In this document: positions 1 to 64,000 of the stretch, piece by piece
Position numbering within the stretch: the first letter of the stretch is position 1
How the letters are laid out: each line of letters starts with the position of its first letter
IMG/VR virus record: IMGVR_UViG_3300017763_000002
Location: 62,001-126,000 of that record
Reading direction: 5' to 3' (one strand)
DNA length: 64,000 bases
Notes under the pieces: model-generated
What the model was told of the DNA's origin: nothing
Databases searched by the model: none
What the model saw: the letters and a program-made list of their open reading frames with translations, nothing else
Translations under genes and position numbers: made by a program

Positions 1-397
1 CTATGTATTGGCTTTTAAAATACCCGCATTCAGTGTGCTCGTAATCTAAATTGATAGTTTCCATTCTTTCTAGTGGATATTCAAATAGCGACAAGTCTCT
101 AATTCTTGACAAAATTTTTAATTTATTTTCATCTATAATTAAACCTGTCTCTTCTAAAACTTCCCTGCATGCCGCTTTCTCGAGAGATTCTCCAGCTTCT
201 ACTGCTCCACAAAATGGAGACCAGTAACCTCCGAATGGAACTTTAAAATTATTATGTGGGCATACTTCAATTCTCTTAGCTAAAACCACTAACTGACCAA
301 GCCTTAGAATAACCCCTACATTAGTTGATGATCTAAAGTTCGAAGTCGTTATGTCTGCACTGGAATGATGGGCATCCGCTATATTGTCTTTTTTCAA
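1..397 (-). CDS. Nudix hydrolase (3' end truncated by window edge; start uncertain, possibly TTG at 397)
   Basis: Not in the ORF track. Manual minus-strand translation from 322 to 2 is open: NVGVILRLGQLVVLAKR...GGYWSPFCGAVEAGESLEKAACREVLEETGLIIDE..., containing a Nudix box GX5EX7REUXEEXGU. The frame stays open upstream to a TTG at 397-395, overlapping the nuclease 3' end. Confidence 0.85.
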   Translation of the reverse strand, partial: MKKDNIADAHHSSADITTSNFRSSTNVGVILRLGQLVVLAKRIEVCPHNNFKVPFGGYWSPFCGAVEAGESLEKAACREVLEETGLIIDENKLKILSRIRDLSLFEYPLERMETINLDYEHTECGYFKSQYI

Positions 398-1406
398 TTG
401 TAAATCCTTTCTCTAATTTTTGATCTAATGAATCTTTGTCTTCTGGGTATACACTTTTTTTGATGCTTCCCTCTTCATCCAAAAGCACATAGTACTCAAA
501 AGGTTTACGGAACTGACATATGTAGGCTTTGATTGGGCTTCCATCTTTATCTAAAACTTCCTTACCCTTAGACATCTTGTAGCCATCTTTACCGCAAGAC
601 AAAGGCCCTCCAAATGTGCCGTCTTTAGGGTAAGACTGATCTGAAGCAAAATTGGATTTTGCATTATTTTCTGAAAAATTTTCTAAATAATTCTGTACGC
701 CAGACAGCTCATACTCAAACCCCTCAAGAACATCATCTGATAATTCTTTCATTTTTATTACTCCTGGGCCAGATTCACCCAGCATATCTTTTTCTAGAAC
801 AAATTTTAAAAACAAAAACTCACTAATACTTTTATACTTTGGGTATAATTTTTTAATCGCTAGACAATACATTAAGTCTTGCATGTTGTCGCTGATTTCC
901 TTGCCTTTAAATTTTTGCTTGCTTGATTTGAAGTCTCTTATTATTGCGGATCCGTCTGCGTAAAGAAATAATTTATCGATAAACCCTCTTATGTTATATC
1001 TTTTTTCTCCTTCTTCAATCTGTAAATTAAACTCTTTTTCGGAGAAAGACTTGTCGAGTTTTCCTGGGTCTTTTCCGAAAAAATCGTAGTTTAAACCGTT
1101 GACTACCATTTTGTTTATGTCATCTAGGCTTTCTTGGTTAAAAACGCTTAAGCGCTTTGCATGTTTGTGTACCATTTTTTCGATAGAAGGAACGCACCAA
1201 ATAGTTTGCTCTTTGATTATTAAATCAAAATATTTTTTCCTTCTTACGTTTCCAAGCACTTCAAAAATAAGGTGACATATCCATCCTTTTGATGCGCCAT
1301 CATTGCTTTTGTCTGGAAGTTTTAATACGTACTTGGCCCAATATAACCAAGAACATTGTTGCGCAGTTTTAATTCTGCTGGCGGATAGGAAAATGGGTTT
1401 TTTCAT
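333..1406 (-). CDS. PD-(D/E)XK exonuclease, Cas4/AddB/RecB-like
   Basis: N-terminal LSASRIKTAQQCSW; catalytic RGFIDKLF...IIRDFKSSK; Q/Y motif QDLMYCLA; one N-terminal and several C-terminal Cys that could form an Fe-S staple. Confidence 0.75.
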   Translation of the reverse strand: MKKPIFLSASRIKTAQQCSWLYWAKYVLKLPDKSNDGASKGWICHLIFEVLGNVRRKKYFDLIIKEQTIWCVPSIEKMVHKHAKRLSVFNQESLDDINKMVVNGLNYDFFGKDPGKLDKSFSEKEFNLQIEEGEKRYNIRGFIDKLFLYADGSAIIRDFKSSKQKFKGKEISDNMQDLMYCLAIKKLYPKYKSISEFLFLKFVLEKDMLGESGPGVIKMKELSDDVLEGFEYELSGVQNYLENFSENNAKSNFASDQSYPKDGTFGGPLSCGKDGYKMSKGKEVLDKDGSPIKAYICQFRKPFEYYVLLDEEGSIKKSVYPEDKDSLDQKLEKGFTIEKRQYSGCPSFQCRHNDFEL

Positions 1407-2443
1407 AAAATTGATTTAATGTTTTTTGATAGATTAGCGCTAAGCTTTCCGCTTCGCGACATTTGTTTACAAGCAGATTTTATTTCAGACAAAGAATCGT
1501 ATTGAATACAAGATTGCAAGTTGTCTTTCCAGCTGATAAATTCATTAGAATTCATATCTCCAAAATCATTTTGTAATGGTTGGTGAATTTTAATTTTACT
1601 TGGCATAAATAAATGAGATATCATTTTTAAAAAATTCTTATAGGAGGCTTCTAGGCCTCGATTATCTTTAGATAAAGCGTCATTATTAAGCGATAATACT
1701 ATGTGGCTAGGGTTAATAAATGTTAGATAATTTAATAGTTTCTTAGAAAGATCTAGCCCGAAAGAAACTAAAACGTTATGTATTCCGTGCGTTTTTAAAT
1801 TTAATAAATCCCCAATACTTTCTACGATAATTACATGCCCGCAATCGCTGATTGATTGTTCTGTTAAAGGGTCTGCGAAAGCAGGATAAACCCAATTGCT
1901 TTTTCTACCTATGTGCTTCCATTTGGGTCTGCTGTCATTGTTATAAATATCTCTGCCAGAAAAACCATGTATTTGTTTATTTTCATTAAAAATTGGAAAC
2001 ACAAACCTGCCATTAAGTTTGCCCGATGTGGCTAAACCTCCTTTTAAGTTTTTTAAAACTTCTGTATCAATGCCTTTGTTGTTATAAAATTTATAATGGG
2101 GTAATAGTCTTGATAGCATATCTTCGGGGTATACTTCTTCCATTTCTATTTTAGATATACTTTCTGATATAATTTTGTCATACTTAAAACCTTTATCGTC
2201 GCTAATATATTTCTTAATTTCTTTAGGGTCATTTGTTCCTAGCGTGACTTGAACTAATTTTTGGAAACTATTAAAAGTAGTATCTTGAACATAATCTTTC
2301 CATACTCCAGAGTTTTTATAAATCTGTAATGCGGTAGGGTTATCTCCATTTCTGAATAGCGCGCTAGTCTGCCAATAGGAGCCTCTATCGCTTAATTTAT
2401 AACCCAGCCTTAATAGGCTGTCTTTAATTTCTTCGGGTTCCAT
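1403..2443 (-). CDS. dnaG: DNA primase (DnaG-like, Toprim)
   Basis: RFVFPIFNENKQIHGFSGR, KWKH and Toprim IIVESIGDLL...LSLNND motifs; directly downstream of the helicase. Start moved to the ATG at 2443, 1 nt after the helicase stop. Confidence 0.8.
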   Translation of the reverse strand: MEPEEIKDSLLRLGYKLSDRGSYWQTSALFRNGDNPTALQIYKNSGVWKDYVQDTTFNSFQKLVQVTLGTNDPKEIKKYISDDKGFKYDKIISESISKIEMEEVYPEDMLSRLLPHYKFYNNKGIDTEVLKNLKGGLATSGKLNGRFVFPIFNENKQIHGFSGRDIYNNDSRPKWKHIGRKSNWVYPAFADPLTEQSISDCGHVIIVESIGDLLNLKTHGIHNVLVSFGLDLSKKLLNYLTFINPSHIVLSLNNDALSKDNRGLEASYKNFLKMISHLFMPSKIKIHQPLQNDFGDMNSNEFISWKDNLQSCIQYDSLSEIKSACKQMSRSGKLSANLSKNIKSIL

Positions 2444-2444
2444 T

Positions 2445-3965
2445 TTATGAAAAGTTCGGCGCTTGGAAAAAGTTTTCTGCATTATTTAAATTTACGTCTT
2501 CTACATTCATACTATCGGACAAATCTTTCATGTCCCCTTTATCACTAATATTAAAATTAACTATATCCAGATTAATTGAATTCCTGACTTTTGTTCCATC
2601 TGGCATTTCAACTAAACTTAAAGCTCGCACAACGTCTTTTCCTAAATCTCTATGCTTGAGGCAGGTTAATCTATGCGAGCCAAACTCTTCGGGTTCGTTT
2701 TGCAATTCATCTGCAGTCTTTTTTCTTAAGCTAAACAAATGAGAAGAGAACTGCGTGATTCTATCAGAAAGCGAAACAATACTTTCGTCGTCTACTATGT
2801 TATTTGAATTCCTGTTGCCTACTATTCCTGTTCTATTGCTTTGTACGCTAGTCAACATAGCGATCATTGGTTCGTTCTCGAATACGATATCTTTCATAAC
2901 AAGCCTTTTGAACTTATCGACCATTTCTCCTACGACCTGCCATTCAGTCTTAGAACTAAAATTTTCAAAAGTAGTTTTGATATAGTCAAAGTTTAAAATC
3001 ATTCTATTGCCCCTACCAACCTTTGAGTAGTAAAATCTTCTAACTAAATTAATCATATTATCTACAGACATGCCGCCCACATTGTAATAATAGAACTGCA
3101 AGTTTTCTATTTTTTCTAAACCCTGCCTCATTTGATTAACGATTTCCTTGCCCGCGTTTCTCCATTTTCCTGTTTGAACTAAGTGAAGAGGTACTCCTGT
3201 CATAGCCGCGCACTGACGATTCATTATTTCTTCTTTACTCATTTCTCCATTGTCTAAATGGAGCACTGGCACGTTATTATATTTGGATGAAGTTTTTGTA
3301 CAAAAATCCATACAGAACTGAGTTTTTCCAACGCCAGAACGAGCGACAACTACAGTTATATTGCCAGGCTTCAATAGGGATCCATAAAGGTTATTAATTG
3401 ATTCGTGTGGCCCCATGAATCCAAATTCTTCTATTGGGTTTTCGCCCCGCTCCTCCATGATATCTTTCATTTCTGAGAAAATATTTTCTGGGTTATCAGA
3501 CTCCTCCTGGAATACATTGATGTTTTTATTATATATTGAATCAGCGGTATCAACAATCTCAGAATAGGAAGCTGTATTTGGTAGGGATTTAACTTGGTCA
3601 ATTATATCTGATGAAGCTTGGCACAAGATTCTTTTAACTGAAAGTTTTTTAAGTTCTCTTGCGGATGTTAAGACTGAATTCTCAGAGGTCTTTCTCATAG
3701 ATAAAGCCTTAATGTAATCTGCTATGTTTATGTTATCTTCAAAATCTATACCTAAAGATTTTACTCTTTCAGATAAGACTATTTCGTCTACGCTTTCTGT
3801 GTTTTCTAAACTTTGCCTTAGTACGCAAAATATAGTCTTATTAACCTGGCTAGCTTCACTGAAGAAATCATCGTCAGAAATATGATGTGCTATTTCTGGA
3901 TATATTTCAGGGAATTTTATTAAGCCTGATAGAAATTGCTGTTCGCAGTCGTAAGAATAAATCAT
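2445..3965 (-). CDS. dnaB: Replicative DNA helicase, DnaB family
   Basis: N-terminal DnaB-like domain (EQQFLSGLI); Walker A VVARSGVGKT; EMSKEEIMNR; Walker B ILNFDYIK; SVQSNR; ITQFSSHLF. Confidence 0.9.
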   Translation of the reverse strand: MIYSYDCEQQFLSGLIKFPEIYPEIAHHISDDDFFSEASQVNKTIFCVLRQSLENTESVDEIVLSERVKSLGIDFEDNINIADYIKALSMRKTSENSVLTSARELKKLSVKRILCQASSDIIDQVKSLPNTASYSEIVDTADSIYNKNINVFQEESDNPENIFSEMKDIMEERGENPIEEFGFMGPHESINNLYGSLLKPGNITVVVARSGVGKTQFCMDFCTKTSSKYNNVPVLHLDNGEMSKEEIMNRQCAAMTGVPLHLVQTGKWRNAGKEIVNQMRQGLEKIENLQFYYYNVGGMSVDNMINLVRRFYYSKVGRGNRMILNFDYIKTTFENFSSKTEWQVVGEMVDKFKRLVMKDIVFENEPMIAMLTSVQSNRTGIVGNRNSNNIVDDESIVSLSDRITQFSSHLFSLRKKTADELQNEPEEFGSHRLTCLKHRDLGKDVVRALSLVEMPDGTKVRNSINLDIVNFNISDKGDMKDLSDSMNVEDVNLNNAENFFQAPNFS

Positions 3966-3975
3966 GTTAAGAATG

Positions 3976-4004
3976 ATAATACCACAGGTTTAACTGTATG
4001 TCAA
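3976..4004 (-). promoter_or_regulatory. sigma70-type promoter for helicase-primase operon
   Basis: Minus strand TTGACA-17 nt-TATTAT; the -10 ends 11 nt before the helicase ATG. Confidence 0.7.
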
Positions 4005-4258
4005 TCTTCTTCTGGGTTGATATTGGGTCTTGTGGCTTCTTCAACTTCACACAAGTAACTTTCCGCAGCTTTCCTGATCCCCATCTCAACTATAGCAGAA
4101 GAACTTTGAGACACAACTTCCGGGACTCCGTTTTGATCTACAAAGAACAAAAGAAAGCCTCCGCTTTCTTCTGATGATCCTGAGAATTCATATATTTTTT
4201 GCAGTACAGACTCGGGCATACTGAACTTTGGGATTTTATCTGGATTAAAATCTTCCAC
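4001..4258 (-). CDS. Small hypothetical protein
   Basis: 85-aa ORF, GTG start, packed between neighbours in the same operon; preceded by the GTGTA motif. Confidence 0.65.
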   Translation of the reverse strand: MEDFNPDKIPKFSMPESVLQKIYEFSGSSEESGGFLLFFVDQNGVPEVVSQSSSAIVEMGIRKAAESYLCEVEEATRPNINPEED

Positions 4259-4663
4259 CTATTTAAGTACACCTTTATTTATTAGCTCATCTATTTCTTT
4301 TTCTGAGAACACTTCAATTAGCTTAATGTCGTTCATGTCGCAAAACTCTCGCTTTTGATGGTCTCGCCTCATTTGTGATATGAAATTAATTTTATTTTTA
4401 CCATGAAAAAAGGGGACATACTTTACATGTTGTCTGCCCTGAACTTCTATAGCCACTCTTTTGTTGGCATTATAAAAATCAAAAGACATTTTTGTTCCAG
4501 CTAGAGGGAACTCTTCAAATACGATATGGTTGTTCCATATTTTATTTAATTTTGATTTTACTCTAAATTGAATTTTACTTCGACTAGGCCCTGACCAGTC
4601 AATTCTATACTTGTGGGGTTTAGTGATTTTTTTGACAGAACCTAATAAGGTTTTAAATTCCAT
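4259..4663 (-). CDS. Vsr/DUF559-like PD-(D/E)XK endonuclease
   Basis: FEEFPLAG..MSFDFYNANKRVAIEVQGRQH...RDHQKREFC matches the restriction-endonuclease-like E...D...ExxGxxH pattern. Confidence 0.65.
   Translation of the reverse strand: MEFKTLLGSVKKITKPHKYRIDWSGPSRSKIQFRVKSKLNKIWNNHIVFEEFPLAGTKMSFDFYNANKRVAIEVQGRQHVKYVPFFHGKNKINFISQMRRDHQKREFCDMNDIKLIEVFSEKEIDELINKGVLK
4265..4272 (-). promoter_or_regulatory. GTGTA motif (candidate late promoter)
   Basis: GTGTACTT starting 14 nt before the GTG at 4258, embedded in the 3' end of the upstream CDS. Confidence 0.5.
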
Positions 4664-5750
4664 CTACTAAATTTTTAAACTCAAGATAGAGAAAATCAAG
4701 CAATTCTTGGTTCTGTTCTAAATAATTTAAGAACTTTTGTTCGCCTTGGAATTTGCTTTCGCATTCAATATTTTTAGCTTTTAACTCTTCTTTGATTTCT
4801 TCTGATAAAGATATCCACGCTCCGCTTTTAGATGCCATTTGAAATGTAAACATTAAGTCAGATATTTCCCTAGACTTCCAGATGGAGTTGCCATCTTTTT
4901 GTCCGTATCTAACTGGGTACCTTACAAGGCTACCAGTCTTTTCATTAACACTTTTTCTGAACCTGATTCTACAATAGTGTCCAAGAGGATCTCCTTTATC
5001 GTCTATTCTCGTGGCCGATGGATTACTGTACATCACATCCCCGCTCCACCTTTCTTCAAATTCTAGGATGAAATTAGCATAGTGTTTTACAGCATTACCT
5101 CCTGCTTGTTTTACTTTTGGGCCACCTCTTGAAGCATAAGGGTTTGTTGCAACTTCAACTCTAACTTGAGAAGTTAAAATCATCATATGCCCCATTTTGC
5201 TGATTGGCAGAACCATTTTTTTTAAGAAAACAGATGTTATGAGCGCTCCGCCTGCAACTTGCTCAGGCTCGTCAAAACCTTTATCTATGTCATTAATTCT
5301 GCAAAGTGCATCAACACTATCCACAATGAACATGAATTTTCTACCTTCTTTATTATTGAATACAAGCTCTCTTATGAGTTCAAAAACTTTTTCAAAAATA
5401 TTACAGTCAAATACAAAAAATCTTTCAGGGGCAGGGTCTATCCCGCTTCTAGAAATTATTTCAGGACTTAGCCTACCTTCGCTTTTTATTACTATGATCA
5501 TGGCATCATCCCCAAAATGATCTTGAAAATGCTTGGCAAACCCAAGCGCACAGCTAGTCTTCCCCCCTTCATTTACCCCAGTAAACCTATGTGCTCCTGG
5601 CGTTAATCCACCCCCCAGGGCAATATCTAGATTAATACTTCCAGATGGAATTTTATAATTTAAGTCTTCAAAATTATTGAAATGATATTTTTTATTGTTT
5701 TTGTCAGATAAAAAAGAATTGATCTGATCTAAAGCTTCTGTCTTAGCCAT
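4653..5750 (-). CDS. recA: RecA/UvsX-like recombinase
   Basis: IPSGSINLDIALGGG; Walker A GVNEGGKTS; Walker B FIVDSVDAL; ILTSQVR; GGNAVKHYA; C-terminal GAWIS. Confidence 0.85.
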   Translation of the reverse strand: MAKTEALDQINSFLSDKNNKKYHFNNFEDLNYKIPSGSINLDIALGGGLTPGAHRFTGVNEGGKTSCALGFAKHFQDHFGDDAMIIVIKSEGRLSPEIISRSGIDPAPERFFVFDCNIFEKVFELIRELVFNNKEGRKFMFIVDSVDALCRINDIDKGFDEPEQVAGGALITSVFLKKMVLPISKMGHMMILTSQVRVEVATNPYASRGGPKVKQAGGNAVKHYANFILEFEERWSGDVMYSNPSATRIDDKGDPLGHYCRIRFRKSVNEKTGSLVRYPVRYGQKDGNSIWKSREISDLMFTFQMASKSGAWISLSEEIKEELKAKNIECESKFQGEQKFLNYLEQNQELLDFLYLEFKNLVDGI

Positions 5751-6075
5751 TTAGGAACCTCCTTGTTGTTAGTTTATTTATTTTTTTATGTGGAACACTT
5801 CCGCCGGATTTTCTCCCAATCCTGTAGTTTTTATATTTACTTTCTGGGCTCTGGCAAAATTCTTTATATTGTCTTTGTATTATTCTTCTCCCTTGGTCTG
5901 TTTTAAAGAAGAATAGTGATTTAATTTTTTCTTTTAAAGAAAACTTTTCCCAAAATAATGGGTGTTCATATTTTTTAAGTAAACTATTTAAAATACTATA
6001 CTGCTTTACATAGTCTTGCTTGCAGGTTAAGCTTTCTTTTATTAATAGCTTTTCTAGAACTGTTTTCTTTTTCAC
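5743..6075 (-). CDS. Hypothetical basic protein
   Basis: 110-aa Lys-rich ORF, GTG start, overlaps the recA start, directly downstream of a sigma70 promoter. Confidence 0.6.
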   Translation of the reverse strand: MKKKTVLEKLLIKESLTCKQDYVKQYSILNSLLKKYEHPLFWEKFSLKEKIKSLFFFKTDQGRRIIQRQYKEFCQSPESKYKNYRIGRKSGGSVPHKKINKLTTRRFLNG

Positions 6076-6081
6076 TCAGGA

Positions 6082-6110
6082 AGTATAACACATAAATTAA
6101 ACTATGTCAA
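6082..6110 (-). promoter_or_regulatory. sigma70-type promoter (extended -10)
   Basis: Minus strand TTGACA-17 nt-TATACT with TGn; the predicted +1 falls at about the GTG start at 6075. Confidence 0.7.
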
Positions 6111-8012
6111 TACATTATATTTCGGGGGAGCGGACCTGATAAACTTTTGCATTTCATCTTTGTACTCGTGAGGCAAGTATTCTTCGTTTTCTATAGCCTC
6201 TAATTTTTTAACCACAGAATGGTAGTATTTGTGACTAAGGTCAAAGTGTTCAGTAGGTATTACAAATTGATGTACCCTACCTAGATTGTCTCCAATTGAA
6301 ACAATCTTTTCTGAATTATCTAAGATGCAAACTGTTTCAGATAAATTAAAATTTTTAAATAAAGATTTTAATTCTGAAGTGTTTCTTGTTTCTGCGTAAG
6401 TGTTTTTTAGGGAATCTATTAATTTTTCTTGAGCTGAAACCTCTTCTTTGAGTAATTCAATTTCTTTTTTAATTTCGTCTTTGTCTTTTTCTAGATCTAT
6501 TTTTTGTTTAGAAAGGGATTCAGACTCTTGTTTTAATTTTAATATTTTTTGACTGACTTCATCTTTCTTCTGATTTAAATTATTTTGTAAAGAGATTACA
6601 TTCTCTCTTTCGATTTTTAGAGAATCTTCTTTACCTTTGATTATTATATTTTGTTCTTGTACTTGAGCCTTTTTTGAATTAATTTTATTTTTGATTTGAA
6701 CCAGCTTAGCGTTATGGTTTAATGATTCTTTTTTTAGTTCGTCTAACTGTTCATGTTTAGATCTTAATTCTCTTTCCATCATTTCTAGCTCTGTCTTTTT
6801 CGAGTCTACATCTTCTTCTGTTTTATTATAAAGAACTTCATAATTTTCTATTTTGTTTTTAAGATCATTTAATTCTAAGGTTTTTTCTTCAACACCTTTC
6901 TTTGCCGCTTCGTATTGTTCTCTTATTTTATTGTTAGCTTTTTTAGATACAGGGAAATGTTTTTCAATACTAATATTTGCGGCGATAACTAAAAGTATAG
7001 CCAAGGGGTCAAAAACTAATACGAGAATGATAATAACAATCCTAACTGCTTGAGAGATATCAAACTCTTTACCCGTAAAGTCAGCAATAGCTTCCGCAAC
7101 ATATTTAACTGGACCGACTTCAGCTTCTAGCTGTCTTGCGCTATCAGCAAAACCTATTTTACCAGTTTCTAGTTCGTCTATTCTTCCGTAAGCTTCGGAT
7201 ATCTTGAGATTAAATTGTTCTATTTGGGGTTGAACTGAGGTGTCTTTATTAGAGCTAGATTCTCTAAAGTTTGTTATTTTTTGTTCTATGGTATTAATTT
7301 TTTCGTTTGCAGACTGCCTAAAGGAATTTATGTTATTGTTATAATTTTTAATTTCATTTGATGTCGCTTCTCTTTCAGGAGATTGGCTGGATTTTAGTTC
7401 TTCAATTTTTTTCTTTTTGCTTGAAAATAAACCGCCAGAAGAACTTTCTAAATCAGATAAAACTTTATCCATTTTTATAATTTTATTATTAGATTCATCA
7501 ATTCTATTTTGTTCAAAAGCAATATCCTTATTAAGCTGTGATGTTATGTCTTTTATTTTTTGATTTTCAGAATCAATATCAAGTCTACTTGTAGATTGCT
7601 TGTTAGACATACTAGACTTTAATCTATTTATATTTTCTTGCTGTCTTGTTATATATTCATTTTCTCTAGATATTTTGTTATCTATAACTTCTATTTTGGC
7701 AACAGTTTTTTCTGTTGTTGTTTGGTGTTCTATATGTGCTTTAGATAAAAAGCCAAAAATTCCCATGCTGGTTATTGCCATAAGAGTTAAGGTTGCAAAG
7801 CTTAGGTAGCTTTTTATTAGTAGCGGAGAACTTTTCCAATTTCTATGGAGCCATATAGCGGTAACTATTTTTCCTACTTCGAGCACTCCACCCATTATAA
7901 TAACAGATTTTATAGAACCTGGAAAAATTGTGGCAAGACCAATAACACTAAAGTAAGCAGCTATAGAAGAAATGCTTAGTGCAGATAGAATATATAATAA
8001 ACAAAAAAACAT
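6102..8012 (-). CDS. Membrane-anchored long coiled-coil protein, function unknown
   Basis: About three N-terminal hydrophobic helices, a coiled coil, a further hydrophobic segment (VRIVIIILVLVFDPLAILLVIAA) and a second coiled coil. Confidence 0.7.
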   Translation of the reverse strand: MFFCLLYILSALSISSIAAYFSVIGLATIFPGSIKSVIIMGGVLEVGKIVTAIWLHRNWKSSPLLIKSYLSFATLTLMAITSMGIFGFLSKAHIEHQTTTEKTVAKIEVIDNKISRENEYITRQQENINRLKSSMSNKQSTSRLDIDSENQKIKDITSQLNKDIAFEQNRIDESNNKIIKMDKVLSDLESSSGGLFSSKKKKIEELKSSQSPEREATSNEIKNYNNNINSFRQSANEKINTIEQKITNFRESSSNKDTSVQPQIEQFNLKISEAYGRIDELETGKIGFADSARQLEAEVGPVKYVAEAIADFTGKEFDISQAVRIVIIILVLVFDPLAILLVIAANISIEKHFPVSKKANNKIREQYEAAKKGVEEKTLELNDLKNKIENYEVLYNKTEEDVDSKKTELEMMERELRSKHEQLDELKKESLNHNAKLVQIKNKINSKKAQVQEQNIIIKGKEDSLKIERENVISLQNNLNQKKDEVSQKILKLKQESESLSKQKIDLEKDKDEIKKEIELLKEEVSAQEKLIDSLKNTYAETRNTSELKSLFKNFNLSETVCILDNSEKIVSIGDNLGRVHQFVIPTEHFDLSHKYYHSVVKKLEAIENEEYLPHEYKDEMQKFIRSAPPKYNVLT

Positions 8013-8023
8013 AATTTTATATA

Positions 8024-8248
8024 TTAATATGGGCCGCCTAGATTGGAATTTGGATATCTATCTGACCTTGGATTTTTGCTGTTAGTATTATTACCACTAT
8101 TTGAATTAGGGTAATAGTTCGAGTCATTATCGTTGCCGTAATAGCCTCGATCTTGTTTTCTTTTGGATGAATTAAACACTCCTTGGTTGGAGTAGTTTGG
8201 CTTAGTTAAACTTGTAGGGGTTTGGTTGTTTGGGTAATTGATACTCAT
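8024..8248 (-). CDS. Small Asn/Ser/Tyr-rich low-complexity protein
   Basis: 74 aa, about 17 Asn, no hydrophobic core; preceded by GTGTAATA at the conserved spacing. Confidence 0.55.
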   Translation of the reverse strand: MSINYPNNQTPTSLTKPNYSNQGVFNSSKRKQDRGYYGNDNDSNYYPNSNSGNNTNSKNPRSDRYPNSNLGGPY

Positions 8249-8255
8249 ACAAGAG

Positions 8256-8263
8256 TATTACAC
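8256..8263 (-). promoter_or_regulatory. GTGTA motif (candidate late promoter)
   Basis: GTGTAATA starting 15 nt before the ATG at 8248. Confidence 0.6.
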
Positions 8264-8269
8264 GTATTT

Positions 8270-9283
8270 TTAAAAATCGTCTTCTAAAGAGCCGCTTTGT
8301 TGATATTCTCTGACCCTTCTTTCGAAGAAATTACCCATGGCCTGCACGTCAACAACTTCTCCAAGCCAAGGAAATGGGTTTTTATCACTAGGGAATCTGT
8401 AATCTAAACCGATCGCTTCAAGCCTTCTGTTTCCAATATAATACATATAATCGACAAACATTTCTGCATTTAAACCTAATATTCCTGTTGGTAGAACGTC
8501 GTGTGCATAAGCAATTTCTAGTTCAACAGCCTTTTTAATATGCTCTACAAATTCATCTTGAATTTTTTTAGTCCATATTGTAGGGTTCTGCTCTATTAAG
8601 GTATTAATTAAATATGTACCAAAGGCTATGTGGGAGCTTTCGTCCCTAAGGGTGTACTTGATTTGATCTGAAATGCCTTGTAGTTTGTTTTGCCTGCCTA
8701 ATGCAAGCAACATTGCGAAGCCGCTAAAAAAGAAAGTTCCTTCGCAAACAATCCAGTAGGTAAGAAAGTTTCTTAGTATTTCTTGCTTTCCTTCTTTAGA
8801 GTGTGGGTTAAAATCTTGTCTTCCTATGTCGTTGGTTATAGCCATAAGAAAGTCGTCTTTAGCTTTAATACTTGGAATATTCTCGTAGGCGGTAAACACT
8901 TCATCAATATCTAAATCTAAACTATCACAAACGTATACTACCGTAAGGTTGTGAAGGCTTTCTTCAAATGCTTGACGAAGGATATACTGGCGGCACTCAG
9001 CGTCAGTAATGTATTTAAAGGCACTAAGCAAAAGATTATTACCAACCAAAGACTCGCTTCCAGCAAAAAATCCAAGACAGCGCTTAACAAGTAATTTTTC
9101 ATCTTCTGTAATATCTCCATTTTTCCATTGTTGAATGTCGTTTTGCATGGATATTTCTGTGGGCATCCAATTGTTCGCACAGCTTTTCAGGAAAAGGTCC
9201 CATGCATATTTGTGTTTATGTGGCAGTATTCTATTTACACCTGCAATATTTTCTGTTAAAAGTTCTCCTGTTTTATCGTTCAT
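8270..9283 (-). CDS. nrdB: Ribonucleotide reductase beta subunit with class Ic-like signatures
   Basis: WMPTEISM; metal ligands SESL (E), EESLH, CEGTFF, RDESSH; C-terminal FFERRVREYQ. Val sits at the radical-Tyr position. Confidence 0.93.
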   Translation of the reverse strand: MNDKTGELLTENIAGVNRILPHKHKYAWDLFLKSCANNWMPTEISMQNDIQQWKNGDITEDEKLLVKRCLGFFAGSESLVGNNLLLSAFKYITDAECRQYILRQAFEESLHNLTVVYVCDSLDLDIDEVFTAYENIPSIKAKDDFLMAITNDIGRQDFNPHSKEGKQEILRNFLTYWIVCEGTFFFSGFAMLLALGRQNKLQGISDQIKYTLRDESSHIAFGTYLINTLIEQNPTIWTKKIQDEFVEHIKKAVELEIAYAHDVLPTGILGLNAEMFVDYMYYIGNRRLEAIGLDYRFPSDKNPFPWLGEVVDVQAMGNFFERRVREYQQSGSLEDDF

Positions 9284-9290
9284 GTTTTTT

Positions 9291-9319
9291 ATATTACAGC
9301 ATATAACGAATTAAGTCAA
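9291..9319 (-). promoter_or_regulatory. sigma70-type promoter for nrdB
   Basis: Minus strand TTGACT-17 nt-TAATAT; the -10 ends 8 nt before the ATG. Confidence 0.6.
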
Positions 9320-9327
9320 GAAAAAGT

Positions 9328-9966
9328 TCAATCTTTTTGTTCTGGGCACATCAATTTTATTAAATCATTCTGCTGTGTTTTTGAGGCCTTGTTCCATTGA
9401 AGGGCTATATCTTTTCTTTTTTCTTGTATAGTTTTTTCTTTTTCGCATAATTCTTTTTCTATTTTTTCTAAAAAATCAATAGATATTTCTGAAAGATCAA
9501 TGTCTAGATCAAAAGATATTTCTATTAAATCTTCTATCTTGTTAGTCTCTTTAGCCTCTGTAGCGCTTATGAACATCTCTGTAAGCTCTTCGTCTTTTAA
9601 GTCTGGGTGGGTTACTTTCGCGATCTCTCTATATAAAGACTTGACTTCATCAGCTTCTGAGTCTGTCACTTCTTTTGCTTCTGGTTTATCATGAGCTTTA
9701 TCTGCAACAAGCGGGTTTTTGCAATTAGGGTTATTAGCGCAATATTCTATGATTGATGCAAACATTTTTTGTTTAGCTTCGGAAAGCTCTTCTTCTAGGA
9801 TTTCCATTTCTATACTTAAGTATTTGCTTTTATGCTTTAGTCTTAATAAAAATTTATTTTTTTCTGAATTGTTGGTTTTTTTACGTTTGCGTTTTTTATT
9901 GGAAGATGGTCTGTATTTACCAAGCTCCTCTTTTTCCCATTTTTTAAAAGATTCAAAAAAGTCCAT
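9328..9966 (-). CDS. J-domain (DnaJ-like HPD) protein
   Basis: EVKSLYREIAKVTHPDL...FISATEA is J-domain helix II, the HPD loop and helix III, flanked by helical segments. Confidence 0.7.
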   Translation of the reverse strand: MDFFESFKKWEKEELGKYRPSSNKKRKRKKTNNSEKNKFLLRLKHKSKYLSIEMEILEEELSEAKQKMFASIIEYCANNPNCKNPLVADKAHDKPEAKEVTDSEADEVKSLYREIAKVTHPDLKDEELTEMFISATEAKETNKIEDLIEISFDLDIDLSEISIDFLEKIEKELCEKEKTIQEKRKDIALQWNKASKTQQNDLIKLMCPEQKD

Positions 9967-9972
9967 AAGGTT

Positions 9973-9980
9973 TTTTACAC
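9973..9980 (-). promoter_or_regulatory. GTGTA motif (candidate late promoter)
   Basis: GTGTAAAA starting 14 nt before the ATG at 9966, immediately after a terminator T-tract. Confidence 0.6.
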
Positions 9981-10003
9981 AAAAAAACCCCCCTTGCGGG
10001 GGG
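9981..10003 (-). terminator. Rho-independent terminator
   Basis: Minus strand CCCCCC-GCAA-GGGGGG (GNRA loop) followed by T7, 30 nt after the stop of 10034..11431. Confidence 0.85.
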
Positions 10004-10033
10004 CGTAGTAACTAAACTATCTTTAATTTTAAA

Positions 10034-11431
10034 TCAGGAATCATGCCCCTGAGGCTCTACAGATAGAATAATATCCATACTGTATCCAGTACCTGCAATG
10101 TTATCCGAAAAATCGAATATTGCTTGGGTATTGCTAACGCTCCTCAACTGGCAGATCACGATTGGATCTCCAGAAACACTGTTCTTGATTTGCCCCATAA
10201 CCTTTGGAGACTGAGTAGCTGTGAAGCCAAACCCAGTATAATCGCAGGTAATGGACTGCGCTCCGCTAGAGATAGCAAAGTTCGATACGCGAATATTGTT
10301 ATCAATTCTTTGTATCGTTCCTTGGATCGATACTTCGGAGGCACTAATTCTTGTTGTAAGGGAGCCAGTCTTGCTGTCCATTTCAACTTCTTCAGCACTC
10401 AAGCGAGTTGTAAGGGAACCAGCTTTGCTGTCCATTTCAACTTCTTCAGCACTCAAGCGAGTTGTAAGGGAACCAGTCTTGCTGTCCATTTCAACTTCTT
10501 CAGCACTTACGCGAGTTGTAAGGGAAGTTTCAGCGGCACTTACACGAGTTGTAAGAGAGCCAGCTTTGCTGTCCATTTCAACTTCTTCAGCACTCAAGCG
10601 AGTTGTAAGGGAACCAGCTTTGCTGTCCATCTCAACTTCTTCAGCACTCAAGCGAGTTGTAAGAGAACCAGCTTTGCTGTCCATTTCAACTTCTTCAGCA
10701 CTCAAGCGGGTCTCAATAGAATCAACTTGACTACCTTCTGATCCTGTAGCAACTTCGTTAGCACTTAAACGAGTTGTAAGGGAAGCTGTCTTGCTGTCCA
10801 TTTCAACTTCTTCAGCACTTACGCGAGTTGTAAGGGAAGTTTCAGCGGCACTTACACGAGTTGTAAGAGAACCAGCTTTGCTGTCCATTTCAACTTCTTC
10901 AGCACTCAAACGAGTTGTAAGGGAACCAGTCTTGCTGTCCATTTCAACTTCTTCAGCACTTACGCGAGTTGTAAGGGAATCAGCTTTGCTGTCCATTTCA
11001 ACTTCTTCAGCACTTACGCGAGTTGTAAGGGAACCAGCTTTGCTGTCCATTTCAACTTCTTCAGCACTTACGCGAGTTGTAAGGGAATCAGCTTTGCTGT
11101 CCATTTCAACTTCTTCAGCACTTACGCGAGTTGTAAGGGAATCAGCTTTGCTGTCCATTTCAACTTCTTCAGCACTTAATCGGGTCTCAATAGAGTCGAC
11201 GCCGTTATTTTGAATGTCAGAAGCAGTACTTTCTTGAACACTTACTCTGGTTTCCAGAGAAGATGTTAAGGATGTCTGTGCGACTTCTGTAACGCTTTGT
11301 CGAGATTCAAGAGAACCTGTGACGCTTACATCAGCTTGAACTACATTATCAAATACTAGTTTACCACCAGCATTTTTTTCGATTGTTACACTGTCCAGCT
11401 TTATCTTTTCAGCAGCAATAATTTTTGCCAT
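10034..11431 (-). CDS. Fibre-like virion protein with 18-aa coiled-coil repeats and a C-terminal beta domain
   Basis: 13 copies of SLTTR(V/L)SAEEVEMDSK(A/T)x, two 11-aa SLTTRVSAAET units and a C-terminal domain of about 85 aa. Confidence 0.75.
   Translation of the reverse strand: MAKIIAAEKIKLDSVTIEKNAGGKLVFDNVVQADVSVTGSLESRQSVTEVAQTSLTSSLETRVSVQESTASDIQNNGVDSIETRLSAEEVEMDSKADSLTTRVSAEEVEMDSKADSLTTRVSAEEVEMDSKAGSLTTRVSAEEVEMDSKADSLTTRVSAEEVEMDSKTGSLTTRLSAEEVEMDSKAGSLTTRVSAAETSLTTRVSAEEVEMDSKTASLTTRLSANEVATGSEGSQVDSIETRLSAEEVEMDSKAGSLTTRLSAEEVEMDSKAGSLTTRLSAEEVEMDSKAGSLTTRVSAAETSLTTRVSAEEVEMDSKTGSLTTRLSAEEVEMDSKAGSLTTRLSAEEVEMDSKTGSLTTRISASEVSIQGTIQRIDNNIRVSNFAISSGAQSITCDYTGFGFTATQSPKVMGQIKNSVSGDPIVICQLRSVSNTQAIFDFSDNIAGTGYSMDIILSVEPQGHDS
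10345..11197 (-). repeat. 54-bp coding tandem repeat (with 33-bp variant units)
   Basis: Near-identical gctgtccatttcaacttcttcagcact units recur every 54 nt, in frame with the CDS. Confidence 0.95.
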
Positions 11432-11438
11432 TGAATGT

Positions 11439-11446
11439 ATGTACCC
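11439..11446 (-). promoter_or_regulatory. GTGTA motif variant (candidate late promoter)
   Basis: GGGTACAT starting 15 nt before the ATG at 11431; one mismatch to the consensus. Confidence 0.4.
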
Positions 11447-11467
11447 TAAAAGCGATAGAATGGGAAT

Positions 11468-12601
11468 TTAAATATTCTCAAACAGTTGTGAAGTTTTTTT
11501 AATATTGTCTGGATTGTTCGGGCTGTATTTCCAGCACAACTCTTTTCCTTGTTCTAGTTTTATATCCAAATTATCGTTGTGTTCTTCTGTGGCAAGCTTT
11601 AATTGTTCTGCAGCTTCAATCATATTAAAATCTTCGTAGTAATATCCAAAATCTTTTATAAATTCAGAGTTATGAACTAAAGGGTATCCAAAATGGGCAG
11701 CTTCTAAATACGTATAATTTAATGCATTTAAATGTTGGTGGCTGAGAAAAATGGGGTTATCTTTACTCATAATTTTTGGCATAGCTTCTCGTGGATCGAA
11801 TATCATTCTTTTTATATGGTTTCTGAAAACCCTATCATTTAATATTCTAGATCTTAGTTGATCTTTTTCATCATTGATTAATTTTAATGTGCCAAAGAAT
11901 ATAGCTTTTTCAAAAATATCTGGATAATGTACTAATAAATGTTTAACTGTAAATAATGGAGGTATAAAAGTTTTACTAAAGTTAATATTGGGTTCAACTA
12001 TAGCAATATTATTTTTTTCTTTTATATTGTATTTTAAATCTTTTTCTTGTATATTAAGAACTTGTGCTGAACCATATATAAATTTAGGATCCCATATATA
12101 TGGTAGCTCAAAAGTATTTGGCGAAGTATTTATTTTTAAATAATCTTCACAGAAGTCGTAATGGGGAGAATATAGAACTGCGTCATGAATTAAAGAACTT
12201 GGCTCGGAAGCCCAGCCTCCATGGTTTTCTTCACTGCAAATATAATTACAAATATCTGTAACTAAAACATTTCCATAATTAATGGCAGCAATTTTACATT
12301 CTGAATTCACTGATTTGTATTTTTCTGCATGCTCTGGATTGCATGCTATGCCTGGGGTACAAACGACATCTAAATGGTGCTTTATTGGTGACAATTCATC
12401 GTAAGATATAATGTTTTTATTATTTAAAAAACTTTGTTCAATGTCTGTTTTAATTATAGACTCTTCTTGGTTTCCGCAAAAATCTATAAAAAATACATCG
12501 TGCCCAGCGGATTCAAGTATTTCATAAAGTAGTATTATGTTCTGGTACAACCCGTTAGAAAAAAATCCGTAATTAAATCTAGTAGTTATTCCTATATGCA
12601 T
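11468..12601 (-). CDS. DUF2827-like putative GT-B glycosyltransferase
   Basis: MHIGIT..FFSNGLYQNIILLY; IAIVEPNINFSK; SHQHLNALNYTYLEAAHFGYPLVHNS..GYYY, recognised as the DUF2827 pattern with a GT-B donor-binding-like ExxxxGxP. Confidence 0.65.
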   Translation of the reverse strand: MHIGITTRFNYGFFSNGLYQNIILLYEILESAGHDVFFIDFCGNQEESIIKTDIEQSFLNNKNIISYDELSPIKHHLDVVCTPGIACNPEHAEKYKSVNSECKIAAINYGNVLVTDICNYICSEENHGGWASEPSSLIHDAVLYSPHYDFCEDYLKINTSPNTFELPYIWDPKFIYGSAQVLNIQEKDLKYNIKEKNNIAIVEPNINFSKTFIPPLFTVKHLLVHYPDIFEKAIFFGTLKLINDEKDQLRSRILNDRVFRNHIKRMIFDPREAMPKIMSKDNPIFLSHQHLNALNYTYLEAAHFGYPLVHNSEFIKDFGYYYEDFNMIEAAEQLKLATEEHNDNLDIKLEQGKELCWKYSPNNPDNIKKTSQLFENI

Positions 12602-12607
12602 GAATAT

Positions 12608-12615
12608 TGTTACAC
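12608..12615 (-). promoter_or_regulatory. GTGTA motif (candidate late promoter)
   Basis: GTGTAACA starting 14 nt before the ATG at 12601. Confidence 0.6.
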
Positions 12616-12631
12616 ATAATGTTTTTTAATA

Positions 12632-12668
12632 AAAGTTAAAAGTTAACTTTAGACTTTACTTAGACTTT
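12632..12668. repeat. Short direct and inverted repeats in the divergent intergenic region
   Basis: AAAGTTAA twice (12632, 12639); palindrome AAAGTTAACTTT (12639-12650); TTAGACTTT twice, 11 bp apart (12649, 12660). Confidence 0.6.
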
Positions 12669-12680
12669 TATATAATATAG

Positions 12681-12688
12681 GTGTACAG
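12681..12688 (+). promoter_or_regulatory. GTGTA motif (candidate late promoter)
   Basis: GTGTACAG starting 15 nt before the GTG at 12696. The ORF track uses this GTG as the start codon. Confidence 0.55.
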
Positions 12689-12695
12689 ATATAGC

Positions 12696-14741
12696 GTGAG
12701 CAAAAGAAAATATAATAAAAAGTCTGACTATTGGAAAAAATTCGACAAGCCTAATTCACCAGCAATCCCTATAGTCTCTGAGGATCAAGTGCCTCCTGCT
12801 TTTGCTGGAGAGTCTTATTATTCTGAAACCACAAATGCGTCGGTAATATTGCAGCAATCTAATGCGAACAGAAATGAACCAGGGCAAAGTAGGACAAATA
12901 GAAGGTCTAATACTAAAGCTAAAGCTCAAAAGAAAGATAAGTATGAAAATATAAGAAGCGGGGTATTGCCTTATGATTTTTCTTCTAGCGGAATTTCTAT
13001 AAGAGATTCTGTTGAACTCTGCCAGAAGGCCTACGCTAATATATCAATTTTTAGAAACGCAATAGATATTATGTCTGAGTTCGCCAACTCAAATATACAG
13101 CTTCAAGGCGGCAATCAGAAGTCAAGAGAATTTGTATATAAGTGGTTTGATAAAGTTAATTTATGGAAAATTAGAGACCAATACTTTCGAGAGTATTACA
13201 GGTCTGGGAATATCTTCATGTATAGAGTGGACGGAAAATTCACGCGAGAAGACTTTGCTAAAATGTCTAAGGTTTATGGCGGTTTGGAGCCTGGTAGAAT
13301 ACCAATAAGATACATATTTCTTAACCCTTATGATATTATGGCTCATCGGGCGACAACTTTTAGTGAGGGCCAGTATTTTAAAGTCTTATCTGAATACGAT
13401 TTAGAAAGACTGAAGAGCCCCAAGACAGAATATGATCAGCAGGTATTTGATAGTATGCCTAAGGAAGTAAAAGAAATATTAGATACTAATTCTTTTCCAA
13501 GAGATGGGGTTAAAGTTCCTCTTCCTGATGATAAAATTATTCACTCTTTTTATAAAAAGCAGGATTACGAACCGTTTGCAATACCTTTCGGCTTCCCCGT
13601 GTTAGATGATATAAATTACAAAATAGAACTTAAAAAAATAGATCAGGCTATATGTAGAACTATAGAAAATGTTATATTGCTTATTACTATGGGCGCTGAA
13701 CCTGAAAAAGGGGGGATAAATCCTAGAAATTTAGAAGCCATGCAGAAGCTTTTTCAAAACGAAAGCGTTGGGAGGGTTTTGGTTAGTGACTATACTACTA
13801 AGGCAGATTTTGTTATACCAGATATAAGGAAGGTTGTTGGCCCAGATAAATATCAGATAGTTAATCAAGATATTAGGGAGGGATTACAAAACATTATTGT
13901 TGGAGACGAAAGATATAGTAATACTCAAGTAAAAGCAGAAATCTTTTTAGAAAGATTAAAAGAAGCAAGGAACGCTTTTCTTAATGATTTCTTGCAAGAT
14001 CAAATTAAAATGGTTTGCGAAAATATGGGCTTTAGGCAATACCCTGTAGCTCATTTTGAAGAGATTGATATTAAAGACGAAGTCCAATTACAAAGAGTCG
14101 CCACAAGACTGATTGAATTAGGCATACTTACTCCTGAACAAGGAATTAATGCAATTAAATCTGGAATATATCCTGCGGGGGAAGATTTAGATCTCGCTCA
14201 AGAAGAATTTTTGTCTCAAAGAAAAGAGGGTAAATTTAATCCATTAGTCGGAGGAGTTCCTTCTGTTGAGAATCCAGGGGCAGAAAAAGATAGGGCTCTT
14301 CAGAAAGAAACTATGCAAAAAGCTGCACCTCCTGTCCAACAAAGTGCACCTACAAAAGAAAGCGGTAGGCCTACTGGCACTAATGGAATTCCGCAAGAAA
14401 ATAAATCAACAGAAAAAATTACACCTTCAGATATAAAAGATGTTATATTTAAAATAGAAAATTTAAACAAAGCTGTTAAGTCTCAAGTATTAAAAAAGCA
14501 TTCTGTAAAAAAACTTAATAAAGCACAAAATAAAATGGTAGACGAATTATGCGAATCTATTATATGCTCTTCTAGTCAAAATGAATGGGAAAAAGTTGCG
14601 CAATGCTGTATGGATGATAATAATCAAATCGCTAAGTTACAAGTAATTCCTGAGATACTAGATATAAGTCAAGAGAAGGAGCTGGGTTTGTATCCGTCGG
14701 CTATATTTTATCATAGTATGGGGGAATTTACTGATGATTAA
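12696..14741 (+). CDS. Probable portal protein
   Basis: Size and portal-like pattern (FRNAIDIMSEFAN...QYFREYYRSGNIFMY; PFAIPFGFPVL; helical C-half; GRP tail); first gene of a structural block. Start refined to GTG 12696 (MSKRKY). Confidence 0.6.
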   Translation: MSKRKYNKKSDYWKKFDKPNSPAIPIVSEDQVPPAFAGESYYSETTNASVILQQSNANRNEPGQSRTNRRSNTKAKAQKKDKYENIRSGVLPYDFSSSGISIRDSVELCQKAYANISIFRNAIDIMSEFANSNIQLQGGNQKSREFVYKWFDKVNLWKIRDQYFREYYRSGNIFMYRVDGKFTREDFAKMSKVYGGLEPGRIPIRYIFLNPYDIMAHRATTFSEGQYFKVLSEYDLERLKSPKTEYDQQVFDSMPKEVKEILDTNSFPRDGVKVPLPDDKIIHSFYKKQDYEPFAIPFGFPVLDDINYKIELKKIDQAICRTIENVILLITMGAEPEKGGINPRNLEAMQKLFQNESVGRVLVSDYTTKADFVIPDIRKVVGPDKYQIVNQDIREGLQNIIVGDERYSNTQVKAEIFLERLKEARNAFLNDFLQDQIKMVCENMGFRQYPVAHFEEIDIKDEVQLQRVATRLIELGILTPEQGINAIKSGIYPAGEDLDLAQEEFLSQRKEGKFNPLVGGVPSVENPGAEKDRALQKETMQKAAPPVQQSAPTKESGRPTGTNGIPQENKSTEKITPSDIKDVIFKIENLNKAVKSQVLKKHSVKKLNKAQNKMVDELCESIICSSSQNEWEKVAQCCMDDNNQIAKLQVIPEILDISQEKELGLYPSAIFYHSMGEFTDD

Positions 14742-15045
14742 TAATATTGTAAGTCAAGCAGGTTATTTAGAATTAGTAAAAGCTAGCTCCACAACGATCG
14801 CTAATTTAGGTATTTTTTTATGTAATATAGATACAAAAAACGCTGATGTTATTGATCTTTTTATTGTGCCATCTGGAGGAACCCCCGGAAACGAAAACAA
14901 AATATTATCAGAACTTTATATTCCCCCAAGTCAAACTTTTAGTTTTGGGGAAGAAAAATTTATATTGGAGCCTGGAGACTCAATAGGCTTCTCATCTCAG
15001 GTTGGAGGCAGAATTACTGCAACCGTAACTTTTACTGAATTATAA
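14734..15045 (+). CDS. Small beta-rich putative virion protein
   Basis: 103 aa, FLCN...DLFIVPSGG...IPPSQTF...LEPGDSI; translationally coupled to the portal. Confidence 0.6.
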   Translation: MINNIVSQAGYLELVKASSTTIANLGIFLCNIDTKNADVIDLFIVPSGGTPGNENKILSELYIPPSQTFSFGEEKFILEPGDSIGFSSQVGGRITATVTFTEL

Positions 15046-16943
15046 TGGCCGGCTTTGTTCCAAAAGAAGATGCTATATCCGGAGCCTACCTTAGGCTTAA
15101 CGGAGACGACGAAGTATTTGGGCATAAGGATTTTATTAACGATGTAACTATTCGTGGTGATCTTCAAGTTTCTGGAGATATGCGTGTTTCTCAAATAGTA
15201 GATTTTACTAGTGAGTCTGGAGATATTAGCGGGCATATATTTAGGGGTAGTACAGCATATTTTGATGAAGTGGTCGTAGGCCAATTATCTGCGCTAGAAA
15301 CTTCTGGGGGTTCTTCTGGTGAAACTTCTGGAGGATTAGATACTGGGCCGGTTTTTGTAAGATCAGTGAGTGCTGTTAATGGAGTAAGGGAAATATTGGA
15401 GTCGGAATACAATGGGGAGATTATAAGAAAAGTTAAAACTGCAAGCGATCAAGTGGATGTGGGACTTATGTTAGAGCGCGGAGATGCTCAATCATATAAA
15501 CCTTCAATTTTCTATTCTGTAAGCGGGGTAGATAATTCCGATCAAGCGATTGACCCCTCCTCGTTATCAACGCATTCTAATGGGTATTCTTTTAATTCAA
15601 CAGTTAGGCTTGATGCTTCGACTCCTAAAACTTATTTATTTAAAAACGGATCAAGGCAAACTTATTTAATAATAGAAAAAGATACTCCCCCGCAAATTAT
15701 ATCTGCAGAATTTGTTAACAAGTTAGGGACTGGCAGTTTTTATGGAACTGCTTCTTTTAATTCCGAATCTGGAGCGGTGACAGTACAGCAGACTGAAGCT
15801 AGAAATGGCGATGTTGCTAGGGTTAAGGTAGTTGCAAATAAAGCTATAGGGCAAATACATATATCGGGGGCAGCAGTGTCAAGTAAAACTGTAAACTCTC
15901 CTTCTTATATAGATAATCTAGATGGAACTTATACGCATGAATTTGATGTAAATGTTTCCGCTTCAAACTCTGTATCTGATAGAAGTTTTACTATAAGAGT
16001 GAATGATTTAGTTGGTAATCCTTCTGAAAATTACAATTCAGATAATACAATTAAAACAAATAATCAATCTCCGTCTGGCAGTATATCTATATCTTATCCT
16101 AATAATACGGGATTAATGAATAATACTACTGACATAGTTTCTTTTAATGTAAGTGCTAATAATTTTGATCATTATAATTTTAGTAATAGTGGTATTTTTT
16201 CTATTAAAGAGGAGCCTACTACTTTAACTGGTGGACCTTTTAAATTTTCTGCAGAAAACGCAAACTCTAGAACTAGTGGTAGTTTTTCTGTGCAAGTATT
16301 TAAAGCTTCGAATGGGCGAACGGCTAGTTTTTCCAGCTCATCCGTGCAAGTCCAGTCTTTTGGAACTACGCCTTCTTTAAATTTTTCTCCAAACCTTTTT
16401 AGTTCTTCAAATTCAGGGGCTGTTTTGAATAATGTAAATATAACCTTAAGCGAAGAAGTAGATGTATTGACCGTAGATTCGGTTTCTGATACAAGTATAT
16501 CAATACAAAACTTAACAAAGAATAATAATAAATCTTTTTCTTTTCAAATATCTGTAGATGATTCTTCTCCAAGAGGAACTTTTACAATTAATTTTGCAGG
16601 CACAAAAATAATAGGAGATAGTTTTAGTAAAAGTGATACTGGATCTATTAGAGGGTTTAATCAAAGAACAGTGACCGCTCTTGCGACTGCATATGAGCCA
16701 GTAGATATTGGGGTAAATGTATTTAATACTTCACGATTAGTGGTTTCTGTCCAGCCTGACGGAGGTAATTCTTTTTCGGTGAACTATGACTCAAATATTA
16801 CTGGACCAAAACAAGATGGAACAAGTAATCTTGAGGCTGCATTTGGGATAATAGATGATAATAAAATAGTAATAGATAATCAAGTTATTACTAACGCTGG
16901 GAATGTAAGTGATGTTTTTATAACCGTGGAGGAGTTGCAGTGA
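15045..16943 (+). CDS. Ser/Gly/Asn-rich putative virion structural protein (Ig-like domains)
   Basis: 632 aa; N-terminal fibre-like GDLQVSG; beta-strand-rich segments such as PPQIISAEF and IRVNDLVGN. Confidence 0.6.
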   Translation: MAGFVPKEDAISGAYLRLNGDDEVFGHKDFINDVTIRGDLQVSGDMRVSQIVDFTSESGDISGHIFRGSTAYFDEVVVGQLSALETSGGSSGETSGGLDTGPVFVRSVSAVNGVREILESEYNGEIIRKVKTASDQVDVGLMLERGDAQSYKPSIFYSVSGVDNSDQAIDPSSLSTHSNGYSFNSTVRLDASTPKTYLFKNGSRQTYLIIEKDTPPQIISAEFVNKLGTGSFYGTASFNSESGAVTVQQTEARNGDVARVKVVANKAIGQIHISGAAVSSKTVNSPSYIDNLDGTYTHEFDVNVSASNSVSDRSFTIRVNDLVGNPSENYNSDNTIKTNNQSPSGSISISYPNNTGLMNNTTDIVSFNVSANNFDHYNFSNSGIFSIKEEPTTLTGGPFKFSAENANSRTSGSFSVQVFKASNGRTASFSSSSVQVQSFGTTPSLNFSPNLFSSSNSGAVLNNVNITLSEEVDVLTVDSVSDTSISIQNLTKNNNKSFSFQISVDDSSPRGTFTINFAGTKIIGDSFSKSDTGSIRGFNQRTVTALATAYEPVDIGVNVFNTSRLVVSVQPDGGNSFSVNYDSNITGPKQDGTSNLEAAFGIIDDNKIVIDNQVITNAGNVSDVFITVEELQ

Positions 16944-16944
16944 T

Positions 16945-19068
16945 ATGAGTTTATCTAATGTACAAGCTCAATTGGGTAATATTTTAGCGGCAATGCCGTT
17001 GAAATTGCAAAAGGTAGACGCTGCATTTTTAGATGATTCTACCCCTCCTTTTGAGGGCGCTGTTGTGTCCGATGAGCAAGGTCAGTTTTATATTGGAGAT
17101 TTTAATAGTAACGGAGATTTATTTTGGAAACCAATTAGAGATACAATTTCAATGTCAGAAAGCTCTACTTCGGAAGCTTTTGTAACTTATAATCTTCCTG
17201 TAGGTTTTGAATCTTCTACAATATCTTTTGGAAAAACTCTTACTGGGGACTTGGTTTCTGTTTTTGTACAAATAGAAACTCCTGTTGCAGCTAATATTTT
17301 ATTTTACGCGACAACAATAGCTAACATACAAAAAGATAAGTTTGATTTATTTATCAGTGACACGATAAGAACCACTGGTTTTAAATTACATGTATTTGCT
17401 AGAGCTTATGCTAATCCAGATTCTGATGGAGATGGAGTGCTTGATAATGAAGACGCTTTCCCTTATGATGCAAGCGAAACAATAGATACTGACTCAGATG
17501 GTATTGGAGATAATGCAGATGCGTTTCCTGATGACCCAACAGAAAGTCTTGATACTGATGGAGATGGAGTTGGAGATAATACGGATCCAGATGTAGATGG
17601 AGATGGAATACCTAACGAAAGCGATGCTGATTATTCAGTAACTCTATCTTCTACTTTTAGTGGAGTTTCTTTTGTTACTGAAGCTGTTGGGTCGGGCACA
17701 AATCTATTACAAGTAAATGACGTTTCTGGATTATCTCTTGGAGACACAATTATAATAGATGAAGGCACTGCTCAAGAAGAAGAAGCTGTTATCGCTGGAT
17801 TTGGATCTTTGGTATTATCTTCTCCATTAAACCAACCGCATAATATTGGCGCTACTATTAGGAAGAAAGATACTTTATCTTTAATATCTTTGCCAAGCGG
17901 TGTGATTTATAATTCAGATGGATCTAATATTATAAGTATATCTGTAGATGGAATAATATTTAATGCTGCCGACGGAGTCTATAGTAATTCTACTTATGCA
18001 CCTCATGACTTTAATGGAAATAGTGTGCCTTCGTCTTCTTTGATTCAAGGCTTTGATACTTCGTATCGAACTCCTGGGGGTTCGGTTTTAAATTTAACAT
18101 TCACAAGAATTAATGGTTATCTAGAAGTCCAATCTATGTCAGTAGGATGGTCTGATGTTGATGGTGATGGATATGGAGAGCATGCGGACGCTTTTCCTAA
18201 TGACGCAACAGAAAATGTTGATACTGACGGAGATGGAGTAGGTGATAATTCTGACGCTTTTCCGAATAATCCGTCTGAAAGTTCTGATTCTGATAGCGAC
18301 GGCGTCGGGGATAATGCCGATGATGCGCCTAATGATCCAGGGATACAAACTGACTCAGACGGAGATGGAATAGATGATTCTGTTGATCCTAGTTTTGTTG
18401 ATAGTGACGCTGATGGAGTTGTTGATGAACTGGATGACGCTCCTAATGATCCAGGGATACAAACTGACTCAGACGGAGATGGAATAGATGATTCTGTGGA
18501 TCCTAGTTTTGTGGACAGTGATGGTGATGGTGTTGTTGATGAATTAGATGCATTCCCTAATGACCCAGACGAAGACACAGACACAGACTCAGATGGCGTT
18601 GGCGATAATGCAGATGCGTTTCCTAATGACCCAGACGAAGATACAGACACAGACTCCGATGGCGTTGGAGATAATGCAGATGCGTTTCCTAATGACCCAG
18701 ACGAAGACACAGACACAGACTCAGATGGTGTTGGAGATAATGCTGATGACTTCCCTCAAGATGCATTAAGATCTTGGTCTGAAGTTGAATTCTCAGCGTT
18801 AGGTTCAGAAATATTATTATCTGCAAACGATTTATCTGCTTCTGTGGGTAGTGTTGGCGCAGAACTTTTATTATCTTCTTCTGTAGATGAATTAATGTTA
18901 TTTGGTTTTGATACTCAAGTTGGAGTTGAAAATGTAGGTCCTGATCCAGATGAATTTAATATTAGTTCAATAATTTCTCAAATTGATATTGGGGATATTT
19001 CTAGCGCAAGTAGTGACAGCACTACAATATCAAGCTTAAGTATCCAGATTGTTTTGGAGGAAGTGTAA
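16945..19068 (+). CDS. Putative virion protein with thrombospondin type-3-like Ca-binding repeats
   Basis: Many DxDxDGVGDNADAFPxDP repeats; very acidic. Confidence 0.75.
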   Translation: MSLSNVQAQLGNILAAMPLKLQKVDAAFLDDSTPPFEGAVVSDEQGQFYIGDFNSNGDLFWKPIRDTISMSESSTSEAFVTYNLPVGFESSTISFGKTLTGDLVSVFVQIETPVAANILFYATTIANIQKDKFDLFISDTIRTTGFKLHVFARAYANPDSDGDGVLDNEDAFPYDASETIDTDSDGIGDNADAFPDDPTESLDTDGDGVGDNTDPDVDGDGIPNESDADYSVTLSSTFSGVSFVTEAVGSGTNLLQVNDVSGLSLGDTIIIDEGTAQEEEAVIAGFGSLVLSSPLNQPHNIGATIRKKDTLSLISLPSGVIYNSDGSNIISISVDGIIFNAADGVYSNSTYAPHDFNGNSVPSSSLIQGFDTSYRTPGGSVLNLTFTRINGYLEVQSMSVGWSDVDGDGYGEHADAFPNDATENVDTDGDGVGDNSDAFPNNPSESSDSDSDGVGDNADDAPNDPGIQTDSDGDGIDDSVDPSFVDSDADGVVDELDDAPNDPGIQTDSDGDGIDDSVDPSFVDSDGDGVVDELDAFPNDPDEDTDTDSDGVGDNADAFPNDPDEDTDTDSDGVGDNADAFPNDPDEDTDTDSDGVGDNADDFPQDALRSWSEVEFSALGSEILLSANDLSASVGSVGAELLLSSSVDELMLFGFDTQVGVENVGPDPDEFNISSIISQIDIGDISSASSDSTTISSLSIQIVLEEV
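18320..18750 (+). repeat. Coding tandem repeats (2 x 114 bp, then 3 x 66 bp)
   Basis: cctaatgatccaggg at 18328 and 18442; cctaatgacccagacgaaga at 18556, 18622 and 18688. Confidence 0.9.
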
Positions 19069-19074
19069 AAAAAG

Positions 19075-19082
19075 GTGTAATA
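19075..19082 (+). promoter_or_regulatory. GTGTA motif (candidate late promoter)
   Basis: GTGTAATA starting 14 nt before the ATG at 19089; a second GTGTAAAA lies at 19063. Confidence 0.6.
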
Positions 19083-19088
19083 AAAAAT

Positions 19089-20378
19089 ATGGCAAGAAAA
19101 TTAAGAATTGGTTTTGATGGAGGTTTAGATGTTTACCCTAATCCTTATACTGATAGTTCCTTTTATGCCTGTGATGGTAGAAATGATCATTTTGACGCGA
19201 ATGGTGTTAGATATAATAATTACCACATCATGGGAAGATATCCTGTGAATACTTACACTAGACCAGGATGGTATTCTGGATCTAGGCATGCCTGGTATTA
19301 TGTTAACACATCAACCAATGGTGGCACTGTAAATTATGCAGGAGCAGGTAAGTGCGCTACTTGGTATAATGGTCAGAATTGTATACCCCGCTGGAATGTC
19401 AATGCTTTTGATCAAGGGTTTTTTGCTAGATACGATCAACGCACTGTAGGAGTTTATACTGATGAAAACGACGTTTCACCAAGCGGTGGGCTTGTTCTGT
19501 TTGTCGCTGGCGACGCAAGCGGAAATGTGGTTATCGCCTATATTGCAGCAGATTTAGAAGGAGGAGGCGACGTATTAAAAACTACTCCTGGATTTCAAAA
19601 TAAGAAAATTTTTATTGCGACTAGAAAAAGTGGAGAATTTAATCCCGATAGTACATCTGATAACATCTTGGAATCAGAGATCGTTGCCTCAAGCCCTAAT
19701 TTAAATATTCTTAAGAACGAATGGGCGGATGTAAAATTATCTATAAATAATTCTGGAGAAATTTATATTTCTTATCACGGCGTAGAAGTAGAATATGATT
19801 TGAAGCAGGAAGATTGGGTTACTGATGGATCTTTTAGTTCTTGGGATTGGTTGATGGCCCTAGGATCAAGTAGGCAGAATGATTATATTGATAATTTATC
19901 TATAAATGACGGATCTGGATCGAGTGATAATGGAATTCCAAACCGATCAAAAATGTATATTCTTAGCGATTCAATGTCTTACGAAGCAGGTCAGTCTTCT
20001 TTGGTTAGCGATAATGGTTTTGGTGCAATAGGAACAATTTTATCCGACGGACAAGACGACACTTATGTTACTGTCTCAAAGGGCGGTAGTATTGTGATGA
20101 AATTAAATAACTTGAATTTTTTACCAGCTGAAGGGCATGGGTTTTCTAATGCAAAAATAACAGGAATTGCTACTAAATTCTCTGGATTAAGAGCTGTAAA
20201 CTCGGGGCAAAAAATAAATTTAAAAATAAATAATATTTATTCTGGGACGGAAACTTCAGAAGTTAAATACCTTTCCCTTACTCAGGGGTACGAAATAATG
20301 CAGGATTATGTTTTTCCGCAAAATATAACAGACACATCTTCAGCTGTATTTGAATTAAAACTGGAGTACGAGTCTTAA
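19089..20378 (+). CDS. Putative virion protein (beta-sandwich/lectin-like), paralogue of the next gene's N-half
   Basis: Aromatic/Gly/Asn-rich; shares the MAxK.R.GF start and S(I/V)NDGSGS.DNG motif with 20380..24435. Confidence 0.6.
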   Translation: MARKLRIGFDGGLDVYPNPYTDSSFYACDGRNDHFDANGVRYNNYHIMGRYPVNTYTRPGWYSGSRHAWYYVNTSTNGGTVNYAGAGKCATWYNGQNCIPRWNVNAFDQGFFARYDQRTVGVYTDENDVSPSGGLVLFVAGDASGNVVIAYIAADLEGGGDVLKTTPGFQNKKIFIATRKSGEFNPDSTSDNILESEIVASSPNLNILKNEWADVKLSINNSGEIYISYHGVEVEYDLKQEDWVTDGSFSSWDWLMALGSSRQNDYIDNLSINDGSGSSDNGIPNRSKMYILSDSMSYEAGQSSLVSDNGFGAIGTILSDGQDDTYVTVSKGGSIVMKLNNLNFLPAEGHGFSNAKITGIATKFSGLRAVNSGQKINLKINNIYSGTETSEVKYLSLTQGYEIMQDYVFPQNITDTSSAVFELKLEYES

Positions 20379-20379
20379 A

Positions 20380-23300
20380 ATGGCTAAGAAGTGCAGGTTT
20401 GGTTTTTTTATAAATCCAGAAAATGGCTACCCTCGTATGACTGACAATACGTTAATCACTAGTTATCAATTAAATAATTATTCTGGGGGTATATTAAATG
20501 GAAAATACACATCTTCTGAAATTACCGCAGTCACAACACTAGATACGCACGGAGCCTCAAATTATTTTTGGAAAGAAAATCAAGAAAGTAATTGGGTTGA
20601 GGAGGGTGACGAAAATACGAATTATTTAATTGGTGGAAATGGTGATAGTGCTGGCTATAATTGGAATCCATCAAGAATTAATCTTTTGGCGCACGCATCA
20701 GATGACGGGTTGCCTGTTGGCGCTGTTAATCCGCAGCCTCAAGTTTATCAATCTACAGGATCTTCATTTTACGGAGCTGAAGGTTCCGGCAAAAGAACAA
20801 TAATTGGAGTTGATTTAAATAAAATTTCCGATGGTTTTTATGCTAATTTTTGGATGAGTTTCGCTAGAAATACTGTAGTTGATAGAAATACATATTCAAT
20901 TAAAGACGTAGTTAAATTTAAGCTTAATGATAAGTATTATTCTGTTCACATAGACATAACTGATAATGAATTAAGGATATTAAATCATACAGATAAATTA
21001 ATTCTATCATCTTCACCTTTTCAGCCTACCGATAATACTTATAATTGGCATAATTTTGATTTGAGAATTAGTTCAACATGTAAAATTGAATGTTCTTATA
21101 AAAATGCATATGTTAGTTGTCAATTATCAAATTTATCTTTTGAGCAAATGCAGGAGTTATATACTTTTCCTGGTGCGGTTCATGCGGCTTCTCATTTAAT
21201 GAGTACAAACTGGTCTGTTAATGATGGATCTGGTAGTGAAGATAATGGGCCAGCGAAACCTTTTATTGCTGTGCCTTATCATTATCATAAAAAAATTGAC
21301 AACATGAGTAATTTTGAATTAGCAAGTTACCCTGGAGCTAAAGCGTGGGCTACGTGGGGTGGCGCTTATGAATATAGAGCTAGAAATGTCGGGGCGGAGG
21401 GTAACAAATATAGATGCCAAGTAAAGGTTAATACTGCTAATACTGAAGATTTTGAATGGTTGATTATCGATCAGGATGGTCAGGTTTTTATAACATTACA
21501 TTGCAAAAATCATCCAAATACTTATACTCGAGCAGAGATAAGAGAATTTTATAATAATACCCCTGGTAACCCTTATACCATGATACCTTATGATGATGAT
21601 AATTGGGCCTATCCAGCTGAAGCAGCTGGTATATCTACTTGGGGGTGGGGTTCATTATCGGGAGGTATAGACGCTGGAATCGATCCTGCGTTATCAATGA
21701 AAACTATTAAGTCTAAAATAGAATCCGAAACAGGAGAAATCAACTTATCTTTATCAAGTTTAGATAAAATGTATTGGGGGCATGCCGACACTTCTATAGT
21801 GATGAGTGATTTTAATAATGTTGAAGCTTTTAATGTAATTGTTAATGGTTTAAAAACTGAAGTGCTAACTTCTGCTAAAATTAATGCGGTTCTTTTTGAT
21901 GATGATTCTAATTCATCAGTATCAGAAGATTTTACTTTTGTAGGATTAAGTGATGTTAGTAATTTATTTTCTATTTATAAGCCGCAAGTAACAAAAAGCA
22001 AATTTAATTCTGGGTTGGCAAAACTTAGATTAAATCTTCATCGAGGCGATCCCTTACTTATATATGATGCTGATGGAGACGGAATAGAAGATTCTCAAGA
22101 TCCAAGCTTTATGGATGCCGATGGAGATGGTGTTGTTGATGAATTGGATGCACTTCCTAATGACCCCAATGAGTCTGTAGATTCTGACGGAGATGGAGTA
22201 GGGGATAATTCAGATTCTCAGCCAAATAACCCAGGAGTTTCTACTCCTCCTGCGCATTTTGTTTATGGAGATGATGGATCTAATGGGATTGGATATTATT
22301 ATCCTGTATATTTAACAACAAATGGTCTTGGGCCTTACCATTCTCATGTAATTAACGGACAAACCGTTTACATGGAAGACGCTAACGCAAATCACGCGCA
22401 AGCAAGTTTATCTGGAAGTTATACAATTTTACCAGGCACAACAGTTCCTGATGCAGACGGAGATGGTGTTCCTGATGATTTAGACGCGTTTCCTAACGAC
22501 GCTTCTTTAAGTGCTAAACAAAATTACTCTTTAACTTGGAACCAATCGTCTGGATCATTGAACACTTCTGCAGGAACTCATGCTTTGGTTGCAACTAACG
22601 AATCAAATAGTGAACCTATCGTTTGGAATATAACCAGTGGAAGCGGTGCCTACGTAGGCGTAGATGGTAATGGTAATCCAGCTTTAATACTAACAGGTAA
22701 TGGTAGCGTATCAGTTTCTCCAAGTATAGCGGGTACTTCAGAATACAATGAGCTAGCCGCAGGTGTTGTAGTTAAAGATTTTCACATATTAGATAATACT
22801 ACGGACACTGATGGAGATGGAGTTGCTGATTTTTATGATTCGTATCCAAATGCGTCTTCTGTTTTAGATAGTGACGGTGATGGATTAACTGATGAAGAAG
22901 AGGCCTCTATAGGCAGTGATCCTAATAATACTGATTCCGACGGAGACGGACTAGATGATTACGAAGAAGAAATGGGTTGGGGAATAGATCCTAATAACCC
23001 AGATACAGACGGTGATGGAATTGGCGATTATGAAGAAGCTACTGGAAATACAGACCCTGGAGACGCTGATACTGATGGAGACGGCGTGCAGGACGGGGTT
23101 GACGCTTTTCCGCTCGACGATAGTGAAGACACTGATACTGACGGAGATGGTACTGGAGACAATGCTGATGGCGCCCCAAATGATCCATCTAGCACTACTG
23201 CTGCAGTATTTGACGAATCATCTATAACTAGCCCAGATTTTGCCGCACTAACTGGGTCCAGAGCGGGCTGGGATTACGAAATTGTAGACCAAGCAGGCGC

Positions 23301-24435
23301 TACCCTTACATGGGACGCTGTTCCTGGCGCAACCGAATACAGTGTCACCTTAAACAGGTACAGTTACAGTGACCAAGCTGGAAATTCTACTATGATAGAT
23401 TCAGTTGTATACGATAAGGATAATGGTTATGTTTCCTACGGAGACTCTAATAACTCTACATATAGTTTTACATTACCTACGGAAACAGAAAGCACTGGCT
23501 ACATCATTAGGGTTAACCCTATAGGAAGTTCTTTTGCGCAAGTTAGGCTAGATGTTGTTTTTGTATTGTCTGCGCCTGTATCTGCAACACCCGCGCAATA
23601 TCAACAAGCAGAATCTTTGCTTCAGGGTAATCAAACAGAACCTTTAATTGTGGCTTTAGAGATAGTTCAATCTGAAAACTTTTTCGGCTCTCCAACAAAT
23701 GGTGTTCAAGCTAAGTTGCTTGATACTAGAAATTTTACTGACGTTTCTTTTAAAATCAATTTCGGAGATACAGGAGGAAGTAACGCCGCGATAACTGGCT
23801 GGGTAAGTGCTGAAGGAGAGGCGTCAGCAGACGGGGATGTGAACCCTTTAAGTGGGAATACAGTAAATCAATTTACTAAGGAGGGCTCATTGTATACATT
23901 TACTCTTCCGTTGAGCGGCAATCATTCTGGGGTTAAAGGGTTCTCGGCGCGTGCTTTTGAAAATGGGGTTACAGTTGGTGATGAGACGAGTAGGAGTGAT
24001 TTTGCTCCTGAATTAAATATAGATTCAATAGGAAATTCTTGGGAAATCTCAGAATACCACCCGAATGAAGTAAGAATAACTAGTTATTATAGTCCGTATT
24101 CTTGGAATTTTGCAAGCAACACTCAAAATGCTAGTGTGTTGTATGGAACTCTTAATGGCTCTAGTGGATATGGTCACTATTATGGTAATCATTTTAATAT
24201 AGCGTTGAGTGTAGAAACCGAATTTAAATTTGTAAACCAAACAAGTACTAATTTTTATGTTTATAGACCTAATGGAAACCATTTGTTTAGCGTAGAAGCT
24301 GGAGGAGAAACACTGATAACTTTAAATCAAGTAAGAGATTATAACGGTAGCGAGAGTGATGGATACGCTTGGTCTAGAGATAGTAATATAATGAGCGGTA
24401 GTACTGGTACCGAAGGCTTTATATACGTAGGTTAA
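20380..24435 (+). CDS. Large modular putative virion protein with TSP3-like repeats
   Basis: 1351 aa; N-half paralogous to 19089..20378; clusters of DxDGDG repeats (DSDGDGLTDEEE..DPNNTD); beta-rich C-terminus. Confidence 0.7.
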   Translation: MAKKCRFGFFINPENGYPRMTDNTLITSYQLNNYSGGILNGKYTSSEITAVTTLDTHGASNYFWKENQESNWVEEGDENTNYLIGGNGDSAGYNWNPSRINLLAHASDDGLPVGAVNPQPQVYQSTGSSFYGAEGSGKRTIIGVDLNKISDGFYANFWMSFARNTVVDRNTYSIKDVVKFKLNDKYYSVHIDITDNELRILNHTDKLILSSSPFQPTDNTYNWHNFDLRISSTCKIECSYKNAYVSCQLSNLSFEQMQELYTFPGAVHAASHLMSTNWSVNDGSGSEDNGPAKPFIAVPYHYHKKIDNMSNFELASYPGAKAWATWGGAYEYRARNVGAEGNKYRCQVKVNTANTEDFEWLIIDQDGQVFITLHCKNHPNTYTRAEIREFYNNTPGNPYTMIPYDDDNWAYPAEAAGISTWGWGSLSGGIDAGIDPALSMKTIKSKIESETGEINLSLSSLDKMYWGHADTSIVMSDFNNVEAFNVIVNGLKTEVLTSAKINAVLFDDDSNSSVSEDFTFVGLSDVSNLFSIYKPQVTKSKFNSGLAKLRLNLHRGDPLLIYDADGDGIEDSQDPSFMDADGDGVVDELDALPNDPNESVDSDGDGVGDNSDSQPNNPGVSTPPAHFVYGDDGSNGIGYYYPVYLTTNGLGPYHSHVINGQTVYMEDANANHAQASLSGSYTILPGTTVPDADGDGVPDDLDAFPNDASLSAKQNYSLTWNQSSGSLNTSAGTHALVATNESNSEPIVWNITSGSGAYVGVDGNGNPALILTGNGSVSVSPSIAGTSEYNELAAGVVVKDFHILDNTTDTDGDGVADFYDSYPNASSVLDSDGDGLTDEEEASIGSDPNNTDSDGDGLDDYEEEMGWGIDPNNPDTDGDGIGDYEEATGNTDPGDADTDGDGVQDGVDAFPLDDSEDTDTDGDGTGDNADGAPNDPSSTTAAVFDESSITSPDFAALTGSRAGWDYEIVDQAGATLTWDAVPGATEYSVTLNRYSYSDQAGNSTMIDSVVYDKDNGYVSYGDSNNSTYSFTLPTETESTGYIIRVNPIGSSFAQVRLDVVFVLSAPVSATPAQYQQAESLLQGNQTEPLIVALEIVQSENFFGSPTNGVQAKLLDTRNFTDVSFKINFGDTGGSNAAITGWVSAEGEASADGDVNPLSGNTVNQFTKEGSLYTFTLPLSGNHSGVKGFSARAFENGVTVGDETSRSDFAPELNIDSIGNSWEISEYHPNEVRITSYYSPYSWNFASNTQNASVLYGTLNGSSGYGHYYGNHFNIALSVETEFKFVNQTSTNFYVYRPNGNHLFSVEAGGETLITLNQVRDYNGSESDGYAWSRDSNIMSGSTGTEGFIYVG

Positions 24436-24443
24436 TTAACCTA
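24428..24443. other. Perfect 16-bp palindrome at a zero-gap convergent gene junction
   Basis: TAGGTTAATTAACCTA; the + strand TAA (24433-35) abuts the - strand TAA (24436-38). Confidence 0.8.
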
Positions 24444-25956
24444 ATATTATTGCCCATTTTTTTGCTAACTGCGCAGCTTGAGTGTAAGTTACGCTTCCTG
24501 TGCCTATTGAATTGTCTATTTTTTGGTCCAATATTCCACTGGCGTTTTGCAAGTTAGTATTTGTACTTATAATTTGTTGTTCGAAATCTGTTCTATTAGA
24601 TTGAACATTCGCACTAACGTCATCTATCTGCTGCTCAAGGTCAGACCTAAGAATTGCATCAGCGTTTTCTAAGTCTGTTCGAAGTATACCGCTGGCAGAC
24701 TGCATGTCTGTGTTAACGTTGTCTATCTGTTGCTCAAGGTCAGACCTAAGAATTGCATCAGCGTTTTCTAAGTCTGTTCTAAGTATACCGCTAGCAGACT
24801 GCATGTCTGTGTTAACGTTATCTATCTGTTGCTCAAGGTCAGACCTAAGAATTGCATCAGCGTTTTCTAAGTCTGTTCTAAGTATACCGCTGGCAGACTG
24901 TATGTCTGTGTTAACGTTGTCTATCTGTTGCTCAAGGTCAGACCTAAGAATTGCATCAGCGTTTTCTAAGTCTGTTCGAAGTATACCGCTAGCAGACTGC
25001 ATGTATGTGTTAACGTTATCTATCTGTTGCTCAAGGTCAGACCTAAGAATTGCATCAGCGTTTTCTAAGTCTGTTCGAAGTATACCGCTAGCAGACTGCA
25101 TGTCTGTGTTAACGTTATCTATCTGTTGCTCAAGGTCAGACCTAAGAATTGCATCAGCGTTTTCTAAGTCTGTTCTTAGAGCGATCCTTGCAGATGTAGA
25201 ATCGTATTCTAAATCATCAATTTGTTCTTCTAAATCAAATCTTAAAATTCCACTAGTATTTTTTAAAGAACTTTGTAAAGTAGATATTTCATTATTTAAA
25301 TCGCTTCTTAATATCCCACTTGCAATAATTAATGAATCACTTAAGGAGTCAATTTCATCTGATAATATTCCGCTAGCATTAGTGAGTAATGAATTTAAAT
25401 AATTATCTGCGTCAATTCTTTCTTGTATTTCTATATCTATTTCGCCTTGTAAATAATTAACATCTGATATTCTATTTTGAGTTTCAGTGTCTAAATCTGT
25501 TCTTAATATACCGCTAGCTTTAAAAAGTTCAAAATGTAAATCATTAACATCATTGATTCTTTCTCGTTCTTCATTTTTTATGGCATTATCAAGATTAATT
25601 AATTCAGCATCTATTCTGTTGATTTCTGGATCTAAATCTCCAGATAACATAATTGGTATATTCTCTGCGGAAGGTCTAGTTTTAAAATAACCACTAGCAA
25701 TGACTGCACTATCAAAATCTAATGAGGACCCATGTATGTCTAATAAATGACCGCTTTCTATTATTGCCTGCTTGTAGTTTAAGTGGCTGCCAGATATATT
25801 ATCTAAATCTTTATTTAATACTACAGGCTCGCCTCCTACATTGGCTCTACCTAATAAGTCATCCAGCATTAAAGTCGGCGCAAAAGGATTATTACCTATC
25901 TGGATTACGCCGGGAGATATTTCCCTTATTAACTCTTTGTGTTTTTTAATTATCAT
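24436..25956 (-). CDS. Long coiled-coil fibre-like protein with 33-aa (3 x 11) repeats
   Basis: About 5.7 copies of SASGILRTDLENADAILRSDLEQQIDNVNTDMQ, with degenerate ASG(I/L)L units upstream. Confidence 0.75.
   Translation of the reverse strand: MIIKKHKELIREISPGVIQIGNNPFAPTLMLDDLLGRANVGGEPVVLNKDLDNISGSHLNYKQAIIESGHLLDIHGSSLDFDSAVIASGYFKTRPSAENIPIMLSGDLDPEINRIDAELINLDNAIKNEERERINDVNDLHFELFKASGILRTDLDTETQNRISDVNYLQGEIDIEIQERIDADNYLNSLLTNASGILSDEIDSLSDSLIIASGILRSDLNNEISTLQSSLKNTSGILRFDLEEQIDDLEYDSTSARIALRTDLENADAILRSDLEQQIDNVNTDMQSASGILRTDLENADAILRSDLEQQIDNVNTYMQSASGILRTDLENADAILRSDLEQQIDNVNTDIQSASGILRTDLENADAILRSDLEQQIDNVNTDMQSASGILRTDLENADAILRSDLEQQIDNVNTDMQSASGILRTDLENADAILRSDLEQQIDDVSANVQSNRTDFEQQIISTNTNLQNASGILDQKIDNSIGTGSVTYTQAAQLAKKWAIILG
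24622..25179 (-). repeat. 99-bp coding tandem repeat
   Basis: tgctcaaggtcagacctaagaattgcatcagcg starts at 24632, 24731, 24830 ... 25127 (six occurrences, period 99). Confidence 0.95.
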
Positions 25957-26681
25957 TCGGAGTTCATCTTTCCTTCAACAACATACTTGACGGTGTATCC
26001 AGAAATTGTATGATCTCTTTTGAATGATAAGATATTATCTCTTTCAATATCTGAAAAACCCATTGAAAATCCATCTTCAATAAAAACGTAATCAGGTTGA
26101 TCATCCATTCTGAATTTTAATTTATATAATGTATCGTTGATAATAAAAACGTCTGAACTTGGGTTTTCATCATGACCGTAAGCATCAAAGTAACCAAAAC
26201 TATCTCCAGAGTACTGATCTAACCTTATTGCAAATTTTTGATCTGTGTCAAAATTAAATATTCTTTCGCTGCAATGTAGTTCGTCTATATCTTCTTGTAG
26301 TATAAAGAATTGTTCTTTTTCTTTTAGAGCTGTTGTTGGATTAAATACTGTTTCACATTCATCTGGTAAAGAAAATAGTTCGTCGGTTGTTTCTAATATT
26401 AATATATCTTCGTCAATTTTTTGATTAAAGATTTTTGTTCTTTCTGATCTTGCTTGAAGACCGCTAATATTAAACTTTATTTTTTCTAAATCTTGATTGA
26501 TTTCATTAAAATTATTATTATCATTTTGTATTAAAATACTATTTTCTTCAGAGATTTTATCTAGTAAGGTTGAATTTAAATTTTCGTTTTGAGTATACAA
26601 ACTACCAAGAGAACTCATTACAGAATTTTGGTAATCTATTTGCTCTCGACTTTGACTGCTTCTGAAATTAGATATATTCAT
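25953..26681 (-). CDS. Hypothetical protein, paralogous domain to the upstream gene
   Basis: Start refined to ATG 26681 (ATGA overlap); N-terminal coiled coil; C-terminal ...KRDHTISGYTVKYVVE. Confidence 0.65.
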   Translation of the reverse strand: MNISNFRSSQSREQIDYQNSVMSSLGSLYTQNENLNSTLLDKISEENSILIQNDNNNFNEINQDLEKIKFNISGLQARSERTKIFNQKIDEDILILETTDELFSLPDECETVFNPTTALKEKEQFFILQEDIDELHCSERIFNFDTDQKFAIRLDQYSGDSFGYFDAYGHDENPSSDVFIINDTLYKLKFRMDDQPDYVFIEDGFSMGFSDIERDNILSFKRDHTISGYTVKYVVEGKMNSE

Positions 26682-28573
26682 TTTATAAATTCCCCTAAAG
26701 CGTATCTTCTCCATTCGTCTCTGCCTTTATCGCCACCTACCTTAACAGATCCACCTGCGTGTTTTAAATATATAAAATACTTATCTGCCCAAAAATTATT
26801 ATGACCCTGCATTGGTATTTGAGCTGTATACGCCCACTCTACCAAAGGTATTCTGCGGTCTATTTCCTGCCTGACATAAAGCCATTGATTGTCTACGTAA
26901 GTGTCATAATAGTCCAGTGGGAAAGCTCTTTCTCCTCTTCTTAAGCAATGCTCCCAAGCGGCAATAGCCATTCTTTTCCATCCTGTTCCATAAGCGACAT
27001 AAACATAAGTGTTATCGGCTATTATAGACCCAAGTCCAAGTCTTGAATGAGTTTGCTCTGGGCTCATGATGTGAGCATCTTTTTCGTCAAATAGATTTTC
27101 TTCAGGAGTGTACATTCTTTCTATACTATAACGAACTTCAAAGCCAGATATGGTATATTGTCTTCTTAGAAAAGTTTGATACGCTTCATCTTTAGTTAGC
27201 TCCATTTTTTGACCTTCATGTAAACTGAAATCTGAACCTCCGCCTCTAAAATAAACTTCCAGTGGGAATGGGCTATCATTATATATTGTAACTTTATCGT
27301 CACTACCCATTCTTTTGGGAAATGGAAATAGGGATTGGTATCCATCTGTATTTCCCTTGTAATCTTCAAACCTAATTGAATGTGGCATTACTTCGTCAAA
27401 AACAAACAGCCTATCTTTGTTCATTTCTCCTTGGAAGTCTTCAGCTAATAACATTTCCTGTGATAATTCAGGCGTTGCTGTAGAATCGTAACGACCGTTG
27501 TATGTTACTTTGTTGAATAATTTATCATACAAAGATGCATCTTCTGGCTTATCATAATCGATTGTCGTCTCTTGAATCATACCTTCTTCTTCAAATTTTT
27601 TTACATAAAAAGTTAAGTCTCTGAAATTACCCTTTAGCTCTTCTAGGGTTAGGTTTGATTGTTCTGTATTAACGCTAACATTTCTTAGGTTTCTTTCGTT
27701 TTCTATATAATGCAACTCGTTGTGTCCAGATATACCAGATAGTAATCTATGCGTTTCTGGATCTGCCCCCAGTTCTACATTAAGTTTTTCTAAAGTTCCA
27801 GAGATGCCAGATAACCATTCGTTCGAATCTTCTATTAGGTCTTCTATTTCTTCAGAAGAATCTAATATTCCAGAGCCAACTTCTAGATTATCTTGATGTA
27901 TTAAGTTTGCATCTTCTAGCTCTTCTAGAATTAAATTTTTAACATCTATTTGCTCTTGCTGTTTTTGAAGTTGGACTTCTTGGTTTTCTCTTATTTTTCT
28001 AGAATCTTCTTGGTTAGATTCTTTCAACTCATCTATAGAGAACTCTATGTCTTGAAGATGTGTGTGGGTCTGATTGATCATTACATGAGTATGACCAAAT
28101 CCTGTTGCTACTGTGTTTTGTAAATCGTCTAAGTTCTCGTTTATTTCATCTGCGCTAGATTCTATAACACCAGAAATACCTGATAATATTCTGTGGGTTT
28201 CTATATCTTGAGTGTCTAAACTCTCTTGAAGTAATCCAGATATTGCGGATAATAAATTGTGTGTTTTTATATCTTCTGGATTTAAGTTTTCCAGTATACC
28301 TGATATTCCAGAAAGTAAACTATGCGTTTGCTCATCAGAGGAACTGCCATCTAGATTAGATAGCTCTCCTGATATTCCAGATAAAATTCTATGTGTATTT
28401 ACATCATTAGGCTCTAGATTTAACTCAAGATTATCGATGTTAATCGCAGCGCCGGTGTTAGGGACCCATTGCCCCATCTTTTCGTCCCATTGAAATGTAA
28501 AAGCTACATTATGGGAGGGGTCCAGCTTTTGTATCTGGCTGTTAAAAAGAGGGTTATTTTGGAAATCCGGCAT
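26678..28573 (-). CDS. Putative fibre-like virion protein
   Basis: Five THx(I/L)LS(G/A)ISG units, an acidic coiled coil, a central domain shared with the next gene, and three C-terminal beta-hairpin units (DNTYVYVA..WKRMAIAAW type). Confidence 0.65.
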   Translation of the reverse strand: MPDFQNNPLFNSQIQKLDPSHNVAFTFQWDEKMGQWVPNTGAAINIDNLELNLEPNDVNTHRILSGISGELSNLDGSSSDEQTHSLLSGISGILENLNPEDIKTHNLLSAISGLLQESLDTQDIETHRILSGISGVIESSADEINENLDDLQNTVATGFGHTHVMINQTHTHLQDIEFSIDELKESNQEDSRKIRENQEVQLQKQQEQIDVKNLILEELEDANLIHQDNLEVGSGILDSSEEIEDLIEDSNEWLSGISGTLEKLNVELGADPETHRLLSGISGHNELHYIENERNLRNVSVNTEQSNLTLEELKGNFRDLTFYVKKFEEEGMIQETTIDYDKPEDASLYDKLFNKVTYNGRYDSTATPELSQEMLLAEDFQGEMNKDRLFVFDEVMPHSIRFEDYKGNTDGYQSLFPFPKRMGSDDKVTIYNDSPFPLEVYFRGGGSDFSLHEGQKMELTKDEAYQTFLRRQYTISGFEVRYSIERMYTPEENLFDEKDAHIMSPEQTHSRLGLGSIIADNTYVYVAYGTGWKRMAIAAWEHCLRRGERAFPLDYYDTYVDNQWLYVRQEIDRRIPLVEWAYTAQIPMQGHNNFWADKYFIYLKHAGGSVKVGGDKGRDEWRRYALGEFIK

Positions 28574-28580
28574 ACATTAT

Positions 28581-28588
28581 ATGTACAC
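28581..28588 (-). promoter_or_regulatory. GTGTA motif (candidate late promoter)
   Basis: GTGTACAT starting 15 nt before the ATG at 28573. Confidence 0.6.
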
Positions 28589-28605
28589 CTAACTGAACTT
28601 ATGTG

Positions 28606-28950
28606 TTAATCTTTGTCCAAGTGGTGTTTTATTCCGTTTCTTTTAGCGGAATATTCTTTGAAGTACTTTTTCCTTAATGGATCATACCCGTATTTATCTT
28701 TTCTTTGCTGACTTAGTTCCGAACTTTTATCTACCATTTCTCCGTAAGTGCCTTTAGTATTACCTGTTTTATTAATAAAAGCAACGTTATCCATTGGGTC
28801 GATATCACTATCAATACTGCAATTAGGATTTAAGAAGACCCTTTTCCATTCAATATCATCTTGGTCTTTAAATGATTTTTCATCATTCATATGAAAGAAA
28901 ATTTCTTGATATTCTTCTTTCTCAGGATGTTTGAATATATATATTGGCAT
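28606..28950 (-). CDS. Small protein with degenerate FmdB-like N-terminus
   Basis: MPIYIFKHPE...EIFFHMND resembles MPxYxYxC zinc-ribbon starts but lacks the Cys pairs. Confidence 0.5.
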   Translation of the reverse strand: MPIYIFKHPEKEEYQEIFFHMNDEKSFKDQDDIEWKRVFLNPNCSIDSDIDPMDNVAFINKTGNTKGTYGEMVDKSSELSQQRKDKYGYDPLRKKYFKEYSAKRNGIKHHLDKD

Positions 28951-30038
28951 TATAATGAATTAATTATGGAATCAACTGTATTAGAATATGTGAATTTATT
29001 TTTTAATTTGGTTCCATTTATATTATATTTGTTTTTACTTATAATATCTAGTGCTTTATCTAGTGCAGAATTAAATTGATCTTTATTGAATGTATACATG
29101 TATCCCTGATTAAACTCTAAGTCTTTGTAAAAAAACTTTTGGTCATATATTTCTATTCTTTCTTTTGGTTCGACTAATACAGAATTATCTTCTGTGGCCC
29201 AGTCTTTATGTGAGGAGCAGTTTAGTACTATGGGTAATTTACCTAAGCAGGTAGAATTGAAGACAGGTAGATTCCAGCCTTCTCCACCACTGAGACCTCC
29301 AAGGTCTATGTCTATAGAGTTGAGATAGTCATTTACTTGAGCATTGGTTTTTAACCAAGGCAGGAAGTTTATATTGTGGTACTGTCTGTTGTTTAATGTA
29401 GATTTTTTGAGCTTTGCAATTTCTTCGTTCTTTAAAAATTTATTTCCTACGCAACAAGTAAGCTGGTACTTTGGGTCATCTCCAAATCTTTCGCTCCACA
29501 TTCTTATTATCTTTTCTGTGTTTTTTCTTTTTTCCCATTTACCCATTAATCCGAAATGTATTTTATCGGACATATATTCTTTCTTGGTTTCAAAAAAGTC
29601 TTCATCAAATCCAAGTGGACTATGATTTGAATTTTCTACACCGGCATCACTAAAGTAATCCTTACTAAAATTACTACTAAAGACGCATCTATCGTAGGTA
29701 TTTAATATGTTAACTTCTTGAGGTGTTGCTTGTCCAGTTTCGTGGAATGTATATAGTATATTGTAGTCAGACATTTTATCTTCTGCTCCATTAATATGCC
29801 ATATATTTAAGAAGGGAGTGTTTTTATTAATTTTATTATATCTATTTTTTATTGCTTCGTTGATATAGGATGATAAATCATTATCTATATTAGAAAAGCT
29901 AGATAAGTCTACTGTGTTTTTTGTAGGAAATAAAGCTAAATTAATATTTTTTCTATATAATTCTCTTATTATATTGTACGATACGTTACCTAGTGATAGG
30001 TTGTTGATCGGAGCTTTTAATATTAAATTATTAATCAA
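28950..30038 (-). CDS. Glycosyltransferase, GT4-like (GT-B)
   Basis: YTFHET; VFSSNFSK; PLGFD; GLMGKWEKRKNT; GGEGWNLPVFNSTCLGK. TTG start overlapping the ssb stop. Confidence 0.75.
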   Translation of the reverse strand: MINNLILKAPINNLSLGNVSYNIIRELYRKNINLALFPTKNTVDLSSFSNIDNDLSSYINEAIKNRYNKINKNTPFLNIWHINGAEDKMSDYNILYTFHETGQATPQEVNILNTYDRCVFSSNFSKDYFSDAGVENSNHSPLGFDEDFFETKKEYMSDKIHFGLMGKWEKRKNTEKIIRMWSERFGDDPKYQLTCCVGNKFLKNEEIAKLKKSTLNNRQYHNINFLPWLKTNAQVNDYLNSIDIDLGGLSGGEGWNLPVFNSTCLGKLPIVLNCSSHKDWATEDNSVLVEPKERIEIYDQKFFYKDLEFNQGYMYTFNKDQFNSALDKALDIISKNKYNINGTKLKNKFTYSNTVDSIINSL

Positions 30039-30424
30039 AATGGCACCTCATCTTCGTCTTCTTCAAAAGCTTCTTCTTCAACCTTAGCTTTAGGTTTTTG
30101 ATCATTTGTTGGTTGGCTAGAGTCTATTCTTAAAAATTGAACAGTGTCTGCAACACAAAATATTTTAGATCTACTTTCTCCAGACTGAGATTTCCATTGA
30201 TTAAGCTCTAGTCTTCCATCCACGCAAACCGCAGATCCTTTTTTTAAAAATTTATGACAATTAACCGCAGTTTTATTCCAACATTCAATATCAATATAAA
30301 GTACTGATTTTTTAATTGGATTATTTACAGCTATACTAAACCTACATACAGACATTTGATCTGAAATGTTTTTTATTTCTGGGTCTTTTGTTAAGTTTCC
30401 AATGATTGATAGTCTATTTAACAT
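30035..30424 (-). CDS. ssb: Single-stranded DNA-binding protein
   Basis: NRLSIIGNLTKDPE; FLKKGSAVCVDGRL; acidic tail EDEDEVPF. Confidence 0.93.
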   Translation of the reverse strand: MLNRLSIIGNLTKDPEIKNISDQMSVCRFSIAVNNPIKKSVLYIDIECWNKTAVNCHKFLKKGSAVCVDGRLELNQWKSQSGESRSKIFCVADTVQFLRIDSSQPTNDQKPKAKVEEEAFEEDEDEVPF

Positions 30425-31010
30425 TTTTAATTCCTTCTTGTTTGAGTTTTTCTTTAATAAATTTTATGCCAACAGAGTGTAAATTTATACACCCTTGGGA
30501 GCTTAAGCCCATAACCGTACCAACTTCATGCCAAGGCATTACTTTATTAGAATTGCTTTTTCCTATATGGTATCTTAGTTTAAAAATTTTTATAACTCTC
30601 ACATCATGAATATGATTTAACATATCCATTGAGATGTTATATATAGATTCTGAAGTTTGATCTTTTTGGTCTTCTTGATTTATACTTATAAAATCATTAA
30701 GCTTGATGTGGTTTTGGTTTTTAATTAACTTGTTCATCTTATTAAAGAAAGCCCATTTCATTTCGTTAGCTAGAAAGGTAGAAAACTTAGTGGATCTAAG
30801 TGGATCGTATTTTTTAGCAGAAAGATATATAGTATGATGCATTTCGTCCTTAAGCTCATCCAATAATATGTAGGTGTTAAACCTTTTTGATAGTTTATAA
30901 ATTATCGACATGCATAGTTTTTGATGGCGTTCAAAAAGTTTTACAACTGAGTCGTTACAATTAGACTGTTTAACTTCCGCCACCAAATCTATGTCTTTTG
31001 TTTTGTTCAT
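30414..31010 (-). CDS. Phage RNA polymerase sigma factor (sigma70 family, regions 2 and 4)
   Basis: Region 2: LFERHQKLCMSII...AKKYDPLRSTKFSTFL. Region 4 HTH: IFKLRY..MPWHEVGTVMGLSSQGC. Start refined to ATG 31010 (ATGA overlap). Confidence 0.75.
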   Translation of the reverse strand: MNKTKDIDLVAEVKQSNCNDSVVKLFERHQKLCMSIIYKLSKRFNTYILLDELKDEMHHTIYLSAKKYDPLRSTKFSTFLANEMKWAFFNKMNKLIKNQNHIKLNDFISINQEDQKDQTSESIYNISMDMLNHIHDVRVIKIFKLRYHIGKSNSNKVMPWHEVGTVMGLSSQGCINLHSVGIKFIKEKLKQEGIKNVK

Positions 31011-31552
31011 TTGAAGCATAGCTCCCCCTTTTTTTGTATAATATTTTTCACTTGCGACATATAGTCATCTTTGAAAGTTGGAACGTCCACTTTTATGTCT
31101 GACATGGATTTTAATATTGGATCTTGTTCACTTTCATCTTTATTAGCAGGAAGTATGCCTTGCCTACTTAAATGCACTAAGATACCTTTTTTATTTTTTA
31201 TCCACTTAGCTTCGTTTTCAAATCTAACATCTGTGATAATAAAAGATTCAGATTCTTCTGAAGCGTTAATTTTTTCGTTTAGCTTTTTTATCCAGCAATT
31301 CTTATCAAGCTTCCTTCTAATATGCGTTCCATATGTAACTAAAAAAGGACGGATAATACTTTTCTCTTCGTCTCTTTCTGTGAATGCAGATATATTTATA
31401 TTCTTTCTTAAAAAATCATCACACTCATTTTTAAGTTCATCAGCAAAGGCTGCCCTCCTGACTCTAATACTAGAATTTATATCGCTAATACATTTAAATA
31501 ATGTATCCTTTCCTACTCGAGCAACCCCAGTTATACCTATTATTTTATACAT
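31007..31552 (-). CDS. Deoxynucleoside monophosphate kinase
   Basis: P-loop IIGITGVARVGKDT; AFADELK; RPFLVTYGT; ITDVRFENEA. Confidence 0.85.
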   Translation of the reverse strand: MYKIIGITGVARVGKDTLFKCISDINSSIRVRRAAFADELKNECDDFLRKNINISAFTERDEEKSIIRPFLVTYGTHIRRKLDKNCWIKKLNEKINASEESESFIITDVRFENEAKWIKNKKGILVHLSRQGILPANKDESEQDPILKSMSDIKVDVPTFKDDYMSQVKNIIQKKGELCFK

Positions 31553-31841
31553 CCTTAAAAAGCGTTTTAATTGCCTCTCCCAACCTTTTGTCTCCGATGT
31601 AGTCTGCCACTTCTACTACAGACGTAAATTTTAACGAGTTCTCTAGAGATAGTTCTTTGATAGTTTGTTCTATATTCATTATTATTATTATTTTTGATAA
31701 TTTGTATCGTTCTGGCTCCTCCGTGATTTCCTCAAAAGCTTGCTTTACTGCGCTTTGCTTACTTTCTGCGTTAACAATCTTTTGCCAATTACCGGAGCTA
31801 ATAAGGAAAAAGTCATTTTTGTCGTCATCTATTTTGATCAT
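31545..31841 (-). CDS. Hypothetical protein
   Basis: About 98 aa; the ATG at 31841 is preferred over the TTG at 31877; overlaps the kinase start. Confidence 0.55.
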   Translation of the reverse strand: MIKIDDDKNDFFLISSGNWQKIVNAESKQSAVKQAFEEITEEPERYKLSKIIIIMNIEQTIKELSLENSLKFTSVVEVADYIGDKRLGEAIKTLFKDV

Positions 31842-31892
31842 TGGTTGAATACTACCATATCTACAAGTAATAGTCAAGTCATAACATATCTA

Positions 31893-31906
31893 ATATCAAT
31901 TGATAT
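31893..31906. promoter_or_regulatory. 14-bp palindrome in a very AT-rich divergent intergenic region (candidate operator or origin element)
   Basis: ATATCAATTGATAT; only 5 G/C in 31881-31930. Confidence 0.45.
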
Positions 31907-31972
31907 ATATTATATAAATATTATATAGTAATAGACGATTCAAAAATCAACCGACCCTAGTTTAAAAAAAAC

Positions 31973-32001
31973 TTGACTTTATTGGAATCCTGTTATATCA
32001 T
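31973..32001 (+). promoter_or_regulatory. sigma70-type promoter
   Basis: TTGACT-17 nt-TATCAT; the predicted +1 falls at about the ATG at 32008. Confidence 0.65.
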
Positions 32002-32007
32002 CATCTC

Positions 32008-32337
32008 ATGAAACAAAAATTCATAACAATACCAGTTTCAATTATGGATGATGTTATTTCTGGAAAGTTAATATCAACAGATGTAATGATCTATATGTTC
32101 TTAAGTAGTAAGTGTAGTCATGGGAAGAGGGTTTTCATGAGTCGTAAAAAAATGAGAGACGGACTTGGCGGGGTATCTGTTAGCAGGCTTTCTGCTAGTT
32201 TAGGTAGGCTTTCTTCCGCTGGCCATCTAGAGAGAGAAAAATTAAACGGGATAACCTCCACAAGACTATTGACGTTCGTTAAAGATAGGTACAATATATA
32301 TACAAAAGGAAAGAATATTTATGAGAATATCAGTTAA
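32008..32337 (+). CDS. Winged helix-turn-helix DNA-binding protein
   Basis: STDVMIYMFL...FMSRKKMRDGLGGVSVSRLSASLGRLSSAGHL, typical of the N-terminal HTH of phage replication initiators. Confidence 0.6.
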   Translation: MKQKFITIPVSIMDDVISGKLISTDVMIYMFLSSKCSHGKRVFMSRKKMRDGLGGVSVSRLSASLGRLSSAGHLEREKLNGITSTRLLTFVKDRYNIYTKGKNIYENIS

Positions 32338-33247
32338 ATTTGAGGGCGGGCTAGGAGATCATGTTTTAGCCAATAGATTTATTCCCGCTATATTGGAAAC
32401 ATATCCAGGAGCAGAAATCCATTTATTCTCAGATACAAATGGATCATCTTTTCAGAGCGATGTTATAACTTCTTTGTATAATTTTTATAAAGAAGTACAT
32501 TTAGTAAAAAGAAAATCTGAAAAATATGAAATATTAAGTCAATTCGGAAAAGAAAACTACCCACCGCATCCGCCTAATCTAGATGACGAACAAAGAGAAT
32601 ACATGGAATCTTTTGATAAATTTTATAATTTACATATCGACTGGCTACAGTGGATGGATTATGAATTTCCTTGGCAGAAATATTTTAGCTTTTTCCCGAC
32701 GCCGCATTCTGATATTAAAAATTTTAATCATGATAAAGATTATATCATTTTACATATCGCCTCAGACAATAGAGGCAACAATCATAGAATGAGTAAAGAG
32801 TACATTCACAGCATAATTAAAAAATGCACAAAAGAATATGATGTTTTCCTTTTATCAACTGACTCTACAGACGATTTTGTAAGAAAAGTGTGTCCAGATA
32901 TAGATGGCGTTTTTGTATTGAAAGAAAACATTAACACTGTTATTTCTGCATGCAAAAGTGCCTCTGGTATTTTTGCTATAGATTCCGCAATCAAATACTT
33001 TGGATATACTTTTAACGTACCCACTTTGTGTTGGGCTAAAGAATCTACTGCAGCACACTCGTGCCCGACTTCATTCAAGATGCGCTGGTTAACTTTCCCA
33101 CTATTAACATTTCCCTTAGAGCATGACTCAAATTACATGTGGGGCGCAATGAATAACTTAATAAACAATAACAACAATATTTTTTGCCCACACCTTCAAG
33201 AGCCAGAATTATCGAACACTTTAATCAGAAGGAGGATATGGACTTAA
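32321..33247 (+). CDS. GT9 (heptosyltransferase)-like glycosyltransferase
   Basis: GGLGDHVLA..IPAILETYPGAEIHL; YIILHIAS; IFAIDSAIKYFGYTFNVPT, a variant of GxDSGxxHxAxAxxxPT. Confidence 0.65.
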   Translation: MRISVKFEGGLGDHVLANRFIPAILETYPGAEIHLFSDTNGSSFQSDVITSLYNFYKEVHLVKRKSEKYEILSQFGKENYPPHPPNLDDEQREYMESFDKFYNLHIDWLQWMDYEFPWQKYFSFFPTPHSDIKNFNHDKDYIILHIASDNRGNNHRMSKEYIHSIIKKCTKEYDVFLLSTDSTDDFVRKVCPDIDGVFVLKENINTVISACKSASGIFAIDSAIKYFGYTFNVPTLCWAKESTAAHSCPTSFKMRWLTFPLLTFPLEHDSNYMWGAMNNLINNNNNIFCPHLQEPELSNTLIRRRIWT

Positions 33248-33981
33248 ATCCAAAAATAGCCCTTTTATTTAGTGGCAAACTTGGAGCGTGGGAAGAATGC
33301 TCAATGTCAATAGTAGAAAATATCATATGGCCACTAAGACCAGATGTTTTCGTAACAACTTGGGACGATCAACCATCTTACGATTTCTGTAAATATTACA
33401 ACCCAGTAAAAAGAGAAATACTAAATTTTAAAAACACAATGGACTATCTAGGCCCTACAGATACATTATCCTGTCAACCTAACCCCGGCTTGATACCCAT
33501 GCTTGCTGGCTTCAAGGTTGCAAACACAATGCTTCAGAATCACCGCAAGAAGTATGATTTAGTTATAAGACTACGCCCCGACGTTCAGGTTTTAGATTCT
33601 ATAAAAATTCATGAAAAAAAAGACTGCCTAAAAAACAAACATATAAGACTACCTCTCTTCGAAAGTACAAATATATATAATCATGAAGAAGAGTTAAAAA
33701 AAGAATTTAACTTTAGTTTTGTTTATGAAAAAGCTTCACTACCAGATCAAGTTAATGACCAAATAGCTATAGGACATCCAGATCAAATGAATAAATACCT
33801 AAATTCTCTTTTTAGTGTTGCTACAGTTATAAATGAAATGTGGGATCAGGGTTATCCAGAATACATGATGAAAGTTCCAGAATCTGTACTCACAATGTGC
33901 TTAAAAAAACAACAATGTAAATACAAAAGATTAACTGGATCCTCACAGCAGGGAAATATAAAAACCAAACTAATAAAATGA
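33238..33981 (+). CDS. Putative glycosyltransferase-like protein (KIALxxSG family)
   Basis: KIALLFSGKL; DVFVTTW; KYDLVIRLRPD; NDQIAIG. Start refined to ATG 33238 after AGGAGG. Confidence 0.55.
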   Translation: MDLNPKIALLFSGKLGAWEECSMSIVENIIWPLRPDVFVTTWDDQPSYDFCKYYNPVKREILNFKNTMDYLGPTDTLSCQPNPGLIPMLAGFKVANTMLQNHRKKYDLVIRLRPDVQVLDSIKIHEKKDCLKNKHIRLPLFESTNIYNHEEELKKEFNFSFVYEKASLPDQVNDQIAIGHPDQMNKYLNSLFSVATVINEMWDQGYPEYMMKVPESVLTMCLKKQQCKYKRLTGSSQQGNIKTKLIK

Positions 33982-35363
33982 TTAATCTTGTAATATTCGA
34001 TTTGGATGGAGTGCTTATAGACTCTAGGGAACTCCACTTTAAATCCTTCAACGAAGCACTTCTTAATATTTGCCCTGATTACGCTATAGCTAAAGACGAA
34101 CACCTTTCTACTTATGATGGTCTACCCACCAAAAGAAAGCTAGCGTTATTAACAGAAAACAAAGGGTTGCCAAGTTCTAAATACAATGATATCTGGCAAG
34201 AAAAACAGAAAATTACATTAAAATTAATGAACGAGTATACTAAAGATGATAAATTGTACGAAATACTTTCCGAACTTAAAGAAATGAATCTTAAAATAGG
34301 TTTAGCCTCTAATTCCATAAGGCAAACTATACTATCAGCCATGCACAATAAAGGCGTTTTGCATTTCTTTGATTATATTTACAGTAATGAAGATGTTATA
34401 AGACCAAAACCAAACCCAGAAATGTATTATAAAATAATGATTCAAAGCGGCATACCTTCTAGTGAAACTTTAATATTAGAGGATTCCAATACAGGTAGGC
34501 GAGCTGTTTATAATTCTGGAGCACATCTAGGCGCAATTAAAGATCCCGACGATTTAACAAAAGACAAAGTTATGAGCTATATACAAACAATAAAACAAAA
34601 AACCAACGCAAAAACAAAATGGGAAGGGGGAGATATGAACGTATTAATCCCTATGGCTGGAGCAGGAAGCAGGTTCGAACAAGCGGGGTATTCTTTTCCT
34701 AAGCCGCTGATTGACGTCAAAGGTCACCCAATGATTAAGATCGTAGTGGACAGTTTAAATATTAACGCTAATTATATATTCATTGTGCAAAAATCACATT
34801 ATGAAAAATATGCATTAAAACATACATTAAACTTGATAGCTCCTAATTGCAAAATCATTCAAGTAGACGGTCTCACAGAAGGAGCAGCATGCACAACTCT
34901 ACTCGCAAAAGAATTAATAAATAATAATAAACCATTATTAATTGCAAACTCAGATCAATATCTAGACTGGGACAGCAATCAATTTATGTATTCAGTTACT
35001 GCAGATAATGTAGATGGAGGCATACTCACCTTTCCCTCCACCCACCCAAAGTGGAGTTATGCAAAATTAGCACCTGATGGATTTGTCAAAGAAGTTGCAG
35101 AGAAAAAACCCATTAGCGAACATGCTACCGTAGGAGTTTATTTTTTCAGAAAAGGCGAGGATTATGTTTCAGGAGCAGAACAAATGATAAGTAAAAATAT
35201 TAGAACTAACAACGAGTTCTATGTTTGCCCTGTATATAATCAGTGTATTAATAATAATAAGAAATATAAAATCTTCAATATAACAGAAGATAGCATGTGG
35301 GGTTTAGGTACTCCTGAAGATTTAGAATTCTTTATTAAAAACAATGAAACTTATAGCTCATAG
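33978..35363 (+). CDS. HAD phosphatase fused to a sugar/polyol nucleotidyltransferase
   Basis: HAD motifs FDLDGVL, KPNP and ILEDS; C-half LIPMAGAGSRF..PKPLIDV..TEGAACT..ANSDQ..VKEVAEKK..EFYVCPVYN..GLGTPEDL. Confidence 0.85.
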   Translation: MINLVIFDLDGVLIDSRELHFKSFNEALLNICPDYAIAKDEHLSTYDGLPTKRKLALLTENKGLPSSKYNDIWQEKQKITLKLMNEYTKDDKLYEILSELKEMNLKIGLASNSIRQTILSAMHNKGVLHFFDYIYSNEDVIRPKPNPEMYYKIMIQSGIPSSETLILEDSNTGRRAVYNSGAHLGAIKDPDDLTKDKVMSYIQTIKQKTNAKTKWEGGDMNVLIPMAGAGSRFEQAGYSFPKPLIDVKGHPMIKIVVDSLNINANYIFIVQKSHYEKYALKHTLNLIAPNCKIIQVDGLTEGAACTTLLAKELINNNKPLLIANSDQYLDWDSNQFMYSVTADNVDGGILTFPSTHPKWSYAKLAPDGFVKEVAEKKPISEHATVGVYFFRKGEDYVSGAEQMISKNIRTNNEFYVCPVYNQCINNNKKYKIFNITEDSMWGLGTPEDLEFFIKNNETYSS

Positions 35364-35766
35364 AGGAAACACTAATGGAAGAAACAGAAGAGAAGAAAAC
35401 AAGCCCGACTACATCAAGAAAGCCTTAGCCCAAGGCTTTGACGTTGAAGTTGACGTTTGGTTAATGGACGGCATTTATTTCGGGCATGATGAGCCTCAGT
35501 ATGAATGTGATATGGATTTTTTATTAAATAATCATGAAAAGCTTTGGATACATTGTAAAAACTTATCAGCATTAAATAGCCTCTCAGACTTCTTTAATCT
35601 AAATGTATTCTGGCACGAAGAAGACAAGTTTACCTTAACATCTCAAGGTTTCATATGGACTTACCCTCACAACACAATATGTTCAAAATCTGTCATTGTT
35701 TGCAGTGACTCAAAATATTCAAAATACCAAGACTGTTACGGAGTGTGTTCCGATTTTCTAAGATGA
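35344..35766 (+). CDS. Glycerophosphodiester-phosphodiesterase-like small protein
   Basis: LIAHRG; GFDVEVDVW; GHD; WIHCKN; GVCSD. Confidence 0.7.
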   Translation: MKLIAHRGNTNGRNRREENKPDYIKKALAQGFDVEVDVWLMDGIYFGHDEPQYECDMDFLLNNHEKLWIHCKNLSALNSLSDFFNLNVFWHEEDKFTLTSQGFIWTYPHNTICSKSVIVCSDSKYSKYQDCYGVCSDFLR

Positions 35767-36626
35767 ACTACAAAATTTGGTATAAAAGATTCTTAGAGAA
35801 TATGTTAGAGAGATATCAAGCTCTCGAAAAAAGCGTTTCAATTCTAATACAAGGCCCGCTTCACGAAAGAATGAGGGAATCTATACCACTCTATTTAGAT
35901 ATAGTCAAAAACCATCAACACTTTCAGCCAAAACTCAAAAACAATCCCTACTCAAAAGATTCCTTCTTAGGTAATTTAGTAATATCTTACTGGGATAATG
36001 ATGACGAAAGTATAATCAATGATTATAAATCTAATCAAGATATTTTTTTATTAAAAAACAGTCAAAAAGAAGTCAACGAACACTTGTACAAAAAAACAGG
36101 TAGGGGTAGCGCTCCATGGGTTTATCAAAATCATTCCAGCTATTACGGAACAAAATCTTGCACAGGACATCTTTGTATAAAAGTAAGAAGTGATGAGTTT
36201 TATCCTAGCTTAGAAAGCTTTTATGTAGATATAAAAAATGAAAACGAAAAACCCGGAGAAGTCGGAAAGTATACAACTTGTGATATTTTTTTTAGAAAAG
36301 ATTCTGTTGAAAAATTTCACCCGTCTGACCATATTATTGGAGGGCCAACTTATTTACTTAAATCAGGTTTCCAGACTTCTCTTTATAGGTGTAAACAAAA
36401 GATACCCGAATACATTAAGTTTCCAGAACAATTAATATGCAGAAGTTTTTTAGAGTCAAGAAATGTAGATGTAAAGGATTATAGATCAGCAGAAATAATG
36501 AAGAAATATTTTAAAATATACCCAATAAAAAATATGCCAAATAGTATCTGGACTTGTAGTTACAGAAATTATGCACCGCTAAAAGGCACAGAGCCTGGAT
36601 GGCTGCACGATATTAATCAAATATAG
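35763..36626 (+). CDS. WavE-like LPS biosynthesis protein
   Basis: SILIQGP; LVISYW; IKVRSDE; SDHIIGG; PEQLI. Start refined to ATG 35763 (ATGA overlap). Confidence 0.55.
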   Translation: MNYKIWYKRFLENMLERYQALEKSVSILIQGPLHERMRESIPLYLDIVKNHQHFQPKLKNNPYSKDSFLGNLVISYWDNDDESIINDYKSNQDIFLLKNSQKEVNEHLYKKTGRGSAPWVYQNHSSYYGTKSCTGHLCIKVRSDEFYPSLESFYVDIKNENEKPGEVGKYTTCDIFFRKDSVEKFHPSDHIIGGPTYLLKSGFQTSLYRCKQKIPEYIKFPEQLICRSFLESRNVDVKDYRSAEIMKKYFKIYPIKNMPNSIWTCSYRNYAPLKGTEPGWLHDINQI

Positions 36627-36650
36627 TTATTAACATTGCGAATTATTATC

Positions 36651-36679
36651 TTGATCTAATGCCTAAAATTTAGTAAAAT
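36651..36679 (+). promoter_or_regulatory. sigma70-type promoter for nrdA
   Basis: TTGATC-17 nt-TAAAAT; the -10 ends 9 nt before the ATG. Confidence 0.55.
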
Positions 36680-36687
36680 TAAAGAAC

Positions 36688-39123
36688 ATGCAAGTAAAAA
36701 AAAGAAACGGACGATTAGAAGATTTTAATGTAGAAAAGATAAACCTGTGCGCAGAAAGAGCCTGCGAAGGAATCGAAGATGTATCGGCAAGTGAAATACT
36801 GCTCGATGCACAATTACAAATATTTAACAAAATTACTACAGCAGAAATAGACCAGGCTTTAATTTTTTCAGCAAGAGATAAAATTTACAAAGAGCCAAAT
36901 TATTCTTACGCAGCAGCAAAACTACTACTCAATTGCTTGTATAAAGAAGTTTTCAAAGAGGGTGCAGACTCAGATATCTTAGGCCTTCAATACAAAAAAA
37001 GCTTCGTACAAAATATTAAATTTTTAGTAAAAAGCCAAAGGCTTAGCAAAGAAATGCTAGACTTTGATTTGAAAATGCTTTCTGAAGCTTTGGTTATATC
37101 TAGAGATAATAATTTTAAATATCTAGGCATTAAAACTTTACATGATAGGTATTTTATTAGAGATGAAAACAAAATAATGGAATCCCCCCAAGGCTTTTGG
37201 ATGAGAGTTGCTATGGGAATTTCTATAAACGAAAAAAATAAAAATGAAAAAGCTATAGAATTTTATAACTTAATGTCACAATTTCTATACACTCCATCAA
37301 CACCCACGCTATTTAATAGTGGCTCAGTAAGATCTCAATTAAGTTCTTGTTACCTTAACACTTTTGACGATAGCATAGATGGTATATTTGATGGGGCTTG
37401 GCAAGAAGCTAGAAAATCAAAGTATGCTGGAGGTCTTGGGTTAGATGTTACTCCATTCAGATCTACTGGATCACACATCAAAGGAACAAATGGAATCTCT
37501 AGCGGTCTAGTCCCTTGGTTAAAAATTTATAATGATTTATTAGTTGCAGTAAACCAAGGAGGAAAAAGACCTGGAGCAGGGTGTGCGTATTTAGAACCTT
37601 GGCACTTAGACTTTGAAGATTTCTTGAATCTAAGAAGAAATACTGGAGACGAAAGACTACGCTGTCACGATATGAATACTGCATCTTGGATACCCGATGA
37701 ATTCATGAGGAGAGTTAAAAACGATGACGTTTGGTATTTCTTCGACCCTAAAGAGTCTGGCCTGCATGATTGTTTTGGTGAAGAGTTTGATAATAAATAT
37801 AATGATCTTTGTGATAAAGCAGAAGATGGTTTAGTTAAAAATTATAGAACAACTACCGCAAAAGAATTGTGGAAAAAAATGCTAAAAGTTTTGTTCGAAA
37901 CCTCCCATCCATGGAATACATTTAAAGACCCTTGTAATATTAGATATACAAATCAACACCAAGGGGTCGTCCATAGCTCAAACTTATGCACAGAAATAAC
38001 GCTTCACACCAAAGCTTCAACTTACGATAAAGGAGAAAAACAAGATACAGGAGAAACTGCAGTCTGCAACCTCGGGTCTATTAATCTAGTAAACCACATC
38101 AGAGAAATGATAAACTCAGAAGGATCTCCCACATTCAGCATTAACTGGACCCAATTTGCCGAGACAACAAAAACAGCAATTAGAATGTTAGATAATGTAA
38201 TAGATTTGAATTTCTATCCCACAAAAGAATCTGAAAAATCCAACATACAACACCGACCAATAGGCTTAGGCATGATGGGTCTTCATGATATACTTCACAT
38301 ACTCAATATACGCATAGACTCTAAAGAGGCCGTAGATTTCAGTGATAAATTATTTGAGTCTTATAGCAGACATGCAATTTCTGCCAGCTGTGACTTAGCT
38401 TCAGAACGCGGAGCGTACAATACTTACTCTGGATCACTCTGGGATCAAAACGTCTTTCCTATTGATAGCTATAACCAATTAATGCAGTATAGAAAAAAAG
38501 ATCAAGTAGAAGAAAATGAAAATGCCTGGGAAGAAGTAAGGAATAATGTTAAAAAATATGGAATGAGAAACTCAAACGTTATGGCAATAGCTCCTACAGC
38601 AACTATTGGCTATATTAACGGAGTAGAGCAAAGCATTGAACCTAACTTCTCAACTCTATTTGTATACGAAAACAAATCTGGAAACTTTTATATAATCAAT
38701 CAATACTTTGTTTCAGATATGAAAAAATTAAATCTGTGGAACCAAGACATGGCTGACTTAGTAAAAAGCGTAGACGGAGACCTTTCAATGTTAAACGGAG
38801 AAATACCTCAAGATATCAAAGATAAATATAAAACAGTTTTTGACAGGGATATGTTCTCCTTAATAGAATCTAATGCAGCAAGACAGAAGTGGATGGATCA
38901 ATCAATTAGCTTTAATTTATACAACAAAGAAACTTCTTTAAAATACCTTAATGATATATATATGGAATGCTGGGAAAAAGGACTTAAGACAACTTATTAC
39001 TTAAGAAATAGAGCAGCCACAAAAGTAGAAAAATCTACAGAAGAATCCAAGAAAGAAGAAAAGATTGAATCTTGCAGCATAGAAGCTATGAAAAATGGTG
39101 AAGCTTGCGAAAGCTGTCAATAA
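36688..39123 (+). CDS. nrdA: Ribonucleotide reductase class I alpha subunit with ATP cone
   Basis: ATP cone VKKRNGRLE; PSTPTLFN; SSCY; SNLCTEI; VCNLGS; APTATI; TTYYLR; C-terminal CESC. Confidence 0.95.
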   Translation: MQVKKRNGRLEDFNVEKINLCAERACEGIEDVSASEILLDAQLQIFNKITTAEIDQALIFSARDKIYKEPNYSYAAAKLLLNCLYKEVFKEGADSDILGLQYKKSFVQNIKFLVKSQRLSKEMLDFDLKMLSEALVISRDNNFKYLGIKTLHDRYFIRDENKIMESPQGFWMRVAMGISINEKNKNEKAIEFYNLMSQFLYTPSTPTLFNSGSVRSQLSSCYLNTFDDSIDGIFDGAWQEARKSKYAGGLGLDVTPFRSTGSHIKGTNGISSGLVPWLKIYNDLLVAVNQGGKRPGAGCAYLEPWHLDFEDFLNLRRNTGDERLRCHDMNTASWIPDEFMRRVKNDDVWYFFDPKESGLHDCFGEEFDNKYNDLCDKAEDGLVKNYRTTTAKELWKKMLKVLFETSHPWNTFKDPCNIRYTNQHQGVVHSSNLCTEITLHTKASTYDKGEKQDTGETAVCNLGSINLVNHIREMINSEGSPTFSINWTQFAETTKTAIRMLDNVIDLNFYPTKESEKSNIQHRPIGLGMMGLHDILHILNIRIDSKEAVDFSDKLFESYSRHAISASCDLASERGAYNTYSGSLWDQNVFPIDSYNQLMQYRKKDQVEENENAWEEVRNNVKKYGMRNSNVMAIAPTATIGYINGVEQSIEPNFSTLFVYENKSGNFYIINQYFVSDMKKLNLWNQDMADLVKSVDGDLSMLNGEIPQDIKDKYKTVFDRDMFSLIESNAARQKWMDQSISFNLYNKETSLKYLNDIYMECWEKGLKTTYYLRNRAATKVEKSTEESKKEEKIESCSIEAMKNGEACESCQ

Positions 39124-39127
39124 ATGC

Positions 39128-39156
39128 TTGACATTAATTTTATTATAGTATATAAT
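39128..39156 (+). promoter_or_regulatory. Perfect sigma70 consensus promoter
   Basis: TTGACA-17 nt-TATAAT. Confidence 0.85.
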
Positions 39157-39172
39157 TTATAGCTAATAAACT

Positions 39173-39709
39173 ATGAATCTAAGTCTATATAAACCAAACA
39201 GTAAGAATACTGGGTGCGCTTTTAATTTTAGTATTGGTCAAGGATCTAAAAACCTTCCTGCACTTTATGTCAGCGCTATTCAGCAGCATAGCTGGGACTC
39301 TAAAACCAAAAAAGGTAGTTTCTCAGAGAGTAAAGAAGATCCTAATAAAAACATCAATGTTAAGTTCAATGAGTGGGAGGTAGGATCAATGATTTCTGCC
39401 TTTAACAATCGTCACGAATACTCAGCGTATCATACTTTTGATGAAAATTCTACAACAATCAAACTAACCCCTTGGGATAAAGTAACCAAGTCTGGGGATA
39501 AAAGCATTACTCTTCCAGCTTTTGGAGTAGTATTTACCAGAAACGGCAATCAACAATTTAGACTACCATTAGAGCCCGGAGAAGTAGAAGCTCTTAAAAT
39601 ATTTTTTAAAAAATATCTCGAAGAATACATATTAGCAACTCGACAGAATTATAAACAAAACAATACAAAAACAAAAAGCGTTACAGACTCAGATGAAGCG
39701 CCTTTTTGA
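39173..39709 (+). CDS. Hypothetical protein with an SSB-like acidic C-terminal tip
   Basis: 178 aa beta/alpha protein ending TDSDEAPF; downstream of a consensus sigma70 promoter. Confidence 0.65.
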   Translation: MNLSLYKPNSKNTGCAFNFSIGQGSKNLPALYVSAIQQHSWDSKTKKGSFSESKEDPNKNINVKFNEWEVGSMISAFNNRHEYSAYHTFDENSTTIKLTPWDKVTKSGDKSITLPAFGVVFTRNGNQQFRLPLEPGEVEALKIFFKKYLEEYILATRQNYKQNNTKTKSVTDSDEAPF

Positions 39710-41655
39710 TGAATAAAAAAAAGATACTATTTCATAGTAATTCATCTAAAGCTTTAACTGGTTTTGGAAAAAACGCTAGAAACATATTATCTTATCTATA
39801 CTTAACAGAAAAATATGATATTGTAGAAATATCCAACGGCATACAAGAGAACGATCCAAAGTTAAATCTTATGCCGTGGAAGTGTTTAGGTGGGATTCCC
39901 TCTGACCCAGATTCAATAAATAGAATCAAGACTGATAGTAGTTTTAAATCTAAAGCGCTTTATGGTGGATTAAGAATAAAAGAAATAATAGAAGAAGAAA
40001 AACCTGATGTTTACATTGGTTCGGAAGATATATGGGCTTTTTCAGACTGGTGGAATAGTAGGTGGTGGAAAAAAATAAACACTATTCTCTGGACTACCAT
40101 TGACTCTGTGCCAATTCTACCTGCAGCTATAGATGGTTACGAAAATTCAACTCATTTTTTTACTTGGTCTAAGTTTGCAGCAAAAGAAATGGTTAATTCT
40201 GGATGCGCAGAAGTATCACACCTTCACGGGCCAGTAGACTGTAAAAATTTTTATAAATTAAATAAAGACAAAAAAAATAAAATAAGAGAATCTTTCAATA
40301 TAAGTAGCGATACTTTTATTATCGGGTTTGTTTTTAGAAACCAATTACGCAAAACTGTACCAAACTTACTAGACGGCTTTAAAAAGTTTAAAGAAAAATC
40401 TCAATCAAACGCTAAACTCTTATTACATACTAATTGGCAAGAAGGTTGGGATATACCAAAACTACTAAAAGAAAAAGGTATAGCTAACAACGAAATATTA
40501 ACAACTTATTATTGCAAAAAATGCAAAAAATATGAAATAAAACCTTTTGCGTCAGATGAAAAATCTAAAGGTGAAAACTTAACCTGCCCCTTTTGCTTTT
40601 CAAAAAAATCTCAAAACACAATAAGTATTGATGCTGGTCTATCAGAGTCTCAGTTAAATGAGATATATAATGTAATGGATGTATATTGCCACCCTTTTAC
40701 CAGTGGTGGGCAAGAAATACCTATACAAGAAGCTAAGCTTTGCGGCTTGATTACCTTAGTTACAAATTACAGTTGTGGAGAAGACTGTGCGCACAAAGAT
40801 TCTGGAGGCATACCTTTAAAATGGAATGAATATCGGGAGCCAGGAACCCAGTTCATCAAGGCTAGCACCTGCCCAAATAGTATCTGCAGTAGCTTACTCA
40901 AGGTATATGTAATGAGTGAAGAAGAAAAAAATAAAATGTCAGAACAAGCAATTAATTTTGTATTAAAAAACTATTCCATCGAAAATACTTGCAATAAACT
41001 AATGAGCTTTATAGATGAATATAAAAAAGTCGATTGGGATTTTAAAATATCTAAACTTAAACCTGATATATCCTACGCAATGCCCACTAAATGTAGCGAC
41101 AAAGACTTTATATTAAATATATACAGCAACATGCTCAAGATGGAAATTAGTGAAAAAAATAAAATATATAAATTTTTACTAGAAAAATTAAAATCTGGTA
41201 CAAAACGAGAGCAACTCTTCCAAGCTCTCAAAAAAACCGCAACACAAGAATTAGAACAGCTTTCAAAAACAAACAAAAGCCTTGAAGAAGTATTGTTAGA
41301 AGATAAAGAAAGTAAAAAAATAGCTATCGTCTTACCGAAAAGTATTGGAGATGTTTTCCTATCTACATCTTTATTTCCAGAGATAAGAAAAAATTATCCA
41401 GACTACAAAATATATTATGTAACCAACCCAGAATTTTTTAGCATACTAGAAGGCAACCCATATATACATAAAGTATTACCCTATACCTATCAATTTTTAG
41501 ATTCTCTGTATCTCGAAGGATTCTCTAATCGTACAGACAGAAAGGATCATGATGGCTTCTTTGACATATCAATCCTACTCAATACACACACACAAAGAAT
41601 ACCTAATTATACCAGAAACGGAATTGATAAAATAGGGATAGAATTATGCACTTAA
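39706..41655 (+). CDS. GT4-like glycosyltransferase with a CxxC..CxxC insert, fused to a GT9 N-terminal lobe
   Basis: TGFGKNA; GFVFRNQLRK; CKKC..CPFC; HPFTSGGQEIPIQEAKLCG. C-terminus KKIAIVLPKSIGDVFLSTSLFPEIRKNYPDYKIYYVT..LEGNPYIHKV. Confidence 0.75.
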   Translation: MMNKKKILFHSNSSKALTGFGKNARNILSYLYLTEKYDIVEISNGIQENDPKLNLMPWKCLGGIPSDPDSINRIKTDSSFKSKALYGGLRIKEIIEEEKPDVYIGSEDIWAFSDWWNSRWWKKINTILWTTIDSVPILPAAIDGYENSTHFFTWSKFAAKEMVNSGCAEVSHLHGPVDCKNFYKLNKDKKNKIRESFNISSDTFIIGFVFRNQLRKTVPNLLDGFKKFKEKSQSNAKLLLHTNWQEGWDIPKLLKEKGIANNEILTTYYCKKCKKYEIKPFASDEKSKGENLTCPFCFSKKSQNTISIDAGLSESQLNEIYNVMDVYCHPFTSGGQEIPIQEAKLCGLITLVTNYSCGEDCAHKDSGGIPLKWNEYREPGTQFIKASTCPNSICSSLLKVYVMSEEEKNKMSEQAINFVLKNYSIENTCNKLMSFIDEYKKVDWDFKISKLKPDISYAMPTKCSDKDFILNIYSNMLKMEISEKNKIYKFLLEKLKSGTKREQLFQALKKTATQELEQLSKTNKSLEEVLLEDKESKKIAIVLPKSIGDVFLSTSLFPEIRKNYPDYKIYYVTNPEFFSILEGNPYIHKVLPYTYQFLDSLYLEGFSNRTDRKDHDGFFDISILLNTHTQRIPNYTRNGIDKIGIELCT

Positions 41656-42809
41656 TAGAAAATTACGCGTTAAATGCAGGGGTAAAAATAGATCGACCTT
41701 TTATCGATCCTTCTTTCTTTCCAGTGCCCTCAGATAATTATATTACTATACATTGCTCTTCAGGAATGCAGTCTAAAAACTTTGATTATTATGAAGACGT
41801 AGTAAGATTAATAAAACCATATTTAGACGACAAAGGTATAGATATTTTTCAAATAGGTTTAGAAGGGGAGCCTATCATTAACAATGCAAACACTTTATTA
41901 GGACAAACAAACATCAGGCAAGCGGCATATGTAATCAAGAACTCAAAGCTTCATTTAGGAAACGATTCTTTTGCATGTCATTTTGCTAGCCACTTTGATA
42001 TACCCATTGTAGCACTATATGGTCCAGCAGTCAAAGAGACCTGTAAACCTTATTGGGGAGACAAGTCTAAGCACATACTACTTGAGCCAGAACTAAAAGG
42101 GTTTAAGCCGTCTTATAGCGCACAAGAAAGAACGAAAAGAGTAAACACTATATGCACTTTCAAAATCGCTTCCGCAGTATTAGACTTACTTCACATTAAA
42201 CACAATATAAACAATAAACAAATTTTCATTGGAGATAGTTATCATTTACCAACAATTGATGTAGTACCAAACTTCGATCGTTCTAATAAAAAAGAGCTAG
42301 ACGAAATTAACGGCATTAATATAAGGCTCGATTATGAAGAAGACAATTCATATATAGAACAATGGTTATCATCCAATCCTGTAAATATTTATATTAATTC
42401 TCATAAACAATTAGATTATATTAAAAAATACATTGATAATATAAAACAAATCCATGTTACGCTAGACTTAAATTCAATTGACTCCCTAGCAGCAGAGGTC
42501 TACTCCCTCAACAAACCATGCTTCTTTTATAGCAAAAATAATAAAGACCTCTCAAAGGTTAGAATTAAATTTTTTGATGTAGATGTTATGGCTCTAGACT
42601 CTAAACAAGAAAATTACCTTGACATTTCTAAAGAAATATGCGATAATTACTTTCAATCATCACTTAAACTATATTCAAATAATAAAATATATCCATGCAA
42701 AGCATATCTAAATATCGACAAAAGCCCCAGCGACAAACAAAAATGCTTAAGTACAGATGACTTTTATACAGAACTAGTATTCTTTAAAATTTATAAAACA
42801 AATGACTAA
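41646..42809 (+). CDS. GT9 C-terminal lobe plus additional domain
   Basis: MHLIENYA (interlobe linker-like); YITIHCSSG..SK; IFQIG; TNIRQAAYVIKNSKLHLGNDSFACHFASHFDIPIVALYGP. Confidence 0.7.
   Translation: MHLIENYALNAGVKIDRPFIDPSFFPVPSDNYITIHCSSGMQSKNFDYYEDVVRLIKPYLDDKGIDIFQIGLEGEPIINNANTLLGQTNIRQAAYVIKNSKLHLGNDSFACHFASHFDIPIVALYGPAVKETCKPYWGDKSKHILLEPELKGFKPSYSAQERTKRVNTICTFKIASAVLDLLHIKHNINNKQIFIGDSYHLPTIDVVPNFDRSNKKELDEINGINIRLDYEEDNSYIEQWLSSNPVNIYINSHKQLDYIKKYIDNIKQIHVTLDLNSIDSLAAEVYSLNKPCFFYSKNNKDLSKVRIKFFDVDVMALDSKQENYLDISKEICDNYFQSSLKLYSNNKIYPCKAYLNIDKSPSDKQKCLSTDDFYTELVFFKIYKTND
42619..42647 (+). promoter_or_regulatory. Intragenic sigma70-type promoter
   Basis: TTGACA-17 nt-GATAAT with TGn, inside the upstream CDS, about 155 nt before the ATG at 42802. 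Confidence 0.5.
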
Positions 42810-43563
42810 AACAAAAACAGCAAAATTAGGCCCAGACATGTTTTCCAGAGATGAAAACGGTTTACTAAGTAATTCAGATTACCATTTTAATGAAGATGGA
42901 TCTGTAAATTGGAGGTCTATGATACAAAACGAACATTTATTTCCAAACAGAGATTGGTTTAAAACTAGAAGCCAAACCATGCCCAGGACAGTAGAAGGAC
43001 TAAAGGATCATCAACTCTTAATTAAACTTAGCGGTATCAAAGAGCTCGCAAGACTAAGAGGATTTAAATCAATTAATTATAAAGTAGTAAAGTGTGAACA
43101 AGATCACGTCGCAGTAATTTGTGAAATCGCTTTTCTTCCAAACTATGAAACCGGAGGTGAAGAGGTGGTTTTTCAAGACATGGCCAATGCTACCATTCAC
43201 AACACTAGTGATTTTGGCCAAATCTTTTTAGAAACGATTGCATGCAATCGTGCGTTTGTTCGCTGCGTAAGAAACTTTTTAAATATTCACATTGTGGGGG
43301 ATGATGAAATCAATAAAAACAATGGTAAGACCAACCCAAATTTAACCAAAGATTCTAGCCCAAGCTCAATATCTCCATCAGAAATATTAAAAACTAGTGC
43401 TTCTAATAAAATGAATTGCTCTGATTTTGAAGACTTCAAGCAAGTTCTTAGAGACTGGTGGAGAGAAGAAAAGTATAGACACGAACAAGCTTCAGCATGG
43501 GAAGATTGGAGTGATATACCTGCCTCAGAACTAAGAGTTTTACTTAAGCTTATCAACGGCTAA
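42802..43563 (+). CDS. Putative single-strand annealing recombinase (Rad52/ERF/RecT-like)
   Basis: LLIKLSGIKELAR..HVAVICEI..DMANAT..LETIACNRAFVRCVRNFLNI..DEI matches the AETRAxxRAxRxxLGI...EE pattern. Confidence 0.5.
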   Translation: MTKTKTAKLGPDMFSRDENGLLSNSDYHFNEDGSVNWRSMIQNEHLFPNRDWFKTRSQTMPRTVEGLKDHQLLIKLSGIKELARLRGFKSINYKVVKCEQDHVAVICEIAFLPNYETGGEEVVFQDMANATIHNTSDFGQIFLETIACNRAFVRCVRNFLNIHIVGDDEINKNNGKTNPNLTKDSSPSSISPSEILKTSASNKMNCSDFEDFKQVLRDWWREEKYRHEQASAWEDWSDIPASELRVLLKLING

Positions 43564-46500
43564 AGATAATTCTTTTATTTTTTCTTCTAAATATTCTATT
43601 TTAGAATTTTGTTCCTTCATAGCTTCGATTAACAAAGGAGTAATTTTTTCATATTTTACTTTTAAACCCAGCCTTCCTTCTTCAACAACTTCAGGTAATA
43701 CTTCTTTTATTTCTTGCGCAATAACCCCAACGTCATTGCCTGAATAGATACTTTGGTTATCTTTCCATTTAAAAGATACTCCAGATATTTTCATTAGTTT
43801 ATCTATTGAATTACTTATTGGTAGAATATTAGTTTTGTATTTTTTATCTGACAAAGCAAATGATATAACGTCTCCAGTAAAAAACGCTCCACCGTCAGCA
43901 GCAACAAATACTCTAGTTAATTTTGATATCTCTACAGTGTCATCAACCATAGGATTACCAATATAAAAACTGTTTTGAACCATTTCTGTTTCAGTTAAAT
44001 TAAAGTTAGTTCCAAAAATACCCAAGTTGGACACTTCCACTTGATCAGAAATTCTAATTTTATTATCTGTACCTAATATAGTTACCTCTGAAGCGACTTG
44101 AGCTATAGATGCAGCAGCAGTATTACCATCAGCTTGCTTGATTAGCAGTTCATTATTCGAACCCAATATAGAAAGTTTAGATGCATTTCTAACTAAGTTA
44201 GCTCCCCCAAATATAACGTTTGACATTTGTCCGTAATCAGTAGGTGTCCCAGACGCACCATTAACGGCTTGCCAGCTAGACGTATATCCAGAAGAAGCTG
44301 CAGTAGAGCTTTCTCCTAAAGAAGACAACACTGCTTGATTATCTCTACCAAATACTATAAACCCTTGAGCTAAAGACTCGCTTGAAGTTTTTTGCTCTCC
44401 AATAATAAGGTTATCTACCCCACTTATTAAGCCTCGTTCAATGAATTTTATTTTATTATTACGCCCTCCAACAACCGTAGATCTTCTTGATGAAATTACT
44501 TGATTGTAATCTCCCCCGAATATACTATTAAAAGAAAAATGTCCTATAGAAGACGAAGAAGGGTCAGGTACAGCTACAGATATTTGTTTTTCTGTTGGCG
44601 TGTCCAAAGTACTACTGGCTGTAAAATTGGCAACGGGGGTGTCAGCGGCATCAATCGTCGCTGCGTTTCTGTGTGTTGCCGTTTCAAAACTACTTTGAAC
44701 ATCACTTTTATTTGATAATTTAATTTGCTTAGTCGTTTGGTCTATTTGTATTTTATAAGTATTATCAAGTCCTTGAATTTTTATATAAGGCCATAAACTA
44801 GTGTGGGTTTTTACGACGCAGTATTTAAATGTATTACCATCAATAAACCCAAGCTTAAAAGTTCTTGTGGATTGCTGAGTGCTATCTCCCACTCTTATGC
44901 ATACAGGTTTGTTATTTTCAGTTAAATATCCTGTATCAAAAGTTCTTTCTGGAGAAGAAGCCGCCTGTTGCTGTGACTCATTAAAACAAAGCTCCCCAAA
45001 TATATTAAACGCATCATTAGCATAATTAGAAGCTTTATCAAAACCCAAGTAAAGTTTGTATGAACTAATTGATTTATATAAATTAAAATCAGCATCAGTT
45101 CTCCATCCTGCTACATAGGACGGATGAGTTTCACCAACTTTAGCGTTAATCTTTCCAGGGTCTGAAAATTTTTCTTGTAAAATAATTTTATATCTCTGAT
45201 TATTTGTAACAGCGGCATTATTTAAAACATCTGTATTTACTCCATCAACTGAAGCGAATCCTTTTACATATATTTCGGTAATAACATCATTTGTATCATA
45301 AGTTATATTTGAAGGAGATATAGAACTTTGTGTTGTTCCTCCTCCAATATAATTATTAAATCCATTTATAATAGATCCATATATAGAATGCTCAATAGTA
45401 TTTGCAAAACCAGAACCAACAAATGAATAACTAGAATTTTCTATTGAATTATTTGAACCAGACAATACAGCGTTTATTCCTGAAGTATTAACTCCTGAAT
45501 TAGATTCTGTCCTATCTACTCCAATGCTATTATAATAACCCCCTCCTATAGTTGAAAAAGAATCGCCTATAGCGTTACCAAACCCGCCGCAAATAGATGA
45601 AAATCTGGCGGGATATGAAACCCCATAAGAAGAGATTACATTATTACCTCCACCCACAATAGATGATGCCAAAGTTCCATAATAAGCAGCTGCCATATTT
45701 CCGCTTGAGTCAAGATTACTAAGGTCAACTTCATTTAATATTTTATTATTAAAACCGCCACCAATAAATGTTTGATTGCCTACTTGAGGGTTAGTTGGTT
45801 TTAAAGTTAATGCTGTAGACGAAGAACTCATAACTCCAAATAAATCGTCTTTCACTGAAGCCTCTATGATGCCTCCTCGGATAATTAAATTCTTACCATC
45901 CCATCTTAAATAATTACCAAAAGGACTATACATTTCTAGTTGCGAAGTTAAGTAAGTTTCATACGCATTACCTGAGCTTTTTAAATATTGTGCAGTAGTA
46001 GACCCTAAGAAAAATCCTGGAAGAAAGTCTCGAGGTGTTTTGTAAGTTTTTCCTGAGGCGACAGCTTTACTTAAATCGCTAAGCCCCATGAAATCTCCAC
46101 CGTCAAAAACTTGAGCTTCAACTCTCGTTGCGCTAGTCACAGTATTACCGCTATTGTCTGTTATATCACCAGTATCTATAATGTTTCCTCTTGGATTATC
46201 AGGAATAAATCTTGGTTCTAATTGACTAGCAATAAATCCAGATTGCCCAGAGCCTGCGGACTCTATTGCGGTATCAATACCAACAACTATACCTTTCTTT
46301 ACAAGTATATCATCTGCAAGCAACAAGCTTGTTGCGGTAGGCTGAAGAACATTATCTATTTCTTGCCAGTATTGTTCTTGTTGTGTTGATTGAGTTCCAT
46401 CTAAAGCTGCCGGTGTTATTCCGCTTATATAATTAGTGGTCTGTTGAGTTGAGCTATCATACCCCTTACTAACTCCCCCTTGAGAAGTAGAACCTCTAAT

Positions 46501-49500
46501 AATATAATAAAACCTAGTTACATTATTACCGCTAACAGTAACTTCCCATGACACCATATCTTGACTAGTATCGTCTCCAAAATATTTTGACTCAGGAGTA
46601 TACCCTCCTCTAAATTGAAAGCTAGGACCAGCTTTACCTTGTTGACTAATTCCTAAATTCATTCTCGGCACAAGAGATTGTACTTGAGACAATTTATTAA
46701 TGTATACTTTAATTGGGAATCCAAAAGACATAGAAGTGTGCTCGTTTCCGCTAGTATCTTTAATCGCATTCTTTTCATTCATGCCAGTTAAATCAACACA
46801 GGCTTCGATTGAATTGTTTCTTGTATACAAAGTTACTAAAGGTTTATTAGCTGCTGGTGTTAGTGGCGTAGCGGGTTCCGTAGCGCCGACATCTTTATCA
46901 AAATTTAAATTAGAAACACTACAATCTATATTATTAGCAGCAGAATCAACAGCGGAAAATGGCTGTATAAAATCATCTTCTGAAAGAGAAACGTCATATC
47001 CATCTTGATGCCAGTTTAAAGTAAAATGCCCTACAGGTTGACTCGAATTATTTAATAATACCATTTTCTTTTTACGAGCGTCATCGCTAGGTAAAAAAGT
47101 GGTTGTATTTTCCACAATCAAGCTGGTAGCATTCACATCGCTCAAGGATATAGACTCATAATTGTTAATTGCAGAACTTGATATAGTAATATCATTACCT
47201 TCTGGATCTTTTAGCGAAAAAGAATCAGGAGCAGTAGATGCATTCATAATCCCATCGTATTTTATGTAATTAACAGTAGTATCCAGAGTAAATACATAAT
47301 TCGTCCCGCTCTTAGACAGAGTAATTTTATTAGGAGCTAGGAAAACTTTTTTATTACCTCTAAAGATTTCTACTTCAGATAATCCAGCCCCTCTTGTAGC
47401 GTTTACAATGTTCTTTGATTCATCAGCATTACCAGTAACCGAAGAATTTGTTAGCGCAGATAGTAATGGGTTTTCTCCGTCTTTAGCTAGCTCTATAATG
47501 TTAAGTTGTTGTACGTCTTTATGTGTTATTTTATTAGCTGTAATGCCTTGGTCGTTTATATTTAATGTAGCTTTTAAACTAATTTTTCCTGCTTTTTTAG
47601 CAGCCTCATCTCCTACTGCAGATTTTGGAATAAAATAATAATAATCATCACTCTCGCTTACAATAATAGTTGTTGAAATTCCAGCTTCATTTTTTTCTTT
47701 AAAACACCATTCGTTCGAACTTGTAGACCCAATGTATTTTTGAAAGAGTTGGTATTCTTGAGTTTTGTCTTCAGCCAAAGACGCAGGAAGAGTTCCGAAA
47801 GTATTTTGAATATCTGTTTCAATATTAGGGTAGTCTCCCACCGTTGTACCAAAATCCATTGTTGCTCCATCGTAATTATATCCATACAACAATCCTTTCA
47901 AAGCTTTTCCATTAACAATATACCCAAAACTAGGAACAACAACAAGAACATCATCACTATTAATTGGCGCTGTATCCTGTCCATATAAAACTTGAAATGG
48001 CACAATATTTTCTAACCTTAATATATTATTTTTTACAGACCCTTGCTCTCTAGAGAAAAATATAAATTGTCTAGGCAGCACAACATTAAGGTTCTTAGGC
48101 ACATCTATTTCGTTTACTATAGATATTTCTTCTTTAGCAGATGCCCCGCTGTCTCTAGATTTAATTAATAAAGATATTCTTCTTACATCATTTGTATTAT
48201 CAACATCAACAATAGCTTCGTAACCTGTATCGTTAGAAGTATCTGTGCTTACAGTGATATTGCTCTTAGTTAAAGTTGCCCCGCTAGCAGCCTCTAGCTC
48301 TATAGTGCCTTGTAATGTCTGAATTAGATCATTATTACCAGCACTATAGTTTGCTTCCCAATATATTGTCTTTTTGTCATTAGGTCCAAATGCTGAGATT
48401 TGTCTATTTGTCCCAGAAACTCCAATCGAACGCTCAATTACATTTAATAAATCATCATTATCTCTATCTGTAGTACTATGAAAAGTTAATACTCCTGAGT
48501 TTACTCCAGATGGAACCATATCCACAGTTTCTGCGGCGATTTCATTTGATCCGTAAAACGCTGAAAATTTTATTTGCAGTCCGGCGATTTGATTATAACC
48601 AAAACTCTCTCGATATAATTTATTAGCAGTATCTAGAGTCGTTGCTCCTTCTTGTGAAAGTCTAAAGTTTATATATTCTATTTTATTTTTTGCAGCATTA
48701 GCTTTGCCTATTAAAATTTTACTAACAGGATTCCATTTTGTTGACGCTGTAATTGTTACTTCAAAATCACTTACAGCTGGAGGCGCGCTGCCAGTATTAT
48801 TCTGCACACACATGTACTTATTACTATTATGAACTACAACATCTCCAGCAACATACGCTTTCGCAGGGTCATAGCTTGTAGGAGTAACGCCCAGTATCAT
48901 TTCCCTGTATATTTCAATTTCGTCTATTCCATTTAAAGCCCATACATCTAATACTGTTTGATCTAATTTAATTCTAGCTTCAGTGCCATAATTAGCAAAC
49001 ATATTTACTTCCGACAAAACTCCAGATCCGTTTCGACTATTTTGCATTACTTGCGAACTAGGCGAGCCTTTTAACTCATAAGCTATAGCACTAGCTGGCT
49101 CGATAAATGATTCTATAATTTTTCTTTGTGATGCGACCAATCTGTCTTCTCCAGCGCCCTCATTCTCCCAATAGGTTGAGCCAACAACCCCGTCAAGTGC
49201 AATGTTTTGGTTCGAAGAGTCCTTGCTAGGAACATTTCTTTTTGCCGTATACTTATTACCGCTATCCAACACAACATCTCCCGCATGATACTCACGACCT
49301 GGAACGTGATCAATTAAACCACTATCATAATATAATTCAACATCAACAGTAAAATATTCAGGTATTCTAATTACCCCATTTTCTTTTATTAAAAATTTAT
49401 GATTGTATATTCCATCTGCTTGTTCTTTGGGAGTAGGATCAACATTAGCTTCGTCTGTAAAATTTAAACTAAATTGAGTAGTTCCGTTGTTTATATCATC

Positions 49501-52500
49501 GGTATCATTATAAGATATACTATTTCCATCAGGCTCTACAGAATTTATATAACAAGTGCCAGTTGTACTTGATTTAAAATTTGCTAGAGTTACAGCTGAT
49601 GCGTCTGTTTTATCTTCTGGATATACTTTTACTCTAAAGTTTGCGTTAGTTAGAGGTGTGCCGTCACTAAAAACGGCGTTATCAATGTCCACGAATATAT
49701 TTACTATCTCTGAAGACGGAGATTCTATCAAAGAGCTTTCTGGATGCCCTTCAACTTGTATTTCATTGAATACTACAGTATCTATGTCAGATCTAATATC
49801 AACGCTCGCTACAGCCTTTCCAGACGGCTGCACTAACCTACCCCGAAGAACCAGTTCGTCGTTTTGAAAACTTAAAGAACTACCAGATGTAGTAGAAAAA
49901 GAAAATGTTCCGTCTCCGTTTATCCAAAAACCAGGATATCCTCCATATATACCACCATAGTTTTCACTTTTAATTATTCCGTATTTACTAAATTTATTTT
50001 CGTTAGCACCTGGAGAATTTCCTGTGATTGTATTAGAATGCTGAACTGCGGTTTCTGCTTTTTGTCCTAAAATAATTTCATGACCTTGTATTGTTCCACC
50101 TGTAATTGTGTCTGCTGTAAGGTCGTTGACATGAGCGCTTTTTATAGAAGCTTCGTCTATCATTGCAGAGCCAATTACCGCATTAGCGAATGCGTGCCAT
50201 GCAGATGATACAGAATACGAACTACCTATCTTATTAACTCTAGCAATTACTATAGATCCAGACTGAGTATTTCCCGAAGAGTCTTTAGAATTTGCGCCAA
50301 CAAGAGAAGTTCTTTCTCCATGAGAATTCATTTCTCCATCGGCTTCCAAAGGCATGTGCATGCCATAATGTTTTCTTATTCCAACGTTTACAGGGTCAGT
50401 AGTTACAGCTGTTCCTGCTCCGTATTTTTTATGACTTTTCCAAGTATTATCGTTAAAAACTTCTAGATCTAAATCTTTTTTTACAGGATTGGCTCCAAAA
50501 TAATCTTCATGAGTCAATCCAGATCCATTATACAAAGAATTATTCCCAAGATCACTTATATTATATGCAGCGCTTGAAGGATTAAACATTGAAAAAGAAT
50601 AATATCCCTGAGTTTGAAATGTAATATTCTGATCAACGTCATTTAGCTTCTTCCATGCAGCTTCATCAGTTGCGTCTACAGCTTTTTTAAATTCTTGATT
50701 AGCAGAATCATAACCACCATCTTTATTCCAATAGATATATTTTATAAATCTATTAGCATTTGCGCTAGCCCACTCATCATGGCCGCTTACCACCGAAGAA
50801 GGAATATCAGTTCCCACAAATAATTCTTTTGTTAAGCTAATAGAGCCTGCCGGAATATAATGTGATTCTCCGTCTTTATATATAAAATGATTACTCCAAG
50901 ATAAATCAGATCCAGATACAGAAAAAGGATCACTTGGCACAAGAGCTACAGCCCCTGGCAGTTTTCCAGTGATATCTTGTTCAAAACTTGCTATATCTGT
51001 AACTTTAGTTTGCCCTAAAGTATATCCAGCATCTAATTCTAAAAACCCACTACGATTTCCAGCTTTATCTATAGCTTCAATAAAGAAATATCCCGTTTGA
51101 TTTGTCTCTCCTTCGATTTGGAGAGAGGTAGTAGAACACATAAATTGCTCTACTGTAACATAATTAGTAGGGCTTAAGGGAGATACTGGTAAAGAAGAAT
51201 TGAATCCATCTAAAGTTAACACTCCTGAAGTATTAGTTATATTTGTGATCCTTCTATCCAAATAAATAGAATCTGTTGTATTTTCCACCACCGATATTTC
51301 AGCCCTACTTCCATCGGCTTTAAAAATAGTAGCCATGTGAAGATCGTTTACTGCTGTTCCAGTAACATCTCGACTCCATTTTACATAATCTTTATTGGTA
51401 GTAGCTTTAGTAAAAGAAATGTTAGAACCAGAGTCAATATCCTGCGCAGTTCTATGATCTCTAACCATAGTAACTTTATACTCTATTGACTTTTCTCCGT
51501 CAGCTGGGGTGTCCCATTCTAAAAACCAGTTTTTAAATGATGTTTTTACTCCTCCGCTTGCTGGAGCAGAAGGAGCACTAGTGTCTAGAGCGCCAACAAA
51601 ACCCCTGTCGTTTCTACTGAACAACTTATAACTCGCAACCTTTACTTGATTTACAATAAAATTATCGCCAGGACCAAAATCATCGTAAGGCACCAATATA
51701 TAATCATATTCTGTAAAGTTCTCTAATATTTTTTTACCAGAAGAATCCGAGGTTCTAAGTAAAGGTACATTTTCATCAAACAAGGTTGACTGATTATCGT
51801 CATTAATAGATAAAGAGTTCGCTCCTTCAGTCGTTTGTGTCTTTACTAAATATTTAGCTTTTTTAAAATTAAATCCAGCGCCAGTAGATCTGTTTTTTAC
51901 TCCGGCGTCTTCACCAAAATCTATTGTAGCTGGATCAGCATTATATTGAGCTGCTTTTACCGTATCTTCTGTTAAAGAATAATCTCCTTCTCCAGTTCCA
52001 CTAGGAGATTTTTGTCCATAAGTTTTTGTTGATGTTGGCTTTAGTTGTGGCCTTCTATAAATTTCTATATGGCTAATTTCTTCATTAAATTCTAAATTGA
52101 ACTTAACAGACCCAATAGTATCAAACACATCAAAACTAAATTCCTGTCCGCCAGTGCCAGTACCGTCTCTTTTAATTACTGGCTTAGCATTAGTCCCAGA
52201 AGCCGTGTCTTCATCAATAACTTGTCCAGCAGCGTCAAGAATTGCTAATCTAAAATTTAAAGTTCTATTAGCTTCAGTAGCGTTACCTCCATTTAGTTCA
52301 GTTTGTATTACAGCATTTTCTTCAAAAGTTATATTATCTATAATAGTTTTAAATGTTTCTTGTTTTAGATCTATTAACCTTAAGTCGCTTTTATTTATTT
52401 TTGACTTAAACCTACTATCGTCGGTTATTTTAAATGCATCGACCACATGAGTTCCAGACGCATCATAAAAGTACCCAACAATACCTTTGATAACTGCTAT

Positions 52501-53796
52501 CTGATCCAGCTCGTCTTCCTTAAATACTATAGAATTACCGTTTAAATCTGTAAGAGCCCACGAAACATTAAATTTATTTTGAACAGGAGTTACTGCAATA
52601 TTATCTATCTTTACAGTAGACTCAAAAATTTTACCTGTAGTATCAGTCACACTATAATTTTCATCTATTTCTACTAATCCAGTAGATTTAGGGCAATAAA
52701 CTGCAGATAACCCAAACGCATCATGTACTTCAATTACATATTGATATTGATTTCTATATTCTGAATTAGAGCGCCCATTAGACCACTTCTGTGGCACTAC
52801 TATAGATGCTGATTTCTTCTCTGCAGAAGATAAATTAGCTACTTCTTTTTTAGATGCAAGACTCCAACTAGAACTCAATCCATTCTTAATATATTGCTTT
52901 AATAATACTCTCTTAAAATCTATATCATCAGCTTCAAAAGAAAAATGAAAGTCATTCTTAATAGTATTAATAAATTGAGAAAGTAATTTAGTTTTTTCGT
53001 TTTCTAAAATTAAATTTAATGTACATGTTTTTTCTACGGAGTCTGCAGCAAAAGTTAAAGTTCTAGCTGTAAGTTCTAATTTTAATTTCCTATTATTAAA
53101 TGTACCAGAAAGAGCCCGAAATATAGTTTCTGAAAAATCTATCTCAAACAGAAAACCTATCCACCATTTGCCATTGTCATAATCCCAGTTTGGAAACGCG
53201 TCTTGTATTATTTTTTGTTCTGCAACAGAATCTACTTTTGTAAAAACGCCTGCAGAAGTCTCTCGATATATACATAGGTCAAAACCCCTTAATAACCTAT
53301 CAAAAGAAGTATTAGAGCTAATTGATTCGCCTTCAGAAGGGTGCCCTGGAGGAGCGTACAAAGACCAACTGATAGTAGGAGCGTTTCCTGCGAAATTTAA
53401 ACTAAGATCTACAGTATTTCCTGGGGTAAACATTGTTCCAGATATAGACCTTGAAGTTATTTCCGAATCTTCACAAAAAACTTCTGCAAAAGAAAAAGTA
53501 TTATCCCCCAAATCATTACCCATTATTTGAGTTACCTTTTCATCATACGCAGATCTAATTCCTAATTCATTTTCAGCGTACAGTCTTACATTAAAATTAC
53601 CAAAAGTACCACCCAGGTCTATAGAAGCATAAACTTCTATGCCAGCGCTTAAATTATTACTAGACCTACCAGCTAAAAGATCCCTACCCGTCCCTAGGTT
53701 TTTATTAAATGAACCTCGAGAAGAAGAGCCTACGGCAAAATAAGAATCAGTTAAACTGAAAATCTTAAACTTAATAAATATTCCTGAAGATGCCAT
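43540..53796 (-). CDS. Giant tail fibre/tip protein (gpJ C-terminal part) with C-terminal peptidase S74 chaperone
   Basis: 3418 aa; FN3-like segments (FNVRLYAENELGIRS; APSAPASG..FLEW); J-type IGSAMIDEASIKSAHVNDLTADTITGGTI; GG.NN beta-repeats; FALSDKKYK..GVIAQE..VKYEKITPLLIEAMKE. Confidence 0.85.
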   Translation of the reverse strand: MASSGIFIKFKIFSLTDSYFAVGSSSRGSFNKNLGTGRDLLAGRSSNNLSAGIEVYASIDLGGTFGNFNVRLYAENELGIRSAYDEKVTQIMGNDLGDNTFSFAEVFCEDSEITSRSISGTMFTPGNTVDLSLNFAGNAPTISWSLYAPPGHPSEGESISSNTSFDRLLRGFDLCIYRETSAGVFTKVDSVAEQKIIQDAFPNWDYDNGKWWIGFLFEIDFSETIFRALSGTFNNRKLKLELTARTLTFAADSVEKTCTLNLILENEKTKLLSQFINTIKNDFHFSFEADDIDFKRVLLKQYIKNGLSSSWSLASKKEVANLSSAEKKSASIVVPQKWSNGRSNSEYRNQYQYVIEVHDAFGLSAVYCPKSTGLVEIDENYSVTDTTGKIFESTVKIDNIAVTPVQNKFNVSWALTDLNGNSIVFKEDELDQIAVIKGIVGYFYDASGTHVVDAFKITDDSRFKSKINKSDLRLIDLKQETFKTIIDNITFEENAVIQTELNGGNATEANRTLNFRLAILDAAGQVIDEDTASGTNAKPVIKRDGTGTGGQEFSFDVFDTIGSVKFNLEFNEEISHIEIYRRPQLKPTSTKTYGQKSPSGTGEGDYSLTEDTVKAAQYNADPATIDFGEDAGVKNRSTGAGFNFKKAKYLVKTQTTEGANSLSINDDNQSTLFDENVPLLRTSDSSGKKILENFTEYDYILVPYDDFGPGDNFIVNQVKVASYKLFSRNDRGFVGALDTSAPSAPASGGVKTSFKNWFLEWDTPADGEKSIEYKVTMVRDHRTAQDIDSGSNISFTKATTNKDYVKWSRDVTGTAVNDLHMATIFKADGSRAEISVVENTTDSIYLDRRITNITNTSGVLTLDGFNSSLPVSPLSPTNYVTVEQFMCSTTSLQIEGETNQTGYFFIEAIDKAGNRSGFLELDAGYTLGQTKVTDIASFEQDITGKLPGAVALVPSDPFSVSGSDLSWSNHFIYKDGESHYIPAGSISLTKELFVGTDIPSSVVSGHDEWASANANRFIKYIYWNKDGGYDSANQEFKKAVDATDEAAWKKLNDVDQNITFQTQGYYSFSMFNPSSAAYNISDLGNNSLYNGSGLTHEDYFGANPVKKDLDLEVFNDNTWKSHKKYGAGTAVTTDPVNVGIRKHYGMHMPLEADGEMNSHGERTSLVGANSKDSSGNTQSGSIVIARVNKIGSSYSVSSAWHAFANAVIGSAMIDEASIKSAHVNDLTADTITGGTIQGHEIILGQKAETAVQHSNTITGNSPGANENKFSKYGIIKSENYGGIYGGYPGFWINGDGTFSFSTTSGSSLSFQNDELVLRGRLVQPSGKAVASVDIRSDIDTVVFNEIQVEGHPESSLIESPSSEIVNIFVDIDNAVFSDGTPLTNANFRVKVYPEDKTDASAVTLANFKSSTTGTCYINSVEPDGNSISYNDTDDINNGTTQFSLNFTDEANVDPTPKEQADGIYNHKFLIKENGVIRIPEYFTVDVELYYDSGLIDHVPGREYHAGDVVLDSGNKYTAKRNVPSKDSSNQNIALDGVVGSTYWENEGAGEDRLVASQRKIIESFIEPASAIAYELKGSPSSQVMQNSRNGSGVLSEVNMFANYGTEARIKLDQTVLDVWALNGIDEIEIYREMILGVTPTSYDPAKAYVAGDVVVHNSNKYMCVQNNTGSAPPAVSDFEVTITASTKWNPVSKILIGKANAAKNKIEYINFRLSQEGATTLDTANKLYRESFGYNQIAGLQIKFSAFYGSNEIAAETVDMVPSGVNSGVLTFHSTTDRDNDDLLNVIERSIGVSGTNRQISAFGPNDKKTIYWEANYSAGNNDLIQTLQGTIELEAASGATLTKSNITVSTDTSNDTGYEAIVDVDNTNDVRRISLLIKSRDSGASAKEEISIVNEIDVPKNLNVVLPRQFIFFSREQGSVKNNILRLENIVPFQVLYGQDTAPINSDDVLVVVPSFGYIVNGKALKGLLYGYNYDGATMDFGTTVGDYPNIETDIQNTFGTLPASLAEDKTQEYQLFQKYIGSTSSNEWCFKEKNEAGISTTIIVSESDDYYYFIPKSAVGDEAAKKAGKISLKATLNINDQGITANKITHKDVQQLNIIELAKDGENPLLSALTNSSVTGNADESKNIVNATRGAGLSEVEIFRGNKKVFLAPNKITLSKSGTNYVFTLDTTVNYIKYDGIMNASTAPDSFSLKDPEGNDITISSSAINNYESISLSDVNATSLIVENTTTFLPSDDARKKKMVLLNNSSQPVGHFTLNWHQDGYDVSLSEDDFIQPFSAVDSAANNIDCSVSNLNFDKDVGATEPATPLTPAANKPLVTLYTRNNSIEACVDLTGMNEKNAIKDTSGNEHTSMSFGFPIKVYINKLSQVQSLVPRMNLGISQQGKAGPSFQFRGGYTPESKYFGDDTSQDMVSWEVTVSGNNVTRFYYIIRGSTSQGGVSKGYDSSTQQTTNYISGITPAALDGTQSTQQEQYWQEIDNVLQPTATSLLLADDILVKKGIVVGIDTAIESAGSGQSGFIASQLEPRFIPDNPRGNIIDTGDITDNSGNTVTSATRVEAQVFDGGDFMGLSDLSKAVASGKTYKTPRDFLPGFFLGSTTAQYLKSSGNAYETYLTSQLEMYSPFGNYLRWDGKNLIIRGGIIEASVKDDLFGVMSSSSTALTLKPTNPQVGNQTFIGGGFNNKILNEVDLSNLDSSGNMAAAYYGTLASSIVGGGNNVISSYGVSYPARFSSICGGFGNAIGDSFSTIGGGYYNSIGVDRTESNSGVNTSGINAVLSGSNNSIENSSYSFVGSGFANTIEHSIYGSIINGFNNYIGGGTTQSSISPSNITYDTNDVITEIYVKGFASVDGVNTDVLNNAAVTNNQRYKIILQEKFSDPGKINAKVGETHPSYVAGWRTDADFNLYKSISSYKLYLGFDKASNYANDAFNIFGELCFNESQQQAASSPERTFDTGYLTENNKPVCIRVGDSTQQSTRTFKLGFIDGNTFKYCVVKTHTSLWPYIKIQGLDNTYKIQIDQTTKQIKLSNKSDVQSSFETATHRNAATIDAADTPVANFTASSTLDTPTEKQISVAVPDPSSSSIGHFSFNSIFGGDYNQVISSRRSTVVGGRNNKIKFIERGLISGVDNLIIGEQKTSSESLAQGFIVFGRDNQAVLSSLGESSTAASSGYTSSWQAVNGASGTPTDYGQMSNVIFGGANLVRNASKLSILGSNNELLIKQADGNTAAASIAQVASEVTILGTDNKIRISDQVEVSNLGIFGTNFNLTETEMVQNSFYIGNPMVDDTVEISKLTRVFVAADGGAFFTGDVISFALSDKKYKTNILPISNSIDKLMKISGVSFKWKDNQSIYSGNDVGVIAQEIKEVLPEVVEEGRLGLKVKYEKITPLLIEAMKEQNSKIEYLEEKIKELSLAVDKLK

Positions 53797-53797
53797 A

Positions 53798-56700
53798 TTA
53801 GGTACTCTGTGTTAAATCTACTATCTCCACTATTTCTGGAGCCACTGGAGCCTCCATAGAAACTTGTGGGGGTATAGGGAATACTGGCTTTTGTATAGCA
53901 AGATCTTTTTCTATTAAGTCAAATTTGTCCCTATTATATTCTGAAGCTTTAATTTTATATTTTCCGGGATCCACTTCATCAATAGACACAATTCTATATT
54001 GCATTCTGCCCACATTTTTAAAGCTGTTTATATTTGCAACCATGTCGTTCTCAAAATTCTGGATTGAACTTTGTGAGCTATATGTATCAGGAGAAAAACC
54101 AGACAAATCACTTTCTAAAACTTCTCTATTTGAAATTCTAATATACTTTCCAGAACCAATTGCAGATACATCGAAAGAAGATTGACCAAGAACGATTGTT
54201 CCTGGCAACGTCGATCCTGTAGCTGAAGAGATATGGTATATGTCAGAATCTAATTCAACTCTCTCTAAAAAATATTTAGGCTCTAGAGTTACATTACCAG
54301 ATCCTATGGGCTCATGAACTAAGAATACATTTTGAGATATTTGCTTAATCCAACCTCCGTTTTCTCGATCCCCTCCAAGCCTAAAACTTTTTAACCAGCT
54401 GGCGTTCGGCGTGTTATATTTATATTGAAATTTGCTTTGATCAAAAGAGCCACCAACATCTATAATAACCTGTATATCTCCCAACCCTAAACCCTTCGAA
54501 GACTTCTGCCTAAGAGTTACCTTCTTTTGTGTTGAAGAGCTATCAAAATTTGATATATCAAAAATTTTATACCTCCCTAGCCAAGGAGACTTTTTATATA
54601 CTGAATCAGGTATATCCTCTCCGCCTAACTGCTGGTGAATAAAGTCTGTTTCTGCTGTGTCGTATTCTTGTATTGATTGTAAAGCATTTCTTTTGTATCC
54701 TCTTATCGACCAGACTGCGCCAATAGGTATTTCTGATAAATTTTGCAAAGTTTTTTGATTGTTTCCATATACATAATAATAATGCTCTCCACCTGGAATT
54801 TCTGGATATTCATTACCAGTCTCAACTTGAAAACCTCCGTCTTGAATTTGAACTAAAGTGCCACCATCAGAAATTTCAAAAGTATTTTTTTGTTGTGCTG
54901 CATCACTAATTAAAACTGTATAGTCTTTATTAGATTCTATTCCTGTAGGAAGCCTTCCGAAAGTTGTAAACCTTATAACGTCTCCATTAATAAGCCCATG
55001 GCTATTACTTAGAATGGTTGAGCCTCCAACGATCACATTAAATTTAAACTTAGATTTTAAATCTATTATAGAGTTAGAAACGTGATCAACAAATCCATCA
55101 AAATAAAGTAGTTGCGGACGAGATATTCCAGATATCATAGACATTTGCTCTTGAACATCAAAAGAATCTAAATTTTTTGCAAGACCAAACATTTTTTTAT
55201 ATAAACCAGTTTTATCTTTAGCCCCTTCTGAATTCTCTCCAACACTCTCATATCCCCTACCACACATAATTGTCAGCTCTACAGGATTTCTAGCGTCATT
55301 AGGCATGCTAGGGTTGTAAAAAGACAAATCATCCATAACTTTATCTACCAATACAGATCTTGAAGAAGTTTGTATTTTCTTAATTCTTCCATTTGCATTC
55401 TCTCCGTAGCGTCGAGAATCAGACACTTCAATTATCGCCCCTGGAGCAAGTAAAGAAGCTTCCATTCCAGTCTCAAAAGTAACATATTCATTTTCTAAGT
55501 TTGGAGCAAGAACCGTAAACTTAGCCAGCCTTCTGGCTTGTCCCCTAGAGGTGCATCCTACAGCCAGGATCTCTTCTAATTTATAACCAAACTTATCAAT
55601 TCCACCAGAATCTTCGTAGTACTCTACCTTACTCCTAAAATCATCAAACTTATCTGCGTACCTAACCTTACAAGCTGTAACTCTAGATGTCCTAGGGCTG
55701 CCAGCGTAACTAAAACCTTCTTCCGTTACATTTGAATCGGCGAATATCATGGATGGGTCCTTTTTAAACTCAGAAGCAAAAGATACTTTTCCTGCGCTGT
55801 AGGCAACAACCGTTCTAAATACAGTACATATTTCTTTTACAGCTCTCAACGCTTCTTCTTTTTCTTTGAATAACATATTAGCAGAAAACCTAGGCTCAAC
55901 GATTGGGTAACTAACAGACATCACGCAGCTGCCAGTAGAAATTCCAGTTGATTTGTCAGTAGACACGCTATCCCAAAAGTTAGGTCCAATTAAATTTATT
56001 TGTTGAGTTTCAGCATTCACGCTAACAACAGTTCTCTCCTCAATTGATCCGTCGCTCATAAAAAAAGCTATTTTTCTTCCTGCAGCGTACTTAGAATTAC
56101 TATTACCAAGATTAAATTCACTAATAAATGATAGTCGTTTTTCGCTTTGAGAGTTCGTATAGTCGTAATTTATTGTAACTGAAAATGTATTCTCACTTGG
56201 CTTTGTAGACAAAAAGATATTTCTACTTTGTTGAGACGCGGTGCTTGTAAATTTTCTTTTTGGATTTTCTAAAGGAAATCCTGTTTCAACTAGTTCGTCA
56301 CAAAATTTAGCTGCTGCGTAAAGCTTCCATATATCAATGTCTGCTATAGTAAACCCAAAAGAACCAACACCATAACGTCTATTGAGTAATATATCGGCCA
56401 ATATCCAAGCTGGATTATCAGTCCACTCTAAATATTCTTCTGTGATTGCTCCGTATGATAAGTCTTGTTTGCTCTGACCTTTAAAAAGCCCGTCCCAGGC
56501 GCCATGATATTTTCTAGACAAAGGGTTATAATTAGAAGGTACGGCGATTTTCTTTAGTTTCGCTATATAATTTCTTTCTGGAAGTTGCGGGAAGTTTACA
56601 GCGTCAAAAGGAACTTTAACACAAGCCACTCCTGGGTGAGAATATTTTATCGTCTTACCCATTAATCCGTCCATCGAAGTTATAGCAGACAAACTCATGT

Positions 56701-58696
56701 TTGTAGATTTCTCTCTAAGATCTTTTGGGTCGCTAAGTTCTCTTGTTAAGCGACAAAGAGTAAGAACCAAGCTTTCGTTTGGACCAAAATAAGGTAGAGC
56801 AAAATGCATATCCAATCCAGCGGGGCTTGTACATATTCCGTTGATAATTATTTCGGAGTGCTGAGTCTTACCACACAAGTAAATCATTCCATCAGCACCC
56901 AAAACACGGAATCCCCCTCTATTACTTGTTCCGTATTTTTTGTAAGTTTCTTTCTTTATCAAAGGCATAATCTTGTCATAATAATTATACGAGACTTCAG
57001 TCGCAGATTTACCAGTCCTCAAAGACGAAACTATATCTACTAATATTTCCCCTGTACTAGTTCTTTCATTTCTATATTGATCGTCTGCATAAATATCATC
57101 TATCGCCTCAATTAAATTCTTACCTCCTAAGTTTGCAAAATTATTAGAACCGCTAAGAATTTCAGTAGATGATATTGCTAATCTAAATTTCTCCACGAAA
57201 TTAAATATGCTATTACAAAGCGAAAATACCGAGTTATCCCCAAAAAATATTGCTCTTGAAAATTGAATAATTAAAAAAGAAGAGCTTGATGACCATGTAA
57301 CTGGATCTTGTGCTTGATTTTCAGAACTTAAAAAACTAAGCACTCTTCTTTGTGAATTGCTGGTAGAAGACCAGGTTGTTCCTCCGTCTCCTCCGCCCCA
57401 GCCCTTTTCCCTGGGATATACCAATGGTATTGTTGCTGGCCCATCTCGAAGACAAGCTACCACCTTAATCTCCATACCGCTAGTTCCCGATACAGACTTA
57501 GACCTTGCGCCAATACCAAAAAACCCTCTCCTCACCCTTTGATCTGTCCAATTATGAAACATTTGTTTGGGCGAAAAGGTGACTTTAAGCATTTGAGTGT
57601 GAGTTCTAGTGATTGGGTAAGAAAATACCTTAGCTCCATTTGCTTGGGCATCCTGAAATACCGTAGGCAGTCCAGTCAGTACGGCTGGAGGTTTATTAGA
57701 TCCTTTGTCTGGCCCAGGCAGACCAGAAGAAGAAGAGCTCTCGGATTCTCCCGCAACAAAAAAACCATAAGCTGGCTCAAATCTTCCATCCATATAACCA
57801 AGAGTTCCCGTAGGCTGCACATCGTTTTCATTAAGTAAAAAATTTAAAGTTTGAGTTGGATGGTTCATTATAGCCATGTCCGATAAAAATATTGACTTTA
57901 ATGCTAAGTTGTCATTAAAAGTTCTATATGAATTCATATCTCCGTCGTTTTTAACTCCGCAGATATTACCAGCACCATCACATAGCCCTGCTATTGGTCC
58001 TTCAGATATTACATCATATACATTATATGTAGTAAAAGTTTCTATCAGTGCTCCTTTGGCCGCCCCAGACTTATCTTTATTAGTTCTATTGTATGATATT
58101 GTATTAGACCCTATTTTAAGAGTTCCGTACCCCACAGGAATAGGGGCTCCTTGAGCGGTAGTGTTCGGCCGATCGTCAAACAGATATGATTTTGTTCTTC
58201 GCGTTTGATCGCTAACCTTAGGAGATGGAAACAATGCGTTAGCAATGCCTGATATAGCTATTGGGGCTAATATACTAAAAGCCATACTACTTAAACTCAT
58301 GCCTCCTATAGCGGTCGCAGCAGCACCTATGCCTGCAGCCGCAGCACCAATCAAAGGAGCAACAATAAACTTACCATCAACTATAGGTATAAAATGTATT
58401 TCATCATCACTAGAACTGCAGCTTAAATTTTTATCAGTACAAAATATATCTTTTAATAAATCTTCATCAAACTTATCTTTTTTTAAAAAATTAGATATTT
58501 TCTTTCTTTTCTTCTCTCCTATAGAAGCTATTGCAAAATCACCGCCTTCTTGAGCTAGATTTATTAACACTTGTCTAAACCTTCCATCAGTGTTTACATC
58601 TATGGCTTCTACAGCTTCTGAAGGAGACGCAACATTAAGCTCCCACTCTTCATCAAAGTGATCCTTAAAAACGCCGTGCAAGAAAATCTTTTTCAT
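53798..58696 (-). CDS. Tail tip protein: lambda gpI-like N-terminus fused to gpJ-like core
   Basis: gpI-like MKKIFLHG..WELNVASPSEAVEAI..IHFIPIVDG; QGAPIPVGYG; DVISEGPIAGL; WTDNPAWIL..RYGVG..FCDELV..EPRF; GCTSRGQARR; YRIVSIDE..ASEYNRDKF. Confidence 0.88.
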   Translation of the reverse strand: MKKIFLHGVFKDHFDEEWELNVASPSEAVEAIDVNTDGRFRQVLINLAQEGGDFAIASIGEKKRKKISNFLKKDKFDEDLLKDIFCTDKNLSCSSSDDEIHFIPIVDGKFIVAPLIGAAAAGIGAAATAIGGMSLSSMAFSILAPIAISGIANALFPSPKVSDQTRRTKSYLFDDRPNTTAQGAPIPVGYGTLKIGSNTISYNRTNKDKSGAAKGALIETFTTYNVYDVISEGPIAGLCDGAGNICGVKNDGDMNSYRTFNDNLALKSIFLSDMAIMNHPTQTLNFLLNENDVQPTGTLGYMDGRFEPAYGFFVAGESESSSSSGLPGPDKGSNKPPAVLTGLPTVFQDAQANGAKVFSYPITRTHTQMLKVTFSPKQMFHNWTDQRVRRGFFGIGARSKSVSGTSGMEIKVVACLRDGPATIPLVYPREKGWGGGDGGTTWSSTSNSQRRVLSFLSSENQAQDPVTWSSSSSFLIIQFSRAIFFGDNSVFSLCNSIFNFVEKFRLAISSTEILSGSNNFANLGGKNLIEAIDDIYADDQYRNERTSTGEILVDIVSSLRTGKSATEVSYNYYDKIMPLIKKETYKKYGTSNRGGFRVLGADGMIYLCGKTQHSEIIINGICTSPAGLDMHFALPYFGPNESLVLTLCRLTRELSDPKDLREKSTNMSLSAITSMDGLMGKTIKYSHPGVACVKVPFDAVNFPQLPERNYIAKLKKIAVPSNYNPLSRKYHGAWDGLFKGQSKQDLSYGAITEEYLEWTDNPAWILADILLNRRYGVGSFGFTIADIDIWKLYAAAKFCDELVETGFPLENPKRKFTSTASQQSRNIFLSTKPSENTFSVTINYDYTNSQSEKRLSFISEFNLGNSNSKYAAGRKIAFFMSDGSIEERTVVSVNAETQQINLIGPNFWDSVSTDKSTGISTGSCVMSVSYPIVEPRFSANMLFKEKEEALRAVKEICTVFRTVVAYSAGKVSFASEFKKDPSMIFADSNVTEEGFSYAGSPRTSRVTACKVRYADKFDDFRSKVEYYEDSGGIDKFGYKLEEILAVGCTSRGQARRLAKFTVLAPNLENEYVTFETGMEASLLAPGAIIEVSDSRRYGENANGRIKKIQTSSRSVLVDKVMDDLSFYNPSMPNDARNPVELTIMCGRGYESVGENSEGAKDKTGLYKKMFGLAKNLDSFDVQEQMSMISGISRPQLLYFDGFVDHVSNSIIDLKSKFKFNVIVGGSTILSNSHGLINGDVIRFTTFGRLPTGIESNKDYTVLISDAAQQKNTFEISDGGTLVQIQDGGFQVETGNEYPEIPGGEHYYYVYGNNQKTLQNLSEIPIGAVWSIRGYKRNALQSIQEYDTAETDFIHQQLGGEDIPDSVYKKSPWLGRYKIFDISNFDSSSTQKKVTLRQKSSKGLGLGDIQVIIDVGGSFDQSKFQYKYNTPNASWLKSFRLGGDRENGGWIKQISQNVFLVHEPIGSGNVTLEPKYFLERVELDSDIYHISSATGSTLPGTIVLGQSSFDVSAIGSGKYIRISNREVLESDLSGFSPDTYSSQSSIQNFENDMVANINSFKNVGRMQYRIVSIDEVDPGKYKIKASEYNRDKFDLIEKDLAIQKPVFPIPPQVSMEAPVAPEIVEIVDLTQST

Positions 58697-58699
58697 ACC

Positions 58700-59044
58700 T
58701 TATACCTTTATAGGTTTACACCCTTCCTCATTAAAAAATACAAAATTATCATAAATACAACTATATATTAAAAGAGGAATGGCATGATTACGAAAGATAT
58801 CCTTATCTTTCTCAGAAGGGTGTGCGTCAGATTGAGGGTGGGAATGAAAAATTGAGTGGATTTTATCTTTAAGTAAAATAACCTTTGGGTCTATCTTGAA
58901 ATTGCTACTTTTATCTTCAGCAAGATTCTCCATTTTCATAAACACTAGTTCATCAAACTGGAATATGACTCCAGCGATTTCGTTAGAACTTAACCTGGAC
59001 TCGGCTTTAATTCCTTCAAGTAATAGAGTAGAATATTCACACAT
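58700..59044 (-). CDS. JAB/MPN-domain tail assembly protein (gpK N-domain-like)
   Basis: EIAGVI..IFHSHPQSDAHPSEKD is a JAMM motif. Start refined to ATG 59044 after AGGTGA. Confidence 0.75.
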   Translation of the reverse strand: MCEYSTLLLEGIKAESRLSSNEIAGVIFQFDELVFMKMENLAEDKSSNFKIDPKVILLKDKIHSIFHSHPQSDAHPSEKDKDIFRNHAIPLLIYSCIYDNFVFFNEEGCKPIKV

Positions 59045-59045
59045 C

Positions 59046-60077
59046 TCACCTGTGCTTAAAGCTAGCGGTTTCTGGAAAACCACCAAAAGGTACAGCTTCT
59101 CCGTTAGATAAGTTGGCTCCCCACCTTTTCAAGCAAGAAGATAAAGTTCTCTCGCAACTATCTAGTATCCAAAAGTCTTTAGATATATATGGATTAGGAG
59201 ATGGATCTTCGTGCGCTTGAATACACACAAATATAGAAGGCACGTATGGTTCTTTGTGTCCTGGCCAATTAACAACGTTACCTTTCTCGTAACCTCTATC
59301 AACGTCCCACTTAATACTGTCTAGAAAATGTTGCTTATTGCCACCCCAACTATTACTTTGTATAACCTCATTAGTTCTTGGGTCGGTAAATTTAGTTATA
59401 CCGTATTTTGCAAATGTAGATCCCGTTTCAGTGCCACAAGGTCCACCAGAATAACCACAACCAAGACCTCTATACCTAAACGAACAGTGGTCTGCTAGCA
59501 TTTCTCTCGCAGGAAATATAATACCCTCCATCTCCAACATGGAAGTTAGTTCAAATTCTATACTCTCTTTAGTTTCAGCGGTTTTCCTGTTTATATAAAA
59601 TATATCATCAGGCAAATGCGCGTTAGGGTCAGACATTTTACTTGGATTAACTGGCGCCCCGCTTCGAGATCTAAAATTAGCATCATCTAAAAATTTTACG
59701 AACGTTCTTTTTCTAGTTACCTTACATCCATGAAAATCATAATTCATCAAAACAATTGTAGATAGCAGTCCAGAAGGGTTAGCGATAGATAGCTTTGGCC
59801 TTGGTAGCCTTCCATCAGAAGGCAACTCAAAATCAGTTGTAAATATCGGTAGGGGTTGATAAGATTTACCCTGCCAAATAATAGGGTTGGTATTATTAAC
59901 AGAAGCACAAAATCTATATACAGGCTCGGGCCCCAAATCGGTCTTGTGTTTTTTACTTAAAAAAGAAAAATCATTTTGCAAATGAGAGAAATCTATTTCA
60001 AACATTTCTACAATCGCATCTGATTCTAGTTTAAATATTTCTTTTGTTATATTTTTTTCTGAACTTCCAGGTTCCAT
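59046..60077 (-). CDS. Minor tail protein L (lambda gpL-like)
   Basis: IVEMFEIDF; IIWQGKSYQPLPI; LPRPKLSIAN; KVTRKRTFVKFLD; IEFELTS; Fe-S Cys CSFRYRGLGCGY..C..C; PFGGFP. Confidence 0.88.
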   Translation of the reverse strand: MEPGSSEKNITKEIFKLESDAIVEMFEIDFSHLQNDFSFLSKKHKTDLGPEPVYRFCASVNNTNPIIWQGKSYQPLPIFTTDFELPSDGRLPRPKLSIANPSGLLSTIVLMNYDFHGCKVTRKRTFVKFLDDANFRSRSGAPVNPSKMSDPNAHLPDDIFYINRKTAETKESIEFELTSMLEMEGIIFPAREMLADHCSFRYRGLGCGYSGGPCGTETGSTFAKYGITKFTDPRTNEVIQSNSWGGNKQHFLDSIKWDVDRGYEKGNVVNWPGHKEPYVPSIFVCIQAHEDPSPNPYISKDFWILDSCERTLSSCLKRWGANLSNGEAVPFGGFPETASFKHR

Positions 60078-63000
60078 TACTTAATTTTCGAGCCTCCTTT
60101 TAAATTTGTAGAAGATTGGTTATTTATTGTTAAATTACCACTATAATATATTAGTGCAAACCCAGCTTTTCCACCACTCACAGCAAACATTTTTGATTGA
60201 TCATTATCACTTCCGTCTTCTCCTGGACCTCCTCCATTAGCCCCAGGCTGCATTTCATATAGAAGAGAATGTGTTTTTGCTGCGCCTCCTGTTCCTCCAG
60301 AATCTATACTGCCAGATACACCCATGATATTACCAGACTCCCCCATTCCAGCTCCACCACCGCCACCGCCACTAAAGTCTATAAAGGATGAAACAGATAT
60401 GGGCCAGTCAAAATATTGATCTTGATCTACATTGCCTCCTGCACCGCCACCACCGCCTCCAAAAACACCTCCGGATGCAGGTAGGTTTATAACAAAGTTA
60501 ACAAGAACATTTGTTTCAGAAATCTCTAAAGCATTTCCACCCTTATCCCCAGATTGCGGCGGCGTTAAATACGGAATGGAAGTTTTACTTCCGTCGTTTT
60601 CATCCATCTTTCCCTCAGAAAACATACCATCACCACCTCGACCTCCCTTTCCGATTACAAAAGCATTTTCTTTAATATTGATATTTACATTTTGATGAGC
60701 AAGAAACCCAGAACCTGATGTTATCGCTGGTTGATCAGTAGATTCTGATAATATCACCCCATATATATTAAAGTTTATTATTTTTATATCCGATAGAGCA
60801 AATCCTTGAGCGTTTGCCTCCTCAATTAATATAGATTTAAGATTTATATTTGCAAGAGAACTCACACCAAGATTTTCTATCACGATAGCATCTACTGTAG
60901 CAGAGTCTTCATTAGATATTGCCACAAAAGAATCCATCTCTCTAGCATTATCCCCAGTCTTTACAGCTAAAATATCTCCATCAGAACCAGATATCCCAGC
61001 AAAAGTAAAGGCAGATAAATCAGAAACATACCTCCATGACCCAGAATGAAAAACAACTCCCAGAGCCAGCAAACCCTCTACCCCATTATTTAAAAGTATA
61101 GAGTTTAATTCTTCTTGATTTTGAGGCTCTGCAAGTTTTCCAGACTCTCGCATTGCGCTTGCTTTAAAATTATCAATTTGATTTACTGGGTCTACAGCAT
61201 GAACTTCTGAGAATAAATCTGCTGAGTATTTCTTAATATATATATCTCCAGCCAATTCTGTTCCATTTATTTCTATATCTATCGTTTCTTCTTTAGATCT
61301 TTCGTAAGCTATGTGTGCGTTAACTTCGGCTGAATTAGTTTGAGTATCTGTAGATCCTTCGGTATTATATTGCAGGTTAAGTTTAGCCGCATAAGCTTCG
61401 TTTTGTTCAGAATCAGATGCGTTAGCAAAAATTTCTACATATATTTTTTCTCCAGGATCTAAATGTGTTTTATTTTGCAGCAAATATGCGCTTTGGTGAG
61501 TCGTGGGAGCCGACCTGCTTGTTAAAGTTCCATTTGCAGAATCAATTTGAGATATTCTCCCTAAATTATCTTGAGCGAACACATTTGATCCAGTAAGATA
61601 AATAAATACCCCGCTTTCAGAATTATTATAGTTTTCTACGGAAGTTAATAATTGTAAACCTCCAGCAGATGTAGAGTACTCGCCGATTATGCTTTTGGAA
61701 AATCTATTAGATGGATTATCAGTAATGGTTGCCGTTATATTTTCAGCTTTTTTCTCCCCAATGTTTTCTATTTCCACTATATTTCTAAGTTTAAAAGTTT
61801 GCCCAGAGGGAGGAGTTTGTGATGATCTTAAGTCAATATCTGTATTAAATACTAGCCTAGCCTCGTCTTTTTCTGCGGCCACGCTCAAGCCATCAATTTC
61901 GTCATCATCTAATGGGGTATTCTGACCGATGGTAAATTGTTCAAATTTAGCAGACACAGTATGACTATCCTTGAATGCGTAGGTATGAGTCCATTCTGTA
62001 CATACAAATCTACGCTTCCTATTGTATGGAGCAGGAGGAGTATACAAAAAAGATTTGTAACCTAAATGCGACTCTAAGAAATGTATTATTGCGTAAGCTT
62101 CTTCAGCGCTTCTATTTTCAAATTTCAAAGTGAACTTCAATACATTAATATTAACTTTATTTCCGGGCAAGTATTGAGTATACGCAGAGTTATTACCAGA
62201 TATTTCTATAATGTCAGGGTTATGCTGAACAGTAAATGTTGTAGATGGAAACCAGTGAAATTCTCTAGTCCATATATTTTGATTTATTGATGTAATTTTT
62301 CCTGTAATAAAATGCGTGCTAATAGGCGGATCTCCTCTTGAAGTAGATTCTCCTACATGATAATAGTATCCATCATTCTCTTCTACATATACAACATCAT
62401 TCTTTCTATATACTTTATCCTCGTCATATATATCAGGACGATTAACATACATATAATCATTTCTATTTAAAATGCTTGTGCTATTATTAAAAATACTTAA
62501 ATTTATATTATGAACATCTTCTGTTTCTATTGTATGATCAAATTGAAAGCAATAAAATTTTCTTACTAAGTTTTCTGTATTAAGATATGGAAAAAATAAT
62601 GTAGCACCATCAAGATAAAAACCTTCTATACCTTGATCATAGTCTAAAGTATATTGCCTACTTCCAGATTCTTCGTGTTGTCCTAATTTATTTTCTATAA
62701 AATGAAGTATGGCATTAGCCTCTCTCGAGCTTCTGTTTGTAAAGTTTAAATCAAATGTTGCCTTTAAACTGTTTGGGCCTTTTGGTCGATGAGCTTTGTA
62801 TCCGTCGCCGTATGCATTTTCTGTATTTTCTGAAGAGAATGTTACAGATGATCCGTAGTCTGGATCGAATATAAAATAATCTTTAGTCCAGTTTGCCTCG
62901 AACGTATTATCTAAAAATGGATCTACATCTGGGTCTTCAACAACCTTAACTAATATTCTTAAACTTTCTGGAGTACTTATAACAGGCATTAGATCTTCCT

Positions 63001-63967
63001 TGGTTATTTGGTGATAGTACTCTCCGCTTGTAGAATAATGAGCAAGGACCATCACAGAATTAGTAAGCCTAGCAATAGAAAAAGTGCCCAAGATTACCTG
63101 ATTTGATCTCTGTATTTGTACGGTCTGTCCTACAGCGAAAGCGTTAACCAAAGGAGTTCCATCATTAGCATGAGTAAAGCCTGTTACGCTACGGTATATC
63201 AATGTTCCCACGTGATTTTCAACTAACGGAACATCTGGAGGATAACATTCACAATTAAAAGTCCTGTCTGTTTCGTCATTAAAATTACGAATATCTTTTT
63301 TGGCATAATAAAAACTATTACTTTCTCTGTGCCTAACTATATCAAATTTTTTATAATCATTAGCTTTACTCCAATATCCTTTATAGTTCTGAACAGAGGA
63401 TATATAATAGTTATCCGCCTCAAGTTCTCCTCCTTCTGGCGAGTCACTGATATTATCAAAATTTATTTGCTCTGTTGTTTCTGTGTTGTATAAGCCTACG
63501 CTGGTAGTTGCCCTGGTTGTGGCAGTAAATCTTTGGTTGTCAACTGAAGCTTGATCTATATTAGATTGCGAGGGGGTTAAACTTTTCTTTACCCAAAAAG
63601 CATTTTGAATTTCTAGGTTAGAACCATTAGGTCCAGTCCAATGAGTAGAGTGATACCATTGATAAGTAGTCCAATCCCCCGTCTCTGACATAAGCTGCGC
63701 AGTAATTTCAACAAGCTTGTGGCCTTCTGTTGGGTTCCAAGAGCTTGAGTCTATAACTTCTGGGGTCATGCCCCCGCTCAACACTGGCATTTGAAAGTTT
63801 TTCAGAGGGCAGCCGCTGTACCCCAAATTGTTTTTAACAGACGACACGTTTTTTGTGCATTCATAAAAACAAGTCAAATTATATCCTGCGTCATCATAAT
63901 ACGTGACGATGTCTCCAACATGATAGTTGCGCTGTGGGTTCCAAAAGCCTGTGTATTTATTACTCAT
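60077..63967 (-). CDS. Minor tail protein with two gpM-like domains and a Gly-rich adhesin-like C-terminus
   Basis: gpM-like FIFDPDY..YGDGY..GPN..FDLNF..AILHFIE and FHWFPS..LKF..AIIHFLESHLGYKSFLYTPP..FVCTEW..VSAKFEQ; W(N/S)xxxxYxxGDIV repeats; polyglycine tail. Confidence 0.75.
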   Translation of the reverse strand: MSNKYTGFWNPQRNYHVGDIVTYYDDAGYNLTCFYECTKNVSSVKNNLGYSGCPLKNFQMPVLSGGMTPEVIDSSSWNPTEGHKLVEITAQLMSETGDWTTYQWYHSTHWTGPNGSNLEIQNAFWVKKSLTPSQSNIDQASVDNQRFTATTRATTSVGLYNTETTEQINFDNISDSPEGGELEADNYYISSVQNYKGYWSKANDYKKFDIVRHRESNSFYYAKKDIRNFNDETDRTFNCECYPPDVPLVENHVGTLIYRSVTGFTHANDGTPLVNAFAVGQTVQIQRSNQVILGTFSIARLTNSVMVLAHYSTSGEYYHQITKEDLMPVISTPESLRILVKVVEDPDVDPFLDNTFEANWTKDYFIFDPDYGSSVTFSSENTENAYGDGYKAHRPKGPNSLKATFDLNFTNRSSREANAILHFIENKLGQHEESGSRQYTLDYDQGIEGFYLDGATLFFPYLNTENLVRKFYCFQFDHTIETEDVHNINLSIFNNSTSILNRNDYMYVNRPDIYDEDKVYRKNDVVYVEENDGYYYHVGESTSRGDPPISTHFITGKITSINQNIWTREFHWFPSTTFTVQHNPDIIEISGNNSAYTQYLPGNKVNINVLKFTLKFENRSAEEAYAIIHFLESHLGYKSFLYTPPAPYNRKRRFVCTEWTHTYAFKDSHTVSAKFEQFTIGQNTPLDDDEIDGLSVAAEKDEARLVFNTDIDLRSSQTPPSGQTFKLRNIVEIENIGEKKAENITATITDNPSNRFSKSIIGEYSTSAGGLQLLTSVENYNNSESGVFIYLTGSNVFAQDNLGRISQIDSANGTLTSRSAPTTHQSAYLLQNKTHLDPGEKIYVEIFANASDSEQNEAYAAKLNLQYNTEGSTDTQTNSAEVNAHIAYERSKEETIDIEINGTELAGDIYIKKYSADLFSEVHAVDPVNQIDNFKASAMRESGKLAEPQNQEELNSILLNNGVEGLLALGVVFHSGSWRYVSDLSAFTFAGISGSDGDILAVKTGDNAREMDSFVAISNEDSATVDAIVIENLGVSSLANINLKSILIEEANAQGFALSDIKIINFNIYGVILSESTDQPAITSGSGFLAHQNVNINIKENAFVIGKGGRGGDGMFSEGKMDENDGSKTSIPYLTPPQSGDKGGNALEISETNVLVNFVINLPASGGVFGGGGGGAGGNVDQDQYFDWPISVSSFIDFSGGGGGGAGMGESGNIMGVSGSIDSGGTGGAAKTHSLLYEMQPGANGGGPGEDGSDNDQSKMFAVSGGKAGFALIYYSGNLTINNQSSTNLKGGSKIK

Positions 63968-64000
63968 CTTACAATTTGTGATACTGAAAACTCCCCGCTC
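63964..64000 (-). CDS. 3' end of an upstream gene (truncated)
   Basis: Open frame ...SGEFSVSQIVR* whose TGA overlaps the ATG at 63967 (ATGA coupling). Confidence 0.35.
   Translation of the reverse strand, partial: SGEFSVSQIVR

What the first reader, a model, noticed from the sequence alone, without database searches (positions are those of the whole stretch)
8270..9283. Phage NrdB with class Ic signatures: Val replaces the radical tyrosine
Seen in sequence: after the ExxH ligand the protein reads HNLTVVY, with Val (codon 8941-8939) at H+4, where E. coli has radical Tyr122. The first metal ligand is Glu (FFAGSESLVGNN, codon 9055-9053) rather than Asp84. Established: Chlamydia trachomatis class Ic R2 has Phe127 and Glu89 at these positions and uses a Mn(IV)/Fe(III) cofactor instead of a tyrosyl radical. 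The C-terminal relay Tyr (VREYQ) is kept. Inference: a Tyr-radical-free Mn/Fe RNR in a phage, possibly sparing iron or resisting radical scavengers, and suggestive of a PVC-type donor or host.
Basis: partly seen in the sequence, partly recalled or inferred. Interest (0 to 1): 0.75.

Follow-up and report, generated by a model that had tools for sequence, protein, structure and literature searches.

The report
Tyrosine-less class Ic-like phage NrdB
A 205-kb marine phage carries a ribonucleotide reductase small subunit of the Chlamydia (class Ic) type with valine where the radical tyrosine normally sits; this is real, but Val/Ile variants were already noted in databases and in a 2026 preprint on ocean viruses, and their metal cofactor is still untested.

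Summary
The ORF at 8270-9283 (-) encodes a 337-aa NrdB. It aligns without gaps to C. trachomatis R2c across the first metal-binding helix. V115 matches Ct F127 (E. coli Y122) and E77 matches Ct E89 (E. coli D84). All six metal ligands, W39, Y210 and the C-terminal Y327 are kept. The Tyr at H+6 is also present in Ct R2c and is not the radical site.

The gene is under strong purifying selection. It is the only nrdB in a complete 204.9-kb viral genome, which also has one intact nrdA of the P. aeruginosa/Chlamydia type, 27 kb away.

It belongs to a well-supported clade in which the site is always Val or Ile. Every member whose genomic context I could inspect lies on phage-like DNA. The most likely function is a class Ic-type, tyrosyl-radical-free beta subunit with a metal-centred oxidant, probably Mn/Fe. 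The metal is inferred, not shown.

Novelty is limited. The RNRdb rule already counts Val as class Ic, Val/Ile/Leu substitutions were documented earlier, and a 2026 preprint describes a marine viral "subclass Ic-like" Ile/Val clade.

A PVC donor is neither supported nor excluded, and a PVC host has no support.

My addition is a remodelled pocket: Thr replaces the conserved Ile (E. coli I234) wherever the site is aliphatic.

The parts
8270..9283 (-). nrdB: class I RNR beta subunit, 337 aa, of the class Ic-like Val/Ile type
   Evidence: PF00268 at 255.7 bits. NCBIfam NF005550 at 443.5 bits, above the cut-off of 309. Ct R2c at 380 bits. AF2 model with pLDDT 82 matches Ct NrdB at TM 0.86-0.88, rmsd 1.9 A. 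dN/dS is about 0.03 among relatives.
8939..8941 (-). V115 (GTA), at the position of E. coli Y122 and Ct F127
   Evidence: Val in 70 and Ile in 10 of 80 IMG/VR relatives.
9053..9055 (-). E77, first metal ligand (Ct E89; Asp84 in E. coli)
   Evidence: In the family, Glu goes with F/V/I/L (and a few Tyr-bearing proteins), while Asp goes only with Tyr.
8630..8962 (-). Span holding the remaining metal ligands E108, H111, E181, E215, H218, plus pocket residues F185 and F189 and relay Y210 (Ct Y222)
   Evidence: All are invariant in the clade except Y210, which is Tyr in 24 of 25 members.
8651..8653 (-). T211, replacing the conserved Ile (E. coli I234, Ct I223) of the F208/F212/I234 pocket
   Evidence: pocket described in PMC5623701.
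8744..8746 (-). C180, immediately before ligand E181; clade-specific (23 of 25, against M/L/F elsewhere)
8948..8950 (-). N112, immediately after ligand H111; invariant in the Val/Ile clade (25 of 25, against T/S elsewhere)
8303..8305 (-). Y327, the C-terminal radical-transfer Tyr (Ct Y338, E. coli Y356), followed by the clade-specific acidic tail ending DDF
9291..9319 (-). Sigma-70-like hexamer pair TTGACT-17-TAATAT, ending 7 nt before the nrdB ATG
   Evidence: This is a consensus match only, and such sites are not enriched in the region.
36688..39123 (+). nrdA: the only RNR alpha subunit in the genome, 811 aa, with one ATP-cone, the catalytic NLCTE motif, the YY pair and a C-terminal Cys pair
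   Evidence: Best PDB hit is P. aeruginosa NrdA 5IM3 at 777.5 bits.

Best explanation
The gene encodes the radical-generating beta subunit of a functional phage class I ribonucleotide reductase of the class Ic kind. It has no oxidisable tyrosine next to metal site 1. The one-electron oxidant must therefore be stored on the dimetal cluster, most probably Mn(IV)/Fe(III) as in C. trachomatis. From there it would pass through the conserved relay (W39 and the C-terminal Y327) to the phage NrdA (window 36688-39123), whose YY pair and catalytic Cys are intact.

Shown here: homology, ligand set, site residue, conservation, purifying selection, and a single alpha/beta pair in a complete genome.

Inferred: metal identity, the metal-centred oxidant, and pairing with the distant nrdA.

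Wherever an aliphatic residue (V/I/L) sits at the site, a Thr replaces the pocket Ile. This suggests a tuned, more polar pocket around site 1 rather than a passive plug.
For: - Closest solved proteins by sequence and by fold are Ct R2c structures, including the Mn/Fe-loaded forms 4D8F and 4D8G.
- NCBIfam equivalog NF005550 scores above its cut-off.
- All six ligands, with Glu first, plus W39, Y210 and Y327 are conserved.
- Across the family, an Asp first ligand goes only with Tyr and never with F/V/I/L; Glu goes with F/V/I/L and with a few Tyr-bearing proteins.
- The Val/Ile clade has 99/99 support and sits with Glu/Phe proteins at 92/92.
- 486 IMG/VR contigs encode relatives. The 80 best have V (70) or I (10) at the site and E at the first ligand.
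- dN/dS is about 0.03.
- The CheckV-complete 204.9-kb genome has one nrdB and one nrdA.
- NrdA has the catalytic and relay residues and a C-terminal Cys pair.
- The RNRdb rule classifies NrdBz proteins with Phe, Leu or Val at this site as subclass Ic (PMC6370689).
Against: - No Val- or Ile-type protein has been characterised biochemically, so metal content cannot be read from sequence (PMC12918982 says the same).
- Authors of that preprint kept the Ile/Val clade apart from true Ic because reference Ic proteins have Phe or Leu.
- The pocket differs from Ct R2c at N112, C180 and T211, which could change metal selectivity or redox tuning.
- nrdA and nrdB are 27 kb apart on opposite strands, and the complex prediction gave no answer.
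- No phage thioredoxin or glutaredoxin was found, so the reductant must come from the host.
Confidence: 0.7

Rival explanations
1. The scaffold is the same and still lacks a radical tyrosine, but the metal make-up differs. It could be a Mn2 high-valent oxidant, as in class Id, or an Fe2 cluster, made possible by the remodelled N112/C180/T211 pocket. That would be a distinct subclass rather than true Ic.
For: Clade-specific second-sphere changes next to ligands H111 and E181 and in the F208/F212/I234-equivalent pocket. The preprint found no clear single-metal biogeography and left the cofactor open. Mismetallation of the Ic scaffold is known (PMC8463856).
Against: The first-sphere ligands are identical to Ct R2c, including the Glu first ligand that goes with class Ic, and identity to Ct R2c is 52%. 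Class Id proteins are far more distant: about 20% identity, Foldseek E around 1e-11 against 1e-23 for Ct.
Confidence: 0.17
2. A different residue carries a stable radical, for example the H+6 Tyr (Y117), Y210 or C180. The enzyme would then be a disguised radical-bearing class Ia/Ib-like protein.
For: Y117 and Y210 are mostly conserved, and C180 is clade-specific and adjacent to a ligand.
Against: Y117 aligns with Ct Y129, which is not a radical site, and is T/D/V in 6 of 25 clade members. Y210 equals Ct Y222, which as I recall acts as an electron relay in cofactor assembly; it is Leu in one clade member. C180 is Thr in two members.
Confidence: 0.05
3. The protein is a catalytically dead or purely structural beta-like subunit, as with yeast Rnr4 or apicomplexan R2_e2, or it is an R2lox-type oxidase rather than an RNR subunit.
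For: It lacks the radical Tyr. Weak NCBIfam hits to R2lox models exist.
Against: It is the only beta in a complete genome that keeps an intact alpha. All ligands and the C-terminal Tyr and tail are conserved under strong purifying selection. R2lox models score 35-74 bits, far below their cut-offs of 194-346. R2lox lacks the C-terminal Tyr (PMC3824934).
Confidence: 0.03
4. The gene was acquired from, or the phage infects, a PVC bacterium (Chlamydiae or Planctomycetes).
For: PVC R2c proteins are the most similar Phe-type proteins: Ct 52% and planctomycetes 47-50%, against 37-46% for other Phe types. Planctomycete proteins share Ct's FLY motif. The AU test does not reject a Val/Ile + planctomycete clade (p 0.23).
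Against: The best tree places five Phe-type metagenomic proteins nearest at 92/92 (the one whose contig was inspected, P0129, is phage-like), with the planctomycete clade in an unresolved polytomy. Class Ic-type proteins also occur in Bradyrhizobium and Tardiphaga. The genome is 36% G+C and carries a one-piece tmRNA. MAG bins that hold relatives are taxonomically inconsistent. Chlamydial sequences themselves could not be put in the tree.
Confidence: 0.12

Closest known systems
Chlamydia trachomatis class Ic RNR beta (R2c / NrdB; PDB 1SYY, 4D8F, 4M1I)
   Same: 52% identity with a near-ungapped alignment. Same six ligands, including the Glu first ligand. Same W, relay Tyr (Y222 equivalent) and C-terminal Tyr. 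No oxidisable residue at the radical site. Model matches at TM 0.86-0.88.
   Different: Val instead of Phe127, Thr instead of Ile223, Cys instead of Met192 and Asn instead of Thr124. The tail ends DDF. It is phage-encoded. Its NrdA has one ATP-cone and is 811 aa. The cofactor is not determined.
Marine viral 'subclass Ic-like' RNR clade of GOV 2.0 (PMC12918982, 2026 preprint)
   Same: Marine viral contigs, with alpha nearest to NrdAz and beta carrying Ile or Val at the Tyr site, biochemically uncharacterised. The window's relatives also come from Tara/marine assemblies and are Val/Ile. This is very probably the same clade.
   Different: Sequence-level identity with their set was not checked. 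The preprint does not mention the pocket co-variation or the 200-kb genome context in the text I read.
RNRdb NrdBzc (subclass Ic by the Phe/Leu/Val rule) and NrdBza (P. aeruginosa-type class Ia)
   Same: Same NrdBz sequence neighbourhood. Ic-like and Ia-like proteins are intermixed in the tree and in the published SSN cluster 2. NrdA's best solved hit is P. aeruginosa NrdA.
   Different: NrdBza proteins, including those of cultured Pseudomonas phages such as vB_PpuM-Peetri, have Asp plus Tyr.
Class O (Cyano SP, P-SSP7) phage ferritin-like subunits
   Same: Phage-encoded, with Phe or Leu instead of the radical Tyr (PMC9531940; PMC6370689).
   Different: A different, minimal lineage with a different ligand pattern. 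The window protein is an orthodox full-length NrdBz relative.
R2lox (R2-like ligand-binding oxidase)
   Same: Ferritin-like Mn/Fe scaffold without a radical Tyr.
   Different: R2lox lacks the C-terminal Tyr and is not an RNR subunit. NCBIfam R2lox models are far below cut-off here.

Membership tests
Class Ic RNR beta (R2c / NrdBzc) | Ferritin-like R2 fold and Ribonuc_red_sm domain | tested here: met
   PF00268 at 255.7 bits. AF2 model matches Ct NrdB at TM 0.86-0.88.
Class Ic RNR beta (R2c / NrdBzc) | Ligand set E + ExxH + E + ExxH, with Glu rather than Asp as first ligand | tested here: met
   E77, E108, H111, E181, E215 and H218.
Class Ic RNR beta (R2c / NrdBzc) | Redox-inert residue at the radical-Tyr position (Phe, Leu or Val by the RNRdb rule) | tested here: met
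   V115 aligns with Ct F127 and E. coli Y122. Rule quoted in PMC6370689. Note that PMC12918982 treats Ile/Val as atypical.
Class Ic RNR beta (R2c / NrdBzc) | Retained radical-transfer residues: W (Ct W51) and C-terminal Tyr (Ct Y338) | tested here: met
   W39 and Y327 are invariant in the clade.
Class Ic RNR beta (R2c / NrdBzc) | Phylogenetic placement with characterised R2c | tested here: inconclusive
   Best sequence and fold hits are Ct R2c.
Class Ic RNR beta (R2c / NrdBzc) | Mn(IV)/Fe(III) cofactor that initiates catalysis | not testable with these tools
   Needs metal analysis, EPR/Moessbauer and an activity assay.
Class Ic RNR beta (R2c / NrdBzc) | Cognate class I alpha of the NrdAz type with intact catalytic and relay residues | tested here: met
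   NrdA at 36688-39123. 5IM3 hit at 777.5 bits. NLCTE, YY and a C-terminal Cys pair are present. Physical pairing is not shown (one search gave no answer).
Class Ia/Ib RNR beta | Tyr at the radical site (E. coli Y122) | tested here: not met
   Val is at that position. Y117 at H+6 is not equivalent to Y122.
Class Ie RNR beta | Loss of carboxylate ligands (metal-free, DOPA radical) | tested here: not met
   All carboxylate ligands are present.
R2lox | Family profile match, and absence of the C-terminal relay Tyr | tested here: not met
   NCBIfam R2lox models score 35-74 bits against cut-offs of 194-346. Y327 is present.

The most novel reading that the evidence does not exclude
The aliphatic-site proteins (Val/Ile in phages, Leu in a separate lineage) form a biochemically distinct class I subclass. 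Loss of the aromatic ring together with the Ile-to-Thr change, and in the phage clade also Asn112 and Cys180, would create a polar, probably hydrated pocket at site 1. That pocket would change metal selection, oxidant stability or the first proton-coupled step, rather than simply copying Chlamydia's Mn/Fe chemistry.
Probability: 0.15. Interest if true: 0.65.

Novelty: new member of a known kind. Interest (0 to 1): 0.35.

Why it matters
RNR type sets which trace metals a lytic phage needs to make DNA. A widespread group of roughly 200-kb ocean phages using a tyrosyl-free, possibly Mn/Fe enzyme would bear on iron economy in the sea. The 2026 preprint reports that its Ic-like group is anti-correlated with predicted iron. 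For RNR enzymology, no Val/Ile-type protein has been characterised. The coupled 115/211 change gives a concrete pair of positions to mutate, to learn what the residue at the old radical site does in a metal-centred oxidant.

Tried and rejected
- Complex prediction of NrdA with the NrdB C-terminal 53 residues gave a score of 0.02. The tool's verdict was 'no answer', so it is not evidence either way.
- My first column mapping of the representative set was wrong because all columns were treated as match states. I redid it with hmmalign and RF columns.
- I could not bring chlamydial R2c sequences into the tree. They were only visible as printed alignments, the single genome-contig scan returned only close phage-like relatives, and I did not retype them. 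Planctomycete proteins with the same FLY motif stood in for the PVC group.
- The Hogbom 2010 paper is not held, so its content is cited second-hand from PMC3824934.
- Cluster look-ups gave no organism names for any Val/Ile or Leu representative.
- The test of 115/211 coupling by independent contrasts found only 1-2 independent events, too few for statistics.
- PHROGs gave nothing for the portal and neighbouring structural ORFs, and no close cultured phage was found.
- The idea that the H+6 Tyr is the radical site was rejected.
- The R2lox, class Ie and dead-subunit readings were rejected.

Full report
**What is there**

The ORF at window 8270-9283 (minus strand) is intact and 337 aa long. It is a ribonucleotide reductase small subunit. 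Pfam PF00268 scores 255.7 bits. The NCBIfam equivalog NF005550 scores 443.5 bits against a cut-off of 309.

8941-8939 is GTA, giving V115. 9055-9053 is GAG, giving E77.

**Placement of the residues**

The best solved relatives are the C. trachomatis class Ic beta structures 1SYY, 2ANI and 4D8F (380 bits, E about 1e-112), followed by 6Y2N at 354 bits. Nothing else exceeds 127 bits.

The alignment to Ct R2c runs from residue 7 to 333 and has no gap before residue 296. This gives a direct mapping:

| Window protein | Ct R2c | E. coli NrdB | Role |
|---|---|---|---|
| E77 | E89 | D84 | first metal ligand |
| E108 / H111 | E120 / H123 | E115 / H118 | ligands |
| V115 | F127 | Y122 | radical-Tyr site |
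| Y117 | Y129 | not Tyr (His by my reading of the alignment) | H+6 position |
| E181 | E193 | E204 | ligand |
| F185 / F189 | F197 / F201 | F208 / F212 | pocket |
| Y210 | Y222 | L233 | relay Tyr in Ct |
| T211 | I223 | I234 | pocket |
| E215 / H218 | E227 / H230 | E238 / H241 | ligands |
| Y327 | Y338 | Y356 | C-terminal relay Tyr |

The E. coli column comes from aligning the MG1655 protein fetched. D84 and Y356 are assigned by motif, not by that alignment.

This fails. Ct R2c has the same Tyr at that position, and six of 25 clade members have T, D or V there.

An AlphaFold2 model (mean pLDDT 82, with the C-terminal tail disordered as expected) matches Ct NrdB best, including its Mn/Fe-loaded forms. 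The match is TM 0.86-0.88, rmsd 1.9 A and 52% identity. Chlamydial entries also top Swiss-Prot.

**Is it a working gene in a working system?**

- The window is bases 62001-126000 of a 204,906-bp IMG/VR virus record that CheckV rates as complete.
- The record has one nrdB and one nrdA.
- nrdA lies at window 36688-39123 on the plus strand and encodes 811 aa. It has one ATP-cone, the NLCTE catalytic motif, the TTYYLR Tyr pair and a C-terminal Cys pair.
- Its best solved hit is P. aeruginosa NrdA (5IM3, 777.5 bits), the NrdAz type that also includes Chlamydia.
- The two genes are 27 kb apart on opposite strands, which is unusual.
- Among 76 close nrdB alleles, dN/dS is about 0.03, although dS is saturated.
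- No thioredoxin or glutaredoxin was found in the genome, so the reductant must be the host's.
- A complex prediction of NrdA with the NrdB tail gave no answer.

**How general is Val?**

- The 120 nearest database proteins (80-94% identity, many from Tara and other marine assemblies, on contigs up to 222 kb) read V or I at the site and E at the first ligand.
- IMG/VR holds 486 contigs with a relative. The 80 best have V (70) or I (10), through codons GTA/GTT/GTG and ATA/ATT.
- In 150 representatives at 50% identity, an Asp first ligand goes only with Tyr. Glu goes with F, V, I or L, and in a few proteins with Tyr.

A maximum-likelihood tree was built from 90 rows under LG+C20, with the two trait columns left out.

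- It gives a Val/Ile clade of 25 rows with 99/99 support.
- That clade sits with five Glu/Phe proteins at 92/92.
- A planctomycete Glu/Phe clade, which carries Ct's FLY motif, is separate at 99/95 in an unresolved polytomy.
- The Bradyrhizobium/Tardiphaga Glu/Phe proteins sit inside the Asp/Tyr Pseudomonas/Acinetobacter group.
- This intermixing agrees with the published sequence similarity network, where Ic-like and Ia-like proteins share a cluster (PMC8463856).

Contexts inspected for clade members and neighbours are phage-like:

- P0129 (Phe type, with an intein) lies on a 176-kb contig with PhoH, RecA and DnaB.
- P0271 (Ile type) lies next to an intein-bearing terminase, ThyA and DHFR.
- P0273 lies next to MazG.

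Cultured phages in GenBank only offer Asp/Tyr relatives at 44% identity or less, such as the Pseudomonas phage vB_PpuM-Peetri group.

**A new detail: the pocket is remodelled**

Compared with the Phe and Tyr types, the Val/Ile clade has clade-specific changes:

| Position | Val/Ile clade | Phe and Tyr types |
|---|---|---|
| 112 (just after ligand H111) | Asn, 25 of 25 | T/S |
| 180 (just before ligand E181) | Cys, 23 of 25 | M/L/F |
| 211 | Thr, 23 of 25 (otherwise S or N) | almost always Ile |

Position 211 is E. coli I234. Together with F208 and F212, it forms the conserved hydrophobic pocket between the metal cluster and Tyr122 (PMC5623701).

Across all representatives with intact ligands the coupling is complete. 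F or Y at 115 goes with I/V/L at 211, with a single Q exception. V, I or L at 115 goes with T/S/N.

The Leu-type proteins form a separate lineage. One lies on an 803-kb contig with toxin-antitoxin genes and is probably cellular. So the coupling arose at most twice, which is too few events for a statistical test.

I could not measure distances, because model coordinates are not exposed. That these residues contact each other therefore rests on the E. coli pocket literature and on helix register.

**Mechanism**

The best-supported reading is a class Ic-type beta2 subunit. O2, or H2O2, oxidises a Mn(II)/Fe(II) site to a stable high-valent cluster. That cluster replaces the tyrosyl radical as the oxidant and is reduced reversibly through Y327 to NrdA during turnover.

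The scaffold, ligands and relay are shown here. The metal identity and the metal-centred oxidant are inferred from homology and from the RNRdb rule. I put this at about 0.7.

The main rival is the same radical-free scaffold with another metal combination or altered tuning, at about 0.17. Readings with a radical on another residue, a dead subunit or an R2lox-type oxidase are unlikely.

**What is already known**

- PMC6370689 quotes the RNRdb rule that NrdBz proteins with Phe, Leu or Val at the Tyr site are subclass Ic.
- PMC3824934 states that Leu, Ile and Val substitutions were documented in R2c, citing Hogbom 2010.
- PMC12918982 (bioRxiv, February 2026) reports a novel marine viral clade of 269 alpha sequences, 1.4% of GOV 2.0 viral RNRs, nearest to NrdAz.
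- Its beta subunits have Ile or Val at the Tyr site. The authors call it 'subclass Ic-like' and note that it is uncharacterised.
- They report that it is anti-correlated with predicted iron and peaks at the deep chlorophyll maximum.
- The window's gene fits that description in every respect I could check.
- Phage RNRs without a radical Tyr are also known from the unrelated class O lineage (PMC9531940).

Iron sparing is plausible, and the preprint's iron anti-correlation is weakly in line with it. The same authors say, however, that no single-metal pattern explains the group.

Resistance to radical scavengers is doubtful, because hydroxyurea inactivates class Ic RNR by two routes (PMC8463856).

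A PVC donor is open:

- PVC proteins are the most identical Phe-type relatives at 47-52%.
- The AU test does not reject sisterhood (p 0.23).
- The best tree nevertheless prefers other Phe-type proteins of unnamed metagenomic contigs.

A PVC host has no support. The genome is 36% G+C, and relatives are binned into inconsistent taxa.

**Verdict**

The class Ic reading is supported at the sequence and fold level. The PVC and scavenger ideas are not. This is a new member of an already noticed kind. What remains of interest is that no Val/Ile-type enzyme has been studied, together with the coupled Thr211 change.

Noticed in passing
G000:C1:169776-170138 (outside the window; locus L099 377-739): The phage genome carries a full-length one-piece tmRNA gene (Rfam RF00023, 139.8 bits; ARAGORN tag peptide AKNIVSFEDFVHSEELALAA) and a tRNA-Thr(TGT) at 179633-179708. 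The window itself has no tRNA.
   Followed up: partly
window 8270-9283 (-) versus 36688-39123 (+): nrdB and nrdA are 27 kb apart on opposite strands, although class I alpha and beta genes usually lie side by side in viral genomes. Related phage contigs (L013, L094) keep them close or within a few kb.
   Followed up: partly
window 10034-11431 (-): A 465-aa ORF built largely of 18-aa (54-nt) tandem repeats of the type SLTTRVSAEEVEMDSKA (TRF arrays at 10353-11178, up to 95% matches). It is followed by a strong intrinsic-terminator-like hairpin at 10004-9987. Possibly a fibre or decoration protein.
   Followed up: partly
window 43540-53796, 53798-58696, 60077-63967 (-) and 20380-24435 (+): Very large ORFs of 3418, 1632, 1296 and 1351 aa. 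A minor-tail-protein-like ORF (phrog_18) lies between two of them at 59046-60077. Their functions were not examined.
   Followed up: no
window 9291-9319 (-): A TTGACT-17-TAATAT hexamer pair ends 7 nt before the nrdB ATG, and there is no Shine-Dalgarno-like sequence (the intervening bases are AAAAAAC). This would give a leaderless or near-leaderless transcript. It is a consensus match only.
   Followed up: partly
window 8024-8248 (-) and 9328-9966 (-): nrdB is flanked by a 74-aa Asn/Ser/Tyr/Pro-rich low-complexity ORF downstream and by a 212-aa ORF with a weak DnaJ J-domain match (E 3e-4, below the Pfam cut-off) upstream.
   Followed up: no
window 11468-12601 (-), 28950-30038 (-), 33978-35363 (+), 39706-42809 (+): Several sugar-modification genes lie around the RNR genes: DUF2827 (179.5 bits), glycosyltransferases (GT1, GT9, phrog_2170) and a HAD-phosphatase/nucleotidyltransferase fusion. 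This suggests phage-encoded glycan or DNA/virion modification.
   Followed up: no
P0122, P0123, P0128, P0129, P0131, P0134, P0137, P0146; L094: Many NrdB relatives of this group are 610-690 aa because of an insertion that splits the match in two, consistent with inteins. In L094, NrdA and the terminase carry intein and LAGLIDADG domains. The window's own nrdA and nrdB are intein-free.
   Followed up: partly
window 12681-14741 (+): The portal-like protein has only remote matches (21% identity to Bacillus phage Stahl portal), and the neighbouring large ORFs have no PHROG hit. The phage lineage has no close cultured relative.
   Followed up: partly

What the first reader, a model, noticed from the sequence alone, without database searches (positions are those of the whole stretch)
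11468..42809. Nine-gene glycan/LPS-type biosynthesis kit beside Ser/Thr-rich virion proteins: candidate virion glycosylation system
The window holds DUF2827-like (11468), GT4-like (28950), GT9-like (32321), KIALxxSG family (33238), HAD-nucleotidyltransferase (33978), GDPD-like (35344), WavE-like (35763), GT4-GT9N (39706) and GT9C (41646) genes. The DUF2827-like gene carries the same GTGTA motif as the portal and fibre genes and lies between them. Established: some mycobacteriophages glycosylate their capsid and tail with their own GTs, and other phages convert host O-antigen or modify DNA. Inference: GT9 and WavE are LPS-core-type chemistries, so the phage may build a multi-sugar glycan on the virion or remodel the host surface.
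Basis: inference. Interest (0 to 1): 0.75.

Follow-up and report, generated by a model that had tools for sequence, protein, structure and literature searches.

The report
Marine jumbo phage glycosylation gene kit
An uncultured 205-kb marine phage carries at least eleven soluble sugar-transferase domains plus sugar-activating and sugar-trimming enzymes in three gene clusters beside its fibre genes, which most likely decorate its own fibres with glycans, although modification of the host's outer membrane remains a live alternative for the largest cluster.

Summary
All nine gene calls hold at family or fold level, although three (GT9-like 32321, WavE-like, GDPD-like) stay below Pfam thresholds. 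The Ser/Thr-rich proteins and the GTGTA motif are also real.

The kit is larger than reported. A second DUF2827 gene, three more GT-A enzymes, a sulfotransferase and three methyltransferases lie outside the window, just upstream of a 5895-aa giant protein.

The kit splits into two regulatory classes:
- **GTGTA class:** both DUF2827 genes and the outside cluster carry GTGTA, the motif shared with structural genes. GTGTA occurs 107 times in the genome, and 27 of these lie 8-45 nt upstream of start codons (2.2 expected).
- **Sigma70-like class:** the window's large island (32008-43563) sits behind TTGAC-N17-TATAAT promoters, like the replication genes.

The window's DUF2827 gene forms a two-gene operon with the most Ser/Thr-rich protein of the genome, an 18-residue-repeat fibre. 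Close relatives keep this linkage.

No thymidylate-synthase-type hydroxymethylase exists, which weakens DNA glycosylation. No kit protein is membrane-spanning.

Best reading: virion (fibre) glycosylation for the DUF2827 part. The acceptor of the early island is unresolved between virion proteins and host LPS core. Nothing is shown biochemically.

I rate it a new variant of a known kind.

The parts
11468..12601 (-). DUF2827 glycosyltransferase (GT-B, GT4-like fold), first gene of a two-gene late-type operon
   Evidence: Pfam PF10933 E=1e-52. AF2 pLDDT 92.9; Foldseek BshA/PimA/MshA E~1e-8.
12610..12615 (-). GTGTAA motif 14 nt upstream of the DUF2827 start codon (putative late/structural-gene promoter element)
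   Evidence: The same motif lies upstream of the first DUF2827 gene in relatives.
10034..11431 (-). Ser/Thr-rich fibre-like protein with about 17 copies of an 18-residue repeat (SLTTRVSAEEVEMDSKAG) and a C-terminal globular part; candidate acceptor
   Evidence: 27.5% S+T, highest in the genome. Sequence and repeats. Orthologues directly downstream of DUF2827 genes keep S-x-x-T-R-x-S every 18 aa.
9987..10004 (-). Intrinsic-terminator-like hairpin closing the DUF2827-fibre operon
   Evidence: 7 pairs, 6 of them G-C, followed by a T run.
12681..14741 (+). Portal protein, divergent from DUF2827; a GTGTA motif at 12681-12685 overlaps the annotated start
   Evidence: tblastn to annotated portal proteins of Bacillus phages Stahl and Staley, E=2e-10. 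Motif.
15045..16943 (+). Ser/Thr-rich (22.8%) structural-module protein
   Evidence: Orthologues conserved next to the portal.
28950..30038 (-). GT4-like glycosyltransferase, downstream of the SSB and sigma-like factor genes on the same strand, with overlapping ORF ends
   Evidence: PHROG 2170 E=8e-21. Conserved in 20 loci.
30414..31019 (-). Phage sigma-like factor (candidate reader of the GTGTA motif; inference)
   Evidence: PHROG 351 E=6.5e-7. Weak Sigma70_r2 hit.
31973..32001 (+). Sigma70-like promoter (TTGACT-17-TATCAT) ahead of the 32008-36626 operon
   Evidence: CTTGAC is kept upstream of orthologues; none of them has GTGTA.
32008..32337 (+). Conserved 109-aa protein of unknown function, first gene of the operon
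   Evidence: Conserved in 17-19 loci. No family hit.
32321..33247 (+). Divergent GT9-like protein with the N-terminal GGLGD motif
   Evidence: Absent from 5 related loci.
33238..33981 (+).
   Evidence: AF2 pLDDT 85.5. Foldseek GT6/GT8 E~1e-7. Atlas TM 0.84 to a DUF7796 cluster.
33978..35363 (+). Fusion of a beta-phosphoglucomutase-like HAD domain and a sugar-1-phosphate nucleotidyltransferase (sugar activation)
   Evidence: Pfam HAD_2 3e-30, NTP_transferase 2e-7. PDB beta-PGM 1e-14 and 4evw 3e-18. 56-60% identical copies in T4-like cyanomyoviruses.
35344..35766 (+). 140-aa mini GDPD-like phosphodiesterase, the constant partner of the HAD-NT gene
   Evidence: Found beside HAD-NT in 66 of 71 loci. 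Invariant H6 R7 G8, N19, E35, D37, H48 D49, with E18 nearly invariant. Profile against PDB GDPD 7e0v E=3e-4. Atlas TM 0.79.
35763..36626 (+). WavE-like (GT-A-like) protein
   Evidence: Atlas feature score 0.97 and TM 0.77 to PF07507 clusters. No Pfam hit.
39128..39156 (+). Perfect sigma70 consensus promoter (TTGACA-17-TATAAT) ahead of 39173-43563
39173..39709 (+). Conserved 178-aa protein of unknown function, first gene of the second operon
   Evidence: Conserved in 23 loci. No significant family hit.
39706..41655 (+). GT4 domain (with an invariant Cys4 insertion) fused to the N-terminal Rossmann domain of a GT9 enzyme (SIGD motif)
   Evidence: PHROG 2170 4e-23, PF00534 3.5e-7, TIGR02193 positions 1-57 at aa 538-594. 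Cys4 and the GGQE.PIQEAK motif are invariant in 20 orthologues.
41646..42809 (+). GT9 C-terminal domain (K44 and D107-S108 motifs) plus a 230-aa extension; the second half of a split GT9
   Evidence: PF01075 35.3 bits. WaaF 1psw E=2e-7. The split, with a 10- or 13-nt overlap, is kept in 21 loci. Complex model ipSAE 0.85, best control 0.00; the mark was reached by 51 of 78 solved complexes and 2 of 108 mismatched pairs.
42802..43563 (+). Conserved 253-aa protein of unknown function, last gene of the operon
   Evidence: Conserved in 19-21 loci at about 62% identity. No family hit.
43540..53796 (-). 3418-aa tail fibre converging on the island
   Evidence: C-terminal Peptidase_S74 chaperone domain, E=9e-15; CBM_5_12. 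PHROG tail fibre. 18.4% S+T.

Best explanation
The phage encodes a wholly cytoplasmic glycan-building kit spread over three loci.

**Part 1 (best supported).** This part comprises:
- two DUF2827 GT-B glycosyltransferases, one at window 11468-12601 and one at G000 17095-18150;
- the cluster around the second copy: GT34-like, GT2 and GT32-like enzymes, a sulfotransferase and three methyltransferases.

These genes are transcribed with the structural genes from GTGTA-type promoters. They most likely O-glycosylate the phage's own Ser/Thr-rich fibres in the cytoplasm before assembly, and may methylate or sulfate the glycans. The clearest candidate acceptor is the 18-residue-repeat fibre co-transcribed with DUF2827. 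This mirrors the proposed role of bacterial DUF2827 proteins next to trimeric autotransporter adhesins.

**Part 2 (the window's large island, 32008-43563, plus GT4-like 28950).** It is expressed from host-type sigma70-like promoters.
- The HAD(beta-PGM-like)-nucleotidyltransferase fusion, with its constant mini-GDPD partner, activates a sugar or sugar-phosphate.
- Six transferase units then build or extend a multi-sugar glycan: GT4-like, GT9-like, GT-A, WavE-like, GT4, and a GT9 split over two polypeptides.
- I slightly favour virion proteins as the acceptor over the host LPS core.

**Shown:** gene families and folds, conservation, promoter motifs, operon layout.

**Inferred:** timing, acceptors, and every chemical step.
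For: **Intact and conserved.**
- Families and folds are verified.
- The whole block stays syntenic and open in 21-23 related loci at 35-60% identity.
- Motifs kept: the GD motif of the GT9 N-domain, K44 and D107-S108 of the GT9 C-domain, the GGQE.PIQEAK region of GT4, and the GDPD catalytic set.

**Link of DUF2827 to fibres.**
- The DUF2827 gene, the most Ser/Thr-rich protein of the genome and a terminator form one operon.
- In relatives, one to three tandem DUF2827 genes are followed directly by one or two repeat-fibre orthologues that keep S-x-x-T-R-x-S every 18 residues.
- The second copy lies one small gene upstream of a 5895-aa giant protein.

**Co-regulation with structural genes.**
- GTGTA lies upstream of starts 27 times against 2.2 expected. 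These starts belong to tail and fibre genes, both DUF2827 genes and the outside cluster.
- The motif is conserved upstream of the first DUF2827 gene in relatives.

**Precedents.**
- GT9-type enzymes heptosylate autotransporter adhesins (PMC4358343).
- Mycobacteriophages glycosylate capsid and tail tube (Freeman 2023, as cited in PMC12619734).

**Other support.**
- All kit proteins are soluble.
- The island's content varies between relatives (extra GT2, GT7-like and methyltransferase genes; GT9-like 32321 sometimes missing), as expected of a diversifying glycan.
Against: - No glycan has been observed on any protein.
- The early island has no GTGTA motif. It sits among replication and nucleotide-metabolism genes (SSB, dNMP kinase, RNR), the pattern of T4 DNA glucosyltransferases and of host-takeover genes.
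- GT9 and WavE chemistries are classically LPS-core enzymes. Those enzymes are also soluble or peripheral, so solubility does not discriminate.
- Across 34 non-redundant viral DUF2827 loci, the most Ser/Thr-rich large ORF is the immediate neighbour in 16, against 10.7 expected (P about 0.04, not corrected for relatedness). This is only a modest association.
- Phage fibres are often Ser/Thr-rich without being glycosylated.
- The S-x-x-T-R-x-S core may be purely structural.
Confidence: 0.45

Rival explanations
1. Host envelope remodelling. The early island (GT9-like, split GT9, WavE-like, GT4s, GT-A, HAD-NT/GDPD) acts on the host's lipid A-core or another cytoplasmic-face glycolipid soon after infection. 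This would change the cell surface to exclude superinfecting phages or to stop progeny from sticking to debris. Only the DUF2827 part, if any, would touch virion proteins.
For: - Sigma70-like promoters match those of early genes.
- GT9 C-domain matches LPS heptosyltransferase II (WaaF, 1psw, E=2e-7).
- Atlas neighbours of the WavE-like protein carry PF07507 (WavE lipopolysaccharide synthesis).
- The HAD-NT and GDPD-like pair is shared at 56-60% identity with T4-like cyanomyoviruses. There it lies in islands with glycosyltransferase and nucleotide-sugar epimerase genes.
- The cyanophage literature reads cell-wall-type gene sets of this kind as host-surface modification (PMC12801897).
Against: - No lipid-linked initiating transferase, flippase, polymerase or Gtr-type membrane protein is present in the kit.
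- The host is unknown, so it is not known whether it has a heptose- or Kdo-type core.
- The island abuts a giant tail fibre gene, and the rest of the kit is regulated with structural genes.
Confidence: 0.28
2. DNA hypermodification. The early island glycosylates phage DNA bases to evade restriction, as the T-even alpha- and beta-glucosyltransferases and other phage enzymes do on 5-hydroxymethylcytosine.
For: - The island sits in the replication and nucleotide-metabolism module, next to SSB, a T4 gp1-type dNMP kinase and RNR.
- It has early-type promoters.
- GT-B enzymes dominate. The DUF2827 model also resembles T4 alpha-glucosyltransferase, TM 0.61, rank 41.
- Diverse DNA glycans made by phage GTs are reported (Pyle 2024, cited in PMC12619734).
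Against: - No ThyA-family (dCMP/dUMP hydroxymethylase) or ThyX gene exists in a genome that CheckV rates 100% complete, so there is no known hydroxymethyl handle.
- The genome has been assembled repeatedly from ordinary Illumina metagenomes.
- GT9, WavE and GT-A types are not known DNA glycosyltransferases (my own knowledge).
Confidence: 0.07
3. A soluble product rather than a macromolecular acceptor. The HAD-NT and GDPD-like pair, with some transferases, would make a small glycoside or sugar-phosphate metabolite during infection, for example a compatible-solute-like compound or a signalling or defence-blocking molecule. The clustering with fibres would be incidental.
For: - The HAD-NT and GDPD-like pair travels as a unit between unrelated phage lineages, independently of the other transferases.
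- GT-B GT4-like enzymes closest to the DUF2827 model include small-molecule glycosyltransferases (BshA, MshA).
Against: - Six or more transferase units of different folds in one conserved block, and variable extra GT and methyltransferase genes in relatives, point to an oligosaccharide rather than a single glycoside.
- DUF2827 is in an operon with a fibre gene.
Confidence: 0.08

Closest known systems
Mycobacteriophage virion glycosylation (Che8, Corndog, Myrna type; Freeman et al. 2023)
   Same: Phage-encoded glycosyltransferases placed by structural genes modify the phage's own virion proteins in the cytoplasm.
   Different: - That system is experimentally shown, in actinobacteriophages. It uses one to a few GTs acting on capsid and tail-tube C-termini.
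- Here nothing is shown.
- The enzymes are of other kinds: DUF2827, GT9-like, WavE-like, GT4 and GT-A.
- The kit has at least 11 GT domains plus sugar activation, methyl- and sulfotransferases.
- The candidate acceptors are fibres.
- The host is a marine, presumably Gram-negative, bacterium.
Adhesin glycosylation in bacteria: BAHT heptosyltransferases (TibC/AAH on TibA/AIDA-I) and DUF2827 genes beside trimeric autotransporter adhesins
   Same: - Soluble cytoplasmic GT9-type or DUF2827 enzymes are encoded next to long, repetitive, Ser/Thr-rich fibrous surface proteins.
- DUF2827 occurs in 1-3 tandem copies in both settings.
   Different: - The acceptor here would be a phage fibre with 18-residue repeats, not a secreted autotransporter.
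- The phage GT9 C-domain matches LPS WaaF, not TibC, among solved structures.
- DUF2827 activity is unproven even in bacteria.
Glycosyltransferase and 'LPS / cell-wall' gene islands of T4-like cyanomyoviruses (S-CAM9, S-PRM1, B3/B23, S-SCSM2R)
   Same: - They share the HAD-nucleotidyltransferase fusion (56-60% identity) and its 140-aa GDPD-like partner, set among variable GT genes.
- Their function is equally unknown.
   Different: - Different phage lineage: this one has a lambda-J-type central tail fibre, no psbA, and giant fibres.
- The GT9-like, split GT9, WavE-like and DUF2827 genes are not found in cultured phages by tblastn.
T-even phage DNA glucosylation (alpha- and beta-glucosyltransferase on hydroxymethylcytosine)
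   Same: Early-expressed GT-B enzymes encoded among replication and nucleotide-metabolism genes.
   Different: - No hydroxymethylase gene.
- Many more transferases, of different families.
Glycosylation machineries of giant eukaryotic viruses (chlorovirus PBCV-1 capsid glycans, mimivirus fibril glycans); from my own knowledge
   Same: Virus-encoded nucleotide-sugar synthesis plus many GTs build complex glycans on virion proteins or fibrils, independently of host pathways. Gene sets vary between relatives.
   Different: Eukaryotic viruses with unrelated enzymes. The phage case is computational only.

Membership tests
DUF2827 (PF10933) | Full-length match above Pfam's gathering score | tested here: met
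   179.5 bits against a cut-off of 25, positions 14-357 of 362. Second copy at G000 17095-18150: 187.3 bits.
DUF2827 (PF10933) | Glycosyltransferase fold (GT-B) | tested here: met
   AF2 pLDDT 92.9. Foldseek probability 1.0 to GT4 enzymes BshA, PimA and MshA.
GT9 / heptosyltransferase (PF01075) - split pair 39706-41655 and 41646-42809 | Pfam match above the cut-off, with N-domain GD and C-domain K / DS(G) motifs | tested here: met
   - C-domain: 35.3 bits against a cut-off of 22; WaaF E=2e-7.
- N-domain: TIGR02193 positions 1-57.
- G48-D49, K44 and D107-S108 are invariant.
- The fold lies on two polypeptides; complex model 0.85 against best control 0.00 (mark reached by 51 of 78 solved complexes and 2 of 108 mismatched pairs).
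GT9 / heptosyltransferase - 32321-33247 | Significant sequence match to PF01075 or to solved GT9 structures | tested here: inconclusive
   - No Pfam hit.
- 4 of 24 homologues hit PF01075 at best E 0.03.
- 1psw E=0.72 in the DSG region.
- hhalign to the GT9 N-domain family: E=4e-4, probability 33%.
- Atlas neighbours are GT9.
GT9 / heptosyltransferase | Use of ADP-heptose as donor | not testable with these tools
   I looked for no heptose-pathway gene (GmhA, HldE). Donor specificity cannot be read from sequence.
WavE (PF07507) - 35763-36626 | Pfam match above the cut-off | tested here: not met
   No hit at E<=0.01 or in six frames at E<=10 (the control genomes did not ring either). Similarity is seen only through the Atlas: score 0.97, TM 0.77. 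It is WavE-like in fold, not a demonstrated member.
GDPD (PF03009) - 35344-35766 | Full TIM-barrel domain match; catalytic His/Arg/Glu/Asp/His set | tested here: inconclusive
   - No Pfam hit.
- The profile hits GDPD 7e0v at E=3e-4 over the first 50 residues only.
- The catalytic-type residues are invariant apart from E18, which is nearly invariant.
- The protein is about half the length of a GDPD domain; Atlas TM 0.79.
Beta-phosphoglucomutase (TIGR01990) | Equivalog score; D8, D10, H20, S114, S116, K145, E169, D170 and the distal phosphate site | tested here: not met
   - 74.6 bits against a cut-off of 189.
- The alignment to L. lactis beta-PGM keeps D8, D10, H20, S114, S116, K145 and E169-D170, but not K117 or N118.
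- It is a HAD-IA, beta-PGM-like domain; mutase versus phosphatase is undecided.
Sugar-1-phosphate nucleotidyltransferase (PF00483) | Pfam match above the cut-off | tested here: met
   31.2 bits against a cut-off of 21.2. PDB 4evw E=3e-18. The substrate is unknown.
Phage virion glycosylation system (mycobacteriophage type) | GT genes encoded by the phage and placed or regulated with structural genes | tested here: met
   Met for both DUF2827 genes and the outside cluster: GTGTA motif and an operon with a fibre. Not met for the 32008-43563 island, which has sigma70-like promoters.
Phage virion glycosylation system (mycobacteriophage type) | Glycans covalently bound to virion proteins | not testable with these tools
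   Needs virions and mass spectrometry.
T4-type DNA glycosylation | dCMP or dUMP hydroxymethylase (ThyA fold) to create the acceptor base | tested here: not met
   PF00303 and PF02511 are absent from the genome, which CheckV rates 100% complete.
Lysogenic O-antigen conversion (Gtr type) | Membrane proteins GtrA, GtrB and a GT-C-type transferase | tested here: not met
   No multi-pass membrane protein among the 24 kit proteins by a hydropathy scan. This was a heuristic scan only.

The most novel reading that the evidence does not exclude
A lineage of marine jumbo phages has taken over the bacterial adhesin-glycosylation strategy.
- DUF2827 enzymes, made late, O-glycosylate the conserved S-x-x-T-R-x-S positions of an 18-residue-repeat coiled-coil fibre, and possibly the giant fibres.
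- The glycans are extended by an early-made set that includes a GT9 enzyme split over two polypeptides.
- That set is fed by a beta-PGM-like mutase-nucleotidyltransferase fusion. The fusion would make an NDP-beta-sugar directly from a sugar-6/7-phosphate, the anomeric type that GT9 enzymes use.
- The glycans are then methylated and sulfated.

This would be the first virion glycosylation system of a phage of Gram-negative marine bacteria. It would also give the first assigned function for DUF2827 and for the HAD-NT/mini-GDPD pair that is widespread in cyanomyoviruses.
Probability: 0.25. Interest if true: 0.8.

Novelty: new variant of a known kind. Interest (0 to 1): 0.6.

Why it matters
Virion glycosylation is established only for a few mycobacteriophages and for giant eukaryotic viruses.

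**For phage biology.** If these abundant marine phages coat their fibres with self-made, strain-variable glycans, that would bear on host range. It could also bear on how sticky the particles are to marine polymers and how they are grazed or decay in the sea; those last effects are my speculation.

**For bacterial DUF2827.** The phage operon gives a compact test bed: one DUF2827 gene plus one repeat fibre. It could settle what bacterial DUF2827 proteins do next to trimeric autotransporter adhesins.

**For cyanophage islands.** The HAD-nucleotidyltransferase and mini-GDPD pair is shared with many T4-like cyanophages. Its chemistry is a general open question for the 'LPS-like' islands of marine phages.

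Tried and rejected
- **Near-identity search against 50,697 GenBank phages:** no match. tblastn with DUF2827: no match. With the GT4-GT9N protein: only weak cyanophage GT hits.
- **Profiles of the 32321 and 35745 families against PDB sequences:** only noise.
- **hhalign comparisons:** the GT-A (KIAL) family against the WavE-like family, and the 32321 family against the GT9 C-domain family, showed no relation (probability 5.6% and 3.3%).
- **WavE Pfam model in six frames:** nothing, and the controls were also silent.
- **Split GT9 as a frameshift or assembly error:** rejected. The two-ORF layout with a 10- or 13-nt overlap recurs in 21 loci, and no slippery heptamer is visible at the junction.
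- **Cyanophage identity:** no psbA; the host stays unknown.
- **'Moraphages' (PMC12619734):** these are T4-like myoviruses with sheath and baseplate genes. This phage has a lambda-J-type tail, so I did not equate them.
- **Bacterial DUF2827 loci from genome contigs:** the search failed because no pattern was conserved enough. I could not re-test the adhesin association myself.
- **RNA libraries:** they hold exact fragments of the island, but as contigs only. This does not prove transcription or timing.

Full report
**Context.** The window is bases 62001-126000 of a 204,906-bp virus record from IMG/VR. The record is 34% G+C and CheckV rates it complete.
- It is a tailed phage with a lambda-J-type central tail fibre (1632 aa), several giant proteins (5895, 3418, 2343 and 1832 aa) and a replication module.
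- It has no close cultured relative.
- The same sequence occurs in at least five marine or viral metagenome runs, listed under four different studies.

**Are the nine genes real?** Yes. Each is an intact ORF, and the whole block from 28606 to 43563 stays in the same order in 21-23 related viral contigs at 35-60% protein identity.
- DUF2827 (11468-12601, minus strand) scores 179.5 bits. A confident model (pLDDT 92.9) has a GT-B, GT4-like fold.
- 28950-30038 matches PHROG 2170 (glycosyltransferase, E=8e-21).
- 33978-35363 is a fusion of a beta-phosphoglucomutase-like HAD domain and a sugar-1-phosphate nucleotidyltransferase.
- 39706-41655 holds a GT4 domain plus the first 57 positions of the heptosyltransferase model.
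- 41646-42809 holds the heptosyltransferase C-domain.

The genes without Pfam hits needed other evidence.
- The 'KIALxxSG' protein (33238-33981) folds confidently (pLDDT 85.5) into a GT-A fold like GT6 and GT8 enzymes.
- The 140-aa protein keeps the HRG, EN, ExD and HD motifs of glycerophosphodiester phosphodiesterases. Its profile finds a solved GDPD at E=3e-4, but it is only half a domain long.
- 35763-36626 resembles WavE clusters only through the ESM Atlas (score 0.97, TM 0.77).
- 32321-33247 is GT9-like on several weak, concordant signals only.

**The split GT9.** The heptosyltransferase fold is divided between the C-terminus of the GT4 protein and the next gene.
- The same two-ORF layout, with a 10- or 13-nt overlap and the same frame relation, occurs in all 21 loci that hold both genes complete. 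It is therefore not an assembly error.
- No slippery site is visible at the junction.
- A complex model places the two halves together: ipSAE 0.85, best of three controls 0.00. In calibration, that mark was reached by 51 of 78 solved complexes and 2 of 108 mismatched pairs. The score may partly reflect the model's memory of single-chain GT9 structures.
- The motifs expected of an active enzyme are invariant: GD in the N-domain, K44 and D107-S108 in the C-domain.
- The GT4 domain carries an invariant Cys4 insertion.

**The kit is bigger than the finding.**
- A family search of the whole genome found a second DUF2827 gene at G000 17095-18150.
- Around that copy lie three methyltransferases (one TylF-like), a GT34-like enzyme, a GT2 enzyme, a sulfotransferase and a GT32-like DXD enzyme. 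All sit just upstream of the 5895-aa protein.
- The genome thus holds at least 11 transferase domains.
- Two related complete genomes carry two and three DUF2827 copies.
- 127 stretches in IMG/VR encode a relative. None of 50,697 GenBank phage records does.

**Two regulatory classes.**
- GTGTA is rare in the genome: 107 occurrences on both strands. Of these, 27 lie 8-45 nt upstream of start codons, where 2.2 are expected.
- The genes behind GTGTA are mostly large structural ones: the J-like tail fibre and the 2343-, 1832-, 1575- and 1114-aa proteins. Both DUF2827 genes, the GT2 and GT32-like genes and the small gene just upstream of the 5895-aa protein also carry it.
- In relatives the motif recurs upstream of the first DUF2827 gene of each tandem.
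- By contrast, the operons starting at 32008 and 39173 have TTGAC-N17-TATAAT promoters; the one at 39128-39156 is a perfect consensus. The RNR and helicase genes and many small early-type genes have the same type.
- None of the island's orthologous upstream regions has GTGTA.
- I read GTGTA as a late or structural promoter element, perhaps recognised by the phage sigma-like factor at 30414-31019. That is inference.
It does not extend to the other eight genes.

**The DUF2827-fibre operon.**
- Downstream of DUF2827 on the same strand lies 10034-11431, followed by a strong terminator-like hairpin.
- Its product has 27.5% Ser+Thr, the highest in the genome (mean 12.0%, sd 3.7).
- It consists of about 17 copies of an 18-residue unit plus a globular C-terminus.
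- In the closest clade, one to three DUF2827 genes are followed directly by one or two orthologous fibres. Their repeats differ except for a core S-x-x-T-R-x-S every 18 residues.
[quoted passage not shown] It proposes them as cytoplasmic adhesin glycosyltransferases.
- GT9-type enzymes that heptosylate autotransporter adhesins are established (PMC4358343).
- The parallel is suggestive, but the statistics are modest. In 34 non-redundant viral loci the most Ser/Thr-rich large ORF is the immediate neighbour of DUF2827 in 16 cases, against 10.7 expected (P about 0.04, relatedness not controlled).

**What the early island might act on.**
- All 24 kit proteins lack multiple membrane spans. The chemistry is therefore cytoplasmic or at the inner face of the membrane.
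- That fits virion proteins, DNA or lipid A-core.
- DNA is unlikely, because the genome has no ThyA- or ThyX-family gene and hence no known way to make a hydroxymethyl base.
- LPS-core remodelling stays open. The island is early, and its GT9 C-domain matches WaaF.
- The HAD-NT and GDPD-like pair is shared at 56-60% identity with T4-like cyanomyoviruses, where it sits among glycosyltransferase genes. Similar cyanophage gene sets are usually read as host-surface modification (PMC12801897).
- In favour of virion proteins, the island converges on a 3418-aa tail fibre with a C-terminal S74 chaperone domain.
- Also in favour, the rest of the kit is tied to structural genes.
- The island's content is plastic between relatives, as expected of a glycan under diversifying selection. 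Changes include an extra GT2, a GT7-like enzyme and methyltransferases, a GT9-like gene that is sometimes missing, and an RNR gene inserted in the closest clade only. Plasticity fits either acceptor, however.

**The sugar donor.**
- The HAD domain keeps D8, D10, H20, S114, S116, K145 and E169-D170 of beta-phosphoglucomutase, but it scores far below the equivalog cut-off.
- A mutase-nucleotidyltransferase fusion would give an NDP-beta-sugar. That is the anomeric type used by GT9 enzymes, according to established knowledge of ADP-L-glycero-beta-D-manno-heptose.
- This is an untested idea.
- The mini-GDPD partner, found beside the fusion in 66 of 71 loci, has no assigned step.

**Verdict.**
- Fibre glycosylation is the best reading for the DUF2827 part.
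- The acceptor of the early island is unresolved.
- Exact fragments of the island occur in two rRNA-depleted metatranscriptome runs, which is compatible with expression but does not prove it.
- I rate the system a new variant of a known kind (virus-encoded virion glycosylation). My confidence in the overall explanation is 0.45.

Noticed in passing
window 12681-12700: The portal ORF's annotated GTG start (12681) is itself part of a GTGTA motif. A GTG at 12696 would put the motif at -15, the usual spacing, so the true start is probably 12696.
   Followed up: partly
window 31071-31634 (+) against 31007-31552 (-): The plus-strand ORF with four hydrophobic segments lies antisense to a well-supported dNMP kinase gene (PHROG 139, E=6e-35). 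It is probably spurious.
   Followed up: partly
window 40513-40596 (aa 270-297 of the 39706-41655 product): A CxxC-x20-CxxC insertion in the GT4 domain, invariant in 20 distinct orthologues. It looks like a metal-binding ribbon of unknown role.
   Followed up: partly
G000:C1:10399-18726 (outside the window): A second glycan cluster: three methyltransferases (one TylF-like), GT34-like, GT2, sulfotransferase, GT32-like and DUF2827 genes, just upstream of a 5895-aa protein with CBM_5_12 and RCC1-like repeats.
   Followed up: partly
L015:7130-9999 and L021:6540-9990: Relatives carry an extra GT2, a GT7-like galactosyltransferase-type gene and methyltransferases (FkbM type in L021) between the GT-A gene and HAD-NT. 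RNR large subunit is inserted in the island only in the seven closest loci.
   Followed up: partly
window 30414-31019 (-): A phage sigma-like factor (PHROG 351, E=6.5e-7), conserved in relatives, next to SSB. It may read the GTGTA motif.
   Followed up: no
window 4259-4663 (-): An HNH homing endonuclease gene between the UvsX-like recombinase and the DnaB-like helicase genes.
   Followed up: no
window 24436-25956 (-): A 506-aa protein with 99-nt tandem repeats (3.9 copies, 95% matches), giving 33-residue helical-looking repeats.
   Followed up: no
window 16945-19068 and 20380-24435: Two neighbouring structural proteins carry thrombospondin type-3 (calcium-binding) repeats and share a 69-aa segment at 64% identity.
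   Followed up: no
G000:C1:147126-152624: A second large fibre (1832 aa) shares the C-terminal S74 chaperone region with the 3418-aa fibre (33% identity over 106 aa). It has a GTGTA motif at -15.
   Followed up: no

What the first reader, a model, noticed from the sequence alone, without database searches (positions are those of the whole stretch)
30414..31010. Phage sigma factor with a rewired -10-recognition region, candidate reader of GTGTA
Region 2 keeps DPxRxxKFST but reads FLANEMKW where housekeeping sigma70 has YATWWIRQ, so the Trp-Trp dyad and region 2.4 residues used on TATAAT are changed. A region 4 HTH is retained. Inference: this sigma redirects host RNAP to a non-TATAAT element. 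Together with the sigma70 promoters on replication genes it would give a two-tier early/late programme.
Basis: partly seen in the sequence, partly recalled or inferred. Interest (0 to 1): 0.65.

Follow-up and report, generated by a model that had tools for sequence, protein, structure and literature searches.

The report
Marine jumbo-phage sigma factor, GTGTA promoters
This gene very probably encodes a phage sigma factor, made early from a host-type promoter, and it is the best candidate for steering the host RNA polymerase to a short GTGTA promoter element that heads the structural genes of a widespread uncultured marine jumbo phage lineage.

Summary
Window 30414..31010/31019 (minus strand) is a 198/201-aa ORF containing DPLRSTKFST and FLANEMKW. 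It folds as a two-domain sigma factor (sigma2 plus sigma4). HMM hits are weak but all point to sigma factors, and structural hits are almost all sigma factors.

The window is part of a complete 204.9-kb marine phage genome with no phage RNA polymerase detected.

GTGTA is a real signal:
- It is the most under-represented 5-mer in the genome.
- It is the most enriched 5-mer upstream of genes (31 genes against 1.1 expected).
- It sits at operon heads, most often as GTGTA-N9-ATG, which implies leaderless mRNAs.
- It has no -35 partner.
- It is conserved in four other complete genomes and about 140 related loci.

A second class of clean TTGAC(A/T)-N17-TAnnnT promoters drives the early genes, including this sigma gene's own operon, in all five genomes.

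One complication: the phage has a second, ECF-like sigma gene outside the window. In all five genomes it lies downstream of a GTGTA site. This wiring favours the window's sigma as the first GTGTA reader, but it is not proof.

The loss of the Trp-Trp dyad is normal for alternative sigma factors. The closest functional analogue is phiEco32 gp36, which reads AATGTA.

Verdict: a new member of a known kind, and of moderate interest.

The parts
30414..31010 (-). Sigma factor gene ('sigma1'), 198 aa from Met4. The longest ORF runs to 31019 (201 aa).
   Evidence: ORF. Met4 overlaps the upstream stop as ATGA, and homologues start there. Sigma HMM hits. Sigma fold.
30753..30806 (-). Region 2.2/2.3/2.4 segment, D72..W89 (DPLRSTKFST + FLANEMKW). 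The family hallmark is KF(S)T(Y/F)L(G/A)NE(T)KW.
   Evidence: Invariant K78, F79, T81, N85 and nearly invariant W89 across 33 homologues. Aligned to KFSTYATWWIRQ of SigA.
30438..30542 (-). Region 4 helix-turn-helix (residues 160-194) with the invariant recognition-helix motif QGCIN(L/I)H.
   Evidence: Invariant Q175-N179 and H181. Model helices 163-170 and 174-194. Superposes on SigD, SigR and SigF sigma4 domains.
31849..31877 (-). Sigma70-type promoter TTGACT-N17-TAGTAT, ending 7 nt before the ATG (31841) of the first gene of the operon that contains the sigma gene.
   Evidence: The same arrangement occurs in all four complete relatives.
31545..31841 (-). First gene of the operon (98 aa, function unknown). 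Predicted leaderless.
31007..31552 (-). Deoxynucleotide monophosphate kinase gene, directly upstream of the sigma gene and translationally coupled to it.
   Evidence: Pfam DNMK, 9e-12.
30035..30424 (-). Single-strand DNA-binding protein gene. It overlaps the 3' end of the sigma gene by 11 nt.
   Evidence: Pfam SSB, 1.2e-23.
31973..32001 (+). Divergent sigma70-type promoter TTGACT-N17-TATCAT, 6 nt before the ATG at 32008. It drives the plus-strand operon of ribonucleotide reductase and glycosyltransferase genes.
28584..28588 (-). GTGTA element, N10 before the ATG of the 631-aa gene (26678..28573), downstream in the same strand run as the sigma gene.
19075..19079 (+). GTGTA-N9-ATG element before the 429-aa gene (19089..20378).
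12681..12685 (+). GTGTA element, N10 before an in-frame GTG of the plus-strand ORF listed as 12681..14741. It lies in a divergent intergenic region.
12611..12615 (-). GTGTA-N9-ATG element before the 377-aa gene (11468..12601). It is the divergent partner of the previous site.
9976..9980 (-). GTGTA-N9-ATG element placed immediately after a G+C-rich hairpin and a run of T (terminator-like). It precedes the 212-aa gene (9328..9966).
8259..8263 (-). GTGTA element, N10 before a 74-aa gene. It heads the minus-strand run that includes the UvsX-like recombinase and the DnaB-like helicase.
58717..58721 (-). GTGTA element 20 nt before the 1632-aa tail protein gene (Phage-tail_3 domain), with a Shine-Dalgarno-like AAGG in between.

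Best explanation
**What the gene is.** The gene encodes a compact sigma-70-family factor (sigma1). It has a sigma2 domain (about residues 5-105), a short disordered linker and a sigma4 domain (about 120-198), with no sigma1.1 or sigma3.

**Proposed programme** (steps marked inferred are not shown):
1. Host RNA polymerase with its own primary sigma reads strong TTGAC(A/T)-N17-TAnnnT promoters early in infection (inferred). One of these lies 7 nt before the first ATG of the operon that runs 98-aa gene, dNMP kinase, sigma1, SSB.
2. Sigma1 then binds the host core enzyme (inferred).
3. Sigma1 directs the core enzyme to a single-element promoter: GTGTA followed by A and W-rich sequence, with no -35 element (inferred).
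4. If the A of the ATG is the start site, GTGTA lies at about -14 to -10. Many of these transcripts would then be leaderless.
5. GTGTA promoters head the tail, tail-fibre, tape-measure and packaging operons and some replication and recombination genes. They also head the operon of a second, ECF-like phage sigma (sigma2), which would act later.

**Possible recognition residues (inferred).** By position, the family's invariant Asn85 and conserved Tyr/Phe82-x6-Trp89 replace the housekeeping Trp-Trp wedge. This resembles the Tyr83-x6-Trp90 of phiEco32 gp36.

**Shown:** the sigma fold, the reality, conservation and placement of the motif, and the promoter wiring.
For: **Sigma identity**
- PHROG 351, 6.5e-7.
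- TIGR02937 and FliA/WhiG, about 2e-5.
- Family profile against PDB: FliA 2.2e-5, SigA 1.8e-4, 58 of 60 listed hits are sigma factors.
- 13 of 33 members hit Sigma70_r2.
- AF2 model pLDDT 82; all top-50 Foldseek hits are sigma factors.
- Domain matches: sigmaE region 2 at Z 11.2, rmsd 2.4 A over 94 residues; SigD sigma4 at Z 9.3.

**Core binding**
- Residues 1-112 with E. coli beta' 225-345 gave ipSAE 0.40 against a best control of 0.00.
- The tool's verdict was 'weak support'. The mark was reached by 51 of 78 solved complexes and 2 of 108 mismatches. Only 5 of those 78 solved complexes scored 0.60 or under, as did all 4 mismatched pairs that passed. The runs agree in at least 58% of contacts and partner pLDDT is at least 74.

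**No phage RNA polymerase found**.

**GTGTA is a selected signal**
- 107 copies against about 434 expected from base composition and 213 from an order-3 Markov model. It is the most depleted 5-mer.
- 31 of 197 upstream windows hold it against 1.1 expected. It is the top 5-mer.
- It sits at operon heads and in divergent intergenic regions.
- It is the top upstream 5-mer in three further complete genomes, and GTGTAA is the top 6-mer in the fourth.
- Pooled over loci: 151 against 11.5 expected, and 355 against 11.7 expected, over 139 related loci. In two unrelated phages the figures are 2 and 4 against 1.2.

**Promoter rather than translation signal**
- Spacing to the ATG is variable (9-38 nt) in genome G001, with Shine-Dalgarno-like sequences in between.
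- In the N9 class the base before the ATG is T in 82% and C in 17% of sites.

**Wiring.** In all five genomes sigma1 lies behind a sigma70-type promoter with no GTGTA in its unit. Sigma2 lies 2-3 genes behind a GTGTA site.

**No third promoter motif** was found.

**Analogue.** phiEco32 gp36 reads AATGTA centred at -11.5, with W90 as the wedge and Y83 stacking on the -11 base (PMC12276001).
Against: - Nothing directly links sigma1 to GTGTA.
- Sigma2 co-occurs with sigma1 in every complete relative. It is more conserved (45-60% identity against about 31%). Its family gave more IMG/VR matches (476 confirmed relatives against 71, though each search used its own seed patterns). Its neighbourhood is the richer in GTGTA sites.
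- ECF-type sigma factors commonly autoregulate (general knowledge), so a GTGTA site before sigma2 could also mean that sigma2 reads it.
- Sigma1 keeps an invariant sigma4 recognition helix, QGCIN(L/I)H. Yet 413 non-redundant GTGTA sites show no -35 information. What that helix binds is unexplained.
- Single-sequence HMM scores are below the curated thresholds.
- The complex prediction is only weak support, and it used E. coli beta' because the host is unknown.
- No transcription start sites are available. The RNA runs held only sparse contigs.
Confidence: 0.55

Rival explanations
1. Sigma2, the ECF-like sigma with a Cys-rich insert encoded outside the window, is the GTGTA reader and autoregulates its own operon. 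Sigma1 would then read a rare promoter type that was not detected, or would play an accessory role.
For: - Sigma2 passes the Pfam Sigma70_r2 cut-off (25.4 bits) and hits sigma-factor PHROGs.
- It is highly conserved and its family gave 476 confirmed relatives in IMG/VR.
- Every one of the 69 sigma2 loci analysed carries at least 2 GTGTA sites.
- ECF sigma factors typically autoregulate and use GT(A/C)-type -10 elements (general knowledge). SigmaE region 2 complexes with GTC/GTA-type -10 DNA are among the structural hits.
Against: - No sigma2 protein exists at the start of infection, and no sigma70-type promoter lies in its transcription unit in G000, G001, G002 or G003. Something else must open GTGTA first.
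- ECF sigma factors normally need a -35 element, and none exists here.
- No separate motif for sigma1 was found.
Confidence: 0.22
2. There is a relay on one element. Sigma1 opens GTGTA promoters in the middle phase. Sigma2, itself a GTGTA-class product, takes over or boosts the same or a subtly different subset late in infection. This would resemble sigma pairs with overlapping specificity in Bacillus sporulation.
For: - There are two phage sigma factors but only one phage-specific motif.
- GTGTA heads replication and recombination operons as well as structural ones.
- The base after GTGTA splits into A (about 60-68%) and T/C.
- Sigma2-operon sites carry C or T at that position in 4 of 5 genomes.
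Against: - No functional partition between the GTGTAA and GTGTAT/C sites was visible in G000 (inspection).
- The idea is purely inferential.
Confidence: 0.15
3. The host RNA polymerase holoenzyme, with the primary or a host alternative sigma and perhaps a phage co-factor, reads GTGTA. Sigma1 would be a decoy or anti-sigma-like competitor rather than an initiation factor.
For: - GTGTA contains TG and TA and lies where an extended -10 element would be.
- The complex prediction gave only weak support for core binding.
Against: - The element lacks the TAnnnT signature. There is no T enrichment four bases after the A.
- It is off register with TGnTATAAT.
- The sigma2 and sigma4 folds are intact and the DNA-facing helices are conserved.
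Confidence: 0.05
4. GTGTA is not a promoter element. It would instead be a translation-initiation or RNA-processing signal tied to the start codon.
For: The modal spacing to the ATG is fixed: N9 in 194 and N10 in 97 of 429 sites.
Against: - Only about 15% of genes carry it, and these are operon heads and divergent regions.
- In G001 the spacing varies from 9 to 38 nt, with Shine-Dalgarno-like sequences between GTGTA and the ATG.
- The sigma70-type promoters in the same genomes show the same tight spacing to the ATG: 17 of 31 end 6-8 nt before it. The spacing therefore reflects leaderless design, not the motif's function.
Confidence: 0.03

Closest known systems
phiEco32 gp36 (phage sigma reading AATGTA centred at -11.5; PMC12276001)
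   Same: - Both are compact two-domain phage sigma factors (214 aa against 198-201 aa).
- gp36 drives the middle and late genes and phiEco32 early genes use host sigma70; the same division is inferred for sigma1.
- gp36's promoter consensus, and the element assigned to sigma1, is a single TGTA-containing element near -12 with no consensus -35.
- The DNA-facing helix has an aromatic-x6-Trp pattern: gp36 Y83..W90, sigma1 F/Y82..W89.
- A dNMP kinase gene lies nearby in both.
   Different: - No detectable sequence relationship: hhalign probability 0.15%. gp36 is absent from the profile hits.
- The motif is GTGTA(A) rather than AATGTA.
- No gp79-like partner has been identified.
- This phage carries a second sigma.
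- Many transcripts here appear leaderless.
- The host is an unknown marine bacterium.
ECF (group 4) sigma factors, e.g. E. coli sigmaE and B. subtilis SigW
   Same: - Both have the sigma2-linker-sigma4 architecture without sigma3.
- The best structural matches of the N-terminal domain are ECF sigma factors: sigmaE region 2 at Z 11.2 and SigW at Z 9.8.
- TIGR02937 aligns over residues 26-192.
- ECF -10 elements are short GT(C/A)-type motifs (general knowledge).
   Different: - The score is below the TIGR02937 cut-off (23.8 against 42.9).
- There is no -35 element.
- No anti-sigma gene was recognised nearby.
- The hallmark KFST(Y/F)LGNETKW is closer in sequence to group 1/3 region 2.3 (KFSTYA) than to ECF sigma factors.
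FliA/WhiG (sigma28, group 3)
   Same: - This is the best sequence-profile hit: P. aeruginosa FliA at 2.2e-5 over residues 17-106, and TIGR02479 at 2.3e-5.
- FliA also lacks the Trp-Trp dyad.
   Different: - The score is far below the family cut-off (24.2 against 189.6 bits).
- There is no sigma3 domain.
- The GTGTA element differs from the sigma28 promoter as I recall it (TAAA-N15-GCCGATAA; from memory, not checked here).
T4 gp55 (late sigma reading TATAAATA)
   Same: - It is a phage sigma that uses a -10-only promoter for late genes.
- There is a structural match at Z 8.4 (7d7c_F).
   Different: - gp55 has no sigma4 domain and needs gp33 plus the sliding clamp (general knowledge).
- Sigma1 carries its own conserved sigma4 domain.

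Membership tests
Sigma-70 superfamily | Sigma2 domain recognised by a curated HMM (Pfam PF04542 or TIGR02937) at its cut-off. | tested here: inconclusive
   - This protein scores 16.2 bits against a cut-off of 24, and 23.8 against 42.9.
- 13 of 33 family members hit PF04542 at E<=0.01, best 6.8e-6, and no other family is hit.
- The family profile hits FliA at 2.2e-5.
Sigma-70 superfamily | Sigma2 fold. | tested here: met
   Residues 5-105 match sigmaE region 2 at Z 11.2, rmsd 2.4 A, over 94 of 94 residues. SigW, RpoS and SigC region 2 also match. The model has pLDDT 82.
Sigma-70 superfamily | Sigma4 domain with a helix-turn-helix. | tested here: met
   Residues 120-198 match SigD sigma4 (Z 9.3 and 9.0), SigR region 4 (Z 8.1) and SigF (Z 8.0). 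Pfam r4 models do not hit.
Sigma-70 superfamily | Binds the beta' clamp helices of core RNA polymerase. | tested here: inconclusive
   ipSAE 0.40 against a best control of 0.00. The verdict was 'weak support'. The test used E. coli beta' 225-345 because the host is unknown.
Sigma-70 superfamily | Confers promoter-specific initiation. | not testable with these tools
   This needs in vitro transcription or reporters.
Group 1 (housekeeping) sigma70 | Trp-Trp dyad and Gln/Thr/Arg of regions 2.3-2.4, plus regions 1.1 and 3. | tested here: not met
   Asn85, Glu86 and Trp89 align to the W, W and Q of KFSTYATWWIRQ. The protein is only 201 aa with two domains.
ECF (group 4) sigma | Two-domain sigma2-sigma4 architecture. 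| tested here: met
ECF (group 4) sigma | Family HMM at its cut-off, and bipartite -35/-10 cognate promoters. | tested here: not met
   TIGR02937 is below its cut-off. The candidate promoters have no -35 information in 413 sites.
FliA/WhiG (group 3) | TIGR02479 at its cut-off, and a sigma3 domain. | tested here: not met
   24.2 bits against 189.6. No sigma3 domain is present in the model.
phiEco32 gp36 family | Detectable homology to gp36. | tested here: not met
   hhalign of the 33-member profile against gp36 gave probability 0.15%, E 0.39.
phiEco32 gp36 family | Reads a single TGTA-containing element near -12. | not testable with these tools
GTGTA sits at -14..-10 only if the A of the ATG is the start site.

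The most novel reading that the evidence does not exclude
This marine jumbo-phage lineage would run its whole post-early programme on one -35-less element, GTGTA, placed so that transcription starts at the start codon (obligate leaderless operon heads). Two phage sigma factors would be used in relay. The invariant sigma4 helix of sigma1, QGCIN(L/I)H, would bind not a -35 box but sigma2 or another phage or host factor. That would be a sigma hand-over mechanism not described for any phage.
Probability: 0.15. Interest if true: 0.75.

Novelty: new member of a known kind. Interest (0 to 1): 0.5.

Why it matters
Phage-encoded sigma factors are one of the classic ways of reprogramming host RNA polymerase, but few have a known promoter.

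This case offers the following:
- A previously uncharacterised sigma family is tied by conserved wiring to a very clean promoter element.
- The family has no match in cultured phages and only sub-threshold HMM hits.
- The phage lineage is abundant. Runs from 14 marine or seawater studies hold at least part of this stretch, and the partner sigma gave 476 confirmed relatives in IMG/VR.
- The result is a ready-made, testable regulatory map (host-type promoters, then sigma1, then GTGTA units including a second sigma) for uncultured jumbo phages.
- GTGTA and the tight promoter-to-ATG spacing can be used to annotate transcription units and start codons in these genomes.
- The system is compact and possibly orthogonal, with a 5-bp core element and leaderless output. 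It could be tried in reporter assays.

Tried and rejected
- **tblastn against 50,697 cultured phage records.** Sigma1 and sigma2 gave no match. The large terminase is at most 27% identical to any record. There is therefore no cultured relative to lean on.
- **PHROG and Pfam scans of neighbours and GTGTA-driven genes.** Most gave no family. The late-gene label rests on the tail, fibre, tape-measure and terminase hits.
- **Presence or absence of the two sigma genes.** They always co-occur in the complete genomes G001-G005, so this test could not discriminate between them.
- **Covariation of the motif with sigma residues.** The motif does not vary across the five genomes, so there is no leverage.
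- **Third promoter motif.** Only residual TTGAC/TATAAT and Shine-Dalgarno words were found.
- **A -35 partner for GTGTA.** None was found in 120 sites, and none in 413 sites.
- **Generic promoter scan of window 28000-33000.** 23 sites against 24.5 in shuffles, so it is uninformative in this AT-rich DNA. Only the strict genome-wide pattern is significant: 50 against 16.5 +/- 5.
- **GTGTA-N9-ATG in the window alone.** 3 against 1.2 expected, which is not significant by itself. The case needs the whole genome.
- **RNA evidence.** The four RNA runs laid (X17-X20) hold only sparse contigs and show no transcript starts. The sigma gene itself is barely covered.
- **Homology to phiEco32 gp36.** Not detected.
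- **Phage RNA polymerase.** PF00623 gave no match. PF00940 gave no match either, but that search also failed to ring in any control genome and is therefore weak. The giant ORFs are tail proteins.
- **Complex prediction with E. coli beta'.** It passed the mark, but only as 'weak support'.
- **The large representative-protein search** was not run. The claim does not rest on absence of relatives.
Full report
**Setting.** The window is bases 62001-126000 of a 204,906-bp virus record that is rated 100% complete and has 35.8% G+C. Public runs from 14 marine or seawater studies hold at least part of this stretch. No phage RNA polymerase was found. PF00623 gave no match. PF00940 gave no match either, but that search also failed on the control genomes. 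The giant ORFs (5895, 3418, 2343, 1832, 1632, 1575 and 1296 aa) carry tail-fibre, tape-measure, minor-tail and Phage-tail_3 domains. The large terminase is at most 27% identical to any cultured phage. This is an uncultured marine jumbo phage with lambda-like tail genes.

**The observation.** On the minus strand, 30414..31019 is a 201-aa ORF. Its ATG overlaps the TGA of the upstream dNMP-kinase gene as ATGA, and the nearest homologues start there. The 198-aa form is therefore the likely product. The strings DPLRSTKFST (residues 72-81) and FLANEMKW (82-89) are present.

**Is it a sigma factor?** The single-sequence scans all point the same way but stay below the curated cut-offs:

| Model | Result |
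|---|---|
| Pfam Sigma70_r2 | E 0.0089, 16.2 bits against a cut-off of 24 |
| PHROG 351 'RNA polymerase sigma factor' | E 6.5e-7 |
| TIGR02937 sigma70-ECF | E 2.9e-5 over residues 26-192 |
| FliA/WhiG | E 2.3e-5 |

- The word search found only 12 metagenomic relatives. A pattern scan of IMG/VR found 71 loci at 30-42% identity.
- A profile of 33 diverse members hits P. aeruginosa FliA at 2.2e-5 and SigA at 1.8e-4. Of the 60 listed PDB hits, 58 are sigma factors.
- 13 of the 33 members hit Sigma70_r2, and no other Pfam family is hit.
- The AlphaFold2 model (pLDDT 82) returns only sigma factors among the top 50 Foldseek matches.
- Domain by domain, residues 5-105 superpose on E. coli sigmaE region 2 (Z 11.2, rmsd 2.4 A, 94 residues). 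Residues 120-198 superpose on the SigD, SigR and SigF sigma4 domains (Z 8.0-9.3).
- A complex prediction of residues 1-112 with E. coli beta' 225-345 scored ipSAE 0.40 against 0.00 for the best control. This passes the mark but is rated 'weak support'. The mark was reached by 51 of 78 solved complexes and 2 of 108 mismatches, and passes at or below 0.60 are more often wrong than right unless the guess was likely beforehand. The runs agree in at least 58% of contacts and partner pLDDT is at least 74.

I put the probability that this is a functional sigma factor at about 0.9.

**The 'rewired' region 2.** The profile alignment to SigA puts KFsTylgNetkw against KFSTYATWWIRQ. In E. coli numbering, quoted from memory, this gives:

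| Sigma1 residue | Housekeeping sigma70 position |
|---|---|
| F82 (Tyr in most relatives) | Y430 |
| N85 | W433 |
| E86 | W434 |
| K88 | R436 |
| W89 | Q437 |
| N93 | R441 |

- K78, F79, T81 and N85 are invariant and W89 is nearly invariant across the family.
- The description is therefore correct. However, FliA also lacks the dyad: it has IR there. The change marks an alternative sigma, not an unusual one.
- In phiEco32 gp36, W90 stacks on the last duplex base pair (-12) and Y83 stacks on the first unpaired base (-11) (PMC12276001). The gp36 sequence reads T-Y83-x6-W90. Sigma1 has T81-F/Y82-x6-W89.
- This is a positional parallel only. hhalign finds no relationship (probability 0.15%).

**GTGTA is real.**
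- The genome holds 107 copies on both strands. About 434 are expected from base composition and 213 from an order-3 Markov model. GTGTA is the single most under-represented 5-mer.
- 31 of 197 gene-upstream windows contain it, against 1.1 expected. This 27-fold enrichment is the highest of any 5-mer.
- The sites face the downstream gene and sit at operon heads and in divergent intergenic regions. One directly follows a terminator-like hairpin.
- The modal spacing is GTGTA-N9-ATG (14-15 sites). Longer spacings carry AAGGA- or GGAG-like ribosome-binding sequences.
- Four other complete genomes of 194-205 kb were fetched. Their sigma1 homologue is only about 31% identical.
- GTGTA is the top upstream 5-mer in three of them (31, 29 and 19 genes against 1.5-1.8 expected). 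In the fourth (G001, 45% G+C) GTGTAA is the top 6-mer (14 against 1.4).
- Pooled over 139 related 8-20-kb loci, the counts are 151 against 11.5 and 355 against 11.7 expected. Two unrelated phages of similar G+C gave 2 and 4 against 1.2, and GTGTA is not depleted in them.
- Within the window alone, GTGTA-N9-ATG is not significant (3 against 1.2).

**What kind of signal is it?**
- In G001 the distance to the ATG ranges from 9 to 38 nt, with ribosome-binding sequences in between. GTGTA is therefore not a translation signal.
- In 413 non-redundant sites no position from -55 to -15 carries more than 0.06 bit. There is no -35 element. There is only G/C-poor flanking sequence and a preference for A right after GTGTA.
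- There is no T four bases after the A, so this is not TAnnnT.
- In the N9 class the base before the ATG is T (82%) or C (17%). This is the pyrimidine-purine pair favoured at start sites. It suggests that transcription starts at the A of the ATG, which places GTGTA at -14..-10.
- phiEco32's AATGTA is centred at -11.5.

**The other promoter class, and leaderless design.**
- Strict TTGAC(A/T)-N16-18-TAnnnT sites number 50, against 16.5 +/- 5 in Markov random genomes.
- 31 of them have a gene start within 150 nt. 17 of these end 6-8 nt before the ATG.
- They cluster in the small-gene regions (0-8.6 kb and 163-204 kb). They also precede the helicase gene, the RNR operon and the operon that contains the sigma gene.
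- TTGAC at 30 nt before the ATG is the strongest positional word in the relatives too.
- Both promoter classes therefore commonly produce leaderless first genes. Internal genes use AAGGA-type ribosome-binding sites.

**Wiring.**
- In all five genomes sigma1 is the third gene of a unit made of a gene of about 100 aa, the dNMP kinase and sigma1.
- That unit is headed by TTGACT-N17-TA(n)nAT, ending 5-7 nt before the first ATG.
- No GTGTA lies in that unit.
- In the window the promoter is at 31849-31877 (minus strand). It is divergent from a twin promoter at 31973-32001 that drives the RNR and glycosyltransferase operon.

**A second sigma.**
- Outside the window, at genome position 41100-41909 (L079:5100-5909), lies a 269-aa ECF-like sigma with a Cys-rich insert.
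- It scores 25.4 bits on Sigma70_r2, over the cut-off, and hits PHROG 1740.
- It shares a strand run with the large terminase.
- It is 45-60% identical across the relatives and gave 476 confirmed relatives in IMG/VR.
- It co-occurs with sigma1 in every complete genome examined.
- In all five genomes it lies 2-3 genes downstream of a GTGTA site.
- No sigma70-type promoter lies in its unit in G000.
- No third promoter motif emerged from the remaining upstream regions.

**Interpretation.**
- The simplest programme is: host holoenzyme, then the early units including sigma1, then the GTGTA units (structural, packaging, some replication genes, and sigma2).
- Because no sigma2 protein exists at the start of infection, sigma1 is the better candidate for the first GTGTA reader. 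I put this at about 0.55, plus about 0.15 for a relay in which both sigma factors read it.
- The main rival (about 0.22) is that sigma2 reads GTGTA and autoregulates, as ECF sigma factors often do.
- Unexplained: sigma1's sigma4 recognition helix QGCIN(L/I)H is invariant over the whole family, although the candidate promoters have no -35 box.

**Expression data.** The four RNA runs laid (X17-X20) hold only short contigs. Exact-match pieces cover parts of the SSB gene and of neighbouring genes. One contig begins 4 nt inside the first plus-strand gene (32012). Contigs cannot show transcript starts, and the sigma gene itself is barely covered.

**Comparison and novelty.**
- Functionally, the closest system is phiEco32 gp36. 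Structurally, the closest are the ECF sigma factors. By sequence profile, the closest are FliA and SigA.
- The protein meets the fold criteria of the sigma-70 superfamily. It fails the curated thresholds of every subfamily tested (see the membership table).
- It is a new family within a known kind, phage-encoded alternative sigma factors.
- It comes with a clean, newly defined cognate-candidate promoter and a conserved leaderless architecture in an abundant uncultured marine phage lineage.

Noticed in passing
L079:5100-5909 (+) = genome 41100-41909, outside the window: A second phage sigma factor of 269 aa. It has an ECF-like region 2, a Cys-rich insert (CxxC ... C ... CxxC) and a region 4. 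It lies in the strand run that contains the large terminase. It is always downstream of a GTGTA site. It gave 476 confirmed relatives in IMG/VR.
   Followed up: partly
L083:9776-10138 (+) = genome 169776-170138: A phage-encoded one-piece tmRNA (Rfam RF00023, 139.8 bits), with predicted tag AKNIVSFEDFVHSEELALAA. From memory only, the start of the tag resembles cyanobacterial ANNIVSF-type tags. This is a possible lead to the host.
   Followed up: partly
L083:19633-19708 (+) = genome 179633-179708: A tRNA-Thr(TGT) gene immediately followed by a GTGTA-N9-ATG site.
   Followed up: no
Genome-wide; in the window for example 31849-31877 (-), 31973-32001 (+), 9291-9319 (-), 3976-4004 (-): Strong sigma70-type promoters end 6-8 nt before the start codon (17 of 31 gene-proximal sites). 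This implies widespread leaderless mRNAs for the first genes of operons. The pattern is conserved in all five complete genomes.
   Followed up: partly
window 43540-53796 (-), 53798-58696 (-), 60077-63967 (-); also genome 18704-36391 (+): Very large tail genes:
- a 3418-aa fibre with a C-terminal endosialidase-chaperone domain;
- a 1632-aa protein with a Phage-tail_3 domain;
- a 1296-aa minor tail protein;
- a 5895-aa ORF with CBM_5_12 and RCC1 repeats.
   Followed up: partly
window 10541-10600 and 10853-10912 (-), inside ORF 10034-11431: Two nearly identical stretches of about 55 nt, 312 nt apart, inside a 465-aa ORF of unknown function. This suggests an internal repeat in the protein.
   Followed up: no
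Genome 177639-177920 and 182102-182441 (L083/L084), outside the window: Repeated intergenic elements (a GC-rich hairpin-like unit followed by a terminator-like hairpin) occur between small early genes. They could be small RNAs or a processing or terminator module.
   Followed up: no
window 33978-35363 (+), 39706-42809 (+), 36688-39123 (+): The operon divergent from the sigma operon encodes a HAD hydrolase fused to a nucleotidyl transferase, two glycosyltransferases and a class I-type ribonucleotide reductase with an ATP cone. The nucleotidyl-transferase part is 66-68% identical in DNA to genes of Synechococcus myoviruses.
   Followed up: no
L215:2488-4411 (-) in phiEco32, compared with window 30414-31552 (-): In phiEco32 the sigma gene gp36 also lies two genes from a dNMP kinase gene (gp34) on the same strand. 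Here the kinase gene is directly upstream of the sigma gene. This may be coincidence.
   Followed up: no
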